NCBI GenBank assembly: GCA_018062705.1
Contig: JAGORQ010000002.1
Span: 7,450-71,449, forward strand
Reading direction: 5' to 3'
Length of the DNA: 64,000 nucleotides
Source of the DNA: Candidatus Shapirobacteria bacterium
GTDB taxonomy: Bacteria > Patescibacteriota > Microgenomatia > UBA12405
Shown: piece after piece, positions 1-64,000 of the stretch
Layout: each line of letters starts with the position of its first letter
How positions within the stretch are numbered: the stretch's first letter is position 1
Made by a program: the position numbers and the translations under genes
Notes under the pieces: generated by a model
What the model was told of the DNA's origin: nothing
Databases searched by the model: none
What the model saw: only the letters and a program-made list of their open reading frames with translations

Positions 1-519
1 ATTCTTGCCACCTCAGCTCTCCAAATTGGTGATATCGTCGTCTCCGGAGCCGATGCCCCCATCAAGGATGGTAACCGTCTTCCTCTCAAAAATATTCCCG
101 TCGGTATCCCAGTTCACGGTCTTGAATTTCAAGTTGGCAAAGGTGCTCAACTAGTCAAGTCTGCCGGTTCCGCCGCCTACATTCAATCAATTGATGGCTC
201 CAAAGCCATTATCAAACTTCCTTCAGGTGAACTCCGAATTTTTAATTCAGAATCAAGCGCCACAGTCGGTCAGGTCAGCAATGCCGATCATAGCAATATC
301 AAGTTAACCAAAGCCGGTGACTCTCGTCATCGGGGTATTCGTCCCACCGTTCGCGGTGTGGCTCAAAATCCTCACTCCCATCCACACGGAGGTGGTGAAG
401 GTCGCTCCAGCATCGGTATGAATCCCAAGACTCCCTGGGGTAAGCCAGCCATGGGCAAGCGGACTCGTTCTCGCAAAAATAAATCTAACAAGTTAATCGT
501 TCAACGGAGAAAGAAGTAA
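1..519 (+). CDS. rplB: 50S ribosomal protein L2, C-terminal part (5' end outside window)
   Basis: Frame 1 is open from position 1; translation ...HRGIRPTVRGVAQNPHSHPHGGGEGRSSIGMNPKTPWGKPAMGKRTRSRK... matches the L2 C-terminus; TAA at 517-519. Confidence 0.9.
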   Translation: MLATSALQIGDIVVSGADAPIKDGNRLPLKNIPVGIPVHGLEFQVGKGAQLVKSAGSAAYIQSIDGSKAIIKLPSGELRIFNSESSATVGQVSNADHSNIKLTKAGDSRHRGIRPTVRGVAQNPHSHPHGGGEGRSSIGMNPKTPWGKPAMGKRTRSRKNKSNKLIVQRRKK

Positions 520-580
520 AATTTAAACATTAAACCATTGATTAAATGGTTTAATGATAAATGATAAATTCTTAATAAAA
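520..580. repeat. R1 ribosomal-operon intergenic element, copy 1 (short)
   Basis: aaacattaaaccattg...attaaatggtttaatgataaatgataaatt between rplB and rpsS. Confidence 0.7.
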
Positions 581-853
581 ATGTCCCGCTCATCCAAAAA
601 AGGTCCTTATCTCGATGCCAACATTTTAGATAAATTAAAAAAAGGTGTCACTGGTCCTATCAAAACCTGGGCTCGTAAAAGCCAAATTGCTCCTGAATAT
701 GTAGGCAAAACTTTTGCAGTTCACAACGGCAAAAAATTCATTGACGTCTATGTCACAGAAGATATGGTTGGTCATTACCTCGGCGAATTTTCCTCAACTC
801 GCACCTTCAAAGGTCATGGTCGTATCGTTAAAAGAGTTATTGAAAAAACTTAA
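581..853 (+). CDS. rpsS: 30S ribosomal protein S19
   Basis: [10 protein letters not shown]...[34 protein letters not shown]; the track ORF starts at 554 inside the repeat, and the ATG at 581 gives the canonical N-terminus. Confidence 0.9.
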
Positions 854-856
854 TCT

Positions 857-1297
857 ATGGCTACTACTATTAAAAAAACTACGGTTACTAAAAAATCTTC
901 TGCTTCCAAAGTAGGGGCTTCGCTGGCCGAAGCCCGTCCAGCCCAAACCACCAAGTCAATCAAATACTCCCATTCTAATTTGAAGGTCTCGCCCCGCAAA
1001 CTTCGTGTGTTAACTTCTGATATTAAAAAAATGGCTCCAGCACCAGCTCTTGCTCGGCTTCAGTTTACCAATACCAATGCCGGTCGTTTACTTCATGCCT
1101 GTCTCAAAACCGCTATCGCCAACGCCAAGAGTCAAAACATTCTCCCCGACACACTCAAATTTACTGAGGTTAGAGTCGACGAAGGTCAAAAGATTAAACG
1201 TATGGACAAATCTCATGGTTCTCGTTTTGCCCGCGGTATCATCATCAAACGTCACTCTCGCCTAAATATAATTTTATCTGGTACAATACAAAGTTAA
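857..1297 (+). CDS. rplV: 50S ribosomal protein L22 with N-terminal extension containing an in-frame R2 hairpin repeat
   Basis: SPRKLRVLTSDIKKMAPAPALARLQFTN...ANAKSQN L22 core; the N-terminal 40 aa include SKVGASLAEA encoded by repeat 908-935. Confidence 0.85.
   Translation: MATTIKKTTVTKKSSASKVGASLAEARPAQTTKSIKYSHSNLKVSPRKLRVLTSDIKKMAPAPALARLQFTNTNAGRLLHACLKTAIANAKSQNILPDTLKFTEVRVDEGQKIKRMDKSHGSRFARGIIIKRHSRLNIILSGTIQS
908..935. repeat. R2 palindromic hairpin, coding subtype, in frame in rplV
   Basis: aaagtaggggcttcgctggccgaagccc. Confidence 0.8.
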
Positions 1298-1409
1298 AAA
1301 AATTTAACCATTAAACCATTTATCATTTTTCATTGAAAATAAAAGAATAAAATATAATTGAATCAATGGTTAAATGGTTCAATGATAAATGAAAAATTCT
1401 TCATAAAGT
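1298..1409. repeat. R1 element, copy 2 (full)
   Basis: aatttaaccattaaaccatttatcatttttcattgaaaa...caatggttaaatggttcaatgataaatgaaaaatt. Confidence 0.85.
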
Positions 1410-2051
1410 ATGGGCAACAAAGTTAATCCAATCGGTTTCAGACTCGAAACAGTCAAAAATAGTCCAGAATGGCAATCTTCTTGGTATGCCAATTCCAAAA
1501 AATACTCCGTCTATCTCGGCGAGGACAAAAAGATCAGAGATTTTATCCAAAAGAAATTAGCTTCTGCTGGTATCGTTTCTACTCGAATTGAGCGTTCTAC
1601 CAAAAAAATGAAAATAATTTTAGTCGTATCCCGACCCGGTTTGGTCATTGGACGTGGTGGAAAAGAATTGGAAATTCTCAAAAAAGAATTGCTCAAATTC
1701 CTGACTCCAGTCTCTGGTAAACAATCACTTGATATCCAAGTTGAAGAATTCAAATATGCCGATCTCTCAGCCAAACTAATTGCCGAAAAAATAGCTTTCC
1801 AACTAGTCAAACGCATGCCCTATCGTCGAGTTGTCCTTTCCACCATGGAAAAAACCATGAGTAGTGGAGCCAAGGGTATCAAAATCCAATTAGGTGGACG
1901 TATCAATGGTGCCGAAATTAGTCGTCGCGAAAAGTTTTCCCAAGGTAAAGTTCCTCTCTCAACTATCAGATCAAAAATTGATTATGCTGAATGTCCTGCG
2001 CTCACTCGCTCAGGTTATATCGGTGTTAAAGTTTACCTATGCTTAGCATAA
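1410..2051 (+). CDS. rpsC: 30S ribosomal protein S3
   Basis: MGNKVNPIGFRL hallmark, KH domain; position after L22. Confidence 0.92.
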   Translation: MGNKVNPIGFRLETVKNSPEWQSSWYANSKKYSVYLGEDKKIRDFIQKKLASAGIVSTRIERSTKKMKIILVVSRPGLVIGRGGKELEILKKELLKFLTPVSGKQSLDIQVEEFKYADLSAKLIAEKIAFQLVKRMPYRRVVLSTMEKTMSSGAKGIKIQLGGRINGAEISRREKFSQGKVPLSTIRSKIDYAECPALTRSGYIGVKVYLCLA

Positions 2052-2162
2052 ATTTAACCATTAAACCATTTATCATTTTTCATTGAAAACAAAAGAATAA
2101 GTAAATAATTGAATCAATGGTTAAATGGTTCAATGTTACAATGATAAATTTTTCAAATAATT
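2052..2162. repeat. R1 element, copy 3 (full)
   Basis: Near-identical to copy 2. Confidence 0.85.
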
Positions 2163-2567
2163 ATGCTACAACCTTCAAGAACAAAATATCGTAAACAATT
2201 CCGTGGCCGGATGCGCGGTCTTTCTCAAGGTCATTCAGTTGAGTTTGGTGAATATGGTCTCAAATCAACCGAATGTGGCTGGTTAACTGCCAATCAAATT
2301 GAAGCCGCTCGTCGCGCTATTGCTCATGCCACCAAAAGAAATGGTCGTATGTGGTGCCGAGTATTTCCTGACAAACCATTTACCGAAAAAGGCGCTGGCG
2401 CTCCATTAGGTGCTGGCAAGGGTGATGTCAAAGGTTATGTTTGTGTCGTCAAGCCAGGCCGGGTAATGTTTGAGATTAGTGGTGTGACTGCCGACGAAGC
2501 CAAAATCGCGATGCGTTTGGCTGCCGCTAAATTACCAGTTGTTTCCAAATTTGTTACTCGTATTTAA
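2163..2567 (+). CDS. rplP: 50S ribosomal protein L16
   Basis: MLQPSRTKYRKQFRGRMRG...; operon order. Confidence 0.92.
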   Translation: MLQPSRTKYRKQFRGRMRGLSQGHSVEFGEYGLKSTECGWLTANQIEAARRAIAHATKRNGRMWCRVFPDKPFTEKGAGAPLGAGKGDVKGYVCVVKPGRVMFEISGVTADEAKIAMRLAAAKLPVVSKFVTRI

Positions 2568-2578
2568 TCCTAGATTTT

Positions 2579-2776
2579 ATGAAAAAAACTGATAAAATTT
2601 CCTACAGACAAAAGGCTCCTGCAGAATTGACCAAATTATTGGCCGATTCAAAAAAGCGTTTGGTCGAAACTCGTGCCAAACAATCAACTGGCAACCTCAA
2701 AGACACCTCCGTCTTCAAAAAAATAAAATACGAGATAAATTATATCTTGACCCTTCTTACTCAAAATGGAAAATAA
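2579..2776 (+). CDS. rpmC: 50S ribosomal protein L29
   Basis: 65 aa, L29-like helical protein between L16 and S17. Confidence 0.8.
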   Translation: MKKTDKISYRQKAPAELTKLLADSKKRLVETRAKQSTGNLKDTSVFKKIKYEINYILTLLTQNGK

Positions 2777-3032
2777 TACAGGCAAAACATTCACCGGTAT
2801 AGTCACTTCAGACAAAATGAACAACACCATTGTTGTTACCTTAAGCTACACCTTCCGCCATCCTAAATACAAAAAAATCGTTAAGAAGAATAAAAAAATC
2901 TATTCTGAAAATAATTTATCCGCCAAAACTGGTGACACTGTTACCGTTCGGGAAACTCGTCCTTTATCCAAACTCAAAAGATTTACCACCGTTACTATCG
3001 TTAAGAAAGGAGTTGAAGTCGATCAGATATAA
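2766..3032 (+). CDS. rpsQ: 30S ribosomal protein S17
   Basis: GIVTSDKMNNTIVVTL...TGDTVTVRETRPLSKLKRF; 11-nt overlap with rpmC. Confidence 0.9.
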   Translation: MENNTGKTFTGIVTSDKMNNTIVVTLSYTFRHPKYKKIVKKNKKIYSENNLSAKTGDTVTVRETRPLSKLKRFTTVTIVKKGVEVDQI

Positions 3033-3095
3033 TATATCTTCAACCATTCCAATGGTTAAATGATAAATGATAAATGATAAATTTTTCAAATAATT
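3033..3095. repeat. R1 element, copy 4 (right-half only)
   Basis: ccaatggttaaatgataaatgataaatgataaatttttcaaataatt. Confidence 0.6.
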
Positions 3096-3464
3096 ATGTT
3101 ACAACTTCGCTCATTCATCAAACCTGCCGACAACTGCGGTGCCAAGTCACTCCAGATTATGCATGTCTACAAAGGTAGTTTTCACAAAAAAGGTACCATT
3201 GGTGATATTGTCCTAGCTATTGTCAAAGAGGCTATTCCGACTGGATTAGTCAAGAAAAAAGAAAAAGTCAAAGTTGTTATTGTCCGCACCAAAAAAGAAG
3301 TTCGTCGTGCCGATGGTAGTTATATCCGTTTTTCGGATAATGCCGGTGTGGTTATCGACAATCAAAACAATCCTCGTGGCACTCGTATTTTTGGGCCAAT
3401 CGCTCGTGAAATCAAAGATTTAGGTTTTAATAAAATTGCCTCGATGGCCAAGGAGGTCTACTAA
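3096..3464 (+). CDS. rplN: 50S ribosomal protein L14
   Basis: MLQLRSFIKPADNCGAKSLQI...; L14 signature. Confidence 0.92.
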   Translation: MLQLRSFIKPADNCGAKSLQIMHVYKGSFHKKGTIGDIVLAIVKEAIPTGLVKKKEKVKVVIVRTKKEVRRADGSYIRFSDNAGVVIDNQNNPRGTRIFGPIAREIKDLGFNKIASMAKEVY

Positions 3465-3466
3465 CT

Positions 3467-3787
3467 ATGAAATTACACAAAGGTGATATCGTCAAAGTTC
3501 TCATCGGCAAAGACAAAGGCCGCGAAGGTGAAATCCTCCAAGCTTTTCCCAAAAAAGGTCAAGTTTTAGTCAAGGGTCTCAATATTTTCAAAAAACATCT
3601 CAAAGCTACCCAAAACCAAGCTGGTAGCATTATCCAAAAAGAACGTCCTTTTGTCACTTCCAAAGTCGCTCTAGTCTGTCCTCAATGCAAAAAAACTACT
3701 CGTGTTGGTTACCAAATCGACAAAGAAGGCAACAAATATCGTGTTTGCAAAAAATGTCATCAACTCATTAATACTAAAACCAAATAA
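3467..3787 (+). CDS. rplX: 50S ribosomal protein L24 with C-terminal Cys4 zinc-ribbon extension
   Basis: KGDIVKVLIGKDKGREGEI KOW motif; C-terminus has CPQC...CKKC. Confidence 0.88.
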   Translation: MKLHKGDIVKVLIGKDKGREGEILQAFPKKGQVLVKGLNIFKKHLKATQNQAGSIIQKERPFVTSKVALVCPQCKKTTRVGYQIDKEGNKYRVCKKCHQLINTKTK

Positions 3788-3789
3788 TT

Positions 3790-4326
3790 ATGGCCATTAC
3801 CAAAGTCCAACAATCAGTCACCGAGAATCTCAAAAAGTTGTTGCCCAAACACAACCTCAATGCCTTGCCCAAACTAACCAAGGTAGTTCTCAATTATCGA
3901 ATTTCCGAAGGTCGCGATAGTCAAGAAAATCTCAATAATGCACTCGCCGAAATTACTGCCATCGCCGGTCAAGTTCCCAAATTATGTAAATCAAAAACTT
4001 CTATCGCCAACTTCAAACTTCGTGAAGGCGAACCTTTGGCCTACAAGGTCACTCTTCGCGACAAAAGAATGTACGATTTTGTTGAAAAACTTTTCAATTT
4101 AGTTTTACCTCGTCTTCGCGACTTCAAAGGCATGCCTCTAAGTTCATTTGATAATGAAGGCAATTACAACCTAGTGATTCGTGATCAGACCTATTTTCCC
4201 GAGATTAATTTAGACAAGGTCACCAAAATTCGTTCAGTCCAAGTCACACTTTGTATTTCTTCCTCTTCAAAAGACGAATCAAAAATGTTATTATCCACCC
4301 TAGGTTTTCCGTTTGAGAAAATCTAA
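3790..4326 (+). CDS. rplE: 50S ribosomal protein L5
   Basis: L5 signature ...[30 protein letters not shown]... Confidence 0.92.
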
Positions 4327-4343
4327 TTTTTAAATTTAATTTA

Positions 4344-4529
4344 ATGGCCAATTTAGCAAAAAAAATCCGCGAAACCAAAAAACTCAACTATTCAGTTAGA
4401 CATCACAACCGTTGTCAACTCTGTGGTCGACCTCGTGGTTTTATTCGTTTATTTGGACTTTGCCGACTTTGTTTTCGCAAATTGGCTCACACTGGAGTTT
4501 TACCAGGTGTCAAAAAATCCAGTTGGTAA
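4344..4529 (+). CDS. rpsZ: 30S ribosomal protein S14 type Z (zinc-binding)
   Basis: 61 aa, CQLCGR...CRLC zinc-ribbon form of S14. Confidence 0.9.
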
Positions 4530-4535
4530 ATTATT

Positions 4536-4922
4536 ATGATTACTTCACTCACCACCGATTTTATTATCAGAATCAAAAATAGCGCTCTCGCTGGACGGAA
4601 GAGTTTTAAGGCTCCTTCATCCAAGTTCAATCGAAGCCTAGCCGAAACCCTCAAACGTAATGGTTTTGTCTCAGCCTATGCTGTGTCCGAAGATTCTCGA
4701 ACTATGACGGTTGATTTTGCCCTAAACAACGATGAACCAAAAGTTTCCGGAGTCAAGTTATTTTCCAAACCTGGTCGTCGCTGGTACGAAACAGCCCTTT
4801 CCCTCCCTTGGGGTCAATCAAAAGAATCCTTAATTATAGTTTCAACTAGTAGCGGTGTTATGTCCCAACGTGAAGCCAAAAAACTTGGCATCGGTGGCGA
4901 AATTATCGCTGAGATTTATTAA
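4536..4922 (+). CDS. rpsH: 30S ribosomal protein S8
   Basis: TDFIIRIKNSALAGRKSF...; operon order. Confidence 0.9.
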   Translation: MITSLTTDFIIRIKNSALAGRKSFKAPSSKFNRSLAETLKRNGFVSAYAVSEDSRTMTVDFALNNDEPKVSGVKLFSKPGRRWYETALSLPWGQSKESLIIVSTSSGVMSQREAKKLGIGGEIIAEIY

Positions 4923-5037
4923 AAGAATTTAACCATTAAACCATTTATCATTTTTCATTGAAAATATAAAAATAAAACAAAAACTTGAATCAATTGCTAA
5001 ATGGTTCAATGTTACAATGATAAATTTTTTTTAAATT
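4923..5037. repeat. R1 element, copy 5 (full)
   Basis: aatttaaccattaaaccatttatcatttttcattgaaaat...gctaaatggttcaatgttacaatgataaatt. Confidence 0.85.
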
Positions 5038-5577
5038 ATGTCTAGAATCGGTCGAAATCCTATCACTATCCCCGCCAACGTCACTGTTACCGTCACTGGT
5101 CGCACAGTCACCGTTGTTGGACCACTTGGTACTCTCAACTTGGCCTTACCTCTCAAAATTAATGTCGAGGTCCGCGACGGTATTGTTTATGTTACTCGCG
5201 TCTCTGAAGATAAAAAAGTCAAAGCATGTCACGGATCAACTCGAGCTCATATCCAAAACATGGTCACTGGTGTCGTCACTCCCTGGAAAAAAGAAATGGA
5301 AATCAGAGGCACTGGTTACAAGTTCACCCTTCAAGGCAACAAATTAGTTGTCAATGCTGGCTACATCCATACAGTTGATGTCGTCGCCCCCACCGGTATA
5401 ACTTTTACTGTCCCAGATGACTCCAAACTAACCATTACTGGTACCGACAAAACAGTTGTTGGTCAAGTCGGTAGCAATATTCGTAAAATCCGCAAACCTG
5501 AACCTTACAAAGGCAAAGGTATCCGTTATCTCAATGAATTTATCAAATTAAAAGCCGGTAAAACCGCCAAAGCCTAA
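5038..5577 (+). CDS. rplF: 50S ribosomal protein L6
   Basis: MSRIGRNPITIP...; two L6 repeats. Confidence 0.92.
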   Translation: MSRIGRNPITIPANVTVTVTGRTVTVVGPLGTLNLALPLKINVEVRDGIVYVTRVSEDKKVKACHGSTRAHIQNMVTGVVTPWKKEMEIRGTGYKFTLQGNKLVVNAGYIHTVDVVAPTGITFTVPDDSKLTITGTDKTVVGQVGSNIRKIRKPEPYKGKGIRYLNEFIKLKAGKTAKA

Positions 5578-5692
5578 GGCACAATTTAACCATTAAACCA
5601 TTTATCATTTTTCATTGAAAACAAAAGAATAAAATATAATTGAATCAATGGTTAAATGGTTCAATGATAAATGAAAAATTTTTTATAAAATT
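5578..5692. repeat. R1 element, copy 6 (full)
   Basis: Near-identical to copy 2. Confidence 0.85.
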
Positions 5693-6034
5693 ATGATCCA
5701 CGATCGAACCCTCAAACGACAAAAAAGAGTCCGCGCCAAAATCTCCGGAAATCTCGGTATTCCTCGCCTTAGTGTTTTCCGTAGCAACACTCATTTATGG
5801 GCCCAAGTTATCGACGATAAACACGGCAAAACTCTTGCCTCGGCTACTACCAAAAACCTCAAAGACATCAAAGGCACCAAAACTGAAAAAGCCATTGCTT
5901 TAGGTGAAGTTATTGCCAAATCTGCTCTCAAAGCCAACGTTATCAAAGTTCGTTTCGACAGAGGGTCCTACAAGTATCATGGACGCGTCAAGGCCTTAGC
6001 CGACTCTGCCCGCGAACATGGCCTTAAATTTTAA
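5693..6034 (+). CDS. rplR: 50S ribosomal protein L18
   Basis: [18 protein letters not shown]...[17 protein letters not shown]. Confidence 0.92.
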
Positions 6035-6130
6035 TATATTTAACCATTTAACCATTTATCATTTAACCAATAATTAAAAACATTTAATCAATAATTAAAT
6101 GGTTCAATGTTACAATGGTTCAATAATTTT
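6035..6130. repeat. R1 element, copy 7 (divergent)
   Basis: tttaaccatttaaccatttatcatttaacc...attaaatggttcaatgttacaatggttcaataatttt. Confidence 0.7.
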
Positions 6131-6607
6131 ATGTCCGATTTTGAAAATAAACAAATTAGAAAAATGGATCGTCCTGAGTCCGAATTTACCGACAAAGTCG
6201 TCGAAATCAAACGTGTTTCCAAAAAAACCAAAGGTGGAAATCAAATCGGTTTTACTGCCTTAGTCGTCACCGGTGATAAAAAATCCCGTGTCGGTGTCGG
6301 TCATGCCAAGGCCAAAAGTGTGGCCGATGCCATTCAAAAAGCCATACGCCGTGGTCGTCGCGATATGCTGACTGTCAAAACCAACAATGGCACAATTATT
6401 GGCGAAATCAAATTCAAATTCAAAGGTTCGATTGTTCTACTTCGTCCTGGTAAACCAGGTTCTGGTCTAATTGCTGGCGGTCCTGTCCGTTCTGTAGTTG
6501 AGTTGGCTGGAATCAAAGACATTGCCTCCAAAATCATCGGTTCCAAAACCAAATCAATTAACGTTTGGGCAACCCTAAAAGCCCTCACCCTTTTACAAAA
6601 AAATTAA
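6131..6607 (+). CDS. rpsE: 30S ribosomal protein S5
   Basis: VVEIKRVSKKTKGGNQIGFTALVVTGD...; the track ORF starts at 6107 inside repeat, so ATG 6131 is preferred; L30 does not follow. Confidence 0.88.
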   Translation: MSDFENKQIRKMDRPESEFTDKVVEIKRVSKKTKGGNQIGFTALVVTGDKKSRVGVGHAKAKSVADAIQKAIRRGRRDMLTVKTNNGTIIGEIKFKFKGSIVLLRPGKPGSGLIAGGPVRSVVELAGIKDIASKIIGSKTKSINVWATLKALTLLQKN

Positions 6608-6704
6608 CCATTTATCATTTTTCATTTATCAAAAAATAAAAAAAATAACCAATCATCAAATCAATGAAAAATGGTTAAATGATAAATGATAAATTCTTTC
6701 TAAT
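6608..6704. repeat. R1 element, copy 8 (divergent)
   Basis: aaccatttatcatttttcatttatc...caatgaaaaatggttaaatgataaatgataaatt. Confidence 0.7.
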
Positions 6705-7124
6705 ATGGATATTCTAAACAATCTAACTCAAACAGTTGATAAACCCGCTCGTCGTCTCGGTCGGGGATATGGCTCCAAAAAAGGTGGTCACACTTCATCT
6801 CGTGGCTCCAAGGGAGACAAGGTCAGAGGCAAAACCAAAATCACTTTCGATGGTACCAAAATCAAAAAAGGCTGGATTAAGCGCACCCCCTTCCTTCGAG
6901 GCAAACACCGAACTCTCAAAATGAGTATCAATGCAATTTTTCAACTCGAACAAATCGACAAAATGTTCAAATCAGGTGACACCGTAGATGCCAAAACCCT
7001 CAATTGTGCCACTGCCAAAATTTTGTCAAAAGGTGATATTACCAAAGCTCTCAACTTCCGTGGAGTCAAAATGTCTGAATCAGCCAAGGCCAAAATTATC
7101 GCAGCAGGTGGTAAGATAGACTAA
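6705..7124 (+). CDS. rplO: 50S ribosomal protein L15
   Basis: [23 protein letters not shown]...; directly follows S5. Confidence 0.9.
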
Positions 7125-8404
7125 TGAATCAGTTCATCAAGTCGCTCTCAATTTATTTTGAAGGCTTCAAAACACCGCTACTTCGTCATAAACTTTTATT
7201 CACTTTAGGAATTCTTATCGCCTTCCGTTTCTTGGCCCACGTTCCCGTGCCCGGCGTCAACCTAGACTTGCTTCGCAGTTTTTTTGCCCAAAATCAGGTA
7301 CTCTCTTTACTCAACATTTTCTCTGGCGGTACTTTAGCCAACTTTTCCATAGTTGCTTTGGGTCTAAACCCTTATATCAATGCTTCGGTCATGTTGCAAT
7401 TGCTCACCCTAGTCTCTCCCAAGTTAGAAGAATTAAGTAAAGAAGGTGAGTATGGTCGTGCCAAAATAAACCAATATACTCGAATCATCACCATCCCTCT
7501 GGCAATTGTTCAGTCTTTGGGTATGTATGGCATTCTCAAATCACAAAACATTATTGGTGGCCTTAGTCCATTGTTATTAGTCGCCTTGGTTAGCACCATG
7601 GTTGCCGGCACCATGATTATGATTTTCTTAGGCGAACTTATCAACCAATATGGAATTGGTAACGGTATTTCTGTTATCATCTTCGCCGGTATCATTGCTC
7701 AACTGCCGGTTAGTTTTGTTCAAACTCTCAGTGTCACCGACTTTAGTAACCCCCAAAACACAATTAATTTAATAATTTTTGCCGCTGTAGCCATCGCCCT
7801 TGTTTTTGGAATAGTTATGGTTGAGGAAGCAGTTCTTCGCATTCCGGTTCATTACGCCAAGCGCGGTCAGGTTACCTATCTTCCCATCAAAGTCGATACG
7901 GCTGGTGTCATGCCAATAATTTTTGCAGTCTCTCTGGCTACCGCCCCCTCGTTAATTGGTCAGTTCCTGTCCAAGCTTTCTAATCCAGCTATTGCCCAAG
8001 CCGGCCTTACTCTATCCCGTTTTTTCCGAACCGATAGTGCCCTATATATACTATTTTATTTCCTGCTCGTTATCGGTTTTACTTATGTTTACACTTCGGT
8101 AGTTTTCAAACCCAAAGACATTGCCGACGAACTCCGCAAATCTGGTGGCTTTATCCCCGGTATCCGCCCTGGTCAGTCCACCGAAAAACGCTTGGAATAT
8201 TTAATTAACCGGGTCATTGCTATCGGTGCCTTGTTTCTCGGTGTCATTGCCGTCTTCCCCTCAATTATCCAAAGTATGACCGGCATCACCACTCTCACCA
8301 TCGGCGGTACTTCGGTCCTGATTGCTGTCTCTGTCGTCATCGAGCTCACTCGCAAAATCGAAAACGTCGTCCAAACATATAACTACGACAAACTAACTTA
8401 TTAA
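7124..8404 (+). CDS. secY: preprotein translocase subunit SecY
   Basis: 426 aa, 10 TM, SecY motifs, follows L15. Confidence 0.93.
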
Positions 8405-8419
8405 CACTTTTGTATCATT

Positions 8420-8755
8420 TTGAAAAAAATATTTTTTTCAATCTTAATAATAGTCTCACTTTTTGTTGTTTCATTAGCTTATACATTCGGCTATTCGTTA
8501 AAACAAAATAATCCCAATCCAGACAAAGGTTGTTTTGTAGGAGGCTGTAATGGTGGCGATATTTGTAGCAATACCAAGGATATTTGGGGCAACTGTGTTA
8601 GTCGAAATGATTTTTGTTACAAAGTTGATAAGTGCGCCATGGTTTCCCAAAATAATTGTCAATTTCGACCAACTTTCAACTCATCAATTTGTTGGGTTGC
8701 CCAAGCACCAGTATTATTAGTCCAAAAAGTTATTGAGTTTATAAACAATATCTAA
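8420..8755 (+). CDS. small Cys-rich secreted protein (10 Cys), hypothetical; TTG start
   Basis: Signal peptide MKKIFFSILIIVSLFVVSLA then CFVGGCNGGDIC...; sits between secY and adk, which is an unusual place. Confidence 0.5.
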   Translation: MKKIFFSILIIVSLFVVSLAYTFGYSLKQNNPNPDKGCFVGGCNGGDICSNTKDIWGNCVSRNDFCYKVDKCAMVSQNNCQFRPTFNSSICWVAQAPVLLVQKVIEFINNI

Positions 8756-8758
8756 AAT

Positions 8759-9343
8759 ATGCCGTTAAACCTTTTTATCATTGGACCGTCCGGCTGTGGT
8801 AAAACTACCCAGGCCAAGCTGATTGCTGAAAAATACAAAATTGATCACTTGTCCATGGGTCAGCTTCTCCGCGATGAAATCACCAAAGGTAGTGGTTTTG
8901 GAATTGAAGCCAAAAAATATATCGACGATGGCAAGCTCGTCCCCGATGATTTAGTCTTTGATGTTCTGATTACCAAGCTCAAGGCTCTCAATTTCGATAA
9001 TTTTATAATTGACGGTTTTCCCCGGGTCTTAAACCAAGGTCGGATTATTGAATATTATCTTCGCAAAAATAACATGCCGATTACTGCCCTAATTCACTTA
9101 AGTGTCACCTTTGCTGAAATTTCTGCCCGAAGGGCTAAAATGGGGGATTCATTTCAAGATAAAACCCGCACCGACAATTCCCCCGAAGATATTGCTAGTC
9201 GTCAAAAATTCTATGATGACAATATCGAAGGTATCCGCGACTATTTCACCCGCAAAAGCGAATTTATCGATATCGACGGCAACCGCCCCATCGAGCCCAT
9301 ATTTGCCGATGTTATTAAGGCAATAGATAAATTAAGAAAGTAA
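8759..9343 (+). CDS. adk: adenylate kinase
   Basis: IIGPSGCGKTTQAKLIAEKY P-loop; LID/NMP regions. Confidence 0.9.
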   Translation: MPLNLFIIGPSGCGKTTQAKLIAEKYKIDHLSMGQLLRDEITKGSGFGIEAKKYIDDGKLVPDDLVFDVLITKLKALNFDNFIIDGFPRVLNQGRIIEYYLRKNNMPITALIHLSVTFAEISARRAKMGDSFQDKTRTDNSPEDIASRQKFYDDNIEGIRDYFTRKSEFIDIDGNRPIEPIFADVIKAIDKLRK

Positions 9344-9369
9344 AGTAGGGGCTCGACTTGCTCGAGCCC
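9341..9369. repeat. R2 hairpin, intergenic subtype, after adk stop
   Basis: taaagtaggggctcgacttgctcgagccc. Confidence 0.8.
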
Positions 9370-9378
9370 AAAAATCAA

Positions 9379-9780
9379 ATGCTCGAAATTCCTGAAGAAA
9401 TTAAAAAACTCTGCGAAAAGTCCATTATCGCTTTTTCGACTTGCTCACCAACCGGACAACCAAACACTGTGGCTGTAGCTTGTGCTGTTGCCATTTCTCC
9501 AAATCAAGTTTTAGTCACCGATAATTTTTTCAATAAAACCAGACAAAATCTAATAAACAATCAACAGGTTTCACTAACATTCTGGAATTTAGAACAAAGT
9601 TTAGACGGTGCCGGTTACCAATTTAAAGGTACGGCTCAAGTAATTACGACCGGAGAGTTAAAAGAAAAAGTTGATCAAATGGAATGTAATCAAGGTTTAG
9701 CTCACAAAGCGGCTATACTTGTAACCATCACAGAAATCTGGGATTTAGCCAATCCGCATTTAATTTGTCAAGAAACTTAA
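9379..9780 (+). CDS. pyridoxamine 5'-phosphate oxidase-like FMN-binding split-barrel protein (putative)
   Basis: AFSTCSPTGQPNTVAVACAVAISPNQVLVTDNFFNKTRQNL; the track start 9358 lies inside the R2 repeat, so ATG 9379 is preferred. Confidence 0.5.
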   Translation: MLEIPEEIKKLCEKSIIAFSTCSPTGQPNTVAVACAVAISPNQVLVTDNFFNKTRQNLINNQQVSLTFWNLEQSLDGAGYQFKGTAQVITTGELKEKVDQMECNQGLAHKAAILVTITEIWDLANPHLICQET

Positions 9781-9849
9781 GTCACTTAAGTAACCCAAGC
9801 AACTTACGACTTTATCCCGTATAATAAACCGAATTACAAATTTCAATTT

Positions 9850-10053
9850 ATGAAAGAACCAACCGTCAAAGCTACTGTTACAGAAGTCCTCCCCAACCAA
9901 CTTTTTCGGGTGGAACTCGAAGACAAAAGATTAATTGTTGCCTACCTTGCAGGCAAACTCAAGATGAATCACATTCGTTGCCTCGCTGGCGACAAAGTTA
10001 GTGTCGTTTTGTCTCCCACCGAAGACAAAGCCCGCATTGTTTATCGGGGATAA
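9850..10053 (+). CDS. infA: translation initiation factor IF-1
   Basis: 67 aa S1-like OB fold, ...IRCLAGDKVSVVLSPTEDKARIVYRG. Confidence 0.9.
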   Translation: MKEPTVKATVTEVLPNQLFRVELEDKRLIVAYLAGKLKMNHIRCLAGDKVSVVLSPTEDKARIVYRG

Positions 10054-10072
10054 TTTACCCCAAATTTACTCT

Positions 10073-10101
10073 TTGATATTAACTAGCATTTAGGTTACAA
10101 T
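10073..10101 (+). promoter_or_regulatory. sigma70-like promoter TTGATA-17-TACAAT upstream of rpmJ-rpsM-rpsK-rpsD-rpoA-rplQ
   Basis: ttgata (10073-10078), 17-nt spacer, tacaat (10096-10101). Confidence 0.45.
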
Positions 10102-10174
10102 ATCCAAGTCTTTATCGCTTATCTAAAAAATGCCATCATTTAAATTAATAATTGCTTCTAATTCGGCACTGCCG

Positions 10175-10217
10175 TCCCCTTGCCCTGTCAAGGGAAAGGG
10201 CTAGGGTTAGGGTTTTA
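10175..10217. repeat. R3 hairpin family (degenerate copy) in 5' UTR of the rpmJ operon
   Basis: tccccttgccctgtcaagggaaagggctagggttagggtttta. Confidence 0.6.
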
Positions 10218-10219
10218 AT

Positions 10220-10333
10220 ATGAAGGTCAAATCAAGCATCAAACGTCGCTGCAAAAACTGTCAAGTCGTTATTCGTAACGGAGTTAGACGGATTATTTGT
10301 TCCACCAAAAAACATACCCAAAAACAGGGTTAA
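10220..10333 (+). CDS. rpmJ: 50S ribosomal protein L36
   Basis: MKVKSSIKRRCKNCQVVIRNGVRRIICSTKKHTQKQG, 37 aa; below the track's 60-aa cutoff, found by hand. Confidence 0.9.
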   Translation: MKVKSSIKRRCKNCQVVIRNGVRRIICSTKKHTQKQG

Positions 10334-10339
10334 TTTTCC

Positions 10340-10756
10340 ATGAGAATCTCAGGTGTCGAAATCCCCGATAATGAAAGAGCCGAAGTCAGTTTGACTCGCT
10401 TTTATGGTATCGGTCCCAAAAACGTTATTGCCTTAGCCAAGGCCGCCAAAATCGACCTCAACACTCGTACCAAGGATTTTTCCCGCGACGATATTGGTAA
10501 TTTAATGAAAGCTATCGAAGAATTCAAAGTTGAAGGCGATCTGAAGAAAGAAGTCCGCGAAAATATTGATCGTCTCAAGGCTATTAAATGTTATCGTGGT
10601 ATCCGCCACATTGTTTCCCTTCCAGCTCGTGGTCAACGCACCAAAAGTAATGCTCGTACTCGCAAGGGTAAGAAGAAAACTGTCGGTTCATTAACCAAAG
10701 AAGCCTGGGCAAAAATCGAAGCTCAACAAAAAGCAGCTACTATTGCCAAAAAATAA
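10340..10756 (+). CDS. rpsM: 30S ribosomal protein S13
   Basis: MRISGVEIPDNERAEVSLTRFYGIGPKN... Confidence 0.92.
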   Translation: MRISGVEIPDNERAEVSLTRFYGIGPKNVIALAKAAKIDLNTRTKDFSRDDIGNLMKAIEEFKVEGDLKKEVRENIDRLKAIKCYRGIRHIVSLPARGQRTKSNARTRKGKKKTVGSLTKEAWAKIEAQQKAATIAKK

Positions 10757-10762
10757 AATCAC

Positions 10763-11176
10763 ATGACAGAAGAAATCAAAAAAACCACCAAATCAAAAGT
10801 TCCTTCAAAGAAGAAGGTAGTTAAGAGCATTGCCGAGGCCACTCTTACCGTCAAATCTAGTTTCAACAATACCATTGTTACTGTTTCCGACATGAAAGGA
10901 AACACTCTCACTTGGTCTTCAGCTGGTCATGCTGGATTCAAGGGTGCCCGCAAGTCCACCCCGTATGCCGCTACCACCGCCATCGAGAAAGCACTCGAGG
11001 CTGCTAGACCCTATGGAATCAAAAAATTGGCTGTATATCTCAAAGGACCCGGTGTTGGTCGCGATGCCGCGCTTCGCTTCCTCCGTGCCAAAAGAGAATA
11101 CGATGTTGACATTATTGCTGATGTCACTCCAATTCCCCACAACGGTCCTCGTCCTTCAAAGGCCCGTAGAGTTTAA
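10763..11176 (+). CDS. rpsK: 30S ribosomal protein S11
   Basis: ...AGHAGFKGARKSTPYAATTAIEKALEAARPYGIK... Confidence 0.92.
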   Translation: MTEEIKKTTKSKVPSKKKVVKSIAEATLTVKSSFNNTIVTVSDMKGNTLTWSSAGHAGFKGARKSTPYAATTAIEKALEAARPYGIKKLAVYLKGPGVGRDAALRFLRAKREYDVDIIADVTPIPHNGPRPSKARRV

Positions 11177-11284
11177 AAATTAAACCATTTAACCATTTTT
11201 CATTTATCATTCAATAAATATTCAAATAACTAAAACCCCCAATGGTTCAATGGTTAAATGAAAAATGATAAATTTTTCTAATTT
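11177..11284. repeat. R1 element, copy 9
   Basis: aaaccatttaaccatttttcatttatcatt...caatggttcaatggttaaatgaaaaatgataaattttt between rpsK and rpsD. Confidence 0.75.
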
Positions 11285-11917
11285 ATGTCAAGAATCACAT
11301 TAGATAGTAAATGCCGACTCTGTCGCGCCGAGGGTTGCAAACTCTATCTCAAAGGTGCTCGCTGTTTGTCAGCCAAGTGTCCAATTGAGAAAAAAGGTGC
11401 AGTTCTCCCCGGTATGCATGGTGCCAAGCGTGTCAAAAAGCCAACCGATTACGGTATTCAGCTTCGTGCCAAGCAAAAAGCCAAACGTATTTACGGCGTC
11501 CAAGAAACTCAGTTCCGCAATTACTTCCTCAAAGCCAAGGCTCTCAAGGGTCTTTTGAGCGACAACTTTTTAGTTCTCCTCGAGCGACGCTTAGACAATG
11601 TGGTTTATCTTGCCGGTTTGGCCGAGTCCCGTTCCCAATCCAAACAACTCATTTCCCATGGTCATGTTTTGGTCAATGGTAAGCGCCTATCAATCGCCTC
11701 ACATTCTCTCAAAGTTAATGATGTCGTCACTTTAGACAAAAAAACCATTGCTCGCACTGCCGATTCAATGAAATTGGTCGAAAAAGACTTCAAAGTCAGC
11801 AGCTGGCTTGAACTAGATAAATCAAAATATACTGTTTCGGTCAAGTCACTGCCTTCAACAGACGACTTCAACCGCAACATTGATATCAATTTAATCATTG
11901 AATATTATTCCCGATAA
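11285..11917 (+). CDS. rpsD: 30S ribosomal protein S4 (zinc-ribbon N-terminus)
   Basis: CRLCRAEGCKLYLKGARCLSAKCP...; S4 domain. Confidence 0.9.
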   Translation: MSRITLDSKCRLCRAEGCKLYLKGARCLSAKCPIEKKGAVLPGMHGAKRVKKPTDYGIQLRAKQKAKRIYGVQETQFRNYFLKAKALKGLLSDNFLVLLERRLDNVVYLAGLAESRSQSKQLISHGHVLVNGKRLSIASHSLKVNDVVTLDKKTIARTADSMKLVEKDFKVSSWLELDKSKYTVSVKSLPSTDDFNRNIDINLIIEYYSR

Positions 11918-11931
11918 TAAGGAAACAAAAT

Positions 11932-12849
11932 ATGGTAGATACTAGCAAATTTCATATCAACACTCTCAAAACCAGCGCCACTCATGGTCGGTTCGAGTTG
12001 ACCCCGTTAATTGGTGGTTTCGGTCACACCTTGGGCAACAGTTTGCGTCGCATACTTTTAATAACTATTCCCGGTTCAGCCATCACTAGCATCAAAATAA
12101 CTGGTGCTAACCATCTTTTTACTACCCTACCCGGTGTCAAAGAAGATTTAGTCGATATTTCCCTCAACCTCAAAAAGGTCAAGTTTACCTACAATCAGGA
12201 TGAACCCATGGTTCTCCATCTTCACAAAAAAGGTGCTGGTGTCGTCACTGCCGCCGACATTGAAGATAGTGCTATCTGTAAAGTTGCCAATCCTGATCAA
12301 TTTATTGCCACCTTGGCTGATTCCAAATCCGTTCTCGATATTGAACTCAAAATCGAAAGGGGAGTCGGTTACACTCTCGCCAAAGAACAAAAAACTGATG
12401 TTGTTGGCGAAATCATTCTCGATGCCACCTTCACTCCCGTTGTCAAAGCCAATTACGAAGTTATACCTACCCGTCTGGGCAAAAAAAGTGATTTTGACAA
12501 GTTAATTATGGAAATCTGGACCGATGGTTCAGTTGAGCCATTAACCGCCCTCAAAATTGCCGCCAAAGACATGATCAAATCTCTTAGTCAAATCGTTGAT
12601 CCCAAGGATTTTGATGATGAAGTGGTGACCATTGATAGTAATCCTGTCTCTTCTGGTTCCGACATTTCTATTGAAGAAATTGAACTACCTCTCCGAGTTA
12701 CCAATGCTCTCAAAAAAGCTGGTTACATTACCATTGACAACCTAGTCAAGGGTGGTCGGGCCGATGTCAGCAAATCCAAAAACGTTGGTGAAAAATCACT
12801 CAAAATTATTGATTCATGGTTGAAGGAAAAAGGGTTTAGCTGGAAATAA
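11932..12849 (+). CDS. rpoA: DNA-directed RNA polymerase subunit alpha
   Basis: 305 aa; N-terminal domain plus C-terminal alpha-CTD; after rpsD. Confidence 0.9.
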   Translation: MVDTSKFHINTLKTSATHGRFELTPLIGGFGHTLGNSLRRILLITIPGSAITSIKITGANHLFTTLPGVKEDLVDISLNLKKVKFTYNQDEPMVLHLHKKGAGVVTAADIEDSAICKVANPDQFIATLADSKSVLDIELKIERGVGYTLAKEQKTDVVGEIILDATFTPVVKANYEVIPTRLGKKSDFDKLIMEIWTDGSVEPLTALKIAAKDMIKSLSQIVDPKDFDDEVVTIDSNPVSSGSDISIEEIELPLRVTNALKKAGYITIDNLVKGGRADVSKSKNVGEKSLKIIDSWLKEKGFSWK

Positions 12850-12901
12850 AGTCATCTAACTTGATGAACTTTACAAACTTGATAAACTTTACAAACTTTT
12901 T

Positions 12902-13354
12902 ATGAAACATCGAATTTCCGGCAAGCAACTTGGCCGCAACCATCATGAGCGTCAAGCTCTACTAAAATCTCAAACTCGTTCCATGTTTATTCATGGAGCT
13001 ATCGAGACTACCAATGCTCGTGTCAAGGCCGTCATTTCCAAGGTCGAGCGTTTGGCCAATCATATCATTACCAAACCGGAAATTTTAGTAAAACGTGAGC
13101 TTCAGTCCCTTTTCCAAGATAGAAATATCGCTTCTCAAATCTACTCCACTTTTCGGGGTGTATTTGGTGACCAAACTTTCAACTTTACCAAGGTTCACAA
13201 AGTTAAATTCCGTCAAGGCGATGATGCTTTAATCGTCAAATTTGCCTTTGTTAAGCCCTATTCTCTCAAGATGGCCGAACCTGTCAAAACTGAGGTCGTC
13301 ACCGAAGCACCAAAAAAAGTTACTAAGAAAGCCCCTGCCAAAAAGGCTAAATAA
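12902..13354 (+). CDS. rplQ: 50S ribosomal protein L17 with Lys-rich C-terminal tail
   Basis: MKHRISGKQLGRNHHERQALLKSQ... Confidence 0.9.
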   Translation: MKHRISGKQLGRNHHERQALLKSQTRSMFIHGAIETTNARVKAVISKVERLANHIITKPEILVKRELQSLFQDRNIASQIYSTFRGVFGDQTFNFTKVHKVKFRQGDDALIVKFAFVKPYSLKMAEPVKTEVVTEAPKKVTKKAPAKKAK

Positions 13355-13356
13355 TT

Positions 13357-13779
13357 ATGAATACTAAAACAACCGTAACCAAAGGTAATCACTTCGACCG
13401 CAAATGGCATTTAGTTGACCTTGAGGGTCAAACTCTTGGCCGTGTTTGCGTCAAGATTGCTAATCTTCTTATGGGCAAAAACAAAATTGATTTTTCACCA
13501 AATCGCGATGCTGGTGATTATGTTGTCTGTATCAATGCTGACAAGGTTCAAGTCACTGGTCGCAAAATGACCCAAAAAATCTATTACCACTACACTGGTT
13601 ATGCTGGTAACATGAAAGAATTCACTTTCAAAGCCATGATGGCTCGGAACCCCGCCGAAGTTATTTCTCGCGGAGTCGCTGGCATGATTCCCAAAAATAA
13701 ACTTCGTGCTCCTCGACTCACTCGTTTAAAAGTTTCCTCTGGTGCCACCCACCCCTACAATGACAAATTCACCAACTAA
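13357..13779 (+). CDS. rplM: 50S ribosomal protein L13
   Basis: ...RKWHLVDLEGQTLGRVCVKIANLLMGKNK... Confidence 0.92.
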   Translation: MNTKTTVTKGNHFDRKWHLVDLEGQTLGRVCVKIANLLMGKNKIDFSPNRDAGDYVVCINADKVQVTGRKMTQKIYYHYTGYAGNMKEFTFKAMMARNPAEVISRGVAGMIPKNKLRAPRLTRLKVSSGATHPYNDKFTN

Positions 13780-14182
13780 ATCAACCAAAAAAAATACTTA
13801 CACTTCGGCCGTTGGTCGTCGCAAGTCGGCCATTGCCAACGTCAAGTTATTTAATGGCAAGGGTGAATCCTTGGTCAACAAGCTAGCTTTAGACAAATAT
13901 TTTCCCGGTACTAGCTTCGCTATCCGCTACCGCAAACCATTTGTAATTACCGAAACACTCGACAAATTCTATTACCAAGTCAAAATCGTTGGTGGTGGTA
14001 AATCCGGCCAGCTCGATGCCTTGGTTCTAGCTATTTCTCGTGCTCTCAAAAAATTAAATGCCGATTTTGGTCCCACTCTCCGCAATGCTGGACTCTTAAC
14101 CGTCGACTCTCGTGTTCGTGAACGTCGTATGGTTGGTACTGGTGGCAAGGCGAGACGTCAGAAACAAAGTCCAAAACGTTAA
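13760..14182 (+). CDS. rpsI: 30S ribosomal protein S9
   Basis: ...YTSAVGRRKSAIANVKL...GGKARRQKQSPKR; ATG 13760 is preferred over the track start 13742 (20-nt overlap with rplM). Confidence 0.88.
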   Translation: MTNSPTKSTKKNTYTSAVGRRKSAIANVKLFNGKGESLVNKLALDKYFPGTSFAIRYRKPFVITETLDKFYYQVKIVGGGKSGQLDALVLAISRALKKLNADFGPTLRNAGLLTVDSRVRERRMVGTGGKARRQKQSPKR

Positions 14183-14202
14183 ATCTTCCCTTCAAACTTT
14201 TA

Positions 14203-14230
14203 AAGCCCGCTTTTGCGGGCTTTTATTTGA
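14203..14230 (+). terminator. Rho-independent terminator after rpsI
   Basis: aaagcccgc tttt gcgggc followed by ttttattt. Confidence 0.75.
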
Positions 14231-14269
14231 CCTATATGTCCTATTTGTCCTAGGCTTTATACTAATCCT

Positions 14270-14998
14270 ATGTCCATTCTCCATGCCATCATTCTCTCTC
14301 TTATCCAGGGTATCTCCGAATTCCTCCCTATTTCCTCCACCGGCCATCTGCATTTATTCCAGTATTTTCTAGGCATCACCCCCTCCCTAACTTTCGACAT
14401 TTTTCTCAACACCGCCTCTTTGCTTTCAGTTTTGTTTTTCTTTCGCAACCAAACCAAATACTTCTTCAATAATCTTCTATATATAATCGTTGGCACCATT
14501 CCGGCAGTTTTGGTCGGTTTACTCTTCAAAAGTCAGCTCGAAACCATTTTTGCCAACAATTCGCTTCTTTGGTCCCAGTTCCTATTTTCTGGGATCGCCT
14601 TATTTCTCACTCGCTATATCAAGCCCAAGGATGAAAAAATGACCTTCGGTAAGGCACTAATTATTGGTATCTTCCAGGCCCTGGCCATCATTCCCGCCAT
14701 TTCCCGTTCCGGTTCAACCATCTTTGCTGGACTGCTTCTAGGTCTCAGCCCGCTTGCCGCCTTCAACTTTTCCTTTAGCTTGTTTATTCCTGCTTCCATC
14801 GGTGCACTAGTTCTCGATATCAAAGATTTGGTCAACATGGGTGCCCTTACCCCAGTATTTATCTTTTCCTTCATCCTTACCTTCTTGGTCGGTGTAGTTG
14901 CCCTCTCCTATCTCAAAAAAGTCCTCCTCGGTCGCCATTTCTGGCTATTTGGTATCTACATGCTCCTCCTCTCCCTCTTCTGCTATATAGTCCTATAA
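14270..14998 (+). CDS. uppP: undecaprenyl-diphosphatase
   Basis: GISEFLPISSTGHL hallmark, 8 TM. Confidence 0.9.
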   Translation: MSILHAIILSLIQGISEFLPISSTGHLHLFQYFLGITPSLTFDIFLNTASLLSVLFFFRNQTKYFFNNLLYIIVGTIPAVLVGLLFKSQLETIFANNSLLWSQFLFSGIALFLTRYIKPKDEKMTFGKALIIGIFQALAIIPAISRSGSTIFAGLLLGLSPLAAFNFSFSLFIPASIGALVLDIKDLVNMGALTPVFIFSFILTFLVGVVALSYLKKVLLGRHFWLFGIYMLLLSLFCYIVL

Positions 14999-15000
14999 CA

Positions 15001-15029
15001 TTGACAAAGTGACCATATTTTGCTAGAAT
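15001..15029 (+). promoter_or_regulatory. sigma70-like promoter TTGACA-17-TAGAAT
   Basis: ttgaca 15001-15006, 17-nt spacer, tagaat 15024-15029. Confidence 0.6.
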
Positions 15030-15034
15030 TGTTA

Positions 15035-15180
15035 CGAATAACCAAATCACACAATAGCTGTGTAATCACGGTTATTCATGTTCTTCTGATATTCTTCCGA
15101 CTTAGTCGGAATAAATCAGAAATGCGAATCTGGCTTCGCCAGGTTGCACTTTAAAAAATCGCGGATAGGATCTTCCTTTG
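15035..15180 (+). ncRNA. conserved structured 5' leader, copy A (unclassified candidate cis-regulatory RNA)
   Basis: Hairpins gaataacc...ggttattc, acaca-atagc-tgtgt, ccgac-ttag-tcgg, ctgg-cttcg-ccag, then aaaaaatcgcggatagg; paralogous to 16230-16345 with compensatory stem changes. Confidence 0.5.
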
Positions 15181-15286
15181 AAACTTTGGGCTTACGAATC
15201 TGAAATCGGAGTAATCCAATCAGAACTTCAACCGTTAGGTTGATTTCAGTCAGTAAGTCCAAAATATATTTCAAGAGGAGTTAGAC

Positions 15287-16054
15287 ATGTTAAACAAAGT
15301 GCTCGGCAAGATCGAACGTGGTTATGCCAAGTTTGTGGCGTGGATGATGGTTCTACTCGGAATTCTGGTTCAGTTCCAGCAATTAAATGCGTTAGGTCTG
15401 TTCAAGATTGCCGACTGGTTCGAAAGTGGAATCATCTCGCAAAGTTGGGGAGTTGCCATTGCCAATAAGCTTTACATTCTCGAACAGTTGTTATACCAAC
15501 TGCAAGGGATGATCTCAAGCTTGATGGCTATTTTCGGCTGGTACTCCGCCCGCAGTTTCGCTGGTTGGTTCCTGGTTATCACTGGGTCCGTTCTGCTTAT
15601 CAGCAAAATGAAGGCGACGGACGAAAGTCCCAAACAGGTAAATTACATCTTGGTGACACTCAAGTTTTTCAACTTGTTTGTAGCAGGCGTGCTCGTATTT
15701 GTCTGTTACTTCACTGTCACCATGTTGTATTTTCCTGATTTGGCGTTCTCGGTAGAGAGTATGTGGAACAGTTGGTTCGGAATATTCAACACTCTAGACG
15801 CCATGGTGATCTACTGCCTGGTTGCTCTCGGCTCCGCGAACCTCCTGATTATTGGAGAGTTCTATAAGCAACCAAAAGCCGGTTGGGTAATTTGGTGTTG
15901 CAATATTTTGATGGGCATAATCTGGATTGTTATGGAGACGCCATCGAATGCTGTTTCACTCGACTCTGCCATGATCTTGCTTGTCTTTACCACCGCCTTC
16001 CACACAATTTCTTCACTGACCATCATGTTCACGGGAGCACCGGAAACCAAATAA
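15287..16054 (+). CDS. hypothetical polytopic membrane protein (about 6-7 TM)
   Basis: 255 aa, hydrophobic; SD agaggag 8 nt upstream; preceded by structured leader A. Confidence 0.6.
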   Translation: MLNKVLGKIERGYAKFVAWMMVLLGILVQFQQLNALGLFKIADWFESGIISQSWGVAIANKLYILEQLLYQLQGMISSLMAIFGWYSARSFAGWFLVITGSVLLISKMKATDESPKQVNYILVTLKFFNLFVAGVLVFVCYFTVTMLYFPDLAFSVESMWNSWFGIFNTLDAMVIYCLVALGSANLLIIGEFYKQPKAGWVIWCCNILMGIIWIVMETPSNAVSLDSAMILLVFTTAFHTISSLTIMFTGAPETK

Positions 16055-16066
16055 ATCTATCCGCGC

Positions 16067-16135
16067 CCTCGGCACAAACTGACCTTGGTCTCCCTTCGGG
16101 GAGACCAGCGTTGGTTGTGCTGAGGAAATTTTTAT
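16067..16135 (+). terminator. long imperfect palindrome plus T-run (terminator), paralogous to 17169-17240
   Basis: cctcggcacaa...ggtctcc cttcg gggagacc...ttgtgctgagg aaatttttata. Confidence 0.6.
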
Positions 16136-16197
16136 ACAATTCACACTTATTTATTTGACATTTTTAATCTAGATTTTTGACATTTAGTCTCATAATA

Positions 16198-16226
16198 TTG
16201 AAATATTAGCAATTTATTGCTAAAAT
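16198..16226 (+). promoter_or_regulatory. sigma70-like promoter TTGAAA-17-TAAAAT
   Basis: ttgaaa 16198-16203, 17-nt spacer, taaaat 16221-16226; aligns with promoter A relative to the leader. Confidence 0.45.
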
Positions 16227-16229
16227 AGC

Positions 16230-16345
16230 CGAAATAATCAAACCATACAAACGCTGTATGATGTTGGTTATTTAAGCACTTCCCGATGCTCACTTCGTTC
16301 GTTCGGGATGGTTATCCAGCTTCGCTGGGTAGCACATTAAAAAAT
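16230..16345 (+). ncRNA. conserved structured 5' leader, copy B
   Basis: cataca-aacgc-tgtatg, cccga...tcggg, ccag-cttcg-ctgg, cacattaaaaaatcgcggataggg. Confidence 0.5.
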
Positions 16346-16440
16346 CGCGGATAGGGATTATTTTTGGACTGAAGAATTAGTTTAAACAACAACAATGTTG
16401 TTAACTATCATTCGGTCCAAAAAAGGAGAATTGTAAGAAA

Positions 16441-17160
16441 ATGAATAAGAAATTGTTTTGCGTTTTGATGGCAGGGATCTTATTCCTTGCTGCTTGTGGC
16501 ACACCTGCTACAAGTATCACCCCGACTGTTGCACCAGTTGTGGCAACAGAAACCCCCACCTCAGCCCCAACCCCTACTTTGGAGCCCACCAATACTCCCA
16601 CCCCGGAGCCCCTTTACTTCGAAATGGATCTATATCTAGCTCAAAAGCAGGACAATCAGTGGGGGATTGGTCACACAACAGAAGAGAGGTGTAAAATTAC
16701 ATTGGATGAGGATGGCAGTAATAGTGCTATCAGGAAATTTCTACTGAACTGTCAATATGATACGGAAAATTCTATTAAGTTTCCGTTTTTGGTCCAGGTA
16801 GTTCATAACGCACAGCAATCCATCGAAACAGTCATGGAAACTAGGGTGGAGCAAATAAGTGTGGTCGCCTACGACTGCACCACACTGAGAGACGGTGGGT
16901 TTCAGTCGATTTCGACTCACTTCAACGGCGCCACAACTATTGGCTTCAGTTTGATCGAAGGAAGGGGTGTATTGCATTACGACGATGCGGGCAATTCGGA
17001 GGCGAGTGAAATGGTGAACGCGACAGTTCCGTCTCTTGGTAACAATCAAGCGTATCTGTTCATCTCCTCTGATGCAAGTAACGTGTTTATCCAAATTTGG
17101 GACATCATGTGTAACGAGCAGTTGTTCCAAAAGGAGACAGTCATTATCTCCTATCCCTAG
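16441..17160 (+). CDS. lipoprotein with PT-rich linker, hypothetical
   Basis: MNKKLFCVLMAGILFLAACG lipobox; TPTPEP linker; SD aaaggag. Confidence 0.65.
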   Translation: MNKKLFCVLMAGILFLAACGTPATSITPTVAPVVATETPTSAPTPTLEPTNTPTPEPLYFEMDLYLAQKQDNQWGIGHTTEERCKITLDEDGSNSAIRKFLLNCQYDTENSIKFPFLVQVVHNAQQSIETVMETRVEQISVVAYDCTTLRDGGFQSISTHFNGATTIGFSLIEGRGVLHYDDAGNSEASEMVNATVPSLGNNQAYLFISSDASNVFIQIWDIMCNEQLFQKETVIISYP

Positions 17161-17168
17161 TCCGCACG

Positions 17169-17240
17169 CCTCGGCACAACCCAAAAATTGGGTCTCTCGA
17201 AAGAGAGACCCGATCAATGGATGTGCTGAGGAAATTTTTA
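17169..17240 (+). terminator. long imperfect palindrome plus T-run (terminator), paralog of 16067-16135
   Basis: cctcggcacaac...gggtctctc gaaa gagagaccc...atgtgctgagg aaatttttata. Confidence 0.6.
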
Positions 17241-17293
17241 TAACAACTTACATTATTTTAGAATTTAGGTTTTAGAGTTTAGAGTTTTTTGCC

Positions 17294-17452
17294 TCAAGCC
17301 TCTCCCAGTCTCTTGTTCAACTTATCCCACACAATATCCGTCAGATTATCCAGCGCGCTAATTATCACTTTTCGCTGATGTTTCGGTTTTTTCTTCTCCG
17401 CTTCTTCCAAATCAACTTTCCAGATTACTTCAATTGGTTCCTGAATTTGCAT
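17294..17452 (-). CDS. small hypothetical protein (52 aa), possible operon partner of 17470..18510
   Basis: MQIQEPIEVIWKVDLEEAEKKKPKHQRKVIISALDNLTDIVWDKLNKRLGEA; found by hand, below the track cutoff. Confidence 0.25.
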   Translation of the reverse strand: MQIQEPIEVIWKVDLEEAEKKKPKHQRKVIISALDNLTDIVWDKLNKRLGEA

Positions 17453-17469
17453 TCAATCATTATACCATC

Positions 17470-18510
17470 TCATTTCACATACTTGTCAGTCACCGCCGAC
17501 ACGTAGGCCACGAAATTATTATCCCCCTCAAATACAAACACTGGTTGCATGTAATTGGTCAAGTTCATCGGTTCAAAAAACGCCAAATAAATTTTTCTAA
17601 TGGTGGCACTATTGCCCACCGAATCATACGCTGGCCAGTAATTTCCTATTTTAAGGTCATTTACTGCCTGATCAACCGTTTTTATCGGGTAAGTTCCAAA
17701 CGACTCTCGATCAATTGGTGAATAACGGTAATTTACTTCAATTGCTTTTCGGTTTTGAATTGATGAACCTGTCAGCACCACCGACACCGTCGCCGAGTTA
17801 ACATCAGCGGTTACGATTTTATATTTACTCTCCAAGTCTTGTCGGAAAAAATCCACTCTCGTAACATTAGCTTCTGATTGCGACGACACTGCCTTCAATC
17901 CACTATATTCAATTTTCCAAAACGACACTTTTTGCAACCCGCCCACCAGATCGGTTGGCAGTTTGTCCGCTTGGCCCAAATACGACTTTGCTTCCAGTAG
18001 CGCTTCATCTTTACTCAGCACTTTTTCTGGGTTAAGCAGCATTTGATCAGTTTCGTAGGGGTATTTCAAATGAAAACTCCCATCCAACACATTCATGGTT
18101 AGTTTCAGACTCGAAGTACTATTAGTAAATTCATAAATACCGTAGCCAACTTCTTTGGGCTCATCTTTAAAGCCCAAATCAGCCGCCGTCTTTTTGTCTT
18201 GCTCCAAGGCCAAAAATGCTGTATCCGGTCTAGCCACAAAATAGACTCTAAATTTGTCATCTACTGTGGGGAACTTATCATTGGGCATTTCAAAGGTGAA
18301 ATTCTTTTTATCAAATTTTTTTGCTGGGAACTGAATCTTGGGCAACACTCCATATCGGGTATCGGGCGGAACGTATGGTGGATGGGCTGCAATCCAGGCA
18401 TTTATCCCCCAGGTAATTACTGTATATAGCACAAAAAAGCTTCCAAAAATAACTCCACTGTACTTCACCAATCTCCGGGTGACATAGGCGGTATAAGTTA
18501 ACGACGACAT
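17470..18510 (-). CDS. hypothetical membrane-anchored protein (N-terminal TM)
   Basis: 346 aa ORF, one N-terminal TM, no recognisable motifs. Confidence 0.6.
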   Translation of the reverse strand: MSSLTYTAYVTRRLVKYSGVIFGSFFVLYTVITWGINAWIAAHPPYVPPDTRYGVLPKIQFPAKKFDKKNFTFEMPNDKFPTVDDKFRVYFVARPDTAFLALEQDKKTAADLGFKDEPKEVGYGIYEFTNSTSSLKLTMNVLDGSFHLKYPYETDQMLLNPEKVLSKDEALLEAKSYLGQADKLPTDLVGGLQKVSFWKIEYSGLKAVSSQSEANVTRVDFFRQDLESKYKIVTADVNSATVSVVLTGSSIQNRKAIEVNYRYSPIDRESFGTYPIKTVDQAVNDLKIGNYWPAYDSVGNSATIRKIYLAFFEPMNLTNYMQPVFVFEGDNNFVAYVSAVTDKYVK

Positions 18511-18600
18511 ACAATAATCTTACACTATAAATTACTAAATCTTAACGTGCATTTGGTTGCTTCGATTCGCTTGATTTCAACCTGTCAATGGCATTTCCAT

Positions 18601-18629
18601 GTAGAGACGCCCCGCGGGGCGTCTCTTTT
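18601..18629. repeat. R4 hairpin gtagagacg CCCCGCGGGG cgtctct
   Basis: Perfect palindrome in the divergent intergenic region; relatives at 37591 and 58895. Confidence 0.7.
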
Positions 18630-18654
18630 GCGATTGAAAATGTTAAACTACACC

Positions 18655-20088
18655 ATGTCTTCACCTGCATCTATTCGCACTCGCATGGCCCCGTCACCTA
18701 CCGGCGAATACCACATTGGCCATATCCGCACACTTCTCTACAATTTTGCCTTAGCCCATCAATCCGCCGGCCAATTTATAATTCGGATAGAGGACACCGA
18801 CCAGAAAAGATTTGTTATCGGTGCCCAAGACAGGATTCTTCAAGTAATCAAAGACTATGGATTAAGTTGGGATGAAGGTCCCGACATTGGCGGACCTTAC
18901 TCTCCCTATGTCCAATCAGAACGCCTCAATATTTATCAAAAATATTTAAAGCAGTTGCTCGACTCAGGTCAGGCTTATTATTGCTTTTGCACCGAAGATC
19001 GACTTACTGAAATGCGCGATTTGCAAAAAGCCAGCGGAAAACTTCCCAAGTATGATCGTCACTGCCTATCACTCTCTCCGGCGGAAGTTCAAAAAAATCT
19101 TGAAGCCGGCCTACCTTATGTTGTCCGTCTGCGGATTCCCGATCGGGAAACTATCGTTATTGAAGATCTCGTTCGAGGCAAAATTAAATTCAATACCAAC
19201 GATGTTGACGATCAGGTACTAGTCAAAAGCAATGGTATTCCCACCTATCATTTTGCCGCCGCTGTCGACGACCATCTGATGAACATCACCCATATACTTC
19301 GCGGTGACGAATGGATTTCTTCTGTACCCAAACTCTATACCATTTATAAATATCTTGATTGGGAACTGCCAAAACTGGCCCATCTTCCAGTATTTTTAGA
19401 CCCAAGTGGTCAGGGGAAAATGAGCAAACGTAAAGGTACAGTCTCCGCCCGAAGCTTTTTAGATGATGGTTATTTGCCTGAGGCTTTACTAAATTTTTTG
19501 ATGTTGCTCGGCTGGAATCCTGGCACAGAGCAGGAATTGTTTAGTCTCGACGAATTCGTCAAAGAATTTAAAATTGAAAAGCTTCATGTCAAACAGCCAA
19601 TTTTTGATCGCAAAAAACTTGATTACTTCAATGGTCTTTACATCCGCGAAAAAATCACTGAGGCCAAATATTTGGAATATTTCAAAAAATTTCTCCCCGA
19701 GGCTTCAGACGAACAGGTCAAAATTCTCGCTCCAATTCTTCGCAGTCGACTAGTTAAATTTAGCGACTTAAAAACTTCTCTAGCGTTTATTTTTGATGAT
19801 ATTAAATACGACAAAGAACTATTGCTCAAAAAGGGGACCTCGCCGGAATTAGCCAAAGAAATGCTAACTAAATCAATAAATTTGTTATCTACAGATTTTT
19901 CTGATCTAGTTTCTCGAATCCAGAATCTAGTTTCTGAAAATTCCTGGAATGTCGGTGAATTCTTTATGGTCTTCCGGGTAGCTATCTGTGGTGTGGCCTT
20001 CACCCCACCTGTGGTTGACTGCTTGCCGGCTCTCGGTCAAGAATCAACCTTACGTAAACTTAATCTTGCACTGAAAAATTTAATATAA
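18655..20088 (+). CDS. gltX: glutamate--tRNA ligase
   Basis: MAPSPTGEYHIGH (HIGH motif), KMSKR as KMSKRKG; the track start 18547 would add 36 aa across the R4 hairpin, so ATG 18655 is preferred. Confidence 0.9.
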   Translation: MSSPASIRTRMAPSPTGEYHIGHIRTLLYNFALAHQSAGQFIIRIEDTDQKRFVIGAQDRILQVIKDYGLSWDEGPDIGGPYSPYVQSERLNIYQKYLKQLLDSGQAYYCFCTEDRLTEMRDLQKASGKLPKYDRHCLSLSPAEVQKNLEAGLPYVVRLRIPDRETIVIEDLVRGKIKFNTNDVDDQVLVKSNGIPTYHFAAAVDDHLMNITHILRGDEWISSVPKLYTIYKYLDWELPKLAHLPVFLDPSGQGKMSKRKGTVSARSFLDDGYLPEALLNFLMLLGWNPGTEQELFSLDEFVKEFKIEKLHVKQPIFDRKKLDYFNGLYIREKITEAKYLEYFKKFLPEASDEQVKILAPILRSRLVKFSDLKTSLAFIFDDIKYDKELLLKKGTSPELAKEMLTKSINLLSTDFSDLVSRIQNLVSENSWNVGEFFMVFRVAICGVAFTPPVVDCLPALGQESTLRKLNLALKNLI

Positions 20089-20096
20089 AAATATTT

Positions 20097-20156
20097 CCCC
20101 CTCTTTCGTCAAAGTCGAAGATATCGCTTCAGCGATGAGGGGGTAGGGGGAGATTT
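20097..20156. repeat. R3 hairpin (long variant with inner hairpin) after gltX
   Basis: ccccctctttcgtcaaagtcgaagatatcgcttcagcgatgagggggtagggggagattta. Confidence 0.7.
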
Positions 20157-20162
20157 AATTTT

Positions 20163-20918
20163 TTGCTACACTATTTTGTGCTTTTAATTTTATTTTTACT
20201 CTCACTCTTTTCTCGCCCAGTCTTTGCCCTCGACCCGATTGCCAAAATCACCAACTTTTCTTCCGACACCTCACCTGAATGGGTCGAGATTACCAATCTT
20301 TCCAGTCAAACAATTGATTTATCCAATTGGAAAATCCGCGACAGTAATAATCAAACAGGCGACGATATCATTATCACCGGTTGTTTGTCGCCAAGTAACA
20401 CTCAAGTTTTTTCCAAAAATTCCAGCTGGCTAAACAATACTGGCGACACCATCTCTCTTTACAACTCCACCGACACTCTAGTTGACCAACTAACTTATTC
20501 TGTTGGTAAAACTGGCGATGCACCAGCATCAACCAATACTTGTGTTCCCACCTCAACTCCAACTCTCACTCCATCTCCAGTTCCCGCCACCAACACACCT
20601 CATCCCACCTCTACTCCTACCGCTACTCCCACCAATACCCCAGTCCCAACCTCCACGCCAACTCGCACGCCGACACCGACTCAAACACCTACTCCCACTC
20701 CCACCAGTGAACCCACACCCATCGACTCGCCAATGCCAACGGCGACGGCGGTCACCGATTTGCCAATTGATATTTCCGGCCCAATCGATTCGGCAACTCC
20801 GACCAAAGCACCAGCCAAATCTTCAAAATTCAACTCCCAAATTCTTCCAACTATTTTTATTATCATTGGCGGTTTGCTTCTAGTTGTCCCTCTAATCATT
20901 TCCAAAATCAAAAAGTGA
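20163..20918 (+). CDS. secreted lamin-tail-domain (LTD) protein with PT linker and C-terminal TM anchor
   Basis: EWVEITNLSSQTIDLSNWKIRD...ISLYN LTD pattern; TPTPTQTPTPTPT linker; TTG start at 20163, or GTG at 20178. Confidence 0.65.
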   Translation: MLHYFVLLILFLLSLFSRPVFALDPIAKITNFSSDTSPEWVEITNLSSQTIDLSNWKIRDSNNQTGDDIIITGCLSPSNTQVFSKNSSWLNNTGDTISLYNSTDTLVDQLTYSVGKTGDAPASTNTCVPTSTPTLTPSPVPATNTPHPTSTPTATPTNTPVPTSTPTRTPTPTQTPTPTPTSEPTPIDSPMPTATAVTDLPIDISGPIDSATPTKAPAKSSKFNSQILPTIFIIIGGLLLVVPLIISKIKK

Positions 20919-21277
20919 CCAAAATTTACCGCTATATTCCAGCTTTTCTTTGGATGTGCTTTATTTTTTACCTGTCTTCCCGCCAAACTACTGGCATTCA
21001 CAGTGTTGTCGTCAATCGGTTTTATATTCTCAAAACTTTTCACCTTGTCGAGTATGCTATTTTAGCTATATTGTTGTTTTACGCCACCCTGTCACATTTT
21101 TCTACCATCCTAATTGCCTACCTCTTCTCCATCACTGATGAGTATCATCAGCTCTTTACTTCCGGCCGTTCCGGACGGCTCTACGATACCCTATATGATT
21201 TAATCGGAGTAGCTATTGGATTAATAATAATTTTAACAATAAAATCAATTTTTAGCTTGAAAAATACTCAAAAGTAA
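20915..21277 (+). CDS. VanZ-like family membrane protein
   Basis: DEYHQLFTSGRSGRLYDTLYDLIGVAIG; GTG start overlapping the upstream stop. Confidence 0.65.
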   Translation: MTKIYRYIPAFLWMCFIFYLSSRQTTGIHSVVVNRFYILKTFHLVEYAILAILLFYATLSHFSTILIAYLFSITDEYHQLFTSGRSGRLYDTLYDLIGVAIGLIIILTIKSIFSLKNTQK

Positions 21278-21347
21278 CTACACATCTATCTAGTAGCAGT
21301 TTGAATTATCTTACTGTAAAATACGTCCATATAACTTTTTTCAATAG

Positions 21348-22382
21348 ATGTCTTCACAGAAGCTTAAAATTTCTATTCTCATACCTTGCTACAACGAGGA
21401 AAAATCCATCCGGTCTTCAATCAATGCTTGCTTAGCTCAAACCCGTCCCTTTGATCAAATTTTAGTTGTCAATGATTGTTCCACCGACAACACCCTAAAA
21501 ATACTAAAAACATTTGGCAAAAAAATTCAAGTTATTGATCTCAAAGTACACGCTGGCAACAAAAGTTACGCCCAAGAACAAGGTTTGCCCTATATTACGG
21601 GTGATATTTTTGTCGCCACTGATGGCGATACCCTTCTCGACCCCAAGTTTAATGAAATTATCGAGTCAGACTTCAAGGACAAAAAAGTTGCGGCAGTCGC
21701 CGGATATGTCCGCAGCCTCAAATACAACTGGTTGACCATGTGCCGGGCTTTTGATTACGTTATTGGTCAAAATATTCACAAGTTAGCCCAAAAATACCTT
21801 GGTTATATTTTTGTTATTCCCGGTGCCGCCAGCGCTTTTCGCACCAATGTTTTCAAAAAGTATATTGGTTTTGATCACGACACTATCACCGAAGATCTGG
21901 ATTTTACCTACAAACTCCACAAAAACAATCTTTATATTCATTACAACAATAAAGCTATTGTCTACACCCAAGACCCCGATACTCTTCGTTCATATATAGG
22001 ACAAATGCGACGCTGGTATGGTGGCGGTTGGCAAAATCTGGTAAAACACATCAATAATGATTTAGTTGAGGATCCTCGTCGGGTACTTGAGTTGTCACTA
22101 ATTTATGTTGAAGGTGTAGTTTTTTCATTTTTAATTTTTCTTGTCCCACTTCTCAATATTCTTTGGGCCGTCAAATTCTTTCTACTCTTGACTATTATAG
22201 TAGCCATAGAAGCCATTCTAGCTTCAATTATTGAAAAAAGACTCGATTTCTTACTTATACCTTTTATCTATCCTTTTATGATGTACGTTAATAGTTATGT
22301 CTCTTTAGAGCAGTTTATCAAGGAGGGGATTTTAAAATCTAAAAACCTTGTTTGGTATCACCCAGCTCGCCGTGAAATATGA
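21348..22382 (+). CDS. family 2 glycosyltransferase, processive-synthase type (QxxRW), with C-terminal TM
   Basis: ILIPCYNEE, DCSTDNT, ATDGDT, QMRRWYGG (QxxRW). Confidence 0.8.
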   Translation: MSSQKLKISILIPCYNEEKSIRSSINACLAQTRPFDQILVVNDCSTDNTLKILKTFGKKIQVIDLKVHAGNKSYAQEQGLPYITGDIFVATDGDTLLDPKFNEIIESDFKDKKVAAVAGYVRSLKYNWLTMCRAFDYVIGQNIHKLAQKYLGYIFVIPGAASAFRTNVFKKYIGFDHDTITEDLDFTYKLHKNNLYIHYNNKAIVYTQDPDTLRSYIGQMRRWYGGGWQNLVKHINNDLVEDPRRVLELSLIYVEGVVFSFLIFLVPLLNILWAVKFFLLLTIIVAIEAILASIIEKRLDFLLIPFIYPFMMYVNSYVSLEQFIKEGILKSKNLVWYHPARREI

Positions 22383-22485
22383 TGTTTGTACCCGGTTTAT
22401 CACTCTTGGTACATTTGTTAATAATTTTTGTTGGTTTTGTCGGCACCACAATCAAAAATATTTGGCAAAAAATAAATTAATCTAT

Positions 22486-22929
22486 ATGAAAAAAATACTT
22501 TCACTCACTGTTTTTATTGCCATTTTCTCACTGGTATCTTATACCGCTGGTTTCACTCTGGACAAATGTCTCACCGAACGCTCAAATATAACACTCGTGG
22601 CCGAAGCACTTAAATTAGGTACCGTGCCAGTTATTGCCCAGTTACCCTCAGACTCATCAGTCTTAGGGGAATCAATTGTGGCACCATCGCCCACACCAGA
22701 CCCTGTCAAGATTTCTCAAATACTACTCTCTTGTCAACCAAAAATTTACTCCGGATATTCGGTTGTTAACTATTATTTAGACAACAAATTAGACTATTCG
22801 TTTGATTCTCGTACCCAAGACGCTTTAACTTATGGTATAAAAAACTATACAGGTACCGCTGATCAGAATTCAAAATTATTGCAGTATTTAACCCAAAAAC
22901 AGGTCAAAATATGTCTCGATTCAAATTAA
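22486..22929 (+). CDS. secreted hypothetical protein
   Basis: Signal peptide [21 protein letters not shown]; the track ORF starts at 22348, overlapping the previous gene. Confidence 0.55.
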
Positions 22930-25900
22930 ACTTAATTCGATCTTTACTTTTCCTTTTTGTTTTTGTAGGTTTTCGCCTGGCTTTCCCCGACTTTTCTAGT
23001 ACCCAAACAGACAATTTAATCAGTAACTCATCAGTTGAAACACCCTCAGTTGGTACCACCCTCCCTCTCGACTGGTATGTAGACAATTGGGGTACCAACA
23101 AAGCAGTTTTTACCTATCCTGTGGCCGGTTATGTTGGTAGTGGCGTCAAGGTTCAGCTTACCTCCCGAACCAGCGGCGATGCCAAATGGTATTTCAAAGA
23201 AATACCAGTAACCGCCTCAAAAACTTACACCTTCACTGATTATTATCAATCAAATGTCGTCAGCTCAGTTGTCGTTGCCACTGTCACCACTACCGGTTCC
23301 TATGTCTACACCACACTGGCAAATCCAGCAATCGCTGCCAATTGGACTAAATTTACCGTCAACTTTACTACACCTGCCAATGCCTCAAAGGTTACTGTTT
23401 ACCACCTCATCAACAAAGTTGGTTGGTTATCTACCGATGAATTTTCTTTAGTCCCGCTGGTCACCCAGACTCCTACTCCCACTTTGACACCCACCATTAC
23501 TCCAACCCACCCACCAACCCCCACTCCTAGCCTCGTTCCCACAGCAACCATCACTCAAATCCCGACTCCGACACCTACAGTAACTGTTGGCAATGTCGTT
23601 CCCAACCCCGGTTTTGAAACCGTTTCTGGCTCCTTGCCAGCCAGTTGGTCGAAGCTAAAATGGGGCACCAACACTACCACTTTTTCCTACCTAACTACCG
23701 GTCACACCGGCTCCCGTTCTGCCAAGGTTCAAACCACCAAATACACCAATGGTGATGCCAAATGGCAATTTACCTCTGTCCCAGTGACTCCTGGTGATTC
23801 TTACCAATTTTCTGACTGGTACAAATCAAACATTGTCACCCATATGGTCGTTAAATTTGTCTTAAACGACAATACTGAGTTTTACCTCGGACTCCACGAT
23901 GCACCAGCATCAACAAACTGGACTCAATACTCTGATAGTTTTGAAGTACCTGCCAACGCCAAAAATATGACTGTATTGCATTTAATTTCCGCGGTGGGCA
24001 CATTAACTATCGACGATTTTTCCTTAGTCAAATACACTCCTACTCCTCTAAATCGCACCTTAGTTACCCTAACTTTTGACGACGGCTGGGAAGACAATGT
24101 CACTACTGTTTTACCCATTTTAAAGTCCAACAATATCCCAGTTACTTACTATTTTGCCACCACTTTTTTATCCAATTCACCTCATACTGGAGCTATCAAT
24201 GTCTCCGGTGATCAGGCAGTTTTATCTGTGTTTAACAATGGTAACGAAATTGGTTCTCATTCAGTCACACACCCTGATTTAACAACTTTGAATGCTACCC
24301 AATTAAATTCCGAGATTACTGATTCCAAAAATTATCTCGAGAACCTCATTGGTACCGGCAGGGTTACCAGCTTTGCCACTCCATACGGTGCCTACAACAC
24401 TACTTCGCTTAATGCCCTCAAAACTCTCTACCGCAGTCATCGTCCCACCGATGAAGGTTTCAATACTGGTGATAGTTTGGATCCTTATCGCCTCAAAGTC
24501 CAAAATATGCTCTCTGATACCACCTTAAGCGAATTCCAGAGTTGGGTTGATCAAGCCATCAAAGACAAGTCTTGGTTGGTACTTGTTTACCACCGTGTTG
24601 CCACCACCAATCTTGATGCTTATGACACTAATCTAGTCGATTTTCAAAATCAACTAAATTATCTTTTATCCAAGAATGTCACTTTCAAAACCGTCAGTGG
24701 TGCTTTGGATGAAATTGCTGGAATTCTTCCAACCTCTACTCCCACCAACACTCCCACCAATACACCCACTAATATTCCTACCAACACCCCAACACTAATT
24801 CCCACAAATACGCCTACATCGACACCCACCAATACTCCAACTTTAATTCCAACTAACACTCCAACAGTAATCCCTACAAATACTCCAACAATGACACCAA
24901 CCAACACTCCCACCAATACCCCAACAATCACCTTAACTCCGACAGTCACTCTTGCTCCCACCATCACTCCCACCGTTGGTCCTACTACCATTCCTATCTA
25001 TCCCACCCCCACATATTTTCCTGCTCCAACTCCCGGTCCAAATTTAGTCCCCAATAACTCACTCGAAACCGCCAACTCTGCCAATGCAAATTTACCAGAT
25101 TCTTGGAATACAGGTAATTGGGGCACAAACACTCCAGTCTTTACCTATCCCGTCCCTGGTGTTGATGGAGCTTCCGCTACCAAAGTCGAACTAACTTCAT
25201 TTACTGATGGTGACGCTAAATGGTATTTTAATGACGTTTCTGTTAATCCTGGTACAATCTACAATTTTTCCAATCAATATCAGTCAAATGTGGCTACTCG
25301 AGTAGTTGTCCGTTTCCATCATGATGCCGGCAACGATAATTATCAGGATATCGCTACCCCACCCTCTTCTGCTAGTTGGACTAGTACTTCCGCCAATATC
25401 ACCATTCCTGCTGATGTCCACACAATTACAATCTTTCACCTCATCGAACAGGTTGGTTATTTAGTTGTCGATAATTACTCACTTCGTGCATCAGCGACAG
25501 CTAATACTCCCTTTTCCCAAGGTATGGTTACCTTATCTTTCGATGATGGTTGGAACTCGGTCTTTCAAAACGCCATTCCCATACTCAATTCCAAAAATTT
25601 CAAAAGTACCCAATTTTTAACCACCACCTTTTTAGATAATTTGGCTGATGGTTACATGTCACTCACCAACGCTCTTACCATGCAGTCCCAGGGACATGAA
25701 ATCGGTGCCCATACCAAAACACACCCAGATCTCAACACGCTCACCGAGTCACAAATTATCAATGAAGTTACCGGCTCTCGCCAAGACCTTTTGTCACTTG
25801 GTTTCAATCCAGTCAAGTCGATTGCGCCTCCTTTTGGTAATGCCAACAGTACTGTCATGCAAATTATCAAGCAATCAGGCTTTACCACATCTAGGACTGC

Positions 25901-26180
25901 TAATCCCGAGGATGCTGGCTATAATTACAAAAACACCGACCCCTTTCAACTAAAAAATCAATCAATGGAAATATCCACCACACTTGATCAAGCTAAATCG
26001 ATGATCGACTCCGCTCGAAGCAATAACAGTTGGCTAATCATGGTATTCCATCAAGTTGACACTAGTGGTGGACAATATTCAGTTTCACCCGCTTTACTCC
26101 AAGGTATCGCCGATTATCTCCAGTCTACCTCTACCACTGTGGTCACTCTCTCTCAAGGTCTCAATGCCATGTTGAATTAA
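22911..26180 (+). CDS. secreted 1089-aa protein with three CBM-like beta-sandwich modules, two polysaccharide deacetylase (NodB/CE4) domains and PT linkers
   Basis: TFDDGWEDN...[10 protein letters not shown] and SFDDGWNSV...[10 protein letters not shown] NodB motifs; three repeats of ...GDAKW(Y/Q)F... Confidence 0.75.
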
Positions 26181-26189
26181 CTCACTCTC

Positions 26190-27158
26190 ATGACCCGAGG
26201 TATAAATACTTTAAAAACTTTTCTTGCGCTATCAATAATAATGACAGTAGCTGGCTGTAACACAACTCCTGTCCCAGTAATTGCTGAAACCGCCACTCCT
26301 GTCAGTTCCCCACCCGACACCCCAACACCTCGACCAACATCAACGCTACTGCCCACAGAAACAGCTTTTCCTTCGCAGGTTCCTGAAGCTACAAACAGTA
26401 ATAATAAGTTAAATATTGGACTATTTGCCGGAGACGCCGCTGAAACCAAAAAATTAATTGACGAAATTGGGGTTGCACCAGATATGTTAGCTACCTTTAT
26501 AGGTCTAGATGGAAGTGGTGACATTCATCAGGAAATGGTTGACCTCGCCAAGAAAAATAAAACTGGCCTAGTAATATATCTAGAGACAAATGAGACCAAT
26601 TCTCAAATGCTTGATACCGAAACCAATGAGTGGTTAACAAAAATTGCCGAAAAATTAGAAGAATCAGAAGTGCCTACAATTGTCGTCTTTTTACCTGAGC
26701 CAAATTTGAGAGGTGAAGACATTCCTTGGGCAGACGGTACGGCTGATAATAGTCCGGAAAAATTTAAAAAAGTCTGGGCTATGGCGCATGAAATTTTCAA
26801 AGACAAAAAAAATATTAAATTAGCTCTTGCCTTAAACGAAATCCAGTCAGGTGACAACTCTACTGCCTATATCCCGCCGGCAGACCAAGTAGATATCTAT
26901 GGTGTCGACGCTTTTCGTTGGCCGGACGATCCTCGAACTACTGAAGACATGTTTACCTCAACTTTAGATTTGTTTGCCAAGACCGGCAAACCAATGTGCG
27001 TATTTTCTACTGCAACCAGCACCGACAAAGCCAAGTGGTACCAGGAAGCCCTCGATTATGCTAAAAAACAAAAATTACACTGTGTTATGTTTTTTAATGT
27101 TAAGAAAGAAAACGATTGGACTGCTCCAAAAGAAATACTTAGAGATGCTCTTAACTAG
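26190..27158 (+). CDS. lipoprotein, GH26-like glycoside hydrolase (putative)
   Basis: Lipobox TVAGCN; VVFLPEPN...W and QVDIYGVDAF align with motifs of the two neighbouring GH26-like proteins. Confidence 0.45.
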   Translation: MTRGINTLKTFLALSIIMTVAGCNTTPVPVIAETATPVSSPPDTPTPRPTSTLLPTETAFPSQVPEATNSNNKLNIGLFAGDAAETKKLIDEIGVAPDMLATFIGLDGSGDIHQEMVDLAKKNKTGLVIYLETNETNSQMLDTETNEWLTKIAEKLEESEVPTIVVFLPEPNLRGEDIPWADGTADNSPEKFKKVWAMAHEIFKDKKNIKLALALNEIQSGDNSTAYIPPADQVDIYGVDAFRWPDDPRTTEDMFTSTLDLFAKTGKPMCVFSTATSTDKAKWYQEALDYAKKQKLHCVMFFNVKKENDWTAPKEILRDALN

Positions 27159-27192
27159 ATAGCATATCCTCTGGCAACTAAATCATGTTGAA

Positions 27193-28152
27193 TTAATTTT
27201 CTTCTCTTCCAGTCAGTATTTTCAGAGTTGACTCAGAGATTTGCCAATCGGGTGTTGGTAAGTCACCCCAAACACCAGGGTGATCAGTTGAGTTAAAATA
27301 AACCAGTCCATCTAGAAGCGGAAACCTGTTAAAACTTTTTGTTGCACCTTCTAACCATTTTTTTTGCATTTCTTCTGATCCGTAAACCCCTAATTCTGCA
27401 ATAATTATCTTCTTTTTGTAATTTTTTACCAATTCATACTTACTAGAAAGTAAGTCAAAAAATGTCGAGCCGTAGTCTTTCTGCCAGTCGGGATAGTAAT
27501 AAATAGACAGTCCAACATAATCCACATAGCTTTCACCTGGATAATATTCTTTTAAATTTTTGTTGCCTGCAGGTGACCACATATATTTAACCTGCTCTGC
27601 CCGCTTTCTACAAGTATCGACAAAATGCTTGTAGGATTCAATGTATTTTTGCGGATTTCCCCCAGACCAAGTGTATCTTCCGGACGGCATATCCATTTCG
27701 TGCCCCCATCGAATAATAACATCTGGATATTTAGCCAAATTGTCACACATTAGATTAACTTTTTCATCATATCTCCCTGCCCGAATGTCATCGAACAACT
27801 GGCTGGAATCACTGTTGCTAGAAAAAATTGGCCATGGCTCAAGCGTTATCAAAATATTCTTTCCAGAGTCGCGTATTTTGTCTAACTGCTCTGAAGTATA
27901 TTTTGTGTCGTAGTTATTCCAACCGACAAACACATGTTGAATCTCAATTCCTTCTAATGCCGACAGTCGTGAATTGTAGTCATATAGTCCAATTATCACT
28001 TTTTGAGGTGCGAAAAGACTGCAGGCAGAAAGTAAAATAGTCAAAAATTCAATCCCAATTAGCTTGGTTAACTGTAGTAAGTTGCTCACAACTGCAATTA
28101 TCTCAAAATTCAAAGAAATATTATTTTTTACATTGTCGGTGATATAATACAC
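27193..28152 (-). CDS. glycoside hydrolase family 26-like protein
   Basis: IRWGHEMDM (GH26 R-x-G-H-E-x-N region), YVDYVGLSIY, IIIAELG. Confidence 0.6.
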   Translation of the reverse strand: MYYITDNVKNNISLNFEIIAVVSNLLQLTKLIGIEFLTILLSACSLFAPQKVIIGLYDYNSRLSALEGIEIQHVFVGWNNYDTKYTSEQLDKIRDSGKNILITLEPWPIFSSNSDSSQLFDDIRAGRYDEKVNLMCDNLAKYPDVIIRWGHEMDMPSGRYTWSGGNPQKYIESYKHFVDTCRKRAEQVKYMWSPAGNKNLKEYYPGESYVDYVGLSIYYYPDWQKDYGSTFFDLLSSKYELVKNYKKKIIIAELGVYGSEEMQKKWLEGATKSFNRFPLLDGLVYFNSTDHPGVWGDLPTPDWQISESTLKILTGREEN

Positions 28153-28159
28153 CCATAAT

Positions 28160-30109
28160 ATGAATTATAAGACAGTAAAACCAGTCATGACAAGGCGTGA
28201 AGGCTGGTTTTATACCTTCTTGGTTGTATCCTGGTTGATATCCGTATTATATTTTTGGATCTGGTGGCTCAATCCGTCTAATATAATTTCCTCTTATGGG
28301 CTGATAGTTAACAGCTTGCTTGTTTCTTGGACAATGCTTATGCCGGGGTACTATTTTTACTTTGTTTCAAAGATGAAAGAACCAACTTTTCCAAAAACTC
28401 TACCAAAAAAATGGCGAGTAGCCATGATTGTTACTAAGGCGCCAGCTGAGCCGTTGTCGATGGTAAAGAAGACACTTCTAGCAATGATAAGTCAAAAATA
28501 TCCACACGATACCTGGGTAGCCGACGAGGATCCGACAATAGAGGCTATTGCCTGGTACGAAAAACATAACGTAAAACTTTCTACCAGAAAAGGGGTACCT
28601 GATTATCACCAGAACAGTTGGCCAAGAAGAACCAAATGTAAAGAGGGGAATTTGGCGTATTTTTATGACAAGTTCGGCTATAGCCAATACGATATAGTTT
28701 GCCAACTAGACGCAGACCATGTGCCCCAAAAAGACTATTTAGAGCATATGATAAGTCCGTTTGTTGAAGAGGATGTGGGTTATGTTGCCGGACCAAGTAT
28801 TTGTGATGCAAATATAGATGTTAGTTGGGTTGTTCGGGCGAGAATGTATGCTGAGGCAACGATGCACGGGAGTCTACAGGCAGGCTACAATAGTGAGGGT
28901 TGGGCACCACTCTGCATTGGTTCACATTATGCAGTTAGAACTGTTGCCTTAAGGCAAATAGGTGGAATCGGACCAGAATTAGCTGAAGATCACACTACTA
29001 CCCTAATGATGAATTCAAATGGCTGGAGGGGTGTTTTTGCATTTAATGCAATTGCTCGAGGTGATGGAGCCACCAATTTTAGTGACAGTATGTTGCAGGA
29101 GTTTCAGTGGTCAAAAAGCCTAGTTATAGTCCTCTTGTCAATTACAAAAAAGTACTGGAATGGATTAACCCCAAAACTAAAATTTCAATTTGCTTTTTCA
29201 CAGTTGTGGTACCCACTCTTTGCGTTTTGTATGCTGACATCCTACCTTCTTCCTCTAATTGCAATTATTCGTGGTCAACCTTGGGTCAATGTAAATTATC
29301 TAGAATTTGTCCTTCACAATTTTTTGTCCAGCTCAATTTGCATTCTAATTGTTTGGTGGATTTCGTCAAAAGGCTGGCTCCGTCCCAAATATGCCAAATT
29401 TATCTCTTGGGAGACAATATTATTTCAACTTGCACGCTGGCCATGGGTTTTAATTGCCTGTATTAGTGCAATAATCTGTGTAGTTTTCAAAAGAGAGTTC
29501 AAAATCAAGGTAACACCCAAGTCATCGACAGTTACAACTTTACCGATAAAAATAACAACTCCTTACTTCATACTAACTGCTTTACCCATTATAGTTATTT
29601 GCTTAAGCAAAGATACACCCTCAAACAGAGGCTATTTCTATCTAGCGCTCACAAGTGCTTTTTCTTACGGGCTTCTTTTAATAAACATCAATTGGTTGCA
29701 CATCAAAAATATATTAAGGGATGGCGAAAAAATAAGAATTATCGATTGGTGGCCTCAATTTTATCTAGGTAGTTTTGCCGCGTTTTTGCTATTTTTTGGT
29801 GCTTATCAACGTGGACAAACAGCGATTTTGGCTACTTTCTTTAGCGCTTCACCCGATTATTATTTAGCTTCTAGTTATAGTGCAAACCTTACAAAACAGC
29901 CAAAAAATAGCCAAAAATTAAAAATCTATACAATAAAAAGTGGCGACAATCTTTGGAATTTGTCAGTTAAAGAGTATCAAAATGGTAGTTGTTGGAAGGA
30001 AGTTCACAAGGTTAATCAAGACAAGATAAAATCTACTTCAAGCATCAAAATCGGCACTAAAATACTTCTTCCAAACATAAATGGGAATATCAGTGCTTTT
30101 TGTAAGTAG
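28160..30109 (+). CDS. cellulose-synthase-like processive GT2 with C-terminal LysM domain
   Basis: QLDADH, AEDHTTT, QEFQWSKS (QxxRW variant); multiple TM; LysM: YTIKSGDNLWNLS...IKIGTKILLP. Confidence 0.75.
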   Translation: MNYKTVKPVMTRREGWFYTFLVVSWLISVLYFWIWWLNPSNIISSYGLIVNSLLVSWTMLMPGYYFYFVSKMKEPTFPKTLPKKWRVAMIVTKAPAEPLSMVKKTLLAMISQKYPHDTWVADEDPTIEAIAWYEKHNVKLSTRKGVPDYHQNSWPRRTKCKEGNLAYFYDKFGYSQYDIVCQLDADHVPQKDYLEHMISPFVEEDVGYVAGPSICDANIDVSWVVRARMYAEATMHGSLQAGYNSEGWAPLCIGSHYAVRTVALRQIGGIGPELAEDHTTTLMMNSNGWRGVFAFNAIARGDGATNFSDSMLQEFQWSKSLVIVLLSITKKYWNGLTPKLKFQFAFSQLWYPLFAFCMLTSYLLPLIAIIRGQPWVNVNYLEFVLHNFLSSSICILIVWWISSKGWLRPKYAKFISWETILFQLARWPWVLIACISAIICVVFKREFKIKVTPKSSTVTTLPIKITTPYFILTALPIIVICLSKDTPSNRGYFYLALTSAFSYGLLLININWLHIKNILRDGEKIRIIDWWPQFYLGSFAAFLLFFGAYQRGQTAILATFFSASPDYYLASSYSANLTKQPKNSQKLKIYTIKSGDNLWNLSVKEYQNGSCWKEVHKVNQDKIKSTSSIKIGTKILLPNINGNISAFCK

Positions 30110-30112
30110 TAT

Positions 30113-31279
30113 TTACTGCACCACGCTCTTGAAGGCATCGAGTGAATCAGTCGAAGACCAAATTAGCCAGTTCTTTTCTTTGTTTTCATTAAACCAAATC
30201 CAACCTTGAACTTTTGGATGTTTGTAGACCTCTTGCCCTAGTCCGGTTCTAATCCAATTACCTTTTTCTGAACCTTCTGCACTTGCAGTTGAAAAAATCA
30301 TAATTGGCTTGTTCATTGTTTCTAGTTTTGATAACCCCGAGGCAAACACTTGAGCAAAACTCATCCAGGGTGAACCAAAATTGAATCCATTAGTTCCTAC
30401 TATGTCAACATAAGCATCTCCGGGGTAATAGTCTGTGAATTGGTTCCCTGGCACATTTGGGTCTGAGTCACTGTTAATTGTCCAGGCAAACTTTACATTG
30501 GCAACATCATTAAAATACCCTCGTACATATCTATAAGCCGCAATATGTTTGGCGGGTGTATTACCATTAACTGTTCCTCCCCATGGGTACCAGTTGCCGT
30601 TCATTTCTTCAAACGGAATCAAAATCACTTGCCCTCCAAAGTTTCTGGCTTGATTGGCAAAACTTGTCAAATATGCGTTCCAATCACCCCGCAAAATCGC
30701 ATCATAATTAAACCTAGTATCGTTTACCCCATTAAAGTTGTAGTCCATCGCCTCCCAAAAAATCACCAAGGTTTGACCTCGAGATTTAGCCAAGTTACCC
30801 AAATCCAAAGGTAGTGCATTTTCGTTGCCCCAGTGGACAAAAGTTGCCAAATAATTCCCCACCTTGCCTACTCGAGCCTCCAAGTCTTTCACTTGGGTTG
30901 TAGTCCAGCCAGTGTAGTAACCCCATTTCATCCCAGCGCTAGTTCCACCACCGGTTGGTACCAGAGTCGGCGTGTTTGAAGGCTTAATCGTTGGTGTGGC
31001 GGTTGGTCTTGGAGTAGCTGTACTGGTTGGTCGAATTGTGACTGTTGGCTTAACCGTTGGTGAGGCGGTTATCTTAGCTGTTACAGTTGCTGTGATTGAT
31101 GCAATCACAGTGGGAATAGTTGTCAGTCTCGGTGTCATAGTCGGTGTCCATTTACGTTTGTTCCAGTTTCTCGCCCCCAAAACATTAGTGGTTGGGTTGT
31201 AAATTATTTTCAAAGTTGTCAATAATCCAACTAAAAACAACGCCGAAACAATGGCAATAAATACATGCTTTTTCTCCAT
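30113..31279 (-). CDS. membrane-anchored GH26-like glycoside hydrolase with T/P-rich linker
   Basis: VILIPFEEMNGNWYPW, YVDIVGTNGF; N-terminal TM. Confidence 0.55.
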   Translation of the reverse strand: MEKKHVFIAIVSALFLVGLLTTLKIIYNPTTNVLGARNWNKRKWTPTMTPRLTTIPTVIASITATVTAKITASPTVKPTVTIRPTSTATPRPTATPTIKPSNTPTLVPTGGGTSAGMKWGYYTGWTTTQVKDLEARVGKVGNYLATFVHWGNENALPLDLGNLAKSRGQTLVIFWEAMDYNFNGVNDTRFNYDAILRGDWNAYLTSFANQARNFGGQVILIPFEEMNGNWYPWGGTVNGNTPAKHIAAYRYVRGYFNDVANVKFAWTINSDSDPNVPGNQFTDYYPGDAYVDIVGTNGFNFGSPWMSFAQVFASGLSKLETMNKPIMIFSTASAEGSEKGNWIRTGLGQEVYKHPKVQGWIWFNENKEKNWLIWSSTDSLDAFKSVVQ

Positions 31280-31370
31280 TGATCTATTATATCAGACCTT
31301 CCACTTGACAACTACATCTGTAGTAAAGTTAACATACACCTAGCCCCCACTTTATATTTTCGCGTCAACT

Positions 31371-32705
31371 ATGCGGTCAAAAAATCTTTCCGTACTGTCT
31401 TTTGCCCTAGTAGCTGCCGGTGCGATGTTTACCCCCGCTCCCGCCCAAGCCTTCGACTTTGGCCAGTTTGTCGGGTCTTTTTGGAATCATTCCATCAATC
31501 CACCAGCCGTTACTCTGTGTATTAAAAATTCTGGTGCAGTGTATGTAGTTGGGGAGGGCTTTAGAAAAGCCGATTGTAAAAAAAATGATCAGTTAATTAG
31601 CTTAAATCTCAAAGGCGCCACTGGCGACAAAGGTCCCACAGGCAATCCGGGGCCTGCCGGTCCCCAGGGTCCAGCCGGTGTTCCAGGTATTGCCGGTCCC
31701 CAGGGCGACAAGGGTGCCACTGGCGATCAGGGAAGTGCTGGTCCCGCTGGTCCTCAGGGTTTAGTTGGTGATCAGGGGCCTTTAGGTCTAAAAGGTGCTA
31801 CCGGTAATCAGGGACCCCAGGGCGACAAAGGTCCTGTCGGCGACCAAGGTCCTGCTGGCCCGGCTGGTCCTCAGGGTGCAGAAGGACCACAGGGTGCTGT
31901 TGGTCCCCAGGGTCCAGCTGGCCCTGGCGGTATTGATGGAAATATAGGACCTATTGGTCCTGTTGGTCCTGCTGGCCCCCAAGGACCTATCGGTCCCCAA
32001 GGTGATGTTGGCCCTATGGGCGCCACCGGCCCCCAGGGTCCCCAGGGTGACACTGGTGCCAAGGGAGAAGTGGGCGACAAAGGTGATACCGGAGCTGTTG
32101 GTGAACAGGGCGCCACCGGTCCCCAAGGACCCGAGGGCAAGCAAGGCCCCCAGGGTTCAAAAGGTGATCAAGGCGATCAAGGTCCCCAGGGACTAACAGG
32201 CAATAATGGTCAAAACGGCCAAGATGGCAAATCAGCCTATGATCTGGCCAAAGAAAATGGATATACCGAAGATATTACTGAATGGCTCCTCAGTTTCAAG
32301 GGTGAAAAGGGCAAAGACGGCACAAACGGTCAGGATGGCGCTCAGGGTATTGAAGGACCACGCGGTCTTCCTGGAGTCGCCGGTCTTCAAGGTGATATCG
32401 GACCTATTGGTCCTGCTGGTGCCAACGGTACCAATGGTGTTAGTGGTTGGGAAATCAAATTTAGTACTGTTTCCAGTGATGATGAATTGCTAAAAACAAA
32501 AGTAGCAGATTGCACTGCTGGCAAAAAAGTGATCGGTGGCGGATTCAAAACCATTGATGCAAGCGACTCAAGCGAAATCGTCGTCACCAATAACTATCCT
32601 CTCGATGGCGATTCTTGGACTGCTACTGCTGGCATCGATAGTAGCTCAGGTGGTGATCAGAGTTTTGCTTTACAAACATATGCCATCTGCATCTCCGCTC
32701 TGTAA
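31371..32705 (+). CDS. collagen-like (G-X-Y repeat) secreted protein with C-terminal globular domain
   Basis: About 230 aa of uninterrupted GXY triplets (GPQGPAGVPGIAGPQGDKG...); signal peptide; 110-aa non-collagen C-terminus. Confidence 0.8.
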   Translation: MRSKNLSVLSFALVAAGAMFTPAPAQAFDFGQFVGSFWNHSINPPAVTLCIKNSGAVYVVGEGFRKADCKKNDQLISLNLKGATGDKGPTGNPGPAGPQGPAGVPGIAGPQGDKGATGDQGSAGPAGPQGLVGDQGPLGLKGATGNQGPQGDKGPVGDQGPAGPAGPQGAEGPQGAVGPQGPAGPGGIDGNIGPIGPVGPAGPQGPIGPQGDVGPMGATGPQGPQGDTGAKGEVGDKGDTGAVGEQGATGPQGPEGKQGPQGSKGDQGDQGPQGLTGNNGQNGQDGKSAYDLAKENGYTEDITEWLLSFKGEKGKDGTNGQDGAQGIEGPRGLPGVAGLQGDIGPIGPAGANGTNGVSGWEIKFSTVSSDDELLKTKVADCTAGKKVIGGGFKTIDASDSSEIVVTNNYPLDGDSWTATAGIDSSSGGDQSFALQTYAICISAL

Positions 32706-32736
32706 AAATAAAGAAAAATTTTTATAAAAATAATAT

Positions 32737-32777
32737 TCCCCCTCCCAAATCTGGGAGGGGCAGAGGTGGGTGATTTT
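32737..32777. repeat. R3-like hairpin after the collagen-like gene
   Basis: tccccctcccaaatctgggaggggcagaggtgggtgatttt. Confidence 0.6.
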
Positions 32778-32840
32778 GTCTTATTCCTAAATCATAAATC
32801 TTATTTCTTAAATCTTTGTCTAAATTTTGTTATTCTTAAT
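32778..32840. repeat. R5 TCTTAAATCT-type repeat (extended copy) upstream of the CAP gene
   Basis: gtcttattcctaaatcataaatcttatttcttaaatctttgtc... Confidence 0.65.
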
Positions 32841-32842
32841 AT

Positions 32843-33700
32843 GTGAAATTCCACTGGCATCATTTATTTGTCCCTCACGAACACAACAACCACCGCGCTT
32901 GGCTACTCCAACCCTACGCTATCGGTTTGTTTATCGCCGTCTATTTACTCAACCAATCCTTTATTAAATCACTGACCATCATTCGTCCGGGAGTTCTCGG
33001 CTATTCCTCTGAAATTACCCCTCAAAAAGTTTTTGATGACACCAATATTGAACGAGAGAAGCAGGGTTTGCCAGCTCTTAAATACAACCCCGCCCTGTCC
33101 GTTTCCGCCACCAAAAAAGCCCAAGACATGTTTCGTAATAATTATTGGGCTCACACCTCTCCTACCGGCACCACTCCTTGGGACTTTTTCAAAGCCGAAA
33201 ATTACCAATATTCAGTTGCTGGTGAAAACCTCGCCAAAGATTTTTACGACACTGATGGAATGATGAAAGCGTGGATGAATTCACCGACTCATCGGGCAAA
33301 TATAGTTTCTGGCAAATATCTAGAAATTGGCATTGGTGTGGTCAACGGTATCCTCAACGGCGTTCAAACCACCCTGGTGGTTCAACATTTCGCCACTCCT
33401 CTGGCCATAATAGGCAACGAACCTGCCCCCACCGATTATCAACGCGCTTCGCAATTTTTAGCCAATCAAAAAGTTTTGGCCGACACCAGTGTTGGTCGGC
33501 CCATTATCAGTCCTCTCAAAATTAGCCAAATAATCGGCGTAATTATGTTTGTAATAATTATTGGCACCTTAATTGTTGATGCCTATGTTAGCCTCACTCG
33601 CCAAACTCCTCGGCTTACCGGCTCGTCCTACGGTCACGTCGGCTATCTTTTTATAATACTTATCTTATTAATTGCCTCTCGACAGGGAATAATTTTTTAA
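32843..33700 (+). CDS. CAP/SCP (YkwD-like) domain protein with TM anchors
   Basis: YWAHTSPTG...VAGENLA...WMNSPTHRANIVSGKYLEIGIGV; GTG start. Confidence 0.7.
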   Translation: MKFHWHHLFVPHEHNNHRAWLLQPYAIGLFIAVYLLNQSFIKSLTIIRPGVLGYSSEITPQKVFDDTNIEREKQGLPALKYNPALSVSATKKAQDMFRNNYWAHTSPTGTTPWDFFKAENYQYSVAGENLAKDFYDTDGMMKAWMNSPTHRANIVSGKYLEIGIGVVNGILNGVQTTLVVQHFATPLAIIGNEPAPTDYQRASQFLANQKVLADTSVGRPIISPLKISQIIGVIMFVIIIGTLIVDAYVSLTRQTPRLTGSSYGHVGYLFIILILLIASRQGIIF

Positions 33701-33701
33701 C

Positions 33702-33965
33702 ATGACTATTTTTCAGGAAATCAAATCAAAACCAACGGTCTACATCACTATATCGCTAATATTTATTACTGGGGCAATAACTTTTTTACTCTTCGCCCAC
33801 AATCCTCATGCCCAGCGCAACATTGTGTATGCCACCGGTGGCTCATATTTTCTCTGGAGTTTACTTCACCATTATCATCGTGGCGACCTGGCCCTCTCCA
33901 TCATCATCGAATATCTTCTCTTCATCCTCTTCGGCATTCTTGTTCTATCTTCCACCTTGATCTAA
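33702..33965 (+). CDS. small membrane protein, hypothetical
   Basis: 87 aa, 2-3 TM. Confidence 0.5.
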   Translation: MTIFQEIKSKPTVYITISLIFITGAITFLLFAHNPHAQRNIVYATGGSYFLWSLLHHYHRGDLALSIIIEYLLFILFGILVLSSTLI

Positions 33966-33969
33966 TTTT

Positions 33970-34006
33970 GCCTTATTCTTACATCTTAAATCTTACTTCT
34001 TAGGTC
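33970..34006. repeat. R5 repeat
   Basis: ccttattcttacatcttaaatcttacttcttaggtct. Confidence 0.65.
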
Positions 34007-34712
34007 TAGTTTGTTCCCCTTGCCACTCTTCTATCTTCTTCGGATCCCCACTAAGCAGTACCTCGGGCACTTTTTTTCCATTAAACTCCGCCGGTCGAGT
34101 ATATTGAGCATATTCAATATAGCCTTCCTTACTGTGGCTTTCATCCTCACTGGACACATCTTTTCCCAACACTCCGGCTTGGAGTCGGGTCACACTATCG
34201 ATAATTACCATTGCTGGAATTTCTCCGCCGGTCAGTACATAGTCACCTATCGATATTTCCTCATCTACCAATGAACTTACTCGCTCGTCAAACCCTTCAT
34301 AATGACCACAAATAATGATCAAATTGTCATATTTTGCCAGTCTCTTGGCATCTTCTTGGGTATATCTTTTCCCCCTAGCACTCGTTAGTATAATTCTCCG
34401 TGTAGGGGGTTTTGACTGAATGTCATTCCCGCGTAGGCGGGAATCTATATTATTATTTTTTTCATTAGTAATTAGTAATTGGTCATTAGTAATTGATGTA
34501 ATTGCTTTTGCAATTACATCAACCCGTATCAGCATTCCCACCCCACCCCCATACGGTTTATCATCCACCGCTCCATAGCTATTCCACGCCCACTGACGCA
34601 TATCATGAGTCTTAAGTTCCAAAATAATTTTATCCACCGCCCGCTTCATCATGCTCTCAGCCATAGGGGATTCAAACATTTTGGGGAACAATGTCACCAC
34701 ATCAATTTTCAT
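33993..34712 (-). CDS. trmD: tRNA (guanine37-N1)-methyltransferase TrmD with in-frame insertion of about 25 aa encoded by a hairpin repeat
   Basis: MKIDVVTLFPKMFE...YGGGVGML...IICGHYEGFDERV...GDYVLTGGE; the insert ITNDQLLITNEKNNNIDSRLRGNDIQSKPP spans about 34405-34497. Confidence 0.85.
   Translation of the reverse strand: MKIDVVTLFPKMFESPMAESMMKRAVDKIILELKTHDMRQWAWNSYGAVDDKPYGGGVGMLIRVDVIAKAITSITNDQLLITNEKNNNIDSRLRGNDIQSKPPTRRIILTSARGKRYTQEDAKRLAKYDNLIIICGHYEGFDERVSSLVDEEISIGDYVLTGGEIPAMVIIDSVTRLQAGVLGKDVSSEDESHSKEGYIEYAQYTRPAEFNGKKVPEVLLSGDPKKIEEWQGEQTRPKK
34425..34444. repeat. R6 hairpin inside trmD coding sequence
   Basis: attcccgcgtaggcgggaat, within the insertion-bearing segment. Confidence 0.55.
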
Positions 34713-34718
34713 AACTTA

Positions 34719-35663
34719 TTATCTCACTTGTGGCAATGCTGGTGTAATTTCAAGAGTGGCCTCACTGGATCTTGGTTTTAACTTCAAAAATACATTTCCA
34801 GAAACTATTTCATTTGAATATTGTAGTTTTGTACCAGTCAATCCTTCACCCAATCTAAAAGGAACCGTATATGTTGTTTCCAAATTAAGTCGGCCATAAT
34901 TAAGTACTGCTAGAGTAGTCGCCGCCGTACAACCAACAGGCTCACTCACATCGTTTCCTTGACCTGTAGGATCGTTAACTACCCAAATCATATTGTTTGC
35001 GTCCTCTCGACTAAATCCACCCCCTCTTATCTCTTCTGCATACAAAGATATCTCGGCAAACCTTCCTTCAAATACATCATCTGTGGAAGTGGAACTACGA
35101 ATACTAGTCGGTTGAATAAAAGTAACCAAGTCATATTTTTTCAAATAAGCTGTTTTATAAGCACGACTTATTAACTCTCTGTTAAATTTAGCTAATTTAG
35201 GATTGTTCTGTTCTTGCGACCTAACTTGGTAGACCTTTGATGACGGGACACCACGGTCAGACATCACAACTATTCGAGTAGACACAGTTGATCTAAATAT
35301 ATTTTCCGCAACATCTGAGCCAAACATGTCCCCTTCAAATATTAATTCTTGAAGTTTTCTCCTGGCCATCATAAAAACCGCCAACTGTTCTCGGGTATCA
35401 TCCCCAGCAAACCCTCCCTTTAAAAAATGTCTTGCGTCTAGATCACCCGGCACGCAATCAAGTCTTAATCGGGGAGGTTCCGCAGTAGTATATAAGTCAG
35501 CCATCTTATAAAAATTAAGTGCAGATAGTTCTGCAGCTTTTTGGGAAATAAATGTTTTACCGCCACCATTAGGTCCTTCATTGACAGTGTACAAAATTTT
35601 TTTATTACCATTCAATCTTGGCTTTTCTATAAGTTCTTTTTCAAAAAACTCCAAAAATGTCAT
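34719..35663 (-). CDS. P-loop kinase, thymidylate-kinase-like N-terminal domain plus unknown C-terminal domain (putative)
   Basis: NEGPNGGGKT Walker A; TTAEPP and DARHF resemble dTMP kinase motifs. Confidence 0.35.
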   Translation of the reverse strand: MTFLEFFEKELIEKPRLNGNKKILYTVNEGPNGGGKTFISQKAAELSALNFYKMADLYTTAEPPRLRLDCVPGDLDARHFLKGGFAGDDTREQLAVFMMARRKLQELIFEGDMFGSDVAENIFRSTVSTRIVVMSDRGVPSSKVYQVRSQEQNNPKLAKFNRELISRAYKTAYLKKYDLVTFIQPTSIRSSTSTDDVFEGRFAEISLYAEEIRGGGFSREDANNMIWVVNDPTGQGNDVSEPVGCTAATTLAVLNYGRLNLETTYTVPFRLGEGLTGTKLQYSNEIVSGNVFLKLKPRSSEATLEITPALPQVR

Positions 35664-35707
35664 CCACAGGATTATACAAAATCATTTACCGATGTATACT
35701 AATTAAT

Positions 35708-36913
35708 ATGAAAACCCACCAAACTGCCGTCATCGTCATCCCCACCTACAACGAAGCTGGGAGCATTGGTGAAATGATTGACTATCTCTGCACCAAAACT
35801 ATTCCCGAAATTGAGGCCAAAAAGCACGGTCTCACTGCCGACTGGCGTATAAAAATATTGGTCGTCGACGGTAACTCACCCGATGGTACTGGCAAAATTG
35901 TCGAATCCAAGGCCAAAAAATATTCCGAAGTCCATCTGTTTACTGAGACATCCAAAGACGGTATCGGTGCCGCCTATCTCAAAGGTTTCAAGTATGCCAT
36001 GGAGAAGCTCGGTGCCGATTTTCTTTTCGAGTTTGATGGTGATTTTCAACACCCTCCCGAAACTATTCCACCAATGCTTCTGGCTATGGAACAGGGGTAC
36101 GACTATGTCATCGGTTCCCGCAAAATTGAGGGTGGTAGCAACCCCAAGGGTTGGGGATTCAAACGAGTTTTCTTTTCCGAGGTAGGTGGTTTTACTGCTC
36201 GAGTTATTCTTTTCTTCCCTTTCAAAAACTTTTTCAAAGTCACCGATCCTACTACTGGTCTCAAGGTGACCCGTGTCAAAGGTTTTGCCGACCATCTCAA
36301 CCTCAGTTTTTCTCATCTCTACACCAAAAGTTTTGGTTACAAACTTCAGTTGTTGTTTGAGACATTGGCCCTCGGCGCCAAATTCAAAGAAGTTCCTCTC
36401 GAATTTCATGTCCGCAATGCTGATGAATCCAAAATCGAACCTCAAACCGCCAAAGACATTTTTCGAGTGGCTATAATCACTCGTTGGCATGATGAATTTA
36501 TTCAAAAATTCCTCAAATTCGGTATCGTCGGTGGTGCTGGTTTTGTGGTCAACGTTGTCGGTGCCAAGATTTTTAAATCACTCATGCTTACCCCCACTTC
36601 AAATCTCAGTTATCTAAATGGCATTAGTAACGCTATGGCGTCAGAGCTCGCCATCATCTCCAATTTTATTTTCAACAATCTTTGGACTTTTGCTAAGGAC
36701 AAAATTACCTCCAAATCAGTTTTATTTTCCAAATTTCTCACTTTCAATTTTTCTTCGATAATCACTGGCATACTAATTCCATCGGTCGTTATCGGCATTC
36801 TCACCAGTCTCTTTGGCGACCGCTTATTTTTATATCAAATCATCGCCATCTTCGGACTGACTATTCCACTCAACTGGTTTGTCTACAATAAATTTATTTG
36901 GAAAAAAAAGTAA
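35708..36913 (+). CDS. polyprenol-phosphate glycosyltransferase (GT2, DPM1/GtrB-like) fused to GtrA-like membrane domain
   Basis: VIVIPTYNEAGSIGEMI...VVDGNSPDGT...FDGDFQHPPE; C-terminus FGIVGGAGFVVNV is GtrA-like; ATG 35708 preferred over the track 35657. Confidence 0.75.
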   Translation: MKTHQTAVIVIPTYNEAGSIGEMIDYLCTKTIPEIEAKKHGLTADWRIKILVVDGNSPDGTGKIVESKAKKYSEVHLFTETSKDGIGAAYLKGFKYAMEKLGADFLFEFDGDFQHPPETIPPMLLAMEQGYDYVIGSRKIEGGSNPKGWGFKRVFFSEVGGFTARVILFFPFKNFFKVTDPTTGLKVTRVKGFADHLNLSFSHLYTKSFGYKLQLLFETLALGAKFKEVPLEFHVRNADESKIEPQTAKDIFRVAIITRWHDEFIQKFLKFGIVGGAGFVVNVVGAKIFKSLMLTPTSNLSYLNGISNAMASELAIISNFIFNNLWTFAKDKITSKSVLFSKFLTFNFSSIITGILIPSVVIGILTSLFGDRLFLYQIIAIFGLTIPLNWFVYNKFIWKKK

Positions 36914-36946
36914 ATTATTATTTTTTTTAGTTATTTCTCCCTTTTT

Positions 36947-36989
36947 CAAGGGGAGATGTCCCGAAAGCTTTCGGGACAGAGGGGTTTTA
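36947..36989. repeat. R3-like double hairpin
   Basis: ctccctttttcaaggggagatgtcccgaaagctttcgggacagaggggtttta. Confidence 0.55.
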
Positions 36990-36990
36990 A

Positions 36991-37473
36991 ATGACAATTA
37001 CTCATCATCAAGTCAATCAGCCAGGTCCTACCGACAAAATATATTTCTATCCCAAAGAGTATTATGTTTTCGACAATTTCTCTTCATTCCAAGTGGAATG
37101 GCAAGGAGTTCTTTGGCCCACCTCCGAACATGCTTTTCAAGCGGTTGGCTTTTTTGACACCGCACCAGATGTTTACGAAAAAATAAAATTAACTCGATCA
37201 GCCCACGATGCTCAAAAAATTGCTCATGAAAATAAAGATAAGTTGCCTGCAGAATGGGATAAAATTAATGTCGGCATTATGATGGATATTTTGCGTCACA
37301 AAATTGACCAACATCCTTACGTTCTCAAAAAACTTCTTCAATCAGGCGATAGAGAAATCATCGAAGACTCCTGGCGCGATCCTGTTTGGGGTTGGGGTGA
37401 ACATCAAGATGGTCAAAATCTGCTTGGCAAAATCTGGATGGAATTGCGAAAGGAATATCAATCCAAAAAATAA
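36991..37473 (+). CDS. NADAR (YbiA-like, DUF1768) domain protein
   Basis: FYPKEYYVFDNFSSFQVEW...WPTSEHAFQA...WGWGEHQDGQNLLGKIWMELR. Confidence 0.8.
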   Translation: MTITHHQVNQPGPTDKIYFYPKEYYVFDNFSSFQVEWQGVLWPTSEHAFQAVGFFDTAPDVYEKIKLTRSAHDAQKIAHENKDKLPAEWDKINVGIMMDILRHKIDQHPYVLKKLLQSGDREIIEDSWRDPVWGWGEHQDGQNLLGKIWMELRKEYQSKK

Positions 37474-37474
37474 T

Positions 37475-37504
37475 CCACCGTAGGGGCTCAACTTGCTTGA
37501 GCCC
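37475..37504. repeat. R2 hairpin (variant)
   Basis: ccaccgtaggggctcaacttgcttgagccc + ttttt. Confidence 0.8.
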
Positions 37505-37515
37505 TTTTTATATGG

Positions 37516-37535
37516 ATTCCCGCCTTCGCGGGTAT
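37516..37535. repeat. R6 hairpin attcccgc cttc gcgggtat (relative of the trmD insert hairpin)
   Basis: Compare 34425-34444 attcccgc gtag gcgggaat. Confidence 0.5.
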
Positions 37536-37590
37536 GACCGTTTTTCTGTCAATCAAACTTTGATTATTCCCAAACCTATCCCGTATTTTC

Positions 37591-37615
37591 GTAGAGACGG
37601 CATATATGCCGTCTC
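37591..37615. repeat. R4 hairpin gtagagacgg catatatg ccgtctc
   Basis: Same arms as 18601 and 58895. Confidence 0.7.
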
Positions 37616-37633
37616 AAAATAATAAAAATTAGT

Positions 37634-37663
37634 CCACCGTAGGGGCTCGACTTGCTCGAGCCC
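37634..37663. repeat. R2 hairpin
   Basis: ccaccgtaggggctcgacttgctcgagccc. Confidence 0.8.
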
Positions 37664-37668
37664 GTAAG

Positions 37669-38076
37669 TTAATTTATCTTTCTCACCTCACCCTCTGTCA
37701 TTTGTATTAGTTCATCCATACTCGTCTCAAACACCGCATTGTTTTTCCCCGAGCTTGCCCAAATTTTGTCATATTTGCCCAGATCAATATCAATATAAGT
37801 TTTAAACTTCTCCTTGTGTCCCCACGGTGCCACTCCACCAATCACCATCCAGGTTTTTTCTTTGACAAAATCAGCATCGGCTTTTTGTAAACCCAACTTC
37901 TTCTCGTCCACCCGATTAACTCCCGAGGCGATCACCAATACAGGTTGGCCAGTTTCGTCTTTAAAAATGAGTGATTTGGCAATTTGCGCCACCTTACAAC
38001 CAATTTGTGTCGCCGCCTCTTGTGCCGTCCTCGTCAACTCTTTAAAAACTATCTCATTAGGAAAAATACTTTTCAT
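37669..38076 (-). CDS. YbaK/ProX-like aminoacyl-tRNA deacylase
   Basis: LIFKDETGQPVLVIASGVNRVDEKKL... Confidence 0.65.
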   Translation of the reverse strand: MKSIFPNEIVFKELTRTAQEAATQIGCKVAQIAKSLIFKDETGQPVLVIASGVNRVDEKKLGLQKADADFVKEKTWMVIGGVAPWGHKEKFKTYIDIDLGKYDKIWASSGKNNAVFETSMDELIQMTEGEVRKIN

Positions 38077-38088
38077 AAAAAATATTAT

Positions 38089-38125
38089 CCCCCTCTTATC
38101 AAAGAGGGGGTAGGGGGAGATTTAA
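38089..38125. repeat. R3 hairpin (canonical)
   Basis: tccccctcttatcaaagagggggtagggggagattta. Confidence 0.75.
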
Positions 38126-38182
38126 ATTGAAAATTAAAAATTATTCGCGATAGAATAAACTAACTATTAATTTAAGCAAACA

Positions 38183-38650
38183 ATGAACAAAGAAACAAAA
38201 AACGACTTCAATTCCATAATGTCCCAACTCGACACATTTTTCGACACTTATCTTGTCAAAAAAGCCCCAACCTTGCCCGATAATATCAAGGAAGTTATCG
38301 TCAAATATTATCCCTATGTTATTATAATTTCTCTTATCTTCACTCTTCCCTTAATTCTCGGCCTACTTGGTTTGTCGGCTCTAGTGGCACCTTTTGCTTT
38401 TTTGGGTGGCATGCGCAACGGCGTTACTTTTTCTCTGGCCAATATTTCAATTCTTGTCACCACTGTGCTCAATACCCTGGCCATATCCGGTTTACTCAAA
38501 CGTCAATTCGCCGGCTGGCAATATCTGTATTACAGCGCCCTAGTTTCCGCCACTTTTTCCCTGTTGATGTTCAATCTCGGTAGTTTCGTCATTGGCATGG
38601 CTATCTCCATGTACTTTCTCTATCAAATAAAATCGTATTATAAAAAGTAA
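38183..38650 (+). CDS. hypothetical membrane protein
   Basis: 155 aa, 4 TM. Confidence 0.55.
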   Translation: MNKETKNDFNSIMSQLDTFFDTYLVKKAPTLPDNIKEVIVKYYPYVIIISLIFTLPLILGLLGLSALVAPFAFLGGMRNGVTFSLANISILVTTVLNTLAISGLLKRQFAGWQYLYYSALVSATFSLLMFNLGSFVIGMAISMYFLYQIKSYYKK

Positions 38651-38656
38651 TCAATT

Positions 38657-39892
38657 ATGAAGAGTGTTGTTACCCCCTCCCTGTCAAGGGAGGGGGATAG
38701 GGGGAGGATTGAAGATGTTAAGGAGGGGACCGAGGGGTGGATTAGTAAATCAAAAAAAATTACTCCGTACCTGATAGTTGTTGTATTAGCCATTGCTCTA
38801 GCCTATTTTTTAGTAAGTTTTTTTCAATTAAAACAAGTTTTCGTCACCGCCACCAAACCCAAAAATCCTACCCCTACCTCAGTTCAACCAACTCCAACAC
38901 TGGATCCCGACCGACCAGTATCTATTTTGTTGCTCGGTTATGGCGGAGGCACCCATGATGGAGGCAGTCTCACTGATTCAATTATGTTGGCTGAAGTTCG
39001 CCCTCACGATCAACAAGTCGACCTAATTTCCATCCCTCGCGATTTATGGGTCGAGCTCCCTGTGGGCAACACCACACCATTTTTTTCCAAAATAAATGCC
39101 GCCTATGTAATTGGCAGTGACGATCGACGTTATCCCCACAAATCGGCCGAATTTACTGGACCAGCCGGTGGTGGTGAAATGGCCAAAACAGTTGTTTCCC
39201 AAATTACCGGCAAAAAAATTGACTATTTTCTAGCCATCGATTTCCAAGGTTTTGTCAAAGTTATTGATCAGCTTGGTGGTATTGATCTCAAGGTCACCCG
39301 TCCACTTGATGACCCTTTTTACCCAATTGATGTCGGCACTACTGATATTTGTGGCAAGTCAGCCGAAGAAATAACCGCTATTACTGCCACTATGTCTGGT
39401 GAAAAACTCGAGCATGCCTTTACCTGTCGATACGAAAATCTCCATTTTGGTGTCGGCACCACTCATGTTGATGGTGCGACTGCTCTCAAGTTTGCCCGTT
39501 CCCGCCACGCTCCCAACGATGGTGGTGATTTTAATCGAGCCACTCGCCAGCGCCAAGTCATTATGGCAGTCAAAACCAAAGCCTTGACTCTCAATTCTTT
39601 TAGCAAAATCTTCTCGATTATTAAAACCCTTTCTTATCATGTTCGCACTGATCTAACACCTCTGGTCATCGAAAGTTATCTGCCTCGAGCCGTCGAATTT
39701 TCCAATTACAAAATAAACTCTCTACCACTAACCGACAAAACAGTTTTAAAAATTGATGTTAGTGTCGACCGTCAATCAATTTTGGTCCCCACTGGCGGTA
39801 TTGGTCAATACGATTATATTCATCAATATCTCCAAAATCCTTCAATTCTGACTCCAACAATAACCCCAACCCCTTCTCCAATTATTAATTAG
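38657..39892 (+). CDS. LytR-CpsA-Psr (LCP) family protein with in-frame R3 hairpin repeat near N-terminus
   Basis: ILLLGYGGGTHDGGSLTDSIMLAEV...LISIPRDLWVELP...KINAAY; repeat 38673-38710 encodes VTPSLSREGDRGRIE. Confidence 0.75.
   Translation: MKSVVTPSLSREGDRGRIEDVKEGTEGWISKSKKITPYLIVVVLAIALAYFLVSFFQLKQVFVTATKPKNPTPTSVQPTPTLDPDRPVSILLLGYGGGTHDGGSLTDSIMLAEVRPHDQQVDLISIPRDLWVELPVGNTTPFFSKINAAYVIGSDDRRYPHKSAEFTGPAGGGEMAKTVVSQITGKKIDYFLAIDFQGFVKVIDQLGGIDLKVTRPLDDPFYPIDVGTTDICGKSAEEITAITATMSGEKLEHAFTCRYENLHFGVGTTHVDGATALKFARSRHAPNDGGDFNRATRQRQVIMAVKTKALTLNSFSKIFSIIKTLSYHVRTDLTPLVIESYLPRAVEFSNYKINSLPLTDKTVLKIDVSVDRQSILVPTGGIGQYDYIHQYLQNPSILTPTITPTPSPIIN
38673..38710. repeat. R3 hairpin in frame in the LCP gene
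   Basis: ccccctccctgtcaagggagggggatagggggaggatt. Confidence 0.75.
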
Positions 39893-39993
39893 TAATTTGA
39901 AATTGATTAAAAATTTTAAATTTTAAATTAAAAATTTAGCAATTTTTCATTTGTCCATTGAAAAATTGATAGTATTGGCTTACCTTTATATAG

Positions 39994-41463
39994 GTGTTCA
40001 AACACATTACAAAATTCGCTGTTGCTTTATCATTAATCCTAATTTTAGGAGTTTTTTTATATCCTAGCTCTCTAAAATCTAGCCCTCCCACCCAAGTCAA
40101 AGATACTCTAAGTAATTCCCAGCTTTCATTTTTTGGTCGATTAGCACCAGGCGCCAATACCGGCGACTCTACCATTAGAATCAGTCTTACTTCAGGTACC
40201 GCGCCCTCAATTACCACCAACAATTTATTTGTCGGCGACACTATCGCCATTGGCACCACTGGTAGTAGTAGTGGTCCGGTCACACTTTTTACTATCAAAG
40301 ATATTGGCTCCACTGCCGATATTCAACTCAATACTGGTATTGGTCAAAGCAATGCCTTTACTGGCGCCGCCGTTATCGCGACACGATCGGCTATTCATAC
40401 AATTTCACTCACTCCTCAATCAAACTCCACCGGTGGTTTTTGGCAATTTTTAATCAAAGCCTCTACTGGCGCTGGCGAAACTTACAATGACGGTATTCCT
40501 GATCAGCAAGGTTTTGATCTGGGTCAAGATGTTGGCGCCACTACTACCGGTTCAGGCACTCGCCTCAAAGTTTCCGATATTACTTGTCCCAACTGGGGCA
40601 TTGGCACCACCACCGCTTACTCCATTGGTACTACCGTTGTTGGTAGCAATACTTATCACCTAATTACTTGCGCTCTAGGGGTCGGTGGCACCAATCAAAT
40701 TGGTGTAGGTTACTCTGCCACTATCGGTCGCAACCTAGCTTCAGGTAGTCAATTAATCAATCCAGCACCATCCACTGGGCACACCGAAGGCAGTGCTGAT
40801 GTTTACACTTTTTACGTTCGCCACCTAGACAATACCAGCACCCTAATTTCTGCCGACTCACTCCAAGGTAAAATTGCCGTTATTGAAGCTGTCCGAGTGA
40901 CGGCCGATATTGATCCTACTTTAACTTTTACTATTTCCAATAGTAATGTTGGTGTCGGTGGTACACCTTGTGGCTTGGCGGGTTTTGGTGCCAACGCCGC
41001 CAATACTACCGCTGATTCACTGGCCTATGGCTCCATTCCTCTAGGTGTACCTAACGACTTAGCCCAACAGCTCACCTGTGTTACCAATGCCACTAGTGGA
41101 TATGTAGTAACTGTTTATGAAGATGGTCCAATGCACAATATTGGTAATGGCACTACGCTTCGTGACACCGACTGCAACGGTATTGGTTGTACCCCGTCAT
41201 CAGCTACTGCCTGGTCTTCATATTCAACATCCGGCTTTGGTTATACTCTCCAAAATGTTAATGTTGGTCAAACTGCCACTACCTACCCTCTCTACCGACC
41301 TTTTGGCAACGGGCGCCTGAATGCTCAAACCATTATGCAAAATTCGTCCACCCCTACCGCCAACGAACAAGCTTATATTTGCTATCGATTAGTTGCCTCC
41401 ACCACCCAAGAAGCTGGTAGTTACGAAAGTAAGCTAGTCTACACCGCCACCGCCTCATTCTAG
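39994..41463 (+). CDS. secreted Thr/Gly/Ser-rich hypothetical protein
   Basis: Signal peptide; 489 aa; GTG start. Confidence 0.55.
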   Translation: MFKHITKFAVALSLILILGVFLYPSSLKSSPPTQVKDTLSNSQLSFFGRLAPGANTGDSTIRISLTSGTAPSITTNNLFVGDTIAIGTTGSSSGPVTLFTIKDIGSTADIQLNTGIGQSNAFTGAAVIATRSAIHTISLTPQSNSTGGFWQFLIKASTGAGETYNDGIPDQQGFDLGQDVGATTTGSGTRLKVSDITCPNWGIGTTTAYSIGTTVVGSNTYHLITCALGVGGTNQIGVGYSATIGRNLASGSQLINPAPSTGHTEGSADVYTFYVRHLDNTSTLISADSLQGKIAVIEAVRVTADIDPTLTFTISNSNVGVGGTPCGLAGFGANAANTTADSLAYGSIPLGVPNDLAQQLTCVTNATSGYVVTVYEDGPMHNIGNGTTLRDTDCNGIGCTPSSATAWSSYSTSGFGYTLQNVNVGQTATTYPLYRPFGNGRLNAQTIMQNSSTPTANEQAYICYRLVASTTQEAGSYESKLVYTATASF

Positions 41464-41480
41464 CCTGCTATACTTAATAT

Positions 41481-42140
41481 GTGAAAATTAACAAATTAGC
41501 ACTCGCCACGCTAATTCTTTTAGTTCCTTCGCTTACTGCCAATATCAAATATTCTCTTAACCCCCAAGTGGGCGACAAGGTAATAAAAATAATTGATGGC
41601 GACACTTTCAAATTAGAAAATAACCAAACCATCCGTCTCGCCAGTATTGATGCCCCAGAAGTTGGTTTTTGCTACAGCTCTGAGGCCACCATGGCGCTAT
41701 CGGATTTAATTTTAAATAAACGGGTAACCCTGCTTGAACCTTATGCATCTGTCGATGGTCGAATAATTGCACTGGTAATTAGTAATGGACAAATAATTAA
41801 TGAAGTCATGGTTCGCAATGGATATGCTACCGACACCTACGACAACTTTTCTGCCAAAAAAGCTCTCCAGTCAGCCAACGACTACGCTCGTCAAAAAAGT
41901 CTCGGAATTTATAGCGAACAATGTTCTCAGGTAGTTCCTTCAGATCTCGGTTGTGTTATCAAAGGCAATCATCATCAAGCGGACAATTCAAAAATATATT
42001 CCTATCCCGGTTGCACCAACTACAACCGCACCATTGTCGGACTGTTCGAGGGTGACCAGTGGTTTTGTTCCGAGTCAGAAGCCAAAAAAGCCGGTTACGT
42101 CAGGTCAGGTGATTGTCAATCCGACTTTGGTAAATTTTAA
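41481..42140 (+). CDS. secreted thermonuclease (SNase-like) with Cys-containing C-terminal extension
   Basis: IDGDTFKL...IRLASIDAPE...GRIIALV...NEVMVRNGYA; GTG start. Confidence 0.75.
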   Translation: MKINKLALATLILLVPSLTANIKYSLNPQVGDKVIKIIDGDTFKLENNQTIRLASIDAPEVGFCYSSEATMALSDLILNKRVTLLEPYASVDGRIIALVISNGQIINEVMVRNGYATDTYDNFSAKKALQSANDYARQKSLGIYSEQCSQVVPSDLGCVIKGNHHQADNSKIYSYPGCTNYNRTIVGLFEGDQWFCSESEAKKAGYVRSGDCQSDFGKF

Positions 42141-42167
42141 CCATAAATTGCTATAATATCCCTGCGA

Positions 42168-42238
42168 TACCCCGTCGGCTAATGGTAGGCCATTACGCTC
42201 TGAACGTAAGAATTGTGGTTCGAATCCATGCGGGGTAA
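42168..42238 (+). tRNA. tRNA-Gln (anticodon CTG), no encoded CCA
   Basis: Manual fold: acceptor taccccg/cggggta, D arm ggct-aatggta-ggcc, anticodon arm ttacg-CT[CTG]AA-cgtaa, T arm tgtgg-ttcgaat-ccatg, discriminator A. Confidence 0.8.
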
Positions 42239-43672
42239 CCCTAGTGTATGATCGTTATATTTTGCGATTAGATTAAACGGTTTTACCCAATCGCTTACGA
42301 GTAATTTGTTCTCGATACGTAAGTTCGAAAGTGTCATGCCTATTAGTTGTCGTTTTTGCTCAGCATTCGAACTTTCAAATATCTGACTAGCTCGTGATGT
42401 CAGCTTTATCACCTGTTCTATGGTGGAATAATAGTTATTCTCTGCTTCACCGAGGTTGCTGATTTGAACATTGAAGTCAGCGATTTTGTTATCAATCTCA
42501 ACCTTGAGTTTGTCGTATTCATTGCCAGTAATACGCTGATCGAGTAATGTTGTCAGTAAGGTCTCTTTTCTTTTTGTATACATCTCAAGATCACGATTGA
42601 GTTTTCGGCTCATTTCTTCTCTAAATTCCTTTTTGCCTTCGTTTACTGATTTGAGAGTTGTTAGGACGTCGCTAATTACCTGCTCTGGCAATATCAATTT
42701 CTCAAACAATTTACTGACTTGGTTATTTATCAAATGTTCTGCCATCATGACGGCATTGTGTTTGCCCTTAGATTCACTGCATTGATAATAAAACTCGCCT
42801 TTGTGAAGCTCAGGTGAAGCTGAACAGCCACAAACAGCACAGGTTAACTTACCTCGATAGACTGCTGGCTTGGCATGTATTTTTCTACGCTTCTTATTAA
42901 ATCCATTTCTAATTTCTTGGACTTTGTCGAACAACTGTCTATCAATGATAGTTTCGTAGATATGGGAGAACAGTTGGCCTTTGTGAAACATCAAGCCGTA
43001 GTAAAATGTGTTAGTTAAAATTTTGGAAATGTTGCCGTTAGACATTTTAACCTTGTAGTCGTCCAATACCTTTTTTCGGACTGTTTGGAACGAGTGGTTG
43101 CCTGAAGCATAAAGTGAATAGATTTCTTTGACAACTTTTGAATTAAATGGGTGAGGCTTGATATTCTTTTTGCCTTCTTCGTCAAGGTAATTTATATATC
43201 CGTATGGTGGCTTGCCTGGCAACTTACCTTCAATTACCATCTGCTCGATTTTTCTTTTGACATTGTCACTTAACTGTAAAACGTAACTTCTGGCAAACAT
43301 CACGGCCATATCCCAGCGAAGCAAATCAGCACTGTTTGATGTTTGGCTGATAACTAAGTTTTCTCGATAAAAATGAATTTCAATTTTACCCTTTTTTCGT
43401 AATTCATCTAGTTGAACTGACTCTTTGAAGCTTCGTTGTAGTCGGTCAACAGTGTCAACAACTAATGCAATTGGCTCCTTTATATGTTCAATTTCTTTGA
43501 TGACTTCTTGAAATTTCTTACGATCATTTTTGGTGGACGACTCTTCAATCTCGACAGTCTTCCAAACATTTAGACTTTTGTGTCTGACATATTCAGCAAT
43601 ACGGACTAGCTGAGCTTCATTGGAATCCTGCTTTTTGTCCGAAACTCTGGCTAATACGATGGCTTTCATCAT
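42179..43672 (-). CDS. large serine recombinase (integrase)
   Basis: AIVLARVSDKKQ catalytic Ser region, recombinase domain, CAVCGC...C zinc ribbon; C-terminal 19 codons overlap the tRNA-Gln 3' part. Confidence 0.8.
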   Translation of the reverse strand: MMKAIVLARVSDKKQDSNEAQLVRIAEYVRHKSLNVWKTVEIEESSTKNDRKKFQEVIKEIEHIKEPIALVVDTVDRLQRSFKESVQLDELRKKGKIEIHFYRENLVISQTSNSADLLRWDMAVMFARSYVLQLSDNVKRKIEQMVIEGKLPGKPPYGYINYLDEEGKKNIKPHPFNSKVVKEIYSLYASGNHSFQTVRKKVLDDYKVKMSNGNISKILTNTFYYGLMFHKGQLFSHIYETIIDRQLFDKVQEIRNGFNKKRRKIHAKPAVYRGKLTCAVCGCSASPELHKGEFYYQCSESKGKHNAVMMAEHLINNQVSKLFEKLILPEQVISDVLTTLKSVNEGKKEFREEMSRKLNRDLEMYTKRKETLLTTLLDQRITGNEYDKLKVEIDNKIADFNVQISNLGEAENNYYSTIEQVIKLTSRASQIFESSNAEQKRQLIGMTLSNLRIENKLLVSDWVKPFNLIAKYNDHTLGLPRMDSNHNSYVQSVMAYH

Positions 43673-44415
43673 TAGATATCAAATTTATTAAAGCCTTCAT
43701 ACTTACTAAACGATAGTAAATAAATACTTTTAAGTAGATTTGGTGATATAGCTTTAAGTTCACTAAATACCGTGTTGGTTTTATTTCTGTCTTTCATTGA
43801 ATGAATAACATCATCAAGGATTATTGGTAGTTTTTCACATAAGTTTTTAAATGAGTCTTTTTGGCTTGTAACGATTTCGTAAAACTTATCGATTGAAATT
43901 TTTCTGATTCTCTCGTCTGATACAGTTTCACTGTCGAGTGATACTTTCCATATTTCATTTTGACTCTTTTTTGCAATAACTTCTACGAGAGCACAAGTGG
44001 CTTGTTTATCTTTGGCAACTTTACTCATCATTCTCATATATGTTTTTTGAGAAGATGAAGAGTTCATTGTGTTGTGCTTATTTTTCATTTCAACATAGAA
44101 ATGTAATTTTTCATTTACGACATCATAGCCGTGTGTCGGAACAGTCCAAGCTGAATCAATATACTTGAATAGGTTTTGATGAAAATATCCAATTTCGTTT
44201 GTGTTTGTTTTGTCTATTTGTCTGATAATTTCACTTTCAATTGTGTCTTCAATACTTTTACTGTAAATTTTTGAATCAAATGTCATTTTAATGGGATCAA
44301 TTAAGTTCTTGTTAAATGTTGACAGTGATATATCAAAACGATATTTTTCAACAGTATTCTTTACATGGTTGTAAATATCTTTGTCAGCAATAAAACCAAG
44401 ATTATATGTGTTCAT
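43672..44415 (-). CDS. hypothetical protein, candidate type II restriction endonuclease
   Basis: Immediately downstream of, and co-oriented with, the C5-MTase; no recognisable motifs. Confidence 0.35.
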   Translation of the reverse strand: MNTYNLGFIADKDIYNHVKNTVEKYRFDISLSTFNKNLIDPIKMTFDSKIYSKSIEDTIESEIIRQIDKTNTNEIGYFHQNLFKYIDSAWTVPTHGYDVVNEKLHFYVEMKNKHNTMNSSSSQKTYMRMMSKVAKDKQATCALVEVIAKKSQNEIWKVSLDSETVSDERIRKISIDKFYEIVTSQKDSFKNLCEKLPIILDDVIHSMKDRNKTNTVFSELKAISPNLLKSIYLLSFSKYEGFNKFDI

Positions 44416-44419
44416 ATTG

Positions 44420-45679
44420 TTATTTAATAACTTTTAATAAATTTATGGCTACTTCTCTGACAATATTTACTCCAAGTGCATTACCGAGTAAACCAAGGCT
44501 TTTTCCATAACTTTCAGGAAATTTATATGAGTCTGGAAAACCTTGAACCCTTGCCGCTTCTCGGACTGAAAGTTGTCTATATAACTTTTTTCTGTAAATA
44601 TTTTCAACAAAATACTCTTTTTTGTCTTTAGTGTTTATTGGAATATCTATTGTGCTCACAAAATCTCTTACACCAGTTTTAGTTAAAGTTGAAAATACAT
44701 GTGAGCTTGGAGTAAATATTCGATAAATGCCGAATACACCTGACGAATTTTTTGAATTTACAAAGTCATATTTCCCATCTCGGTATAATAATATTTTTTT
44801 CTCTATGAGACTTGATAAATCATTAGTTTTTAAATTAGGAATTATTTTTTGGATGTCTGTAAAGCTTAGCGGATTACCATCTTTTGTTCCATATTTCTTT
44901 TTTCTGCGATTTTTCAATATTGCAAAACAGATATTCTTTTCATTATCATTTGTGTCTATAATGTCCCACGAATGGATTGTATGATCTCCGTTTCTAGTAT
45001 CACAAAAAGTAAAGTAATTATCTTTGTTGATTGTATATGACATCCCGAATGAATTTTTTATATTTGTGTCATTTTTTACTGATTTGTGTAAATGTGTTTT
45101 GTAATCTTCAAGTATTTCTGACATGTTTGGTAATATCTTGTATGTATCGGGAAAAACAAACTCAAGAATATTGTCTTTTTTAATTCCAACGATAAATACT
45201 CTTTCTCTGTTTTGCGGTAATCCATAATCAAAAGCATTTAACACTTTGTAGTTGACCTTGTAGCCAACTTGTTCAAATGACTCAATAATTAGTGACAAAT
45301 TTTCATGATTTCTTGGATCAGCTAAACCTTTGACATTTTCAAATATAAAAGCCTTTGGCTTAACATTTTCTACAAATTTGATTGTGTCAAACCATAAAGC
45401 TCCTCGTGGATCTTCAAAACCGTGTTTTTTTCCTGCAACTGACCACGATTGACAAGGGACACCACCAGTTATTAAATCAGCATATGGATATTTTTTGATT
45501 TTCGTAATGTCTCCTAGATTTTCTTCTTCTGATGAGTCAAAGTTAGCTGTGTATACCTGAATAGCTGTTTTATCTATTTCGGAATAGCCAACACATTTAC
45601 CGCCCTGTTCTTCCAACGCTATCCTAAAGCCACCAATACCTGCAAATAGGTCAATAAAAGTAAAATTATTTTTTGTCAT
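44420..45679 (-). CDS. DNA (cytosine-5)-methyltransferase
   Basis: FAGIGG (motif I), GGVPCQSWS (motif IV), ENV (motif VI). Confidence 0.9.
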   Translation of the reverse strand: MTKNNFTFIDLFAGIGGFRIALEEQGGKCVGYSEIDKTAIQVYTANFDSSEEENLGDITKIKKYPYADLITGGVPCQSWSVAGKKHGFEDPRGALWFDTIKFVENVKPKAFIFENVKGLADPRNHENLSLIIESFEQVGYKVNYKVLNAFDYGLPQNRERVFIVGIKKDNILEFVFPDTYKILPNMSEILEDYKTHLHKSVKNDTNIKNSFGMSYTINKDNYFTFCDTRNGDHTIHSWDIIDTNDNEKNICFAILKNRRKKKYGTKDGNPLSFTDIQKIIPNLKTNDLSSLIEKKILLYRDGKYDFVNSKNSSGVFGIYRIFTPSSHVFSTLTKTGVRDFVSTIDIPINTKDKKEYFVENIYRKKLYRQLSVREAARVQGFPDSYKFPESYGKSLGLLGNALGVNIVREVAINLLKVIK

Positions 45680-45836
45680 TATATTTAATAAATCTATCTA
45701 ATTCAATTTTATTTATTCTATATTGTCGGCCTGCTTTGACTGATTCAAGCCTTCCAGAGCGGATCCATCGGTAAACAGTGAGGTATGCAACTTTGAGCAT
45801 TTTGGAGACTTCTTCGATTGAGTAATACTTGTCCAT
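45666..45836 (-). CDS. small HTH protein (excisionase/AlpA-like or controller), 56 aa
   Basis: MDKYYSIEEVSKMLKVAYLTVYRWIRSGRLESVKAGRQYRINKIELDRFIKYNDKK; found by hand; 14-nt overlap with the MTase start. Confidence 0.6.
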   Translation of the reverse strand: MDKYYSIEEVSKMLKVAYLTVYRWIRSGRLESVKAGRQYRINKIELDRFIKYNDKK

Positions 45837-45841
45837 ATTGG

Positions 45842-47008
45842 TTATTCTAATTTAACATCATTTAACATTAAAGTGGGATAGTCAGTAAGATGAAGTGGAC
45901 GATAATCTATCAACATCTGCCTGATTGTAGGAAATAATTGAGGTAGGCGTTGATTTGTCGACCACATTTTTACTTTACTTTTATATCGATACCATTGGTC
46001 GTCGCTTTTAGTTCGAATCATTGATCTAATTTCCCTCATACTGTGGGTTTTTAATAGCTCATTGGTGGCATACATTGCCAAAATATCGATTATTGAGGCT
46101 TGCGGATTTGATACCTGTAGCTGCAACAACACTTCTTCTTTTGACTTGAATTTGGTATCGACGACTTGAGGATAGTTAGCAATTATTATGTCAAATTGAT
46201 TCAACACCACGGCCTGCGATAACTCACTTTTGAAAAGTGCTCCAAATTCTAGTGATTTGATTTCCTTACCAGCCTCGGCAATTTTCTTTTTGATCACCTC
46301 ACGTCGATTTAGTCTGACTTCAAGCCGTAGCACTTCGAATGTCGATTCCTTGTTCTTTTTAATAAGGTTATCGAGCAAATTCAATTGAACTACTGCTTCA
46401 TGTTTTTCTTCCGATTTCTTAGGACTGACTCTGGCCTGCTCAAGGTCTTTTACCTTGTCATACATAGCAAACTCAAAACTATTGGTCCGATATTTTAGAC
46501 ATATGCCTTCATTTTGATAATCGCATTTATTGAAGCCAAGTCTTTGAGTAATGTCAGCTTTTGATATTTGCTGAAGAATATATTGGCAACGATAACTATT
46601 TTCAAACACTAAGTTCTTCGAGTAGTGAATACCCGAGACTTCGGCTTGGTGTATGAAATGTGGCATGAGGAATATACCAGCCCAATCGTGGAGCCTGTCA
46701 TGAAGCCAAGGGACCAGTCTATCAATATCGGCGTCAATTACTTCATCAAAATTATTTCCATAAAGTGCCTTTGGAACTGAAAATTGAATCCTTAGACCTA
46801 GTTGTGACTTTCCAAAAACCATTCGTCGCTGAAGTGTTAAACAAGGCAAATACCCAAATAATTTGTATTCAGCAATAGTCGGATTTTTGACGATCCTGTC
46901 GTGGCCTGCTTTTTGAAATAGATCTGAAGTGGATCTAAATCCAAATTTGTTTGAGTCGGTAATGGCAAACATATTTTGCTCAATAACCAATATCACCGTG
47001 TCGATCAT
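45842..47008 (-). CDS. hypothetical, possible Rep_trans-type rolling-circle replication initiator
   Basis: FAMYDKVKD (Y-D-K) and RLEVRL (RxExR) resemble Rep_trans motifs. Confidence 0.35.
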   Translation of the reverse strand: MIDTVILVIEQNMFAITDSNKFGFRSTSDLFQKAGHDRIVKNPTIAEYKLFGYLPCLTLQRRMVFGKSQLGLRIQFSVPKALYGNNFDEVIDADIDRLVPWLHDRLHDWAGIFLMPHFIHQAEVSGIHYSKNLVFENSYRCQYILQQISKADITQRLGFNKCDYQNEGICLKYRTNSFEFAMYDKVKDLEQARVSPKKSEEKHEAVVQLNLLDNLIKKNKESTFEVLRLEVRLNRREVIKKKIAEAGKEIKSLEFGALFKSELSQAVVLNQFDIIIANYPQVVDTKFKSKEEVLLQLQVSNPQASIIDILAMYATNELLKTHSMREIRSMIRTKSDDQWYRYKSKVKMWSTNQRLPQLFPTIRQMLIDYRPLHLTDYPTLMLNDVKLE

Positions 47009-47270
47009 AATTCATTACTTCTTCAAATTTTTTTATAATTACTTCTTCAATTTCACGACCAATTTGACTGCTAATAGGGTAAATAAATGGAATGTTTTTG
47101 TCACCTATTTTTTTGTTTGGATATATCAATCTATACCCGCCTAGTGGACGGGTATGTATAGCAACTGAGCCAACATAAATAGAGTTATCAAAAACGAAGC
47201 TAGCAAAGCCAACCAAACCATTGATTGGACGAATAGGTGTGATAGATATTTCATTTATTTTTTGATTCAT
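46980..47270 (-). CDS. SpoVG-like protein
   Basis: ISITPIRPINGLVGFASFVFDNSIYVGSVAIHTRPLGGYRLIYP...PISSQIGREIEEVIIKKFEE aligns with SpoVG. Confidence 0.6.
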   Translation of the reverse strand: MNQKINEISITPIRPINGLVGFASFVFDNSIYVGSVAIHTRPLGGYRLIYPNKKIGDKNIPFIYPISSQIGREIEEVIIKKFEEVMNYDRHGDIGY

Positions 47271-47472
47271 TTTGCTTTTTTAATTTGGCAAGTTGTATGC
47301 CTTTTTTAATACTATCGATTTGAGCCTGTTTGTAGGCTGTTTCAAATGCTAGCCATAGCATTTCCTCAAATTGTGAGTTCTGATTTTGTTTCATACTTTT
47401 TCTCCTTGGCCATATTGGCCTGATCAATTTCAAATAATAATTGAACATATTCGGCAAGTTTTGATAAGTCAT
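47251..47472 (-). CDS. small hypothetical protein (start uncertain, overlaps alternative ORF 47366..47554)
   Basis: ORF track only. Confidence 0.25.
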   Translation of the reverse strand: MTYQNLPNMFNYYLKLIRPIWPRRKSMKQNQNSQFEEMLWLAFETAYKQAQIDSIKKGIQLAKLKKQNESKNK

Positions 47473-47627
47473 CAGCAGATAGGTTAAGACCCTCTGGTGT
47501 ATTGATAATTTTTGGCGTTACCTCAGTAACTCCTTGGTGGCTCCTCTCTTGCACAAATGTAGATTACAGTTGATTGATTGTGCCGTCGATTACATTGGAA
47601 AAGGTGACACTGTCACTTTCTTACATG

Positions 47628-48353
47628 TCACGATTTCGTATAGCGGTTATAAAGTTTTTTTACACTTGTGCCATTTACCTTCCCGTCTTTTACATCTTGA
47701 TCGTCAGGGTTTTCTTCACAAAGAATGTCAGCGATTTTGTCGAAAGTATTTTTCTTTGATTCATTTCTTAGCTCCACAATTCGTTTTAGTCGTTCTGCCT
47801 TATCTAATTTGGCAATGGCTGGTATTATACCCTTGTAGTGATCAAACACTTGACCAACTATTTCACCTCCCTTTTCGTCAACCCAATCTTTTAATCCAGA
47901 AATAGTAATCGGTCCATGAATTTTAATTTTTAGCCAAAGTGAGTGGTCGGCAAAGTTATGGTCGGTCTGATATTTATATGATGATGAAATTCGATAGGAC
48001 CCAATCTCTCTTCGTTTACTTGCCTTTTTTAATTGTTCGTCAGCATATGGGGCAATGCCTGATTCTATGATCATCTCTAAGTCTGATTCACTTCCATCCA
48101 GTCCATATTCTTTTGCCATGTCGTAAATCAGCTTGGTATATTCCTTAAATAATTTGTCGCATTGGAACATCCTTTGATCAAACTTAAAAGTATTTCTCCA
48201 ATTTACCGTATCTTCCTCAAATCCTTCCATGCCATATTTATTTCTAATCTCATCAACTTTTGCCTTAAAATCCTTATTACATAAATACAGTAATTCAACT
48301 TTTGGTGATAGTTTATCATTAGCCATTTCTTTACATCTTGAATTATCAAACAC
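47628..48353 (-). CDS. hypothetical protein (island cargo)
   Basis: 241 aa, no recognisable motifs. Confidence 0.5.
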   Translation of the reverse strand: MFDNSRCKEMANDKLSPKVELLYLCNKDFKAKVDEIRNKYGMEGFEEDTVNWRNTFKFDQRMFQCDKLFKEYTKLIYDMAKEYGLDGSESDLEMIIESGIAPYADEQLKKASKRREIGSYRISSSYKYQTDHNFADHSLWLKIKIHGPITISGLKDWVDEKGGEIVGQVFDHYKGIIPAIAKLDKAERLKRIVELRNESKKNTFDKIADILCEENPDDQDVKDGKVNGTSVKKLYNRYTKS

Positions 48354-48465
48354 CCTATTCTATCAGTCCAAAATAACTAAATCTAAAGGAATTATAGGAA
48401 ATATAAACCATATGATTTACATTTACGACTTGGGTTGATGAGTAGTTGTTTGGTAGAATCAGGCT

Positions 48466-49452
48466 ATGAAGATGCAATTAAACGAAGCAACTGATTTGTC
48501 TGTTAGATTTCTTCAAAGGCTAGAATTGTCCGAGGTTGAGTCAAAATATATTACTGAAAACCTGGTCGAAGCCGAATTAGCTGGTCGTAAAACTCATGGA
48601 TTTATTCGTCTACTCTCATTTAAGAAAACATTCGATAGTCAAAAGCTAATTACAGGTGAATTGCCTCTAAAAGTTATTAGTGAGACATCAAACTCTATTC
48701 ATATTGATGGCCAATTCAAGCTTGGGTATGGTCCGATATACCAGTCACTGGAAATGGCAATTCCAAAAGCCAAACAATCAAAATTGTTTAGCGTGGGCAT
48801 TAAAGACTTGGGTGTAACTGGTTACATTGGTGCATATGCCAAAAAAGCCACTGAGCAAGATTTAATCTTTATCGGTTTTAATAATTCTGCTGGTGGATTA
48901 GTGCCTTATGGCTCGATAAGTGCGATGTGGGGCACAAACCCAATTACTGTTGGTATTCCTACTAATAACTATCCAGTAATTTTGGATATGGCTTCAAGCC
49001 AAATTACTTGGGGTGATTTATTAGTGGCTAAAAATTCAGGTAAAGAAATTAAAAGTGGAACTGCTATCGATGGCGAAGGAAGGATAACAACTGATCCATC
49101 AAAAGCAATGGAAGGTGGACTGCTACCCTTCTTCGGTCACAAAGGGTCAGGACTAGCGTTTATTGTTGAGTTGCTAGGTGGAGCTTTGACAGGATCAAGA
49201 GTAGGTAATAATGTTGCTGGCGGTTGGGGATCATTTTATATCTTGATTGACCCGACATTATTTAGACCTATACAAGATTTTAAGGATAATATCCAAACTG
49301 CAATTGACGAGTTAAAAAATTCACCCAAAATGGCAGGATTTGATGAAATATATTTTCCTGGTGAACAGTCGGCAAAGTTAAGTGAAGAGCAAAGGAAATC
49401 AAACACAGTTGAAATTGATGATGGGTTATTAGAAAAGATAAAAAATATATAA
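48466..49452 (+). CDS. Ldh_2 family (malate/L-lactate/sulfolactate dehydrogenase-like) oxidoreductase
   Basis: GRKTHGFIRL, FFGHKGSGLAFIVELLGG. Confidence 0.7.
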   Translation: MKMQLNEATDLSVRFLQRLELSEVESKYITENLVEAELAGRKTHGFIRLLSFKKTFDSQKLITGELPLKVISETSNSIHIDGQFKLGYGPIYQSLEMAIPKAKQSKLFSVGIKDLGVTGYIGAYAKKATEQDLIFIGFNNSAGGLVPYGSISAMWGTNPITVGIPTNNYPVILDMASSQITWGDLLVAKNSGKEIKSGTAIDGEGRITTDPSKAMEGGLLPFFGHKGSGLAFIVELLGGALTGSRVGNNVAGGWGSFYILIDPTLFRPIQDFKDNIQTAIDELKNSPKMAGFDEIYFPGEQSAKLSEEQRKSNTVEIDDGLLEKIKNI

Positions 49453-49454
49453 TT

Positions 49455-49868
49455 ATGATTAAACTATCCAAAGCAACTGATAAAGAAAATCTAGGTAAAG
49501 AATGGCAAAGTTTCACTGTTGAAAAGTATGGTAAGGGTGCAAAATGGATAGAAAAAAATTATAGATTCAAAGCAGTTGATAATGGAAAAATACTAGGAAC
49601 TATTGAAGGAAAATATGAGCCAGGAGTTATTTATATTGCCGCCTTAATGGTAACTGATGAGGCTAGAGGTAAAGGAGTTGGAACATTGCTAATAGATAAG
49701 GTTGAAGAATATGGTAAAAAACTAGGTGCTCACAGAACATGGCTTAGCACTGGTAAAGATTGGTCAAATCGGTCTTTTTACGAAAAACTAGGATTCAAAG
49801 AAATGGCAAAATTATCTGATTTTTATTTTCATCAAGATTTTGTTGTTTACACCAGATTAATAAAATAG
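49455..49868 (+). CDS. GNAT family N-acetyltransferase
   Basis: ARGKGVGTLLIDKVEEYGKKLG motif A. Confidence 0.7.
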   Translation: MIKLSKATDKENLGKEWQSFTVEKYGKGAKWIEKNYRFKAVDNGKILGTIEGKYEPGVIYIAALMVTDEARGKGVGTLLIDKVEEYGKKLGAHRTWLSTGKDWSNRSFYEKLGFKEMAKLSDFYFHQDFVVYTRLIK

Positions 49869-49878
49869 TCATACCCAT

Positions 49879-50895
49879 ATGAAAATCCAAGCACTAGCAG
49901 TCTTAAAATCAGGTGAGTCATTGTCCACTTTTGAATATGAGGCAATAATTGGACCAAATGATGTATTGATTGATTTGAAGTATTGTTCAATGACCAAAGG
50001 CGATATTCGTTTTATGTCCAACTTTTGGAATGACACTAAATTTCCACTGGTTCCAAGTTCCGAAGCGTTTGGAGTTATTAGCCAAATCGGAACCGAGGTA
50101 AAAGACCTTGTGGTTGGTGATTACGTCGGTCTTGGTTATCAAATGAGCTCTTGTCACCGATGTGAGTATTGTTTGTCAGGTAAAGAGCAGTTTTGCCTTG
50201 ATCAAAAGGTTGTATGTGTCGGAGGGTTTGGTGGATTAGCTAAACAAATTGTTTTTGATAGTCGATTTGTTTTTAAGATTCCAAGTAACCTTCAGGATCC
50301 GAAGTATGTGCCATTGATGTGCTCTGGCTTGACTGTTTTTTCAGCAATTAATAGAGGTGGACCAAAATCAGGAATGAAAGTTGGGGTTGTAGGGATTGGC
50401 AATCTTGGACACCTAGCTGTGCAAATACTAGCCAAAATGGGCTGTGAAGTGTCGGTTTTTACTCATCGACCTGAAAAGAAAGCTGAACTTTTAGCTCTTG
50501 GAGCAACTGAAGTTATTGACAGCACATCAGTTGATGAGTTGAAGAATCAATCGAAAAAGTTTGACTTGATATTATCAACATCTTCAAAGTCACTTGATTG
50601 GCCATTATACATTTCTGCCCTCAAACCACTTGGCAATTTAATGTTTGTAGGTCTGCCTGAAAAAGAAATAACATTCCCGATTGAAATGATGGCTGACTAC
50701 GCCCAGCGTGGAGTTTTGGGAAGTTATATTGGCAGTCCATCAGAAATGAAAGAGTTGCTCGAATTTTCTAGTAACTATAATTTATCAGCCAATGTCAAGG
50801 TAGTTCCTGTTGCTCAAGTTGCTCAGGCGGTAGCTGATATTGTCGAAGACAAATCAAACTTTAGCACTGTAATTGACTTGACCGATTGGAAATAG
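49879..50895 (+). CDS. zinc-dependent alcohol dehydrogenase (MDR, cinnamyl-ADH-like)
   Basis: CHRCEYCLSGKEQFC structural zinc site; VVGIGNLGH Rossmann. Confidence 0.8.
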   Translation: MKIQALAVLKSGESLSTFEYEAIIGPNDVLIDLKYCSMTKGDIRFMSNFWNDTKFPLVPSSEAFGVISQIGTEVKDLVVGDYVGLGYQMSSCHRCEYCLSGKEQFCLDQKVVCVGGFGGLAKQIVFDSRFVFKIPSNLQDPKYVPLMCSGLTVFSAINRGGPKSGMKVGVVGIGNLGHLAVQILAKMGCEVSVFTHRPEKKAELLALGATEVIDSTSVDELKNQSKKFDLILSTSSKSLDWPLYISALKPLGNLMFVGLPEKEITFPIEMMADYAQRGVLGSYIGSPSEMKELLEFSSNYNLSANVKVVPVAQVAQAVADIVEDKSNFSTVIDLTDWK

Positions 50896-51008
50896 TCCAT
50901 TTGGTAAGTTAATCCAAAAGGAGTTTAACTGGTCCAAACGGATGAAATCAGTGTTATTCTGTTCACATTGAAAGTTTAATAACGCATCTACTAGGGGTAA
51001 CTAAAACT

Positions 51009-51305
51009 ATGAAAAAACTCTTCACTTACGATCGTTACCCACAGGGTCGGCCAACCTCCAAAAAAGTTGAAATCAAATGTATTAATTGCGCCACCACCCA
51101 GTTTATCTATCAAAAAGATGGTAGTGGTACTCTTGAAAAACTATTTCTCGACCTAATTCTCGACAATCCCCAAGTCAAAAACAATCAAAAGTTAATTTGT
51201 CCCAGTTGCGAAAAAGTCTTAGGCACAAAGTTTAGTCACGGTTCAGTCAATCGCCTAGCCTTCAAGCTATATCCCGGGTCTATTTACTATAAAGTGGTAA
51301 AATAA
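51009..51305 (+). CDS. small zinc-ribbon protein (CxxC...CxxC), hypothetical
   Basis: CINC...CPSC. Confidence 0.5.
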   Translation: MKKLFTYDRYPQGRPTSKKVEIKCINCATTQFIYQKDGSGTLEKLFLDLILDNPQVKNNQKLICPSCEKVLGTKFSHGSVNRLAFKLYPGSIYYKVVK

Positions 51306-51416
51306 TAACCATGCAAACTATCGACGAGCTCGCCACCGAACTAAAGCTAAACCCAGAACAGGTTGAAAAAATTCAACACTATATCAACAAACTAGTTGTT
51401 GAACTGCTTGAAAGTA

Positions 51417-52103
51417 TCAAGGAAGATAATGATCGTAACTTTGATGAGACAATCGCCAATCTCCAATAGCCATCTCTTCGCCGTGACCGGGTAACACCCT
51501 AACTCTATTTGGAAGTTCCAGTATGCTTTGTAAGCTGGCATCCATCTGCTTTTTTGATGAATATTCGTGAGTTGTCTCACCCACTGTCCCGTCGGCAAAC
51601 ATCATGTCACCAGTAATAATAAATTCCGCCTCGGGGCTATAAAAACACAGCCCGCCAGGTGTATGTCCCGGAGTTTTCATCACTTTTAGTCTAAATTCAC
51701 CCAATCTAATTGCCCTGGCCCGGGTCATATCGATATCTATCCTTTTAATATTCGGTACTTTTATTTTCCGTTTCAAAAAATGCTCAGCTGTTTCTCCCAA
51801 TCGTTGCACCAAAAACAAATCGGCTCCATGTACCGCCAGTGGAATATTGAGCATCAATTTTATATCCAAAGCTCCGAGCATATGATCAAAATGTCCATGG
51901 GTGGCAATAATTGACAAAACTTTTATCCCCAGTCTTTGAATTTCGTCCACAATTTCCACTCCGGCATCTGCCGGGTCAATCACCACCCCTTCCTTTGTTT
52001 CTTCATCCCACACCAAGTAGCAGTTGGTATTCATATCACCCAGCACTAATTTTTCATACTTCAGCATTTTTCTATTATATTCAATTTTTCCAACATTATC
52101 CAC
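51417..52103 (-). CDS. MBL-fold metallo-hydrolase (glyoxalase II-like)
   Basis: IIATHGHFDHMLG, GHTPGG. Confidence 0.85.
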   Translation of the reverse strand: MDNVGKIEYNRKMLKYEKLVLGDMNTNCYLVWDEETKEGVVIDPADAGVEIVDEIQRLGIKVLSIIATHGHFDHMLGALDIKLMLNIPLAVHGADLFLVQRLGETAEHFLKRKIKVPNIKRIDIDMTRARAIRLGEFRLKVMKTPGHTPGGLCFYSPEAEFIITGDMMFADGTVGETTHEYSSKKQMDASLQSILELPNRVRVLPGHGEEMAIGDWRLSHQSYDHYLP

Positions 52104-52150
52104 CTCTTTTTAAATTTTAAATTCTAAATTTTAAAATTAAACTGGTATAA

Positions 52151-52810
52151 TTGAGTATGCCTCTATCCAACACTCCTGCCAAGCGTTTATTTGTCGGTGG
52201 TTTGCCCTTCAAATATACCGAAGGTCAGCTACTAACCCTGTTCGCACCATTTGGTCGGATAATTTCTCTCCAAATTGCCCACAATCAGTGGGGCAAAAGC
52301 CGAGGACTAGGTTTTGTTGAATTTGATTTACTCGAATCAGCCGTTGCCGCCCAAAAAGAACTCCACAATCACCGGGTTGATGTCGACCGCACCATAATTG
52401 TCGATTTTGCCAAACCGGATCCACTAACCACACCCGAGGGTATTGCTAATCGCGAAGAGGCACTCCGCCGTCGACCAGTTCGTCGTCAGGCCGAATTTGT
52501 CCCTACCGGCCGACCTTTTGATCGTGGTAGCAAGTTTACTGCTTCCCGCCCAGCCCACAATACCGACCGTGATACTTATGGTAAAGATGGCTATTTTTCG
52601 GATAGGGCCAGTAAACCAGGTCTTAAAAAGTTTGGCACCAAAAGTTTTGGTCCCAAAAGTGCCCGCAAACCTGGTGCTCAAAATAGTTTTGGTGTTTTTG
52701 GCAAGGCGCCAAAGTTTGGTTCTCCCGATCGTCAATCAGTCTACGATTCTCGTGCTCATCATTCCCGCGTCGGTGCCAAGTTTGCCTCCAAAAATAGAAA
52801 ACAGAAATAG
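52151..52810 (+). CDS. RRM-domain RNA-binding protein with Arg/Lys/Gly-rich tail
   Basis: LFVGGL (RNP-2), RGLGFVEF (RNP-1). Confidence 0.8.
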   Translation: MSMPLSNTPAKRLFVGGLPFKYTEGQLLTLFAPFGRIISLQIAHNQWGKSRGLGFVEFDLLESAVAAQKELHNHRVDVDRTIIVDFAKPDPLTTPEGIANREEALRRRPVRRQAEFVPTGRPFDRGSKFTASRPAHNTDRDTYGKDGYFSDRASKPGLKKFGTKSFGPKSARKPGAQNSFGVFGKAPKFGSPDRQSVYDSRAHHSRVGAKFASKNRKQK

Positions 52811-52818
52811 ACTTTTAT

Positions 52819-53886
52819 ATGGATTTACGACAGTTAATCAATTCCAAATTTGTCATTGGCTTAGCGCCAATGGATGGTGTAACTGACGAAGCTTATCGTC
52901 AAACTCAGTGTCACATCTACAAACCCGACGTAATTTTCACCGAATTCACCAGTGCCGAGGGCATTTCTCGTGGTGGCGTCAAGCTCTATGACGAATTGTT
53001 ATATTCTGCCAACGAACGCCCAATTATCGGCCAAATCTTTGGCAAAGATCCAGAAAGTTTTTATAAATCTGCCATTATTTTAACCCATCTTGGTTTTGAT
53101 GGCATTGACATCAATATGGGCTGCCCCGCCAAAAATGTCACCCAGCATGGATCTGGCGCCGCCTTAATTGGCAAACCTGAGCTTGCCTCCGAACTAATCG
53201 AATCAGTCCGGCAGGGGATTAATGACTATTGTGAGGGCAAGGTCGGCATCAATGACATTGGCCTCAAAAAATCCACCCTCGACGTTATCGATCGCAATTT
53301 AAAATACTCCGGTCTTACCCCCTCGTTATCAAAGAGGGGGCAGGGGGAGATTTTGATCCCAACTTTGTCTCTCAAAACCCGCCTCGGCATCGACTCCGAC
53401 GTTTCCGACACCTGGATTCCCCACGTCCTCAAACACAAATTGGATTTTATGACCCTTCATGGTCGAACTCTCCGCCAAGGTTATTCAGGTCTGTCCAATT
53501 GGGAGAGTATTTCTCGCGCCGCCATGATCGCCAAAGAATTACACACCCCTTTTTGGGGCAACGGTGATGTTACCAATATTTCCCAAGCCCAAGACTACGG
53601 CACAAAATACGGAGTTACTGGAATATTAATAGGTCGCTCAAGTATGGGTAATCCCTGGATTTTCACCGACCACCTCCCCACATGGACCGAAAAATTTGCT
53701 GTCATGAAGTATCACACCCAAAAATTTATCGAGGTTTACCCCGAGCGTCGGCTAGATCCATTACGTCATCACTTCATTCTTTTTGTTTCCGGTCATCCTC
53801 GCGCCGCCGAACTTCGCCAAAAAGTCATCCGAATTGAATCATTTGAGCAACTTTGTGCCCTTGAACCCGACTTCATCAACTGCTAA
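52819..53886 (+). CDS. dus: tRNA-dihydrouridine synthase with in-frame R3 hairpin repeat
   Basis: LAPMDGVTDEAYR, GIDINMGCPAKNV; repeat 53317-53353 encodes LTPSLSKRGQGEILIP. Confidence 0.85.
   Translation: MDLRQLINSKFVIGLAPMDGVTDEAYRQTQCHIYKPDVIFTEFTSAEGISRGGVKLYDELLYSANERPIIGQIFGKDPESFYKSAIILTHLGFDGIDINMGCPAKNVTQHGSGAALIGKPELASELIESVRQGINDYCEGKVGINDIGLKKSTLDVIDRNLKYSGLTPSLSKRGQGEILIPTLSLKTRLGIDSDVSDTWIPHVLKHKLDFMTLHGRTLRQGYSGLSNWESISRAAMIAKELHTPFWGNGDVTNISQAQDYGTKYGVTGILIGRSSMGNPWIFTDHLPTWTEKFAVMKYHTQKFIEVYPERRLDPLRHHFILFVSGHPRAAELRQKVIRIESFEQLCALEPDFINC
53317..53353. repeat. R3 hairpin in frame in dus
   Basis: ccccctcgttatcaaagagggggcagggggagatttt. Confidence 0.75.
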
Positions 53887-53896
53887 AGTTATCCGT

Positions 53897-54301
53897 ATGT
53901 CCGATACCAATCAAAACGCTATAACCCTAGTTAATGTCGAAAGTCTCATCAATAGTCATGACTCTCGCCTCAAAACCCTCACCGACGAAATGCGCACCCA
54001 AAAGCAAATGCTCAACGATTTGCTCGAAAACGACAATGAATATGTCGATGCCGCCAAAGAAGCTGCCAAGTTTGCCAAGATGAAAACACTCTCCAAGAAA
54101 AAAGTTATGGCCAAGCCCGAAGCCAAAATGGTCGTCGAAAAACTCACTGATCTTCAATCCCAGCTCAAAGAGCTTAGAGTCGCTCTTTCCGACTATTTAT
54201 CCCAATATGTCACCCTGGCTGGCACCAATCAAATCGAATTAACCGACGGTATTCTCCGCCAAATCATCTACACCGCCAAGCTCGTCAAAAAAGGTGATTA
54301 A
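53897..54301 (+). CDS. coiled-coil hypothetical protein
   Basis: 134 aa; the track start 53783 overlaps dus, so ATG 53897 is preferred. Confidence 0.5.
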   Translation: MSDTNQNAITLVNVESLINSHDSRLKTLTDEMRTQKQMLNDLLENDNEYVDAAKEAAKFAKMKTLSKKKVMAKPEAKMVVEKLTDLQSQLKELRVALSDYLSQYVTLAGTNQIELTDGILRQIIYTAKLVKKGD

Positions 54302-54383
54302 TTATTTTTTAAAAAACTTTTGTAACTTGTTTTTTGGAACTTGTTTGGAAATTGTAGATTTGTAATTTGTAGATTTAATAAAA

Positions 54384-54692
54384 ATGTCACACATAATTGG
54401 CACCAAACAAAACTTCAAACCAGAGGTGTCTGAATATAAAGGTATGGTTTTAGTTGATTTTTGGGCTGAATGGTGCGGTCCATGTAAAATGCTTTCACCA
54501 TTACTCGATGAAATTAGCACCGAAAATCCTGACTTAAAAGTCGTTAAAGTTGATGCTGACACCGAAATTGATTTGGCCAATAACTACAATATCAACAGTT
54601 TGCCCACCGTTTTAGTTTTTGATAATGGCAAATTGATTAAAACCATCGTCGGCTTCCGCCAAAAATCCGAGTACCTCAACGCTTTAAAATAA
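54384..54692 (+). CDS. trxA: thioredoxin
   Basis: WAEWCGPCKM. Confidence 0.92.
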   Translation: MSHIIGTKQNFKPEVSEYKGMVLVDFWAEWCGPCKMLSPLLDEISTENPDLKVVKVDADTEIDLANNYNINSLPTVLVFDNGKLIKTIVGFRQKSEYLNALK

Positions 54693-54757
54693 ACTTTTTT
54701 CGTAAAGTAGGGGTTTGCCTGCCTGCCGACAGGTAGGATTAAATGATATAATTCCTC

Positions 54758-55789
54758 ATGAATCTCCCCCAAGTACAGGCTTTTTTAAAAGAGTCTGGTC
54801 AACCAGATTACCGTTTTCGCCAAATTTCCAAAAACTATTTTTCTGGTCGCTATCAAAGCTTTTTGGAGATGACTGATCTGCCTTTGAATTTGCGTGAATC
54901 ACTCAACACCAATTCACCATTACTTTCTGTCACTCTCGACAAAATAATTGATAGTCCCAACACTCACAAAGCCCGCCTTACCCTTTCTGATGGCAAACAA
55001 ATTGAAACTGTCCTAATGGACTACGGTAGCTGGTCGACTGTCTGTGTCAGCTCCCAGGTTGGTTGTGCTCTAGGTTGTACTTTTTGCGCTACCGGCAAAA
55101 TGGGCTTTACCCGAAATTTAACTCCCGAAGAAATTGTTGACCAAATAATTTTTTGGAAATATTATTTACATAAAAGTAAAGTAGGGGCTTCGCTGGCCGA
55201 AGCCCACGAGGGGGGTTTAAGAATTGTTTTCATGGGCATGGGTGAACCCTTTCTCAATTTTGACAACTTCGTCTCCGCCACCACAATCATCAATAGTCCC
55301 GAGGGCTTAAATATTGGTCAACGCAAAATGAGTGTCTCTACTGCTGGTGTCGTTCCTGGCATCAAAAAATTTATGGAGCTGGACACCCAAATTAATTTGG
55401 CCATTTCCCTCCATTCAGCTGACCAAGCCACCCGCGCCCAAATGATGCCTATCGCTCGTCAATATACTCTGGACGAATTAATTCCTGCTATCAAAGATTA
55501 TGCCGACAAAACTAATCGTCAGGTGTTTTTTGAATATCTTTTGGCCAAAAACATCAACGATACACCGTTTCACCTAGATCTGCTCATCGACCTAATGTCT
55601 CAACACAAACTTTTTTACCTCAATCTCATCCCCCTCAATCCTATCAAGGGTGGGCTCACCCCCAGCGCCCAGTCTACTTTAAATAACTTTGAAACTGAAT
55701 TAACCCGTCACCACATCAACTATTCCATCCGCCAATCCTTGGGACAATCAGCCGCCTCCGCCTGTGGCCAACTTATAGTCGAAAAATAG
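54758..55789 (+). CDS. rlmN: 23S rRNA/tRNA adenine-C2 methyltransferase RlmN (radical SAM) with in-frame R2 hairpin repeat
   Basis: CVSSQVGCALGCTFCATG; repeat 55175-55206 encodes HKSKVGASLAEAHE. Confidence 0.85.
   Translation: MNLPQVQAFLKESGQPDYRFRQISKNYFSGRYQSFLEMTDLPLNLRESLNTNSPLLSVTLDKIIDSPNTHKARLTLSDGKQIETVLMDYGSWSTVCVSSQVGCALGCTFCATGKMGFTRNLTPEEIVDQIIFWKYYLHKSKVGASLAEAHEGGLRIVFMGMGEPFLNFDNFVSATTIINSPEGLNIGQRKMSVSTAGVVPGIKKFMELDTQINLAISLHSADQATRAQMMPIARQYTLDELIPAIKDYADKTNRQVFFEYLLAKNINDTPFHLDLLIDLMSQHKLFYLNLIPLNPIKGGLTPSAQSTLNNFETELTRHHINYSIRQSLGQSAASACGQLIVEK
55175..55206. repeat. R2 hairpin, coding subtype, in frame in rlmN
   Basis: aagtaaagtaggggcttcgctggccgaagccc. Confidence 0.8.
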
Positions 55790-55804
55790 GTTATAATAGT
55801 ATTG

Positions 55805-55841
55805 CCCTATTCTTAAATCTTAAATCCTACTTCTTAAATCT
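55805..55841. repeat. R5 repeat between rlmN and obg
   Basis: ccctattcttaaatcttaaatcctacttcttaaatct. Confidence 0.7.
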
Positions 55842-55847
55842 TTTTGT

Positions 55848-56807
55848 ATGCTCATCGACGAAGCCAAAATTAATGTCAAAGCTGGTGATGGTGGCGACGG
55901 TATCGTCCACTTCTACCGCGACCGCTGGCGACCCAAGGGTGGCCCCGACGGTGGTGACGGTGGCAAGGGTGGCGATGTGTATTTTCAGGCCGTCTCCGAT
56001 ATCAGTAAACTTCATCAATTTCGTCACGCCCACAAATTTCAAGCCGAACGTGGCGTCAACGGCGGTGGCAATCAATGTTCAGGTAAAAACGGCGTTGACT
56101 TAATCCTTGAAGTTCCAGTTGGCACTATAGTCGAATACGATAATGGTACTAGCCTTGAATTTACTACTGTTGGCCAGACAGAGATGATCGCTCGGGGTGG
56201 CAAAGGTGGCGTGGGTAATTATCGTTTTCGTTCGGCCACCAATCAAACTCCTGAAGAGAAAACCATGGGCTACAAGACCGTCTGGCGGGCGCTTCATTTA
56301 AAGCTAAAACTAATTGCCGATATTGGTTTAATTGGCTTGCCGAATGCCGGCAAAACCTCTCTTCTCAACGAGATCACCGCCGCTCATGCACCAGTAGCCA
56401 ATTACGCCTTTACCACCCTTGAGCCAAATTTGGGTGTTACCTTGGGCAACTTAATTTTAGCCGATGTCCCCGGATTAATTGAAGGTGCATCCGAGGGCAA
56501 AGGTCTGGGCACACGCTTTTTACGCCATATCGAGCGTACCCGGCTATTAGTTCATTGTATTTCCGCCGAGTCTACCGATCCCAAAAAAGATTATCAAACC
56601 ATTCGGACCGAGCTCACCAATTACAGCACTAAATTAGCCACCAAACCAGAAATAGTAATTGTCACCAAATCTGATTTAATCGAGCCAAAAGCACTGGTAA
56701 AATTTATCAAATCAGTCAAAGCCTCTCTCGCTGTTTCTATTATCGACGACAAATCCCTCAAAGACTTCAACGACCTTTTATCAAAAAGTCTTATTCTTAA
56801 ATCTTAA
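55848..56807 (+). CDS. obg: GTPase Obg; C-terminus and stop supplied by an R5 repeat
   Basis: MLIDEAKINVKAGDGGDGIVHFYRDRWRPKGGPDGGDGGKGGDVYF; G1-G4 motifs. Confidence 0.9.
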   Translation: MLIDEAKINVKAGDGGDGIVHFYRDRWRPKGGPDGGDGGKGGDVYFQAVSDISKLHQFRHAHKFQAERGVNGGGNQCSGKNGVDLILEVPVGTIVEYDNGTSLEFTTVGQTEMIARGGKGGVGNYRFRSATNQTPEEKTMGYKTVWRALHLKLKLIADIGLIGLPNAGKTSLLNEITAAHAPVANYAFTTLEPNLGVTLGNLILADVPGLIEGASEGKGLGTRFLRHIERTRLLVHCISAESTDPKKDYQTIRTELTNYSTKLATKPEIVIVTKSDLIEPKALVKFIKSVKASLAVSIIDDKSLKDFNDLLSKSLILKS

Positions 56808-56825
56808 ATCTTATTTCTTAAATCT
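56788..56825. repeat. R5 repeat forming the last codons and stop of obg
   Basis: gtcttattcttaaatcttaaatcttatttcttaaatct. Confidence 0.7.
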
Positions 56826-56830
56826 GGTTT

Positions 56831-57259
56831 TTATGCCAGTGCCTTTTTCACTTTCTCCCAATCTTTCTTCAAGTACATAGCAATTTTGCTAACACTACCC
56901 TTGGCACTATCAAGTTCTGATTTGAACTCCGACACTACCTCATCGACCACTTTTCCGTATTTGTCTTTATCAATTTTTTCACCCGCAGTTTTAACTTGGG
57001 CCACTTTGCCAACTACCGAATTTTTAACCTCATTGTACTTTTGAGTTGCCTCGTCAGTCGCTTTACCAAACACATCCAATACTCTTTCCTTAGTTTCTTT
57101 AGTTTCAGTTTTAATTTTTTTACTCAACTCTTTAGCTAACATGGAAATTGCCTCACGTGTACTTTTACCCGATTGTGGCGCCAATAGTAATCCACCCAGT
57201 GCTCCCACCACTGCACCCAATAATCCAGCTACAAACATACTTCCTTTAGATTTTGACAT
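56831..57259 (-). CDS. YtxH-like (DUF948) membrane-anchored protein
   Basis: VAGLLGAVVGALGGLLLAPQSGKSTRE. Confidence 0.55.
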   Translation of the reverse strand: MSKSKGSMFVAGLLGAVVGALGGLLLAPQSGKSTREAISMLAKELSKKIKTETKETKERVLDVFGKATDEATQKYNEVKNSVVGKVAQVKTAGEKIDKDKYGKVVDEVVSEFKSELDSAKGSVSKIAMYLKKDWEKVKKALA

Positions 57260-57325
57260 TATATATATAAAAATTAACTACTCCAGTCTAATTGATTCCT
57301 CCGATACTGTCAATTCAAACAGAAT

Positions 57326-57377
57326 CCCTCTTTCTTCAAAGAGGGAAACTCCGACGCTAGTCGGAGAGGGAGATTTA
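57326..57377. repeat. R3-like double hairpin
   Basis: ccctctttcttcaaagagggaaactccgacgctagtcggagagggagattta. Confidence 0.6.
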
Positions 57378-57381
57378 GTCC

Positions 57382-58299
57382 TTATTTTTCTATATCTCTC
57401 TCCATCCAGTGAGCATCGGTCTTCACCGTCATTTCCAAAAACACTTTTCGAGAAGACATTAGCTCAAGTTCTTTTCGTGCATTAAAACCGATATCCCGAA
57501 TTTTTCGACCATCTTTACCGATAATCATTTTCTTGTAACGGTCAGCGGTAGTATAAATTGATGCCTTAATTACAATTATTTTTTTCTTGTCCTGAATTGC
57601 ATCCACCACCACGTTGACTGAGTAGGGGACTTCCCGGCGTAAATAGAGATAGGCTTTTTCTCGAATAATTTCAGCAATAAAGTCTTTTGAATCCATCCCC
57701 ATTTTTGGTTTATCCTTGTTTGTCATTATCTCGGCGTCATTTTCAATTTCTTCCTGTTTGGAATCGGGAAGCATTTCAAAAATCATTTTGATTAATCCTT
57801 TGACAAATTTCTCTTTCAGCGCACTAATCTCAATATAGCCATTAAATTCGTCTTCCAAATAGTTATAATCGGCACGGTGATTAGCTGGTCCTTCGGCTTG
57901 ATCAATTTTGTTGTACACCAGAATCTTTTTGGCGTTACTTTTGCGAATAATTCCCAATACTTTATTTTCCTCATCACTTTTTTCCCGAGACACATCCACC
58001 AGGCAAACTATAATATCCGCTCGGCTGGTTTCCTTTGGTGCTTCGGTGTTTACCCGCTTGCCAATCAAGTCAACCACTTTTCCGAGTACTCCGGGAGTGT
58101 CGGAGAAAATAATTGTTCCTCGCTCATCTTCAAACACCACCCGCTGATTTTTGCGGGTTGTTTGGGGTAGTGGTGAGGTTATCGCCACCTTTTGTTGCAT
58201 AATCGCGTTAAGCAAAGTTGATTTGCCGGTGTTGGGTCTACCCAAAATCACCACCCGTCCAAATTTTCGTATACTATCTGTAGTTGTATTTTTATCCAT
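57382..58299 (-). CDS. era: GTPase Era
   Basis: VVILGRPNTGKSTLLNAI, DTPG, NKID; C-terminal KH domain. Confidence 0.9.
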   Translation of the reverse strand: MDKNTTTDSIRKFGRVVILGRPNTGKSTLLNAIMQQKVAITSPLPQTTRKNQRVVFEDERGTIIFSDTPGVLGKVVDLIGKRVNTEAPKETSRADIIVCLVDVSREKSDEENKVLGIIRKSNAKKILVYNKIDQAEGPANHRADYNYLEDEFNGYIEISALKEKFVKGLIKMIFEMLPDSKQEEIENDAEIMTNKDKPKMGMDSKDFIAEIIREKAYLYLRREVPYSVNVVVDAIQDKKKIIVIKASIYTTADRYKKMIIGKDGRKIRDIGFNARKELELMSSRKVFLEMTVKTDAHWMERDIEK

Positions 58300-58321
58300 T
58301 AGTCATATTTTACCCTAAAAC

Positions 58322-58822
58322 ATGATTAAAAACATAATTAACCCAAATTCAGGTATATATCTAAATTATGATTATCTAATGCTCCCGGTCAGTCTAAATA
58401 TAATTTCAAAAATAAAAATCAGCAATCAGATGTTTTACTCAAAAAATGGTTATCACGTCAGCCTACTTTGTCTTGAAAAATATTCTAAATCAGACCAACA
58501 AAAAATACTTAATATAGCCAATAAATATCCAATAAAAATTAACAAAATATTAAAAATCTACCGCTTAGCCCAACTTGACAACCAAAAATCAATAATTGTT
58601 CGTGTCAAAGTTACTGGGTTGAAGAAATTATTATCTGAACTCAACACTCAATATAGTTATCATTTTTTATATCCACCAACACACACCACTTTGTTTACCC
58701 TAAGAAACCAAACTGGAATTGCAATTAATTCAAAACAAGAATTCCTTAATCTTACGTATTCAATTAATCAGACAGACTCACAAAAATTGGCAAAATCATT
58801 CAAAAATATTTTACATCTATAA
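58322..58822 (+). CDS. 2H phosphoesterase superfamily protein (LigT-like), putative
   Basis: Two H-x-[ST]-x motifs: YHVSLLC and THTTLFT. Confidence 0.45.
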   Translation: MIKNIINPNSGIYLNYDYLMLPVSLNIISKIKISNQMFYSKNGYHVSLLCLEKYSKSDQQKILNIANKYPIKINKILKIYRLAQLDNQKSIIVRVKVTGLKKLLSELNTQYSYHFLYPPTHTTLFTLRNQTGIAINSKQEFLNLTYSINQTDSQKLAKSFKNILHL

Positions 58823-58894
58823 ATTCTACTTGTTGTCACAAGTATCTGGTTGGCCCATCTGGCTTTGTACCTGGTGTAATGTCTGAGATTCCCC

Positions 58895-58922
58895 TGTAGA
58901 GACGGGGCACGCCCCGTCTCTT
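58895..58922. repeat. R4 hairpin ctgtagagacggggcacgccccgtctctt upstream of lon
   Basis: Same arms as 18601. Confidence 0.7.
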
Positions 58923-58979
58923 AAGTTGTTGTTAATTTAGTTCTTGCCACCTAGCAAACCACATGTTAGACTGCTAAAT

Positions 58980-61361
58980 ATGACTGAAAACCAACCACTC
59001 ATCGAGTCTCAAAACAATGAAGTTGCCTTGCAACCTGTCAAGAAAGTTTTACCATTAATTCCTCTCCGCAACCTGATCCTCTTCCCTTCAGTCGAGACCT
59101 CTCTTTTCTTTGGTCGCAAAGAATCGATGAATGCCCTGCTTCATGCCTACGACAACACCAATAAGTTAGTCATTATCACCACCCAAAAGAATTCCAAAAC
59201 CGAAAAGCCCGAGCTTTCCGATCTTTACACTGTCGGTGTCCTCGCCAAAATCGAACATATTCTTCATACCGATGGTTCACTTCACGCCATTGTTCGTGGT
59301 GTCTCTCGAGTCAATATCGTTAATTTAAATCAGACCGATCCTTTTTATACAGTCGAATTTGTTGATTTACCTATCATCCCCGAGTCAGTCACCGACATTC
59401 AACAAACCGCCCAGGCTCTCATGGATCAGCTCAAAAAAGCTTTTGCCATGGGTCGTCAATTCGATCTACCAGCCATGATGCAGTTATCTACTGGTGTTAG
59501 TAGTAGCGACCTAGCCGACCAAGTCTCTTTTTCGGTTGAAGCTAAATTAACCGAAAAACAGGCGATGTTGGAAATGCTTCTGGTCAGTCAGCGAATTAGA
59601 AGTTGTACCGAATTTTTGGTTCGGGAGATGAAAGTGGCCGAGCTCGAGCGCCAAATTGAAGACAAAACCCAAGAAAAATTCAATGTCAACATGAAGCGCA
59701 ATGTTTTAGAAGAGCGCAAACATCAAATCGAAAAAGAACTCAAAAAATTAGGTAATAGTGGTGGCAGTGATACCAACGATTTGGAGCGCAAAATCCGCAA
59801 ATCCAAGATGCCCAAAAGCATCAAGAAAAAAGTCTTAAAAGAGTTTCATCGGCTCGAAGAAATGGGCTCAATGTCCCCCGAATCTAGCTATATTCGCACT
59901 TATTTAGAAACGGTCTTAGAAATGCCCTGGGGCAAATATTCTCAATCAAAACTCAGTCTCAAACAAGCTGAAAAAGTCCTTGAAGACGAACATTACGGCC
60001 TCAAAGATGTCAAAGACAGAATTCTCGAATACCTTTCTGTTATCAAACTCAAAGAAAAAAACAAATCATCTGACACCGGCGCCACTGCCAACATTCTTTG
60101 TTTTATTGGTCCTCCGGGGGTTGGTAAAACCTCACTAGGTAAATCCATAGCCAGGTCTTTGGGTCGCGAATTTGTTCGTGCCTCTCTTGGTGGTATTCGG
60201 GATGAAGCCGAAATCCGCGGTCACCGTCGCACCTACGTCGGTGCCATGCCTGGTCGAATCGTCAAAGGTCTCAAAGACGCCAAATCGATGAATCCAGTGT
60301 TTATGCTAGATGAAGTCGACAAAATTGGCGCCGATTATCGGGGTGACCCGTCCGCCGCCCTGTTGGAAACGCTCGATCCCGAGCAAAACCGCGAATTTGC
60401 CGATCATTACCTTGATTTTCCCCTAGATTTATCCAAAGTCTTTTTTATTCTCACTGGCAACGAAGTTAGCACAATTCCCTATGCACTCCGCGACCGGCTA
60501 GAAATTATCAACTTTAGCGGTTACACCCAAGAAGAAAAATTCCACATCGCCAAAAAATATTTGGTCGGCAAAGAATTGGTCGCCAACGGTCTCAGCCCCA
60601 AGCATATCAAAGAAATCAAAGACGACACACTTCGCTTTATCATCGACAAATACACCCGTGAAGCTGGTGTCCGTACTCTCGATCGCACTATTGCCACCTT
60701 GTTTCGCAAGGTAGCCAAACAAATAGTTGCTGGTAAATCAAAAGTAGTTGATTTAAACGATATTAAAATAATCAAAAAATTCCTCGGACCCGAAAAATTT
60801 TCTTCCCAACTTAAGGGTAAAAAAGATGAAGTCGGTGTTAGTACTGGCCTAGCTTGGACTAGTGTTGGTGGTGATATTTTATTTATCGAAGTCAACATTA
60901 TGCCTGGAAAAGGTTCTCTCATACTCACCGGAAAACTCGGTTCGGTAATGAAGGAATCCTGTCAAGCTGCGGTGTCTTTTGTTAGATCTCAGGCAAAAGA
61001 ATGGGGGATTAAACAAGATTTTCACAAAATTGATATTCATATTCATGTTCCCGAGGGTGCTACCCCCAAGGATGGTCCCAGCGCCGGCGGTGCTATCACC
61101 ACAGCGCTAGTTTCTGCGCTCAAGGAGGTGCCGATGCCTCGTGATATTGGTATGACTGGTGAAATTACTCTTCGGGGAAATATCTTAGAAATTGGCGGGC
61201 TCAAAGAAAAATCAATTGCCGCTCATCGGGCTGGTCTTCGGACAGTTTTTATCCCCAAGGATAATCAAAAATCTTTAGTTGATGTCCCCTCCGAAGTCAA
61301 AAAAGCCATCAAATTCATCCCCGTCGAACACTACAGCGAAATTTACAAAAAGATTTTTTAA
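58980..61361 (+). CDS. lon: ATP-dependent protease Lon
   Basis: GPPGVGKTSLGKSIA, catalytic PKDGPSAG; ATG 58980 (MTENQ) is preferred over the track 58944. Confidence 0.9.
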   Translation: MTENQPLIESQNNEVALQPVKKVLPLIPLRNLILFPSVETSLFFGRKESMNALLHAYDNTNKLVIITTQKNSKTEKPELSDLYTVGVLAKIEHILHTDGSLHAIVRGVSRVNIVNLNQTDPFYTVEFVDLPIIPESVTDIQQTAQALMDQLKKAFAMGRQFDLPAMMQLSTGVSSSDLADQVSFSVEAKLTEKQAMLEMLLVSQRIRSCTEFLVREMKVAELERQIEDKTQEKFNVNMKRNVLEERKHQIEKELKKLGNSGGSDTNDLERKIRKSKMPKSIKKKVLKEFHRLEEMGSMSPESSYIRTYLETVLEMPWGKYSQSKLSLKQAEKVLEDEHYGLKDVKDRILEYLSVIKLKEKNKSSDTGATANILCFIGPPGVGKTSLGKSIARSLGREFVRASLGGIRDEAEIRGHRRTYVGAMPGRIVKGLKDAKSMNPVFMLDEVDKIGADYRGDPSAALLETLDPEQNREFADHYLDFPLDLSKVFFILTGNEVSTIPYALRDRLEIINFSGYTQEEKFHIAKKYLVGKELVANGLSPKHIKEIKDDTLRFIIDKYTREAGVRTLDRTIATLFRKVAKQIVAGKSKVVDLNDIKIIKKFLGPEKFSSQLKGKKDEVGVSTGLAWTSVGGDILFIEVNIMPGKGSLILTGKLGSVMKESCQAAVSFVRSQAKEWGIKQDFHKIDIHIHVPEGATPKDGPSAGGAITTALVSALKEVPMPRDIGMTGEITLRGNILEIGGLKEKSIAAHRAGLRTVFIPKDNQKSLVDVPSEVKKAIKFIPVEHYSEIYKKIF

Positions 61362-62458
61362 CGTAAAGTAGGGGCTCGACTAGCTCGAGCCCGACCAGTG
61401 GTGTCTCTTTGAGTTGATAAAGAAGATATCCCCACCGCCAAATAAAAAAACAAATACTCGTTAATATTCACCACATTTACTGCCGAAATAAACAAGAAAC
61501 CAACTAAACAAAGCAGGGCATTTACCTGTCTTGCCCTATACAATCTCAAAAGCGCTTCAGCACACAACCAGGCATAAATAACCATTGCCGGCACTCCGCC
61601 AGCCACACCCATTTCCAGCCATTCGTTATGAGCCTTGTCCACTCGAATATTTTTCAAGTCAAAGTCATTTTGTTTCAAAGTTGAACCAAATGCTACCTCA
61701 AAATTTTCTACTCCCCAGCCAAAAACTGGCTTTTTGGCTATAGCCTCGATGCCCCTTTGCCAAATTACACCTCTTTGGTCAAAGCTGGAAACTTCTCTTT
61801 TAGGGTAAATCAAAATTCCGGAAATCAAACAGAATACTCCAGCCAACACCAGCAATCTTCTATTCAATACTCTTTGCCATAGCTTTACAGCAATTATCAT
61901 CCCAAATGCGATTAAAGCTGATCGTGAGCCGGTCAGCCAAATTCCACCACCAATTATCCCCAACAGCCACCAATTATTAATAAAAGGCGATGTTAAGGCC
62001 AAATAGCCTCCTGCAAAATTAGGATTACCCAAAAAACCAGCTACCCGGCCATCAGCACCAGCGAATTTCTGGAAAAATATCAACAAGGTCACCAAGCTAG
62101 CCCCCACTGTCATAATTGTACCTAGTTTTTCCAAAATTTTATTCCTATTTAGCTTTGCTACCAACCAGTACCAACCCAAATAACCTACCATAGTAATTAA
62201 ACCTTGATACCTGTAATATTGCCCAAAAAAACTGTTTGGATTTCCATTAACCAATGAGCAGATAAGTAACCAGCCTAACATTATCAAGATTAACTTATCT
62301 AGTTTAGTAAAACTCTTGACAGACCTATAATAATATGGTATAACTAACCCAATTACAAACAAAAACAACAGAATTTTTGGCAGTTCAAATTTATCATAAA
62401 ATCCGCTCCAAAATACCTGTGGCAAAATTATGAACAAAAAAGTTGTTAGCCAAACCAT
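61358..62458 (-). CDS. O-antigen ligase (Wzy_C)-like polytopic membrane protein
   Basis: ...WLTGSRSALIAFGMIIAV...; the track ORF extends to 62794, but its N-terminal 112 aa (VGV repeats) are the shadow of the opposite PT-linker gene, so the start at 62458 is inferred. Confidence 0.55.
   Translation of the reverse strand: MVWLTTFLFIILPQVFWSGFYDKFELPKILLFLFVIGLVIPYYYRSVKSFTKLDKLILIMLGWLLICSLVNGNPNSFFGQYYRYQGLITMVGYLGWYWLVAKLNRNKILEKLGTIMTVGASLVTLLIFFQKFAGADGRVAGFLGNPNFAGGYLALTSPFINNWWLLGIIGGGIWLTGSRSALIAFGMIIAVKLWQRVLNRRLLVLAGVFCLISGILIYPKREVSSFDQRGVIWQRGIEAIAKKPVFGWGVENFEVAFGSTLKQNDFDLKNIRVDKAHNEWLEMGVAGGVPAMVIYAWLCAEALLRLYRARQVNALLCLVGFLFISAVNVVNINEYLFFYLAVGISSLSTQRDTTGRARASRAPTLR
61363..61392. 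repeat. R2 hairpin after lon stop
   Basis: gtaaagtaggggctcgactagctcgagccc. Confidence 0.8.
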
Positions 62459-62906
62459 CTTCTTTTTATTATTCTCTTTTATTGCTCCACTATCAATCAT
62501 TAGCCACACTTGGAATGTAAATGCTGTTAGTCCATTAACCTCACCAATTACCCCACCCACTACACCTTTTCCCACACTACCTTTAACTCCTCCATTAACT
62601 TCGCCAGTTACGCCTACTATTATCCCGACGATTATCCCAACCACCACACCTACACTTATACCCACCAATACTCCAACAAATAGACCTACAAATACCCCAA
62701 CCGTTACTCCAACAAATAAGCCAATCTGCAAGACCGGCGTCAATAGTTTTGCCGTCTCTGGGTATTGCAAAAAGGGATTGGCTAGCTCAGTCAAATTTAC
62801 CTGCTACGATGGCTATACTAAATCTGTCAAAGGTGTTTGCGCTCCAGTTTCCAGTTGGAAAATGCTCGTCACTCTAACTTGCATGAATCACAAAGTCTGT
62901 CGCTAA
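62430..62906 (+). CDS. secreted PT-linker protein with C-terminal Cys-rich domain
   Basis: Signal peptide, [23 protein letters not shown], then CKTG...C...C...C. Confidence 0.55.
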   Translation: MNKKVVSQTIFFLLFSFIAPLSIISHTWNVNAVSPLTSPITPPTTPFPTLPLTPPLTSPVTPTIIPTIIPTTTPTLIPTNTPTNRPTNTPTVTPTNKPICKTGVNSFAVSGYCKKGLASSVKFTCYDGYTKSVKGVCAPVSSWKMLVTLTCMNHKVCR

Positions 62907-62920
62907 AAAACTGTAGTGAA

Positions 62921-62950
62921 GTAAAGTAGGGGCTCGACTTGCTCGAGCCC
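62921..62950. repeat. R2 hairpin between convergent genes
   Basis: gtaaagtaggggctcgacttgctcgagccc. Confidence 0.8.
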
Positions 62951-62954
62951 GCTA

Positions 62955-64000
62955 TTACATTCGTTCGAGTGTTTTTATTCCTAGTAGTTCCAATCCCACT
63001 TTAATGGTACTGGCAGTAGTTTTAGTCAAAAATATTCGCCAGGTTTCTTCTTTTTCATCAATTATTCGATGTTTGGCGTAAAATTCGTTGTATTTCCTAC
63101 TAAGTGTTAACAAATACTCAGCAATTACCGCTGGATTAAATCTCTCTGATGCTTCAACAATCTTTTCTTCAAATTTATAAAACTCTCGTAGTAGTGCCAT
63201 TTCCTCATCATTAACTACCGATGGTGCTTCTTCGATGTTTTTTTGCTCCTGAATTTTAGTTTTACCAAGGACACTTTGGCATCGAGCATAGGTGTACTGC
63301 AAATAAGGTCCACTGTTACCCTCCATACTCATCACTTTGTCCCAGTCAAAAATAATATCCTTAGTCGGATCCTGGGCTAAATCATTAAATTTAATCGCTC
63401 CAATTGCCACTGTTTCAACTTCATCATGACTATTTTCTGGTGCCATTTTCTTGGCCTGTTCCATGGCTGTTTCAATTACGTCAGCCAAATGAATGGTGTC
63501 ACCTTTTCGGGTTGAAAATTTCCCCTCTTTCCACCTAATTAATCCGTGGCCAATATGTTTGTAGCCATCTTTAGGTTCCCAGCCAACCAGTTTTGCCGAC
63601 TCAAAAAGTTGTTGAAAATACAGCTTTTGTTCCGAGCCAACTTCATAAATTATCAAATCCGGATTCCAGGTCTCCATCCGGTATTTAATTGTCGCCAAAT
63701 CTCGAGTCAAATAGTTGGTGGCACCATCAGACTTCAACAAAATTGCTGGTGGAAGTTTGTCAAACTCAACTAACCACGTGCCTTCGCTTTCTTTTACCAA
63801 CTTTTTGTTTTTAAATAACTCCACAATTCCCGGTAGCATTTTTTCATAAAACGACTCTCCCAAAGCATTATCAATTTTTACATCCAACAGTTCATACACA
63901 CGGTTAAACTCTTTTAGAGAAATATCCACACATTTTTGCCAAATCTCCCGCGCCTCAGGATCACCTTTTTCTAGTTTAGCAAACCACTCTCTGGCCTCAT
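62955..64000 (-). CDS. argS: arginine--tRNA ligase, C-terminal part (5' end outside window)
   Basis: LKSDGATNYLTRDLATIKYR; the frame stays open to position 64000. Confidence 0.85.
   Translation of the reverse strand, partial: EAREWFAKLEKGDPEAREIWQKCVDISLKEFNRVYELLDVKIDNALGESFYEKMLPGIVELFKNKKLVKESEGTWLVEFDKLPPAILLKSDGATNYLTRDLATIKYRMETWNPDLIIYEVGSEQKLYFQQLFESAKLVGWEPKDGYKHIGHGLIRWKEGKFSTRKGDTIHLADVIETAMEQAKKMAPENSHDEVETVAIGAIKFNDLAQDPTKDIIFDWDKVMSMEGNSGPYLQYTYARCQSVLGKTKIQEQKNIEEAPSVVNDEEMALLREFYKFEEKIVEASERFNPAVIAEYLLTLSRKYNEFYAKHRIIDEKEETWRIFLTKTTASTIKVGLELLGIKTLERM

Follow-up and report, generated by a model that had tools for sequence, protein, structure and literature searches.

A lineage-specific AT-rich palindromic repeat in nine stop-to-start gaps of the ribosomal-protein superoperon of a Candidatus Shapirobacteria lineage

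Few known gene arrays are as compact and as conserved as ribosomal-protein operons. The S10-spc-alpha cluster of the present Candidatus Shapirobacteria contig raises the question of what an AT-rich palindromic repeat of about 60–115 nt, designated R1, is doing between ribosomal-protein genes that normally abut, and how the genes behind it are translated. An earlier note on the window (i.e., the whole 64-kb stretch of DNA that was analysed) had placed the element in nine stop-to-start gaps of this cluster, and all nine were confirmed as copies of one repeat family.

Architecture and copies of the repeat

R1 consists of a left arm of NNNCATT units, an A/T spacer of 29–40 nt (previously put at about 45 nt), a right arm of AATGNNN units and a U-rich tail that terminates in TAA-N1-5-ATG. 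The arms, which are 19–30 nt long and 77–95% complementary, are direct arrays of A/T-rich units of 7–8 nt (about 80% A+T) that are not self-palindromic. Each right arm carries 3–5 AAUG units with a period of 7–8 nt and is matched by a complementary array upstream; the unit has an invariant AATG core and three variable flanking bases. These arms dominated the list of inverted repeats in the window, and R1 is a genuine inverted-repeat family with the terminal inverted repeats of a MITE. Its size (61–115 nt per copy) and lack of coding capacity also agree with those of MITEs (non-coding, under about 500 bp), as ORFs confined to the element do not exceed 11 codons; some of its upstream AUGs open frames that continue into the downstream gene or beyond its start.

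The distinctness of the family was evident from several searches. Thus, AATGGTTAAATGGTT with up to three mismatches was matched 46 times as opposed to 5.6 expected, 40 of these matches being inside the nine R1 gaps, and the B' motif 19 times as opposed to 0.7 expected, while runs of at least three consecutive NNNCATT or AATGNNN units were found in the whole 64 kb only in R1 gaps. An nhmmer profile of R1 gave nine plus-strand hits in the window (E 2.6e-25 to 1.8e-7) and no other noteworthy match. No Rfam covariance model, including those for ribosomal-protein leaders, matched positions 400–11500 at E ≤ 1, the sole hit in the window being a tRNA, and the sequence is related neither to an Rfam family nor to any other known one. 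Copy c8 was matched with 100% identity by an independent Logan assembly (SRR11088367), in which the contig breaks at the left end of this copy.

The full form given in the earlier note, with blocks A and B followed beyond the spacer by A' and B', was exact in four copies, all, like the other five, on the plus strand: c2 (rplV/rpsC, 1298..1409; profile E 6.3e-24), c3 (rpsC/rplP, 2052..2162; E 2.6e-25), c5 (rpsH/rplF, 4923..5037; E 1.4e-21) and c6 (rplF/rplR, 5578..5692; E 2.9e-24). The left arm is 100% identical among these four, and the young copies hardly differ, even in the spacer (97% identity over 107 nt between c2 and c6). In c2, the left arm (1305–1334) is followed by a 30-nt spacer, a right arm from 1365 and a tail ending in TAAagtATG; c3 carries TGTTACAAT in its right arm, and two changes in the A' of c5 (AATTGCT) are uncompensated. 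The description did not hold for the remaining copies, of which two are short forms. Thus, c1 (rplB/rpsS, 520..580; E 3.1e-9) consists of a 12-bp hairpin, AACATTAAACCATT/AATGGTTTAATG, followed by an AATGATA array and the tail CTTAATAAAA (MFE -14.4, z -4.8), and c4 (rpsQ/rplN at the S10/spc boundary, 3033..3095; E 1.8e-7) of a small hairpin, AACCATTCCAATGGTT, followed by (AATGATA)x3 and the same tail as in c3. The other three are diverged, with spacers reduced to about 50–64% identity: c7 (rplR/rpsE, 6035..6130; E 7.4e-11) has nested-palindrome arms (MFE -16.9, z -3.3); c8 (rpsE/rplO, 6604..6704, in the gap 6608–6704; E 1e-13; z -4.2) overlaps the rpsE stop codon (6605–6607) with its first unit and contains an inverted repeat of 19 nt with 95% complementarity; and c9 (rpsK/rpsD, 11177..11284; E 8e-19) has 30-nt terminal inverted repeats, 80% complementary, that span exactly from stop to start, and B units that are swapped on both arms. 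Similarity between copies was mosaic.

Position, orientation and comparison with related lineages

All nine copies lie between two ribosomal-protein genes within 11 kb. R1 preceded 9 of 22 ribosomal-protein starts as opposed to 0 of 57 other starts (p = 2e-6), and no copy was found in the remaining 53 kb of non-ribosomal sequence, which includes more than 30 sizeable gaps. Orientation was sense in nine of nine cases (0.5^9 = 0.002), a value that, like the other 9/9 statistics reported here, overstates independence because the copies share ancestry. Profile scores were 31–89 bits on the sense strand compared with at most 14 bits on the antisense strand. The left boundary was 0–5 nt from the stop codon in eight copies and 12 nt from it in c4. 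TAA flanked R1 on both sides in 9/9 copies, a possible target-site duplication for which the evidence is weak, given the AT-rich DNA and the position of the right TAA within the tail shared by all copies. Copies dispersed in both orientations, as expected of a MITE, were not seen within the visible 64 kb. The window contained no transposase or autonomous partner IS, only a serine recombinase in an R-M island being found, and no RAYT-like protein was noted among the 20 window proteins scanned.

Orthologous junctions were sampled in four related lineages (L6 70–76% identical), with coverage of all nine junctions in L006-L008 and L140, eight in L139 and only four (rpsH to secY) in L005. At every position sampled, the genes were separated by 1–13 nt in the pattern of TAA, 1–5 nt and ATG, and the R1 profile gave no hit at the junctions of any of these lineages. 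R1 is therefore a derived insertion. The opinion that such an element is unusual for a ribosomal-protein operon was substantiated by this comparison, and absence from the corresponding junctions of relatives is the presence/absence pattern of a MITE.

Mini-ORFs and predicted RNA folding

Every copy of R1 contains a mini-ORF of 3–11 codons that stops 1–5 nt before the true start (9/9). These lie at 561–575 in c1 (MINS*; stop 5 nt before the rpsS ATG, which is placed here at 581 in correction of the earlier description), 1389–1406 in c2 (MKNSS*), 2125–2160 in c3 (11 codons; stop 2 nt before ATG), 3067–3093 in c4, 5017–5034 in c5 (MINFF*), 5671–5688 in c6 (MKNFL*), 6115–6126 in c7 (MVQ*; stop 4 nt before the rpsE ATG at 6131), 6686–6703 in c8 (MINSF*; stop 1 nt before ATG) and 11258–11281 in c9. 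A second uORF of c6 overlaps the start with its end, as ATGA. The probability of such a mini-ORF in shuffled sequence was 0.09–0.19 per copy, and 3 of 33 other starts were preceded by one. The mini-ORFs recreate the ancestral stop-start juxtaposition, which is a new finding.

The R1 leaders are G-poor and contain 3–5 AUGs distributed over all three frames, several of the other upstream AUGs opening frames that run out of frame through the true start. As noted earlier, none of the nine tails contains a Shine-Dalgarno (SD) sequence; the right end, previously placed 12–25 nt before the start codon, was 2–12 nt from it when measured from the AAATT that ends the right arm. SD sequences are used elsewhere in the genome (e.g., rplX). 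Start regions at R1 junctions were no more accessible than those at element-free junctions (mean unpaired probability about 0.50 compared with 0.53). In E. coli, SD-less reinitiation falls to background level by an intercistronic distance of 40 nt (PMC2268962), and a bare insert of 60–115 nt should therefore break coupling.

Helices of 17–30 pairs were predicted for every copy, with modest z-scores for the young copies (-1.0 to -2.3) and strong ones for the diverged copies c7–c9 (-2.9 to -4.2). Summed over R1, the antisense strand folded more stably than the mRNA strand (-170 vs -135 kcal/mol). The order A-B...A'-B' had been taken to indicate crossing pairings at the RNA level. Complementarity of these blocks was confirmed in young copies (14/15 for A/A' and 13/15 for B/B' in c2 and c6), the crossing model paired 87.8% of cells and the B units of c9 are swapped together on both arms, an event with a chance expectation of 1 in 2. 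However, the A/A' and B/B' helices cannot form together, because an H-type pseudoknot would require 15-bp helices to be joined by loops of 0–1 nt; the nested hairpin paired 93.7% of cells, nesting is plain in c7 and c8, and B is missing from c1 and c4. Shuffles matched or exceeded the observed percentage paired in 408/500 cases and the number of both-side pair changes in 460/500. Compensatory changes, proposed as a check of the two pairings, were not seen among the copies in either the nested or the crossing model, and a pseudoknot is highly improbable.

The R1 hairpin may act after transcription, as a site for an RNase III-type enzyme or as a 3'-end stabiliser. Cleavage would divide a transcript of about 30 genes into defined units and uncouple the translation and decay of neighbours, as with T7 early mRNA sites and Correia hairpins. 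In agreement with this model, the predicted helices are long enough for RNase III, which requires about 20 bp or more of dsRNA, c7–c9 keep a strong hairpin despite the divergence of their spacers, R1 is strictly intercistronic and sense, and Correia elements are cleaved by RNase III within transcripts (PMC10969869). Against it are the lack of covariation, the two uncompensated changes in the A' arm of c5, the ability of relatives to manage without such sites and the better folding of the antisense strand, there being nothing that points to selection on the sense RNA; we consider a processing role rather unlikely. Still less likely is that each copy acts as an internal promoter, perhaps coupled to a weak terminator, and would thereby convert the superoperon into separately transcribed units. 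The TGTTACAAT sequence present in c3, c5 and c7 makes a good extended -10, TACAAT is used at 10073–10101 by the window's clearest sigma-70-type site, c4 and c6 gave weak consensus matches (9/12), every copy has a U-rich run behind its right arm, and Correia and other MITEs carry outward promoters (PMC10969869). However, promoter-like matches were not enriched (36 compared with 28.5 ± 4.8 expected), a -10 with A at -11 and T at -7 is missing from six copies, TTGAAT is 21–22 nt from the -10 rather than the 16–18 nt of sigma-70 promoters, and unequal transcription would upset ribosomal-protein stoichiometry. Despite the U-rich tail, no plus-strand intrinsic terminator or attenuator was called in any copy, the stems being almost pure A-U with only 2–4 G-C pairs.

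The AUG units could also form a binding array for an oligomeric RNA-binding or ribosomal protein, which by competing with left-arm pairing for the right arm would co-ordinately tune translation of the ribosomal-protein cistrons. TRAP binds spaced GAG/UAG triplets and HutP binds UAG-N4 repeats, and the R1 array might work in a similar way. The periodic AAUG units with their complementary array, the invariant core with variable flanks, the confinement of R1 to ribosomal-protein junctions and the AATG arrays that two further CPR-like metagenome contigs (L044 and L095) carry at the adk and dus 5' ends are consistent with such binding. In opposition, there is no known candidate protein, R1 is absent from relatives, heptamer slippage alone could make the array and most metagenome matches are chance or N-terminal coding sequence, and this role is very unlikely. 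Among the functions listed in the earlier note, promoter, attenuator and autoregulatory site thus gained no positive evidence from Rfam or the promoter and terminator scans, and the best fit was a MITE incorporated into the initiation regions.

Preferred reading and comparison with known systems

Our preferred reading, held with middling confidence, is that R1 belongs to the small mobile (MITE-like) repeats, being palindromic, AT-rich, non-coding and specific to its lineage, and that it spread into TAA/ATG junctions and was kept as a leader. Spread, probably by transposition, would have taken place within the ribosomal-protein superoperon of one Shapirobacteria lineage, where ancestral junctions of 1–5 nt without SD sequences would have relied on termination-reinitiation coupling. 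Copies may have survived only in the orientation that was harmless or useful to the mRNA. If R1 is co-transcribed with its neighbours, its arms could pair in vivo into an A-U hairpin of 17–30 bp that brings the upstream stop close to the downstream start region, and its right arm and tail would furnish the entire SD-less 5' leader of the next cistron. One of its AUGs would open the putative mini-ORF, from whose TAA, 1–5 nt before the true start, ribosomes might reach that start by short-range reinitiation. MITEs are known inside transcripts and act there (PMC10969869). The absence of copies from 53 kb of non-ribosomal DNA is odd for a freely transposing element. R1 could also be more than tolerated, as a domesticated, operon-specific intercistronic module, which we regard as unlikely. 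In such a module, AUG heptads would serve as a ribosome landing pad or a site for an oligomeric regulator, the mini-ORF as a handover and the upstream complementary array as a gate, which would replace stop-start coupling and constitute a new way to set ribosomal-protein stoichiometry in an SD-poor CPR bacterium.

Since ribosomal-protein operons of this clade appear to be translated via SD-less stop-start junctions of 1–5 nt, nine inserts of 60–115 nt amount to a natural experiment with two possible outcomes. Coupled translation either tolerates long structured spacers or is served by a solution that R1 itself brings, by way of a hairpin bridge, an AUG array and a mini-ORF. R1 thus bears on translation start in SD-poor uncultured CPR bacteria and on the entry of small mobile repeats into essential transcripts; if it is only selfish, even the ribosomal-protein operon is not immune to invasion.

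The closest likeness of the MITE-like reading is to Correia elements of Neisseria (CREE/NEMIS) and to ERIC, RUP and BOX-like MITEs, which are also non-coding, AT-rich, about 100 bp long and bounded by terminal inverted repeats, with multiple near-identical copies between genes and inside transcription units, short A/T flanking repeats (in R1 a putative target-site duplication) and absence from orthologous sites of relatives. Effects on the processing or stability of mRNA or on promoter activity are known for these elements (PMC10969869). R1 differs in that its arms are arrays of 7–8 nt units rather than a unique TIR and in that its visible copies have one orientation and are restricted to ribosomal-protein junctions. 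REP/BIME and REPIN sequences are likewise intergenic palindromic repeats, often inside operons, and a REPIN, with two inverted units and a spacer, folds into a long hairpin as R1 is predicted to do. REP units, however, are short G+C-rich palindromes with a conserved tetranucleotide that travel with a RAYT gene, and R1, with its A/T-rich, non-self-palindromic arms and no RAYT among the proteins scanned, does not belong to them. A separate REP-like GTAG-hairpin family is also present in the window. The RNase III sites of T7 early mRNA resemble R1 as a repeated, sense-only hairpin between successive cistrons of a long transcript; cleavage of the T7 sites has been shown experimentally and they are conserved in relatives, whereas R1, known from sequence, has neither covariation nor a sense-strand folding bias. 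Finally, R1 junctions resemble termination-reinitiation junctions, such as the TAAnnnATG of relatives, in the position of a stop 1–5 nt before an SD-less start. The difference is that the upstream ORF is not the preceding gene: R1 rebuilds the junction with a putatively translated frame of 3–11 codons of its own, inside the repeat.

R1 copies in the ribosomal-protein cluster

The S10-spc-alpha ribosomal-protein cluster of the window, whose host is a member of the Candidate Phyla Radiation (Microgenomates; G+C about 40%), began with the end of rplB and continued to rplQ, rplM and rpsI with every gene on the + strand, and its L6 and SecY were identical to MBP9817294.1 and MBP9817298.1, respectively, both of Candidatus Shapirobacteria bacterium. 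The claim of the earlier note that nine stop-to-start gaps of this cluster carry related sequence, the AT-rich inverted-repeat family R1, was borne out by motif, unit-array and profile searches of the 64-kb window. The copies, all on the + strand, were two short forms at 520-580 (c1) and 3033-3095 (c4), four full copies at 1298-1409 (c2), 2052-2162 (c3), 4923-5037 (c5) and 5578-5692 (c6), and three copies with diverged spacers at 6035-6130 (c7), 6608-6704 (c8) and 11177-11284 (c9). Within the window, the A' motif of the right arm, allowing up to 3 mismatches, gave 46 matches against 5.6 expected, 40 of them inside the nine R1 gaps, and the B' motif gave 19 against 0.7 expected. In a sequence-agnostic test of the 64 kb, runs of at least 3 consecutive NNNCATT or AATGNNN units were found solely in R1 gaps, and a profile HMM built from the alignment of the nine copies matched nine times on the + strand (E 2.6e-25 to 1.8e-7), with no other notable match in the window. 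R1 is not an artefact of MAG assembly, since a Logan contig, assembled independently from SRR11088367 reads, begins at the left end of copy c8 and shows 100% identity along 129 nt.

Full R1 consisted of five parts, namely a short lead of variable length (0-9 nt) 3' of the stop codon, a left arm made up of 3-4 units of 7-8 nt with the pattern NNNCATT (AACCATT, TATCATT, TTTCATT), an A/T-rich spacer of 29-40 nt, a right arm of 3-5 AATGNNN units (AATGGTT, AATGATA, AATGAAA, AATGTTA) with AAATT at its end, and a U-rich tail, 2-12 nt long, in which a TAA precedes the ATG by 1-5 nt. The spacer was thus about 30 nt long rather than about 45 nt as previously claimed, the arm ended 2-12 nt and not 12-25 nt from the start, and the sequence described as that of full copies held for c2, c3, c5 and c6 but not for the remaining five. 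The left arms of these four copies were 100% identical, c2 and c6 were 97% identical across 107 nt, and all four appear to be young. The unit vocabulary was kept in c7, c8 and c9, with spacers just 50-64% identical to those of other copies, while in c1 and c4 the right arm and tail came after a small hairpin. Copies resembled one another in a mosaic way (c3 has the same tail as c4 and a right arm like that of c5), which suggests sequence exchange between copies.

All nine copies were located between two ribosomal-protein genes. None was found 5' of secY, adk, infA, rpoA or two small ORFs within the cluster, and the other 53 kb of the window contained zero copies despite more than 30 gaps of at least 40 nt. 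R1 preceded 9 of 22 ribosomal-protein starts and 0 of 57 other starts in the window (Fisher p = 2e-6) and 9/9 copies ran parallel to the genes (0.5^9 = 0.002), p-values that are upper bounds on significance because the copies have a common ancestry and sequence may pass between them. The R1 profile was strongly asymmetric, scoring 31-89 bits in the sense and at most 14 bits in the antisense direction.

Pairing of the arms and mini-ORFs before the starts

Each copy was predicted to fold into a long A-U hairpin (MFE -8.6 to -17.8 kcal/mol), with z-scores of -0.9 to -2.3 for c2-c6 (the four apparently young full copies and c4) and -2.9 to -4.8 for c1, c7, c8 and c9. R1 arms headed the inverted-repeat list of the whole window (19-30 nt, complementarity 77-95%), those of c9 extending exactly from stop to start. 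Complementarity in the order A-B...A'-B', from which a pseudoknot of crossing pairings had been proposed, was indeed present in c2, c3, c5, c6 and c9. Because R1 units resemble one another, a nested hairpin in shifted register is also possible, and this was the MFE fold; in the alignment of the seven long copies, 93.7% of cells were paired under the nested model versus 87.8% under the crossing model. No covariation was detected among these seven copies for either model, most shuffles matching or exceeding the observed scores. The pseudoknot was not supported, since the nested hairpin fits better, the covariance check gave no signal and c7 and c8 are simply nested; from pseudoknot geometry, moreover, two 15-bp helices with joins of 0-1 nt should be unable to coexist. 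Two uncompensated changes in the A' arm of c5 likewise speak against the pseudoknot and against selection on mRNA structure. Summed predicted folding was more stable for antisense RNA (-170 kcal/mol) than for mRNA (-135 kcal/mol) and so provides no evidence of selection on mRNA structure; the pairing potential of R1 resembles what a DNA inverted repeat would show. Mean unpaired probability of start regions was the same with R1 (about 0.50) as at cluster junctions without it (0.53).

The right arm contained 3-5 AUGs spread across all three frames. In 9/9 copies one of these opened a mini-ORF of 3-11 codons that ended with a TAA 1-5 nt 5' of the authentic start, with several other upstream AUGs opening frames that run out of frame through the true start. 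The chance of such a mini-ORF was 0.09-0.19 per copy in dinucleotide shuffles of each 60-nt leader and it occurred at just 3 of 33 other starts with sizeable upstream gaps (Fisher p = 5e-7), statistics to be read with the relatedness of the nine copies, which are not independent, and with the fact that, once an AATG array is present, roughly two frames in three are open where the arm ends. The AUG of the mini-ORF was that of the last unit in c1, c2, c5, c6, c7 and c8, of the second-to-last unit in c4 and c9 and of the second unit in c3; since both the AUG used and the tail length vary among copies, the frame relation is robust to indels. Moving the stop 40 nt away reduces an SD-less coupled start in E. 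coli to background level (PMC2268962), so a bare insert of 60-115 nt would be expected to break coupling. The mini-ORFs are a new feature by which the ancestral TAA-N-ATG geometry is restored.

Related operons and other features of the window

Among 5.8 billion proteins, no L6 relative was closer than 76% identity. Operons were fetched from four related lineages with L6 identities of 76% (L005, spanning rpsH to secY only), 74% (L006-L008), 72% (L139) and 70% (L140). In agreement with the earlier statement that R1-type spacers are unusual for a ribosomal operon, all sampled cluster junctions of these lineages overlapped or were at most 13 nt long, typically TAA, 1-5 nt and ATG, and the R1 profile matched none of the fetched loci. 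Window junctions without R1 (e.g., those of rplV, rpmC, rplX and rpsM) were near-identical to L006 at the nucleotide level. At R1 junctions the flanking codons could be aligned to those of relatives. Because the junctions of relatives are short and R1-free and the insert lies precisely between TAA and ATG, gain of R1 in the lineage of the window is the parsimonious reading of these alignments.

R1 had no match in Rfam at either the gathering threshold or a permissive E <= 1. A likeness to integron attC sites (ATTTAAC/GTTAAAT resembling R''/R') was rejected, as the motifs are neither terminal nor in nested order, and genes are arranged as in relatives without R1. A Fur/Zur-box resemblance and 16S anti-SD pairing were also considered as possible likenesses. 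The left-arm pattern gave four chance matches to unrelated organisms in GTDB species genomes (source genome not included). Scans of viral contigs yielded chance matches only, and a metagenome scan returned at least 120 single matches, most of them attributable to chance, to simple heptamer satellites or to N-terminal coding sequence (MKNDKW...). Among the metagenome matches listed, only those in contigs L044 and L095 were possibly related to R1, each a multi-unit AATG array (AATGAAA/AATGATA/AATGGTT), at 690-740 (-) in L044 at the 5' end of adk (product 53% identical to the Adk of the window) and at 460-510 (-) in L095 at the 5' end of a dus-like gene. These arrays may be distantly related to the R1 right arm and hint that AATG arrays may occur at gene starts in other CPR genomes; as just two cases whose arrays overlap coding sequence, they establish no family.

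Other repeats were noted. In the rpoA/rplQ gap (1-30 nt in relatives), five tandem 9-nt units (AACTTGATR/AACTTTACA) at 12850-12901 reach the rplQ ATG and are a second tandem-array expansion of a stop-start gap, unrelated to R1. Repeat family D7, reminiscent of REP elements or of a terminator module, was at 9341-9370, 37474-37505, 37635-37664, 54690-54732, 55176-55206, 61359-61393 and 62921-62951, with a weak match within rplV (890-936). G+C-rich hairpins of the form CCCCCTC...GAGGGGG(T/A)AGGGGGAG (D12, D15) were in intergenic gaps at 10170-10214, 20118-20156, 32745-32775, 38085-38123, 38670-38710 and 53315-53353, and a similar hairpin was present in L095 at about 520-560. Arrays of CTTAAAT units (a 47-nt family of four copies at 32776-32822, 33968-34014, 55802-55848 and 56786-56832) and of TAAATTT and TTGTAGAT units (39893-39993, 52104-52150, 54300-54383) were A/T-rich, had a period of 7-8 nt and adjoined gene ends; the genome seems prone in general to short-period arrays in leaders.

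Within the ribosomal-protein cluster, rpmD (L30), whose absence is usual in CPR, was missing between rpsE and rplO (6607-6705), a cysteine-rich ORF of 111 aa with no Pfam match lay between secY and adk (8420-8755) and a PNPOx-like gene between adk and infA (9358-9780), an interval with an unannotated ORF in L007 and L140; in L139 adk directly precedes infA. A low-G+C island (0.31-0.37) at 42168-48353, adjoining a tRNA (42168-42238) that was the sole Rfam match over the window, carried on the - strand a large serine recombinase (42179-43672), an Eco47II-type restriction endonuclease (43672-44415) and a C5 cytosine methyltransferase (44420-45679), together with two proteins without Pfam match, and is probably an integrated mobile R-M island. 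Tandem paralogous genes at 15287-16054 and 16441-17160 (region 14999-17469), neither with a Pfam match, each had a non-coding leader of 290-390 nt and a similar hairpin with GTGCTGAGGAAATTTTTATA downstream; a 42-nt block was common to both leaders (15128-15169 and 16314-16355, 86% identical), and these, which had no Rfam match, may represent an uncharacterised leader RNA. At 31371-32705 the window encoded a collagen triple-helix repeat protein, and several long Pro/Thr-rich repeat regions (TPTNTPT-type) were present in large predicted proteins (20500-25000 and 62600-62700).

Origin and possible roles of R1

R1 is a genuine repeat family, derived and unusual in its placement. The best supported reading, in which we place middling confidence, is that of a small, non-autonomous, MITE-like palindromic repeat in TAA stop/ATG start junctions, kept in the sense orientation only. 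R1 would have entered such junctions and persisted in one orientation, its hairpin could bridge the stop-start gap, and its right arm and tail would provide a leader that lacks an SD and carries a reinitiation mini-ORF. Functional explanations are compatible with a mobile origin. An RNase III-type processing site is unlikely, internal promoters are improbable and a periodic array bound by an RNA-binding protein is more doubtful still, positive evidence for all three being limited to anatomy. For the promoter role that the earlier note had raised, a plausible extended -10 (TGTTACAAT) was present in c3, c5 and c7 only, and sigma-70-like sites were not enriched in a consensus scan (36 found versus 28.5 +/- 4.8 expected). 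Its attenuator role was not supported, as the same scan found no + strand terminator-like site within any R1 copy. R1 is most likely a hitherto undescribed variant of small palindromic interspersed repeats, captured as intercistronic leaders.

No partner transposase for R1 was found in the window, where the R-M island held the one serine recombinase. An IS with AATTTAACCATT-type ends, together with many copies in two orientations outside ribosomal operons, would favour the MITE reading. R1 differs from a freely moving MITE in its unit-array arms, strict orientation, restriction to ribosomal junctions and lack of a visible partner element in the window. A TAA on either flank would fit a MITE, although in AT-rich DNA it is weak evidence of a target-site duplication. 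In favour of the MITE role put forward earlier, R1 shares with MITEs (PMC10969869) its size, lack of coding capacity, TIRs, near-identical copies and absence from relatives.

Follow-up and report, generated by a model that had tools for sequence, protein, structure and literature searches.

Repetitive extragenic palindromes (REPs) tagged with GTAG have been described together with their compensatory sub-families, their placement at the 3′-ends of genes and their intragenic copies (Di Nocera et al. 2013, PMC3733652). The supplement of that survey gives REP-encoded peptides such as VGAGLPA and VGASLLA, and the GTAG families surveyed are dominated by singletons, so that inverted dimers are common but not obligatory. 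These systems of GTAG REPs and REP-associated tyrosine transposases (RAYTs; PMC3733652), together with REP/BIME-TnpA_REP of E. coli and the GTAG-1 REPs of Pseudomonas, are the closest known to R2, a hairpin repeat that we have examined in a 64-kb stretch of Candidatus Shapirobacteria DNA (hereafter, the window). Like R2, GTAG REPs carry an unpaired GTAG at one end of a 6-9-bp G+C-rich stem and form complementary stem sub-families; they adjoin 3′ gene ends; a Y1/HUH transposase gene lies between inverted REPs, as it does at R2-type loci of relatives; and their occasional intragenic copies are read as VGA... peptides. As a result of our analysis, R2 very probably constitutes a family of GTAG-tagged REPs in Candidatus Shapirobacteria (CPR/Microgenomates), most likely spread or maintained by the RAYT of this lineage. 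An initial annotation of the window had described the hairpins after stop codons and inside two genes, a reading that was incomplete in that both the GTAG-tagged REP family and the associated RAYT transposase went unrecognised.

Results

Seven hairpins with a GTAG head

The window was scanned with the degenerate 25-mer GTAGGGGCTYVRCTNGCYBRAGCCC, with up to 3 mismatches permitted. Exactly seven R2 copies were found, all on the + strand and all with 0 mismatches (Table 1), while 100 dinucleotide-preserving shuffles gave no match, that is, a chance expectation of 0. The seven-copy hairpin family of the initial annotation was thus confirmed, with its anatomy corrected: instead of a 9-bp stem closed by 3 or 4 nt, all seven copies form a perfect 8-bp stem with a 5-nt loop. 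The unit measures 25-32 nt and follows the consensus GTAG + GGGCTnnn-CTNGC-nnnAGCCC, in which the loop CTNGC is constant and the inner three or four pairs of the G+C-rich stem differ by compensatory changes only. The stem-loop is GGGCTCGA-CTTGC-TCGAGCCC in subtype A and GGGCTTCG-CTGGC-CGAAGCCC in subtype B, and hairpin stability ranges from -14 to -19 kcal/mol. The GTAG head is unpaired in the seven window copies and present in 19 of 20 aligned REPs, the remaining one having GTAA. It is usually preceded by GTAAA, which completes the full prefix GTAAAGTAG; TCCACC takes the place of GTAAA in the copies at 37475 and 37634. Covariation analysis of 20 REPs from the window and related loci showed pairing in 160 of 160 cells, with four of the eight pairs altered on both sides and a score of 0.49 vs 0.19 for shuffles and at most 0.12 for slid controls. 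These results support the earlier proposal of a single repeat family with compensatory stem variants. Outside the prefix and hairpin we found no similarity among the copies, and no duplicated flanks were seen.

Table 1. Positions of the R2 copies in the window and of the features next to them
Feature	Position	Strand	Scan match	Description
R2 copy, subtype B	908..935	+	911	GTAG head 911-914, stem 915-922/928-935, loop CTGGC; in frame, N-terminal tail of rplV
rplV (uL22), 146 aa	857..1297	+		Lys/Thr/Val/Ala-rich N-terminal extension, typical of Microgenomates
R2 copy, subtype A	9340..9369	+	9345	GTAAAGTAG + GGGCTCGA-CTTGC-TCGAGCCC; adk stop TAA (9341-9343) falls inside the conserved prefix
NADAR-domain gene	36991-37473			
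R2 copy, variant A'	37475..37504	+	37480	GGGCTCAA/TTGAGCCC, one pair G-C -> A-T; then TTTTT; begins 2 nt past the NADAR-domain gene
R2 copy, subtype A	37634..37663	+	37639	ends 5 nt short of the YbaK-like gene stop
YbaK-like tRNA-editing gene	37669-38076	-		
Prefix-sharing site with a different hairpin	54702..54745	+		cgtAAAGTAGGGG at 54704, then CCTGCCTG-CCGA-CAGGTAGG; thioredoxin gene on one side, rlmN start on the other
rlmN, radical-SAM 23S rRNA/tRNA methyltransferase, 343 aa	54758..55789	+		otherwise intact full length
R2 copy, subtype B	55175..55205	+	55181	in frame in rlmN (SKVGASLAEA, residues about 140-149); prefix complete, aGTAAAGTAG
R2 copy, subtype A, loop CTAGC	61363..61392	+	61368	begins 2 nt past the lon stop (61359-61361)
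Wzy-like ORF	61358-62794	-		start at 62794; last 11 codons (RARASRAPTLR*) are the complement of the R2 copy (61365-61392)
R2 copy, subtype A	62921..62950	+	62926	upstream of the Wzy-like gene; 4 nt separate the R2 end from the argS (-) stop (62955)

The five intergenic copies all sit 0-6 nt from a stop codon. The copy at 62921 had been placed between convergent genes, which is wrong, as both of its neighbours (argS and the Wzy-like gene) lie on the minus strand. No inverted REP dimers (BIME/REPIN) are present in the window, where the copies occur as singletons plus one head-to-tail pair (37480/37639, 159 nt apart). Rfam matched a tRNA and nothing else over the window. Other classes of repeat were also considered. 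R2, at 25-32 nt, falls short of the 70-300 bp of MITEs and does not show their terminal-repeat/target-site-duplication structure, and it does not conform to the Rickettsia-type (RPE) consensus. Metagenome pattern matches with only the 5 pairs imposed by the pattern were regarded as chance; many such were among the matches listed, one example being a conserved human-gut gene. Ribosomal operons usually have a leading-strand orientation. The GC skew was negative throughout the window, which fits a single replichore and is at odds with that orientation.

R2 copies in rplV and rlmN are in-frame insertions

As the initial annotation had pointed out, the two copies located inside ORFs are identical to each other (AAAGTAGGGGCTTCGCTGGCCGAAGCCC, 28 nt, 908-935 and 55178-55205) and are read in the same frame as S-KVGASLAEA. 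In an independent assembly of SRR11088367 (Logan), the encoded L22 and RlmN proteins are exactly these. The comparison with orthologues that had been suggested was carried out, and the peptide is not shared: KVGASLAEA was found in none of 119 L22 orthologues and was missing from 118 of 119 RlmN orthologues. One RlmN orthologue, P0006 (JGI 3300075153), carries NVGASLAEAR at the same loop; its DNA was not among the metagenome pattern matches listed. The distance from RNLT to MGMGEP is 32-35 aa in most RlmN orthologues vs 46 here, and alignment with a solved RlmN structure (PDB 6fz6) leaves a 9-residue gap at the insert. Judging from these sequence comparisons, the rplV and rlmN copies are real insertions, located in the hypervariable N-terminal tail of L22 and in the loop that precedes the MGMGEP strand of RlmN, and the earlier view that both proteins tolerate the peptide module holds. 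In the case of L22, the start MATTIKKTT and the character of the N-terminal tail are common to the orthologues; because this start is shared, the repeat is translated. Tryptic digestion of this L22 would give VGASLAEARPAQTTK. Only one of the sense frames of R2 with the full prefix is stop-free, since the other two meet TAG or TAA, and the frame shared by the rplV and rlmN copies is therefore forced. At this loop, RlmN orthologues from other Microgenomates lineages have different palindromic inserts, which fold strongly. Conceivably, several unrelated palindromic families use the α1-β2 loop of RlmN as an insertion site across the lineage.

Related genomes also contain coding copies in the same frame. 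The valS gene of locus L014 carries KVGASLAGA, which corresponds to a 6-aa gap relative to 1gax, and KVGALLAKA, encoded with a third stem, is found in a pair of orthologous glycosyltransferase genes (L114 and L115). Between these two glycosyltransferase genes the repeat is identical at 25 of 25 positions vs 66% identity in the flanks. Preservation at the nucleotide level, as the initial annotation had envisaged for hairpins inside coding DNA, is thus possible. We tentatively raise the possibility, without regarding it as the probable one, that REP hairpins in essential CPR genes are actively maintained, either through homogenisation that depends on the RAYT or because the hairpin is under selection as DNA or RNA. 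If true, REP/RAYT systems would shape protein sequence in streamlined genomes.

A probable RAYT gene lies between inverted R2-type REPs in relatives

In L021, a Ca. Shapirobacteria locus from a LacPavin MAG, two R2-type REPs in inverted orientation, with their heads facing the gene, enclose a 155-aa ORF. This ORF passed the Pfam Y1_Tnp cutoff (26.9 bits, cutoff 23), and its best NCBIfam model was REP_Tyr_transpos (NF047646; 59.5 bits, E = 3e-16, below the equivalog cutoff of 80 bits), while the IS200 model gave 22 bits only. Its orthologues show 54-94% identity, with an invariant HUH motif (MPNHxH) and an invariant Tyr, and some are annotated at source as RayT or Shapirobacteria transposase. 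P0249 is a Shapirobacteria RAYT in NCBI. A PDB sequence search with the RAYT returned no match.

Five related Shapirobacteria-type loci encode a syntenic HUH/Tyr transposase of 145-170 aa in a constant position (tatD / RAYT / 80-aa gene / tsaD). Inverted R2-type REPs flank the gene in L021, L152/153, L154 and L155/156, and L150/151 has the upstream REP only. The stop codon of the RAYT gene is the TAG of a GTAG head, and the last codons, GTA AAG TAG, equal the prefix GTAAAGTAG of the window copies. In the case of orthologue P0254 the protein terminates in HVGASLAEAQQ, and a REP of subtype-B type therefore probably lies at the 3′ flank of its gene. Besides the copies that flank the RAYT, the 15-20-kb loci of the relatives contained no R2 copies, and the expansion of R2 is therefore specific to some genomes. 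Neither tblastn with the L021 RAYT nor Pfam analysis of the ORFs near the copies and at 44.7-61 kb revealed a RAYT homologue in the window; the ORFs adjoining the copies matched NADAR, YbaK-like, Wzy_C, ArgRS, PNPOx and other families. This genome presumably encodes a RAYT, as its relatives do.

Discussion

RAYTs are enzymes of the HUH/Y1 type with REPs as their substrates; in single-stranded DNA they recognise GTAG together with the folded hairpin. Most likely, the RAYT of this lineage spreads and/or maintains the R2 copies. From the placement observed, the copies that survive would be those flush to stop codons (0-6 nt) or, inside genes, those in the stop-free sense frame at a surface loop or disordered tail, where they would add (K/N)VGAxLAxA.

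The proximity of all five intergenic copies to stop codons, the stability of the hairpins and the RNA-level action reported for REPs in other bacteria (PMC3733652) would also suit hairpins that are primarily functional RNA elements, acting as intrinsic terminators or as stabilisers of mRNA 3′-ends, with the coding copies being incidental. The initial annotation considered the five intergenic copies plausible terminators, and one of them, at 37480, is followed by a T-tract and fits the terminator pattern. The other four lack a T-tract, and no terminator-like site was found at the 9340..9369 copy. Moreover, the copies at 37639 and 62926 are antisense to the gene that they follow, yet retain the GTAG orientation on the + strand, and termination leaves the GTAG head, the constant loop and the association with RAYT unexplained. 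We consider it improbable that the RNA function is the primary one; such a function can hold as a secondary, exapted role.

Rather doubtful, too, is the proposal that subtype B (CTTCG/CGAAG, loop CTGGC) is adapted to coding DNA, KVGASLAEA being better tolerated than the subtype A peptide, KVGARLARA. Both coding copies of the window are of subtype B and none of the five intergenic ones is (Fisher's exact test, p about 0.05 in a tiny sample), the valS copy of L014 is B-like, and the RlmN orthologue P0006 has its related peptide at the same loop. However, subtype A is equally stop-free in the same frame, and its complement belongs to the Wzy-like ORF. Subtype B is not coding-specific: the coding copies of relatives (valS in L014 and the glycosyltransferase genes in L114/L115) use other stems, L013 has a B-type stem where the context is probably non-coding, and the tail of P0254 implies a B-type REP at a RAYT 3′ flank, that is, an ordinary variant of the family. 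Much harder still to credit is that KVGASLAEA represents ancestral or convergent protein sequence, or that rplV truly starts further downstream and its copy is untranslated. Length variation in the RlmN loop and the L22 tail does occur in all lineages, and the exact boundaries of the insertions are undrawable; but two unrelated genes share 28 identical nt, which also match the intergenic family, and the orthologues lack the peptide. As for rplV, no ATG, GTG or TTG occurs from the repeat to the conserved KYSHSNLKVSPRK motif, and the upstream start is the one common to orthologues. A REP family associated with the RAYT of the lineage is the reading that we favour.

In the literature that was searchable we found no paper linking REPs or RAYTs with CPR bacteria, and our results extend the range of REP/RAYT systems to the CPR (Candidate Phyla Radiation). 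They indicate that core translation genes (uL22, RlmN and ValRS) receive peptide modules from such repeats even in very small genomes. In terms of annotation, they explain the recurrent odd CPR peptides VGAxLAxA, with PPFLKGG and similar peptides belonging to other families, and they advise against taking R2 hairpins for terminators or the peptides for conserved motifs. In addition, the RAYT locus, which is conserved and has a REP on either side, offers a defined substrate-enzyme pair for biochemistry.

Several features set R2 apart from the known GTAG REPs. Its host belongs to the CPR/Patescibacteria, outside the phyla listed in PMC3733652; it has a 5-nt loop, CTNGC, and an extra conserved 5′ GTAAA, which the end of the RAYT gene matches exactly; the window holds singletons in one orientation only, without BIME/REPIN dimers; and the genes hit are those of a ribosomal protein and rlmN. 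The intragenic GTAG REPs of Opitutus terrae (Verrucomicrobia) resemble R2 in being in frame in housekeeping genes, and near-identical 25-mers (GTAGGGGCTTCGCTCGCCGAAGCCC) occur in Opitutaceae, Verrucomicrobiota and Kiritimatiellia MAGs; unlike R2, the Opitutus-type copies come from a different phylum with a different G+C content and lack the GTAAA prefix. For Rickettsia palindromic elements (RPEs), we know of no dedicated transposase. RPEs are, like R2, selfish elements inserted in frame in functional genes of a small genome and tolerated in surface regions (PMC3733652). RPE-1 differs from R2 in being much longer, adding tens of residues, whereas RPE-4 and RPE-6 are short but tagged with CGTC rather than GTAG. 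Taken together, elements of this kind are already known in other bacteria, and R2 is, as far as found, a new member in the Shapirobacteria lineage.

Results

The R2 hairpin repeats are real, and reading their two copies inside rplV and rlmN as insertions is correct. Exact matches of its proteins assign the window to a Candidatus Shapirobacteria MAG within the CPR/Microgenomates. A degenerate 25-mer covering both stem subtypes (GTAGGGGCTYVRCTNGCYBRAGCCC, ≤3 mismatches allowed) matched the window (G+C content, 40.7%) at seven sites, each with 0 mismatches and on the plus strand, compared with 0 matches in 100 shuffles. A scan for CTNGC loops closed by any 8-bp stem returned the same seven sites plus one unrelated A/T-rich hairpin. 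All seven copies form a perfect 8-bp stem with a 5-nt loop, instead of the 9+3 or 9+4 geometry described in the initial annotation, and their predicted folding energies range from -14 to -19 kcal/mol.

Repeat copies and other features located in the window
Feature	Position	25-mer start	Strand	Context
R2	908-935	911	+	in frame in rplV
R2	9340-9369	9345	+	adk stop TAA inside prefix GTAAAG
R2	37475-37504	37480	+	begins 2 nt past NADAR-domain gene
R2	37634-37663	37639	+	ends 5 nt from stop of minus-strand YbaK-like gene
R2	55178-55205	55181	+	in frame in rlmN
R2	61363-61392	61368	+	begins 2 nt past lon
R2	62921-62950	62926	+	ends 4 nt from minus-strand argS stop; upstream of Wzy-like gene
R2-prefix variant	54704		+	prefix cgtAAAGTAGGGG common with R2, then a different hairpin
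Second GTAG family	18599-18626		+	upstream of gltX catalytic domain
Second GTAG family	37590-37615		+	37.5-kb convergent gap
Second GTAG family	58894-58921		+	upstream of lon
CCCCCTC(C/T) repeat	20135-20160			
CCCCCTC(C/T) repeat	32739-32760			
CCCCCTC(C/T) repeat	38089-38125			
CCCCCTC(C/T) repeat	38673-38700			within N-terminus of LytR_cpsA_psr ORF
PNPOx-like ORF	9358-9780			after adk; R2 copy at junction
Low-G+C stretch	~44000-48000			G+C 33.8%

The plus-strand orientation is kept even by copies adjoining minus-strand genes, and the GC skew has a single sign throughout the window. HUH/Y1 enzymes work by a strand-specific, single-stranded-DNA mechanism, which such a one-strand orientation would fit. 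The second GTAG-tagged palindromic family consists of GTAG and AGACG, an inner stem and CGTCT; its inner stems are variable and fully compensated (GCCC-CGCG-GGGC, GGGG-CACG-CCCC and GCA-TATA-TGC). A further type of repeat, in which a CCCCCTC(C/T)-loop-GGAGGGGG hairpin is followed by (A)TAGGGGGAGATTTAA, is probably the source of PPFLKGG/SPLSKGE-type peptides in CPR proteins. The low-G+C stretch, with genes for a DNA methylase and a small HTH protein along with several ORFs that lack Pfam hits, may be a mobile or restriction-modification island.

The rplV and rlmN copies are, as initially noted, identical over 28 nt and read in one common frame as S-KVGASLAEA. An independent Logan assembly encodes identical RlmN and L22 proteins. 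An ancestral origin of the peptide found no support among orthologues. VGASLAEA is present in 0 of the 119 L22 orthologues listed, all of which are extended at the N-terminus by a Lys/Thr/Val/Ala-rich segment that varies in length; the MATTIKKT start of the window protein recurs in several of them. The rplV repeat must be translated, because the stretch from it to the conserved KYSHSNLKVSPRK motif offers no other start codon. In RlmN, 32-35 residues separate RNLT from MGMGEP in most orthologues versus 46 in the window protein, and the insert coincides exactly with a gap of 9 residues in the alignment to the solved structure 6fz6. A distant orthologue (P0006, 59% identity) has NVGASLAEAR at the same loop. 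These comparisons show that the KVGASLAEA segments are inserted repeats in indel-tolerant segments.

The RlmN loop moreover appears to be a recurrent landing site, which is a new finding. In many further Microgenomates orthologues this loop is occupied by different inserts: between RNLT..DQI and MGMGEP, proteins P0002-P0120 contain at least five insert types, among them EAISTGLPRHFVPRNDA, SPLSKGEAPAKAGERDL, PPFLKGGARRAEDL and VIARSAATWQS. Four inserts were read at the DNA level (loci L146-L149); folding is strong, into hairpins of -22 to -41 kcal/mol, for three of them and weak (-12.4 kcal/mol) for the remaining one.

In full-prefix R2, sense frames 1 (GTA AAG TAG) and 2 (G TAA) run into stops, and the sole open sense frame reads (S)KVGA.... 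The same frame is used by KVGASLAGA in valS of a Shapirobacteria UBA4809 genome, where the insert matches a 6-aa gap relative to ValRS 1gax, and by KVGALLAKA and NVGALLAKA in a glycosyltransferase found at two loci (L114 and L115). The stem of the rplV and rlmN copies, subtype B, had been proposed as a distinct coding subtype. Its distribution in the window (2/2 coding copies versus 0/5 intergenic) is suggestive at most. Since the valS and glycosyltransferase copies use other stems, the intergenic subtype A is itself coding on the other strand as part of the Wzy-like ORF (the complement of 61363-61392 encodes its last 11 residues, RARASRAPTLR*), and a transposase orthologue (P0254) ends in HVGASLAEAQQ, subtype B is one of the family's ordinary variants and not specific to coding DNA. 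The proposed maintenance of hairpins in coding DNA is supported by one case. The two glycosyltransferase loci carry the repeat at orthologous codons with 25/25 identity over the 25-mer, versus 66% identity in the flanks (227 aligned positions) and a diverged prefix; by simple arithmetic, 25 consecutive identities at this divergence have a chance of ~3e-5. Such conservation suggests that the nucleotide sequence is under selection, that insertion was repeated or that the copies were homogenised.

Among the five intergenic copies, all formerly regarded as plausible terminators, only that at 37480 is followed by a T-tract and classed as terminator-like. The copy at 62921 does not lie between convergent genes as described, argS and the Wzy-like gene being co-directional. 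In spc-alpha ribosomal gene clusters, adk is usually followed by map/infA, where the PNPOx-like ORF (pyridoxamine 5'-phosphate oxidase family) stands here.

No REP-associated tyrosine transposase (RAYT) was found in the 64-kb window. In a related Shapirobacteria genome (L021), two inverted R2-type repetitive extragenic palindromes (REPs) bracket a 155-aa ORF that passes the Pfam Y1_Tnp threshold and scores 59.5 bits with the NCBIfam REP-associated tyrosine transposase model, below that model's 80-bit equivalog cutoff but far above the 22 bits obtained with IS200. Its orthologues (54-94% identity), some source-labelled RayT or Shapirobacteria transposase, share the order tatD / RAYT / 80-aa gene / tsaD, and the HUH motif MPNHxH and one Tyr are invariant. 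REPs likewise lie on both sides in L152/153, L154 and L155/156, and upstream only in L150/151. The gene closes with the codons GTA AAG TAG, so that the GTAG head supplies its stop codon TAG and the prefix conserved in the window, GTAAAGTAG, represents the RAYT 3' end. Homologues from other lineages (P0258, P0259) have VGATLAVA...RAGARPAPT directly behind the HUH strand; here the RAYT gene itself seems to have received a REP dimer in frame. The neighbouring metG and tatD of L021 (2720-4935) both contain SKSPFD(K/R)GDF, apparently a further palindromic repeat that entered these two housekeeping genes in frame.

Discussion

R2 belongs to a known class, the GTAG-tagged REPs with RAYT; an unpaired GTAG head with a G+C-rich palindrome behind it is the class signature. 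In a set of 20 REPs (window copies, relatives' coding copies and RAYT-flanking copies), 160/160 stem cells are paired, 4/8 stem pairs show double-sided changes, and the CTNGC loop and, but for one GTAA, the GTAG head are fixed. In public genomes, matches to the R2-type 25-mer come from Shapirobacteria (L014, L021) and another Patescibacteria MAG (L013), closely similar stems come from Verrucomicrobiota, Opitutaceae and Kiritimatiellia MAGs, and the metagenome matches listed include many further stems on the GTAGGGGCT...AGCCC frame. Nine contigs of one Kiritimatiellia MAG (JBIIYJ01, 60-69% G+C; L004-L023) each carry GTAGGGGCTCCGCT(C/T)GCCGGAGCCC, a REP family whose head, outer stem and loop are almost identical to those of R2 despite the phylum distance.

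Our literature search found no paper linking REPs or RAYTs with CPR; the host lineage, the conserved Shapirobacteria REP-RAYT locus and the target genes (uL22, RlmN, ValRS) are new. GTAG-tagged REPs have been described as 24 families in eight phyla that lie near the 3' ends of genes and include sub-families with complementary stem changes (Di Nocera et al. 2013, PMC3733652). In-frame intragenic copies such as those of R2 were already documented in that survey, in greatest number in Opitutus terrae, and the encoded peptides include VGAGLPA and VGASLLA (PMC3733652, supplement).

What the first reader, a model, noticed from the sequence alone, without database searches (positions are those of the whole stretch)
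15001..17240. Two adjacent genes each sit in a paralogous transcription 'scaffold': promoter, structured leader with compensatory stem changes, unrelated gene, paralogous palindromic terminator
The two units are A (15001-16135, membrane protein) and B (16198-17240, PT-linker lipoprotein).
- Each starts with a sigma70-like promoter (TTGACA-17-TAGAAT; TTGAAA-17-TAAAAT) at the same offset from a conserved leader.
- The leaders align over about 130 nt and fold into the same hairpins with compensatory substitutions. Copy A has cacaca-atagc-tgtgt, copy B has cataca-aacgc-tgtatg. Copy A has ctgg-cttcg-ccag, copy B has ccag-cttcg-ctgg (the stem strands are swapped). Copy A has ccgac-ttag-tcgg, copy B has cccga...tcggg. 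Outer stems are gaataacc/ggttattc versus aaataatc...ggttattt.
- Both leaders end in the near-identical string ca(c/t)tttaaaaaatcgcggatagg.
- Covariation between two paralogs is the classical signature of a functional RNA structure (riboswitch, protein-binding leader or sRNA). I cannot match it to a known riboswitch class from memory.
- The proteins are unrelated. One is a polytopic membrane protein about 6-7 TM in size, as for an ECF S-component or small transporter. The other is a lipoprotein with a binding-protein-like feel. Together they suggest ligand-controlled uptake.
- Both genes have strong SD sequences and higher GC than the neighbouring ribosomal genes.
Basis: seen in the sequence. 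Interest (0 to 1): 0.85.

Follow-up and report, generated by a model that had tools for sequence, protein, structure and literature searches.

The report
Reused mRNA scaffold around orphan genes
Two neighbouring, unrelated orphan envelope-protein genes in an uncultured Shapirobacteria genome share homologous promoter, folded leader and terminator sequences whose RNA hairpins have been preserved by selection, but with only two copies known anywhere there is no sign that it is a metabolite sensor.

Summary
Units A (15001-16135) and B (16198-17241) share homologous non-coding flanks: an extended -10 promoter, leader hairpins P1 and P3, an invariant tail (TTAAAAAATCGCGGATAGG) and a roughly 60-nt 3' hairpin. 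The ORFs are unrelated in every frame. In 20 leader base pairs there are 4 double compensatory changes, 1 G-U change and no disruptions (simulated neutral P < 5e-6), so RNA-level selection on the + strand is well supported.

New points:
- The non-homologous cargo lies exactly between the two arms of a predicted 5'-tail/3'-UTR helix (9 bp in A, 12 bp in B; pairing probability about 1 in full-length folds).
- Both ORFs are orphans with no detectable relatives.
- A+B is a 2.3-kb insertion, atypical in composition, between uppP and a small ORF that are adjacent in five of the six relatives examined.

No Rfam match and no further copy was found in the window, in relatives' loci, or in exact-block scans of the genome, metagenome, viral, phage and plasmid collections.

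Best reading (confidence about 0.42): a self-contained mRNA stability/processing scaffold, like B. subtilis hbs, reused as a portable cassette for unrelated genes, like phage PeSL elements or morons. The riboswitch and uptake interpretation is not supported. Interest is moderate, because only two copies in one MAG are known.

The parts
14270..14998 (+). uppP (undecaprenyl-diphosphatase), left anchor of the insertion
   Evidence: Pfam BacA, E 7e-56. In relatives its stop codon lies next to or overlaps a small minus-strand ORF.
15001..15029 (+). Promoter A: TTGACA-17-TAGAAT with a TG-extended -10
   Evidence: 11 of 12 consensus matches. It aligns with promoter B.
15036..15077 (+). Leader A hairpin P1: outer stem 15036-15043/15070-15077, inner stem 15049-15053/15059-15063. 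It starts within about 2 nt of the predicted transcription start.
   Evidence: -11.6 kcal/mol. Two double compensations and one C-G to U-G change relative to B.
15084..15121 (+). Leader A hairpin P2: variable, not significantly similar to B's P2
   Evidence: -14.9 kcal/mol. Segment similarity z 1.7.
15123..15148 (+). Leader A hairpin P3, core stem 15128-15134/15138-15144
   Evidence: -12.6 kcal/mol. Two adjacent double compensations relative to B (CUGG/CCAG against CCAG/CUGG).
15149..15169 (+). Invariant tail A: A-rich single strand followed by the 5' arm of the long-range helix (15160-15168, CGCGGAUAG)
   Evidence: 19-mer identical in both units. Pairing probability 0.9-1.0 with 16057-16065 in the full-length fold. 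Duplex -16.3 kcal/mol.
15173..15281 (+). Cargo A 5' part: long hairpin before the Shine-Dalgarno (SD) sequence. Its base pairs UCUUCCUUUGAAA with the SD region. SD AAGAGGAG at 15273-15280.
   Evidence: -36.7 kcal/mol. Not significantly similar to B apart from the hairpin base TTTGGRC/GTCCAAAA.
15287..16054 (+). ORF A: 255-aa orphan membrane protein, about 7 predicted helices. GenBank KBC75_00960 is annotated from a later start (181 aa).
   Evidence: Only a self hit among 5.8 billion proteins. No family. AF2 shows 7 helices at pLDDT 54. Accession.
16057..16065 (+). 3' arm of the long-range helix A (CUAUCCGCG), 2 nt after the stop codon
16067..16135 (+). 3' hairpin/terminator A: about 26 bp, inner C(UUCG)G tetraloop, then AAAUUUUUAU
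   Evidence: -42.5 kcal/mol. The 20-mer TGTGCTGAGGAAATTTTTAT is shared with B.
16136..16197 (+). Spacer after terminator A, weakly homologous to the sequence after terminator B
   Evidence: z 2.8, 6 of 500 shuffles.
16198..16226 (+). Promoter B: TTGAAA-17-TAAAAT with a TG-extended -10
   Evidence: 10 of 12 consensus matches.
16232..16273 (+). Leader B hairpin P1
   Evidence: -10.8 kcal/mol.
16281..16308 (+). Leader B hairpin P2 (variable)
16310..16335 (+). Leader B hairpin P3, core stem 16314-16320/16324-16330
   Evidence: -14.2 kcal/mol.
16336..16358 (+). Invariant tail B, including the 5' arm of the long-range helix (16347-16358)
   Evidence: pairing probability 0.8-1.0 with 17153-17165; -19.7 kcal/mol.
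16361..16424 (+). Cargo B hairpin before the SD sequence. SD AGGAG at 16424-16428.
   Evidence: -26.0 kcal/mol.
16441..17160 (+). ORF B: 239-aa orphan lipoprotein (signal peptide, LAAC lipobox, Pro/Thr linker, Cys-containing domain). KBC75_00965 / MBP9817313.1.
   Evidence: Only a self hit. phmmer against 1.84 billion representatives gave self plus spurious eukaryotic coiled-coil repeat proteins. No family. AF2 pLDDT 43.
17153..17165 (+). 3' arm of the long-range helix B (AUCCCUAGUCCGC). It overlaps the TAG stop codon.
17169..17241 (+). 3' hairpin/terminator B: 10+3+12 bp, GAAA tetraloop, then AAAUUUUUAU
   Evidence: -40.8 kcal/mol.
17242..17293 (+). Spacer after terminator B, the right end of the inserted block
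17294..17452 (-). Conserved 52-aa ORF, right anchor of the insertion
   Evidence: 52% identical to the ORF that lies 25 nt after uppP in L006. Homologues occupy the same place in L008, L009, L010, L014 and L015.

Best explanation
A and B are two copies of a self-contained expression cassette. Its non-coding frame is conserved and its coding cargo is interchangeable.

The frame consists of:
- a strong sigma-70-type promoter;
- a 5' UTR that starts with a hairpin at the transcript's 5' end (P1), followed by P2 and P3;
- an invariant A-rich single strand whose last 9-12 nt pair with the first nucleotides of the 3' UTR;
- a very stable 3' hairpin of about 26 bp with a U-tract.

The cargo sits inside the loop closed by the 5'/3' helix. 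It comprises its own long hairpin, the Shine-Dalgarno sequence and an orphan envelope-protein ORF.

Shown:
- The flanks are homologous and the ORFs are not.
- The hairpins are under selection on the + strand.
- The block is an insertion.
- The ORFs are orphans with atypical composition.

Inferred:
- The frame works on the RNA. It shields both mRNA ends from exonucleases, and the long-range helix next to the A-rich stretch governs endonucleolytic cleavage or processing, and so mRNA lifetime and translation. This is how the 14-bp 5'/3'-UTR interaction of B. subtilis hbs mRNA limits RNase Y cleavage.
- On the DNA, the conserved frame makes the unit portable. New orphan genes arrive or are duplicated ready for expression, and the identical 19-21-nt blocks beside the cargo could support homologous exchange, as in PeSL cassettes of T4-type phages and in phage morons.
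For: - Segmental homology with breakpoints at the arms of the helix; ORFs unrelated in any frame.
- 4 double compensations, 1 G-U change and 0 disruptions in 20 pairs, with neutral probability < 5e-6. The terminator inner stem and loop also co-vary. Conserved G-U pairs point to the + strand RNA.
- P1 starts at the predicted transcription start.
- Full-length folds place the tail/3'-UTR helix at probability about 1 in both units, with dG -16.3 and -19.7 kcal/mol. B's helix is kept by partly different pairs (GGGAU/AUCCC gained, the two outermost tail-side pairs C15160-G16065 and G15161-C16064 lost).
- The topology matches hbs: complementarity just after the 5' hairpins and just before the terminator, -19 kcal/mol (PMC5737220).
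- RNase Y genes are present in related Shapirobacteria loci.
- The block is an insertion between uppP and a small ORF that are adjacent in five of six relatives; in L013 a different gene sits between them.
- GC3 skew is about 0 against -0.2 to -0.9 for the other + strand genes except 28160-30109 (+0.05), with the lowest codon-usage scores of all ORFs scored.
- Both ORFs are orphans.
- PeSLs are composite promoter/stem-loop repeats that sit mostly upstream of ORFans and mediate shuffling (PMC2839356; PMC4122927).
Against: - Only two copies are known, both in one MAG. No third copy was found in the window or in relatives' loci, or in the public collections scanned. Neither portability nor a family can therefore be demonstrated.
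- The long-range helix is short. A 9-nt exact complement between the upstream and downstream flanks occurs in about 13% of mismatched control pairs. A's duplex energy ranks only in the top 11% of controls; B's ranks in the top 0.9%.
- The two helices share ancestry, so they are not independent evidence.
- The copies differ by 25-40% outside the invariant blocks, so recent recombination between them is unlikely.
- The U-tract is separated from the stem by AAA, so termination is not certain.
- RNase Y has not been seen in this genome's window.
- There are no expression data.
Confidence: 0.42

Rival explanations
1. The leader is a cis-regulatory RNA, either a new riboswitch or the binding site of a protein or small RNA, that puts the two envelope genes under one signal. 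The conserved tail is the sensor or operator and the hairpin before the SD sequence is the expression platform.
For: - The 5' UTRs are long and strongly structured (z about -6.5), with covarying stems.
- There is an invariant 24-nt unpaired stretch.
- In A the sequence right after the tail pairs with the SD sequence.
- Two unrelated genes sharing one leader is what a regulon looks like.
Against: - No Rfam family matches.
- Loops and internal loops vary while the stems are kept, which is the opposite of the aptamer pattern.
- No terminator/antiterminator pair is present, and SD sequestration is weak in B.
- Conservation of the promoter, 3' UTR and spacer is left unexplained.
- The cargo genes are orphans with no metabolic link.
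- No homologues exist in other genomes on which to test covariation.
Confidence: 0.2
2. A historical accident with no joint function. One transcription unit was duplicated in tandem and the ORF of one copy was later replaced. The flanks persist only as an ordinary promoter, stabilising hairpins and a terminator, and the 5'/3' complementarity is fortuitous.
For: - The arrangement is tandem, with the homologous spacer following both terminators.
- A 9-nt complementarity is not rare by chance.
- Only two copies exist.
- This genome carries several other families of repeated intergenic sequence.
Against: - The replacement would have to be exact: homology stops at the two helix arms, at or within 2 nt of the stop codon on the 3' side.
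- Blocks of 19-24 and 20-21 nt stay invariant beside sequence that has diverged by 25-47%. This indicates constraint beyond generic signals.
- The helix in B is maintained through different pairs.
- Both ORFs, not just one, are atypical in composition.
Confidence: 0.2
3. The inverted repeat CGCGGATAG...CTATCCGCG acts on the DNA as a site for a site-specific recombinase that inserts, exchanges or inverts the cargo, in the manner of an integron, a shufflon or an inverton.
For: - The inverted repeat bounds exactly the non-homologous segment in both units.
- A large palindrome follows each ORF, as in integron cassettes.
- A large serine recombinase is encoded 25 kb away.
Against: - The palindromes carry no attC core sites (RYYYAAC / GTTRRRY), and there are no target-site duplications.
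- No tyrosine integrase was found among the roughly 34 window ORFs scanned.
- The serine recombinase sits in its own island with a tRNA gene and a restriction-modification system.
- Each unit has its own promoter, unlike integron cassettes.
- Inversion would put no SD-led ORF behind the promoter.
- In B the repeat has a bulge and a mismatch, which an RNA helix tolerates better than a recombinase core site does.
- The motif occurs nowhere else in the window.
Confidence: 0.08
4. An assembly or chance artefact.
For: The sequence comes from a metagenome-assembled genome, and repeats can be misassembled.
Against: - The copies differ at 25% of positions and the differences are compensatory, which misassembly cannot produce.
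- The flanking genes are syntenic with relatives.
Confidence: 0.02

Closest known systems
B. subtilis hbs mRNA: structured 5' UTR plus a 14-bp 5'/3'-UTR long-range interaction that modulates RNase Y cleavage (Braun, Durand & Condon 2017, PMC5737220)
   Same: The topology is the same: hairpins at the 5' end, then a single-stranded segment that pairs with a sequence just upstream of the terminator hairpin. The helix energies are similar (-16 and -20 here, -19 kcal/mol in hbs). Both have a strong SD sequence. RNase Y is encoded by related Shapirobacteria.
   Different: There is no sequence homology. Here the scaffold is shared by two unrelated genes and includes the promoter. The helix is shorter in A. 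No cleavage sites are mapped and nothing has been tested experimentally.
PeSL (promoter-early stem-loop) regulatory cassettes of T4-type phages (Arbiol et al. 2010, PMC2839356; Comeau et al. 2014, PMC4122927)
   Same: Both are repeated composite promoter/terminator modules between unrelated ORFan genes in a variable region. The modules supply expression signals and stretches of homology.
   Different: This one lies in a CPR bacterial chromosome, not in a phage. The module is several times longer, with a leader of about 135 nt, a long-range helix and a 60-nt hairpin. There are only two to three partial copies. Recombination or mini-circles have not been shown.
Phage morons (own knowledge: Juhala et al. 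2000; Hendrix et al. 2000)
   Same: Each is an autonomous promoter-gene-terminator unit inserted between genes that are adjacent in relatives. Composition is atypical, and membrane protein and lipoprotein cargo is common.
   Different: There is no prophage context (no PHROG hits; the neighbours are housekeeping and envelope genes). Morons are not defined by paralogous flanks.
S. aureus icaR 5'/3'-UTR pairing (Ruiz de los Mozos et al. 2013, PMC3868564); hok mRNA fbi/tac fold-back (own knowledge)
   Same: The 3' UTR of an mRNA pairs with its own 5' UTR to control its fate.
   Different: In icaR the 3' UTR masks the SD sequence and creates an RNase III site. Here the helix lies about 110 nt (A) or 65 nt (B) upstream of the SD sequence and is too short for a typical RNase III substrate.
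Riboswitches and other cis-regulatory leaders (Rfam)
   Same: Both are long structured 5' UTRs with covarying stems upstream of membrane or secreted protein genes.
   Different: No family matches. Loops vary. Conservation extends to the promoter and 3' UTR. No phylogenetic breadth is known.
Integron gene cassettes / attC
   Same: Both involve unrelated orphan ORFs in tandem, each followed by a large imperfect palindrome.
   Different: There are no attC core sites, no integrase or attI, each unit has its own promoter, and the conserved part also lies 5' of the ORF.

Membership tests
Riboswitch (any described class) | Match to a curated covariance model | tested here: not met
   Rfam 15 at gathering score finds only a tRNA elsewhere in the window. 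At E <= 10 over 14900-17400 there are only chance-level hits to miRNA, intron and CRISPR models.
Riboswitch (any described class) | Aptamer whose junction and loop nucleotides are conserved while stems covary, across many organisms | tested here: not met
   Stems covary, but P1 loops and internal loops differ at 47% of positions. Only two copies exist, both in one genome.
Riboswitch (any described class) | Expression platform with mutually exclusive structures | tested here: inconclusive
   A has a helix that sequesters the SD sequence. In B the SD sequence only abuts a hairpin. There is no leader terminator.
Riboswitch (any described class) | Specific ligand binding | not testable with these tools
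   Needs in-line probing or ITC.
hbs-type 5'/3'-UTR long-range interaction | Complementary segments just downstream of the 5' hairpins and just upstream of the terminator | tested here: met
   15160-15168 pairs with 16057-16065, and 16347-16358 with 17153-17165. Pairing probability about 1; dG -16.3 and -19.7 kcal/mol.
hbs-type 5'/3'-UTR long-range interaction | Pairing is more than chance and is maintained by compensation | tested here: inconclusive
   Control ranks are 11% for A and 0.9% for B, and chance 9-mers occur in 13% of controls. The arms coincide with the homology breakpoints. B keeps the helix through partly different pairs.
hbs-type 5'/3'-UTR long-range interaction | Modulates RNase Y cleavage and mRNA half-life | not testable with these tools
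   An RNase Y gene is seen in relatives' loci only.
PeSL regulatory cassette | Composite of a sigma-70-like promoter and a stable stem-loop in the intergenic spacer | tested here: met
   Terminator A, the spacer and promoter B occupy 16067-16226.
PeSL regulatory cassette | Many repeated copies flanking ORFans in variable regions | tested here: inconclusive
   The copies flank two ORFans in a variable gap, but there is only one complete and two partial modules.
PeSL regulatory cassette | Located in hyperplastic regions of T4-type phage genomes | tested here: not met
   No phage DNA match. The only PHROG hit is a marginal one to ORF B's signal-peptide region, E 0.0015. The neighbours are chromosomal genes.
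PeSL regulatory cassette | Recombination between copies (indels, mini-circles) | not testable with these tools
   Needs population reads or PCR.
Phage moron | Autonomous promoter-gene-terminator unit inserted between genes adjacent in relatives | tested here: met
   for the unit; for synteny.
Phage moron | Resides in a phage or prophage genome | tested here: not met
Integron cassette / attC | R'' (RYYYAAC) and R' (GTTRRRY) core sites at the ends of the palindrome | tested here: not met
   A regex search on both strands of both 3' UTRs found none.
Integron cassette / attC | Adjacent intI integrase, attI and Pc promoter, with promoterless cassettes | tested here: not met
   No tyrosine recombinase among about 34 ORFs scanned. 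Each unit has its own promoter.
MITE / IS element | Terminal inverted repeats at the outer ends, target-site duplication, transposase | tested here: not met
   The inverted repeat lies at the inner, cargo-side edges. No direct repeat of 6 bp or more at any boundary. No transposase.
Intrinsic terminator | G+C-rich stem-loop immediately followed by a U-tract | tested here: inconclusive
   The stems are very stable (-42.5 and -40.8 kcal/mol), but U5 follows only after an AAA spacer. The consensus scan flagged only the inner hairpin of A.

The most novel reading that the evidence does not exclude
CPR bacteria may carry a portable 'closed-loop mRNA chassis'. This would be a promoter plus 5' and 3' UTR frame whose two ends pair around the cargo. 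It would be reused for unrelated, lineage-specific envelope genes and would let new or foreign ORFs be inserted, duplicated or swapped ready for expression. That would make it a chromosomal counterpart of phage PeSL cassettes with an added RNA-level control layer. More copies with other cargoes would then be expected in the rest of this genome and in related populations.
Probability: 0.2. Interest if true: 0.7.

Novelty: new variant of a known kind. Interest (0 to 1): 0.45.

Why it matters
If the frame really is a reusable cassette, it would show how a reduced-genome, host-dependent bacterium acquires and expresses fast-turnover surface proteins. Orphan genes would arrive already wrapped in working transcription, stability and translation signals.

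It would also add a second natural example, in a distant phylum, of mRNA 5'/3'-end pairing as a design principle, and it would supply a compact candidate expression scaffold for CPR genetics.

If it is only a local duplication, it remains a clean two-sequence demonstration of selection on UTR hairpins, with little wider consequence.

Tried and rejected
- **Rfam:** searched at gathering score and at permissive E-values. Nothing matched.
- **Exact-block scans:**
  - Leader 19-mer in 185,579 species genomes gave 3 hits with no upstream similarity, so they are chance.
  - Leader 24-mer in JGI metagenomes gave none.
  - Terminator 20-mer in JGI metagenomes gave 2 hits inside an ATPase gene, with no partner arm.
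  - Four viral-contig patterns gave none or chance hits.
  - These scans require exact blocks, and the nearest relative is only 66% identical in UppP. Diverged homologues could have been missed.
- **blastn:** the whole 2.3 kb against phages and plasmids gave no match.
- **Covariance model** built from the two leaders, run on the window and 10 loci from relatives, found only the two seed sequences.
- **Source contig:** could not be fetched beyond the window, or other contigs of the MAG. The look-ups for ORF A, ORF B and UppP are not on record.
- **Protein function:**
  - No Pfam, PHROG, NCBIfam or PADLOC family.
  - The phmmer hits to giant eukaryotic coiled-coil proteins are repeat-inflated and not homology.
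  - Single-sequence AlphaFold models are too poor for fold search (pLDDT 43 and 54), so none was run.
- **ORF A against ORF B:** no similarity at DNA or protein level in any frame. ORF A is also unrelated to the different membrane gene that occupies the same gap in L013.
- **Conserved upstream ORF in the leaders:** rejected by inspection of the sequence. The reading frames and stop codons differ between the copies.
- **Integron, MITE or IS reading:** rejected.
- **AT-rich repeats in the ribosomal-protein operon:** I asked whether they are promoter cassettes of the same kind. The promoter scan was not enriched over shuffles.

Full report
**Source and setting**

The window comes from a 73-kb contig of a Candidatus Shapirobacteria (CPR/Patescibacteria) MAG. 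ORF A and ORF B are KBC75_00960 and KBC75_00965. Upstream lie rplQ-rplM-rpsI-like genes and uppP (Pfam BacA). Downstream lie a conserved 52-aa minus-strand ORF, a 346-aa orphan and gltX.

Yes.

- Both units start with near-consensus promoters that carry a TG-extended -10 (15001-15029 and 16198-16226). These are the two best + strand matches in the region.
- The leaders align and so do the 3' ends.
- A segment-by-segment test against shuffles shows mosaic homology:

| Segment | z against shuffles |
|---|---|
| Promoter | 3.3 |
| P1 | 7.1 |
| P2 region | 1.7 (not significant) |
| P3 + tail | 11.2 |
| Tail to ATG | 1.4 (not significant) |
| 3' UTR | 11.7 |
| Spacer after terminator | 2.8 |

- The ORFs show no similarity at DNA level or in any pair of reading frames.
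- The 19-mer TTAAAAAATCGCGGATAGG and the 20-mer TGTGCTGAGGAAATTTTTAT each occur exactly twice in the window.
- blastn with short words and a covariance model find no third copy in the window.

**2. Are the hairpins selected?**

- Each leader folds much better than shuffles (z -6.7 and -6.4).
- On the two-sequence alignment, the three shared helices (P1 outer, P1 inner, P3) comprise 20 pairs. All are paired in both copies.
- There are four pairs changed on both sides, one C-G to U-G change and no disruption.
- Sliding the 3' partners by 1-3 columns drops pairing to 30-38% and removes all compensation.
- The built-in shuffle test saturates with two sequences (25 of 500). I therefore simulated neutral divergence at 15-35% per site. 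'No disrupted pair and at least 4 compensatory doubles' never occurred in 200,000 trials.
- Unpaired aligned columns differ at 39% overall and at 47% in the P1 region. The stems are therefore kept against a background of heavy divergence.
- Conserved G-U pairs (leader columns 97/111, terminator 21/75) would be A-C mismatches on the opposite strand. The selected structure is on the + strand, which fits RNA.
- The 3' hairpins are about 26 bp with dG -42.5 and -40.8 kcal/mol. The outer stem is identical. The inner hairpin has changed stem and loop together: C(UUCG)G in A and a GAAA tetraloop in B.

**3.

(a) The non-homologous cargo is bounded by an inverted repeat.
- The last nucleotides of the invariant tail (CGCGGAUAG, 15160-15168) are the reverse complement of CUAUCCGCG (16057-16065), which starts 2 nt after the stop codon.
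- In B, 16347-16358 pairs with 17153-17165, which overlaps the stop codon.
- Folding the full-length predicted transcripts (1.0-1.1 kb) gives these long-range pairs probabilities of 0.8-1.0 in both units.
- The isolated duplexes are -16.3 and -19.7 kcal/mol.
- B keeps the helix through partly different pairs. It gains GGGAU/AUCCC and loses the two outermost tail-side pairs, C15160-G16065 and G15161-C16064 in A's numbering.
- Caution is needed. An exact 9-nt complement between the upstream and downstream flanks occurs in about 13% of mismatched gene pairs in this AT-rich window. Duplex energies rank A in the top 11% and B in the top 0.9% of controls.
- What raises the helix above chance is its position. 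Both arms sit at the inner edges of the two most conserved blocks, which is exactly where homology stops.

(b) The block is an insertion.
- In five of six related Shapirobacteria (UppP 57-66% identical), uppP is followed at once by a convergent 52-54-aa ORF. The gap is 25 nt in L006, and the two genes overlap or abut in L008, L009, L010, L014 and L015.
- Here that ORF is at 17294-17452, 2.3 kb from uppP. A plus B fill the gap.
- In L013 the same gap holds a different, unrelated membrane-protein gene. The site is therefore variable.

(c) Both ORFs are orphans.
- Each gives only a self hit among 5.8 billion clustered proteins.
- A phmmer search of ORF B's mature domain against 1.84 billion representatives returns itself plus two giant eukaryotic coiled-coil proteins. 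Their scores are inflated by 20-40 repeats of a 31-35% match.
- There are no Pfam, NCBIfam, PHROG or PADLOC families.
- They still look like real genes. Both have strong SD sequences. ORF A has about seven predicted helices. ORF B has a signal peptide, a lipobox and a Pro/Thr linker like other envelope proteins in the window.

(d) Their composition is atypical.
- With one exception (28160-30109, +0.05), the other + strand genes have GC3 skew between -0.2 and -0.9. A and B have about 0.
- A and B also have the two lowest codon-usage scores of all ORFs scored and the two highest GC3 values apart from uppP.

**4. What it most likely is**

The conserved part is a complete expression frame: promoter, 5' UTR, 3' UTR and terminator. 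It is not only a leader.

- P1 begins within about 2 nt of the predicted start, the classical position of a 5' stabiliser hairpin (own knowledge: ompA, aprE and ermC leaders).
- The one invariant single-stranded stretch is A-rich and abuts the long-range helix.
- The closest precedent is B. subtilis hbs mRNA. A 14-nt segment just downstream of the 5' hairpins pairs (-19 kcal/mol) with a segment just upstream of the terminator and restrains RNase Y cleavage in the leader (PMC5737220).
- Related Shapirobacteria encode RNase Y.
- I therefore favour an mRNA stability/processing scaffold. This step is inferred, not shown.
- That one frame surrounds two unrelated orphan genes in an inserted, compositionally foreign block is best matched by phage regulatory cassettes. 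PeSLs are repeated promoter/stem-loop modules, mostly upstream of ORFans, that mediate modular shuffling (PMC2839356; PMC4122927). Morons are autonomous promoter-gene-terminator inserts (own knowledge).
- The 19-nt and 20-21-nt identical blocks next to the cargo are of a size that could support homologous exchange. With only two diverged copies, this remains conjecture.

**5. Rivals**

- **Riboswitch or operator leader (0.2).** Structured, covarying, and A's SD sequence is sequestered. But there is no Rfam match, the loops vary, there is no switch architecture, the conserved promoter and 3' UTR are unexplained, and there is no phylogenetic breadth.
- **Plain duplication with ORF replacement and a fortuitous helix (0.2).** Parsimonious for n = 2. 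It needs a replacement that is exact at both helix arms, and it leaves the invariant blocks unexplained.
- **DNA recombination sites (0.08).**
  - There are no attC core sites and no target-site duplications.
  - No tyrosine integrase was found among about 34 ORFs scanned.
  - The only recombinase is a large serine recombinase in a separate island with a tRNA gene and an Eco47II restriction-modification system at 42-46 kb.
  - The motif occurs nowhere else in the window.
- **Artefact (0.02).** Excluded by the compensatory differences.

**6. Search for relatives**

- The leader 19-mer gave three chance hits in 185,579 species genomes.
- The leader 24-mer gave none in JGI metagenomes.
- The terminator 20-mer gave two chance hits inside a coding region.
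- Viral contigs gave nothing real. Phage and plasmid blastn gave nothing.
- The covariance model found nothing in relatives' loci.
- The organism has no close relative in the databases (best UppP identity 66%), and the collection scans need exact blocks. Absence of evidence is therefore weak. Even so, the claim of a family cannot be made.

**7. Verdict**

- The interpretation 'functional RNA structure' is supported. 'Riboswitch controlling ligand uptake' is not.
- This is a new variant of known kinds: an hbs-like UTR frame and PeSL- or moron-like cassettes.
- Interest is moderate (0.45). It is limited by n = 2 in a single MAG. It is raised by the clean compensatory evidence, by the way the helix encloses the cargo, and by the fact that a decisive follow-up is simple: search the rest of the MAG and its reads.

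Noticed in passing
window 473-579, 1294-1410, 2044-2165, 3057-3094, 4919-5040, 5576-5695, 6030-6138, 6593-6706, 11171-11290: AT-rich modules of about 110 nt are repeated between ribosomal-protein genes. They are built from AACCATT/AATGGTT and ATCATTT/AAATGAT words in mirrored arrays, fold into hairpins of 20 bp or more, and end just before the next ATG. Related Shapirobacteria have the same genes tightly packed without such spacers. No Rfam match, and no promoter enrichment over shuffles.
   Followed up: partly
window 890, 9324, 37459, 37618, 54686, 55160, 61347, 62905 (about 47 nt each): Eight copies of GTAAAGTAG + GGGCTCGA-CTTG-CTCGAGCCC. This is a REP-like G+C-rich hairpin family at gene ends, and the leading TAA/TAG can serve as the stop codon.
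   Followed up: no
window 20118-20156, 38085-38123, 38670-38708, 53315-53353; also 32776, 33968, 55802, 56786: Two further intergenic repeat families: CCCCCTC..GAGGGGGTAGGGGGAGATTT hairpins, and TTGYCTTATTCTTAAATCTTAAATCTTAYTTCTTAAATCT. Repeated non-coding modules are common in this genome.
   Followed up: no
window 42168-45679: A small mobile island lies beside a tRNA gene (42168-42238). It has a large serine recombinase (42179-43672, minus), an Eco47II-type restriction endonuclease (43672-44415, minus) and a C5 DNA methylase (44420-45679, minus). GC is 0.29-0.38 (0.29-0.31 for the R-M genes) against 0.40-0.46 elsewhere.
   Followed up: partly
window 17294-17452 (minus); L006 2795-2953, L008 5165-5326, L009 6710-6871, L014 10726-10887, L015 10726-10890: A 52-54-aa lysine-rich ORF of unknown function is conserved convergent to uppP, often overlapping its 3' end, across Shapirobacteria.
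   Followed up: partly
L013 10747-11508: In one relative the same uppP/small-ORF gap holds a different 253-aa membrane protein (Pfam UPF0259), unrelated to ORF A. This suggests the gap is a recurrent insertion site.
   Followed up: partly
window-wide; exceptions at 26190-31279 and 45842-50895: There is strong strand asymmetry at third codon positions: C exceeds G on the + strand, with GC3 skew about -0.5 for + genes and about +0.1 to +0.4 for most minus-strand genes. Besides ORF A and B, the genes at 26-31 kb and 46-51 kb deviate, which may mark other recent rearrangements or acquisitions.
   Followed up: no
window 15287-16054: GenBank annotates ORF A from an internal start (181 aa, MBP9817312.1). 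The 255-aa reading has AAGAGGAG 6 nt upstream of its ATG and is also on record as a cluster member.
   Followed up: partly
window 20163-33700: There is a dense cluster of envelope and polysaccharide genes: glycosyltransferases, a polysaccharide deacetylase with a CBM, three GH26-like proteins, a collagen-repeat protein, a CAP-domain protein and a lamin-tail-domain protein. Several carry Pro/Thr linkers like ORF B's.
   Followed up: no
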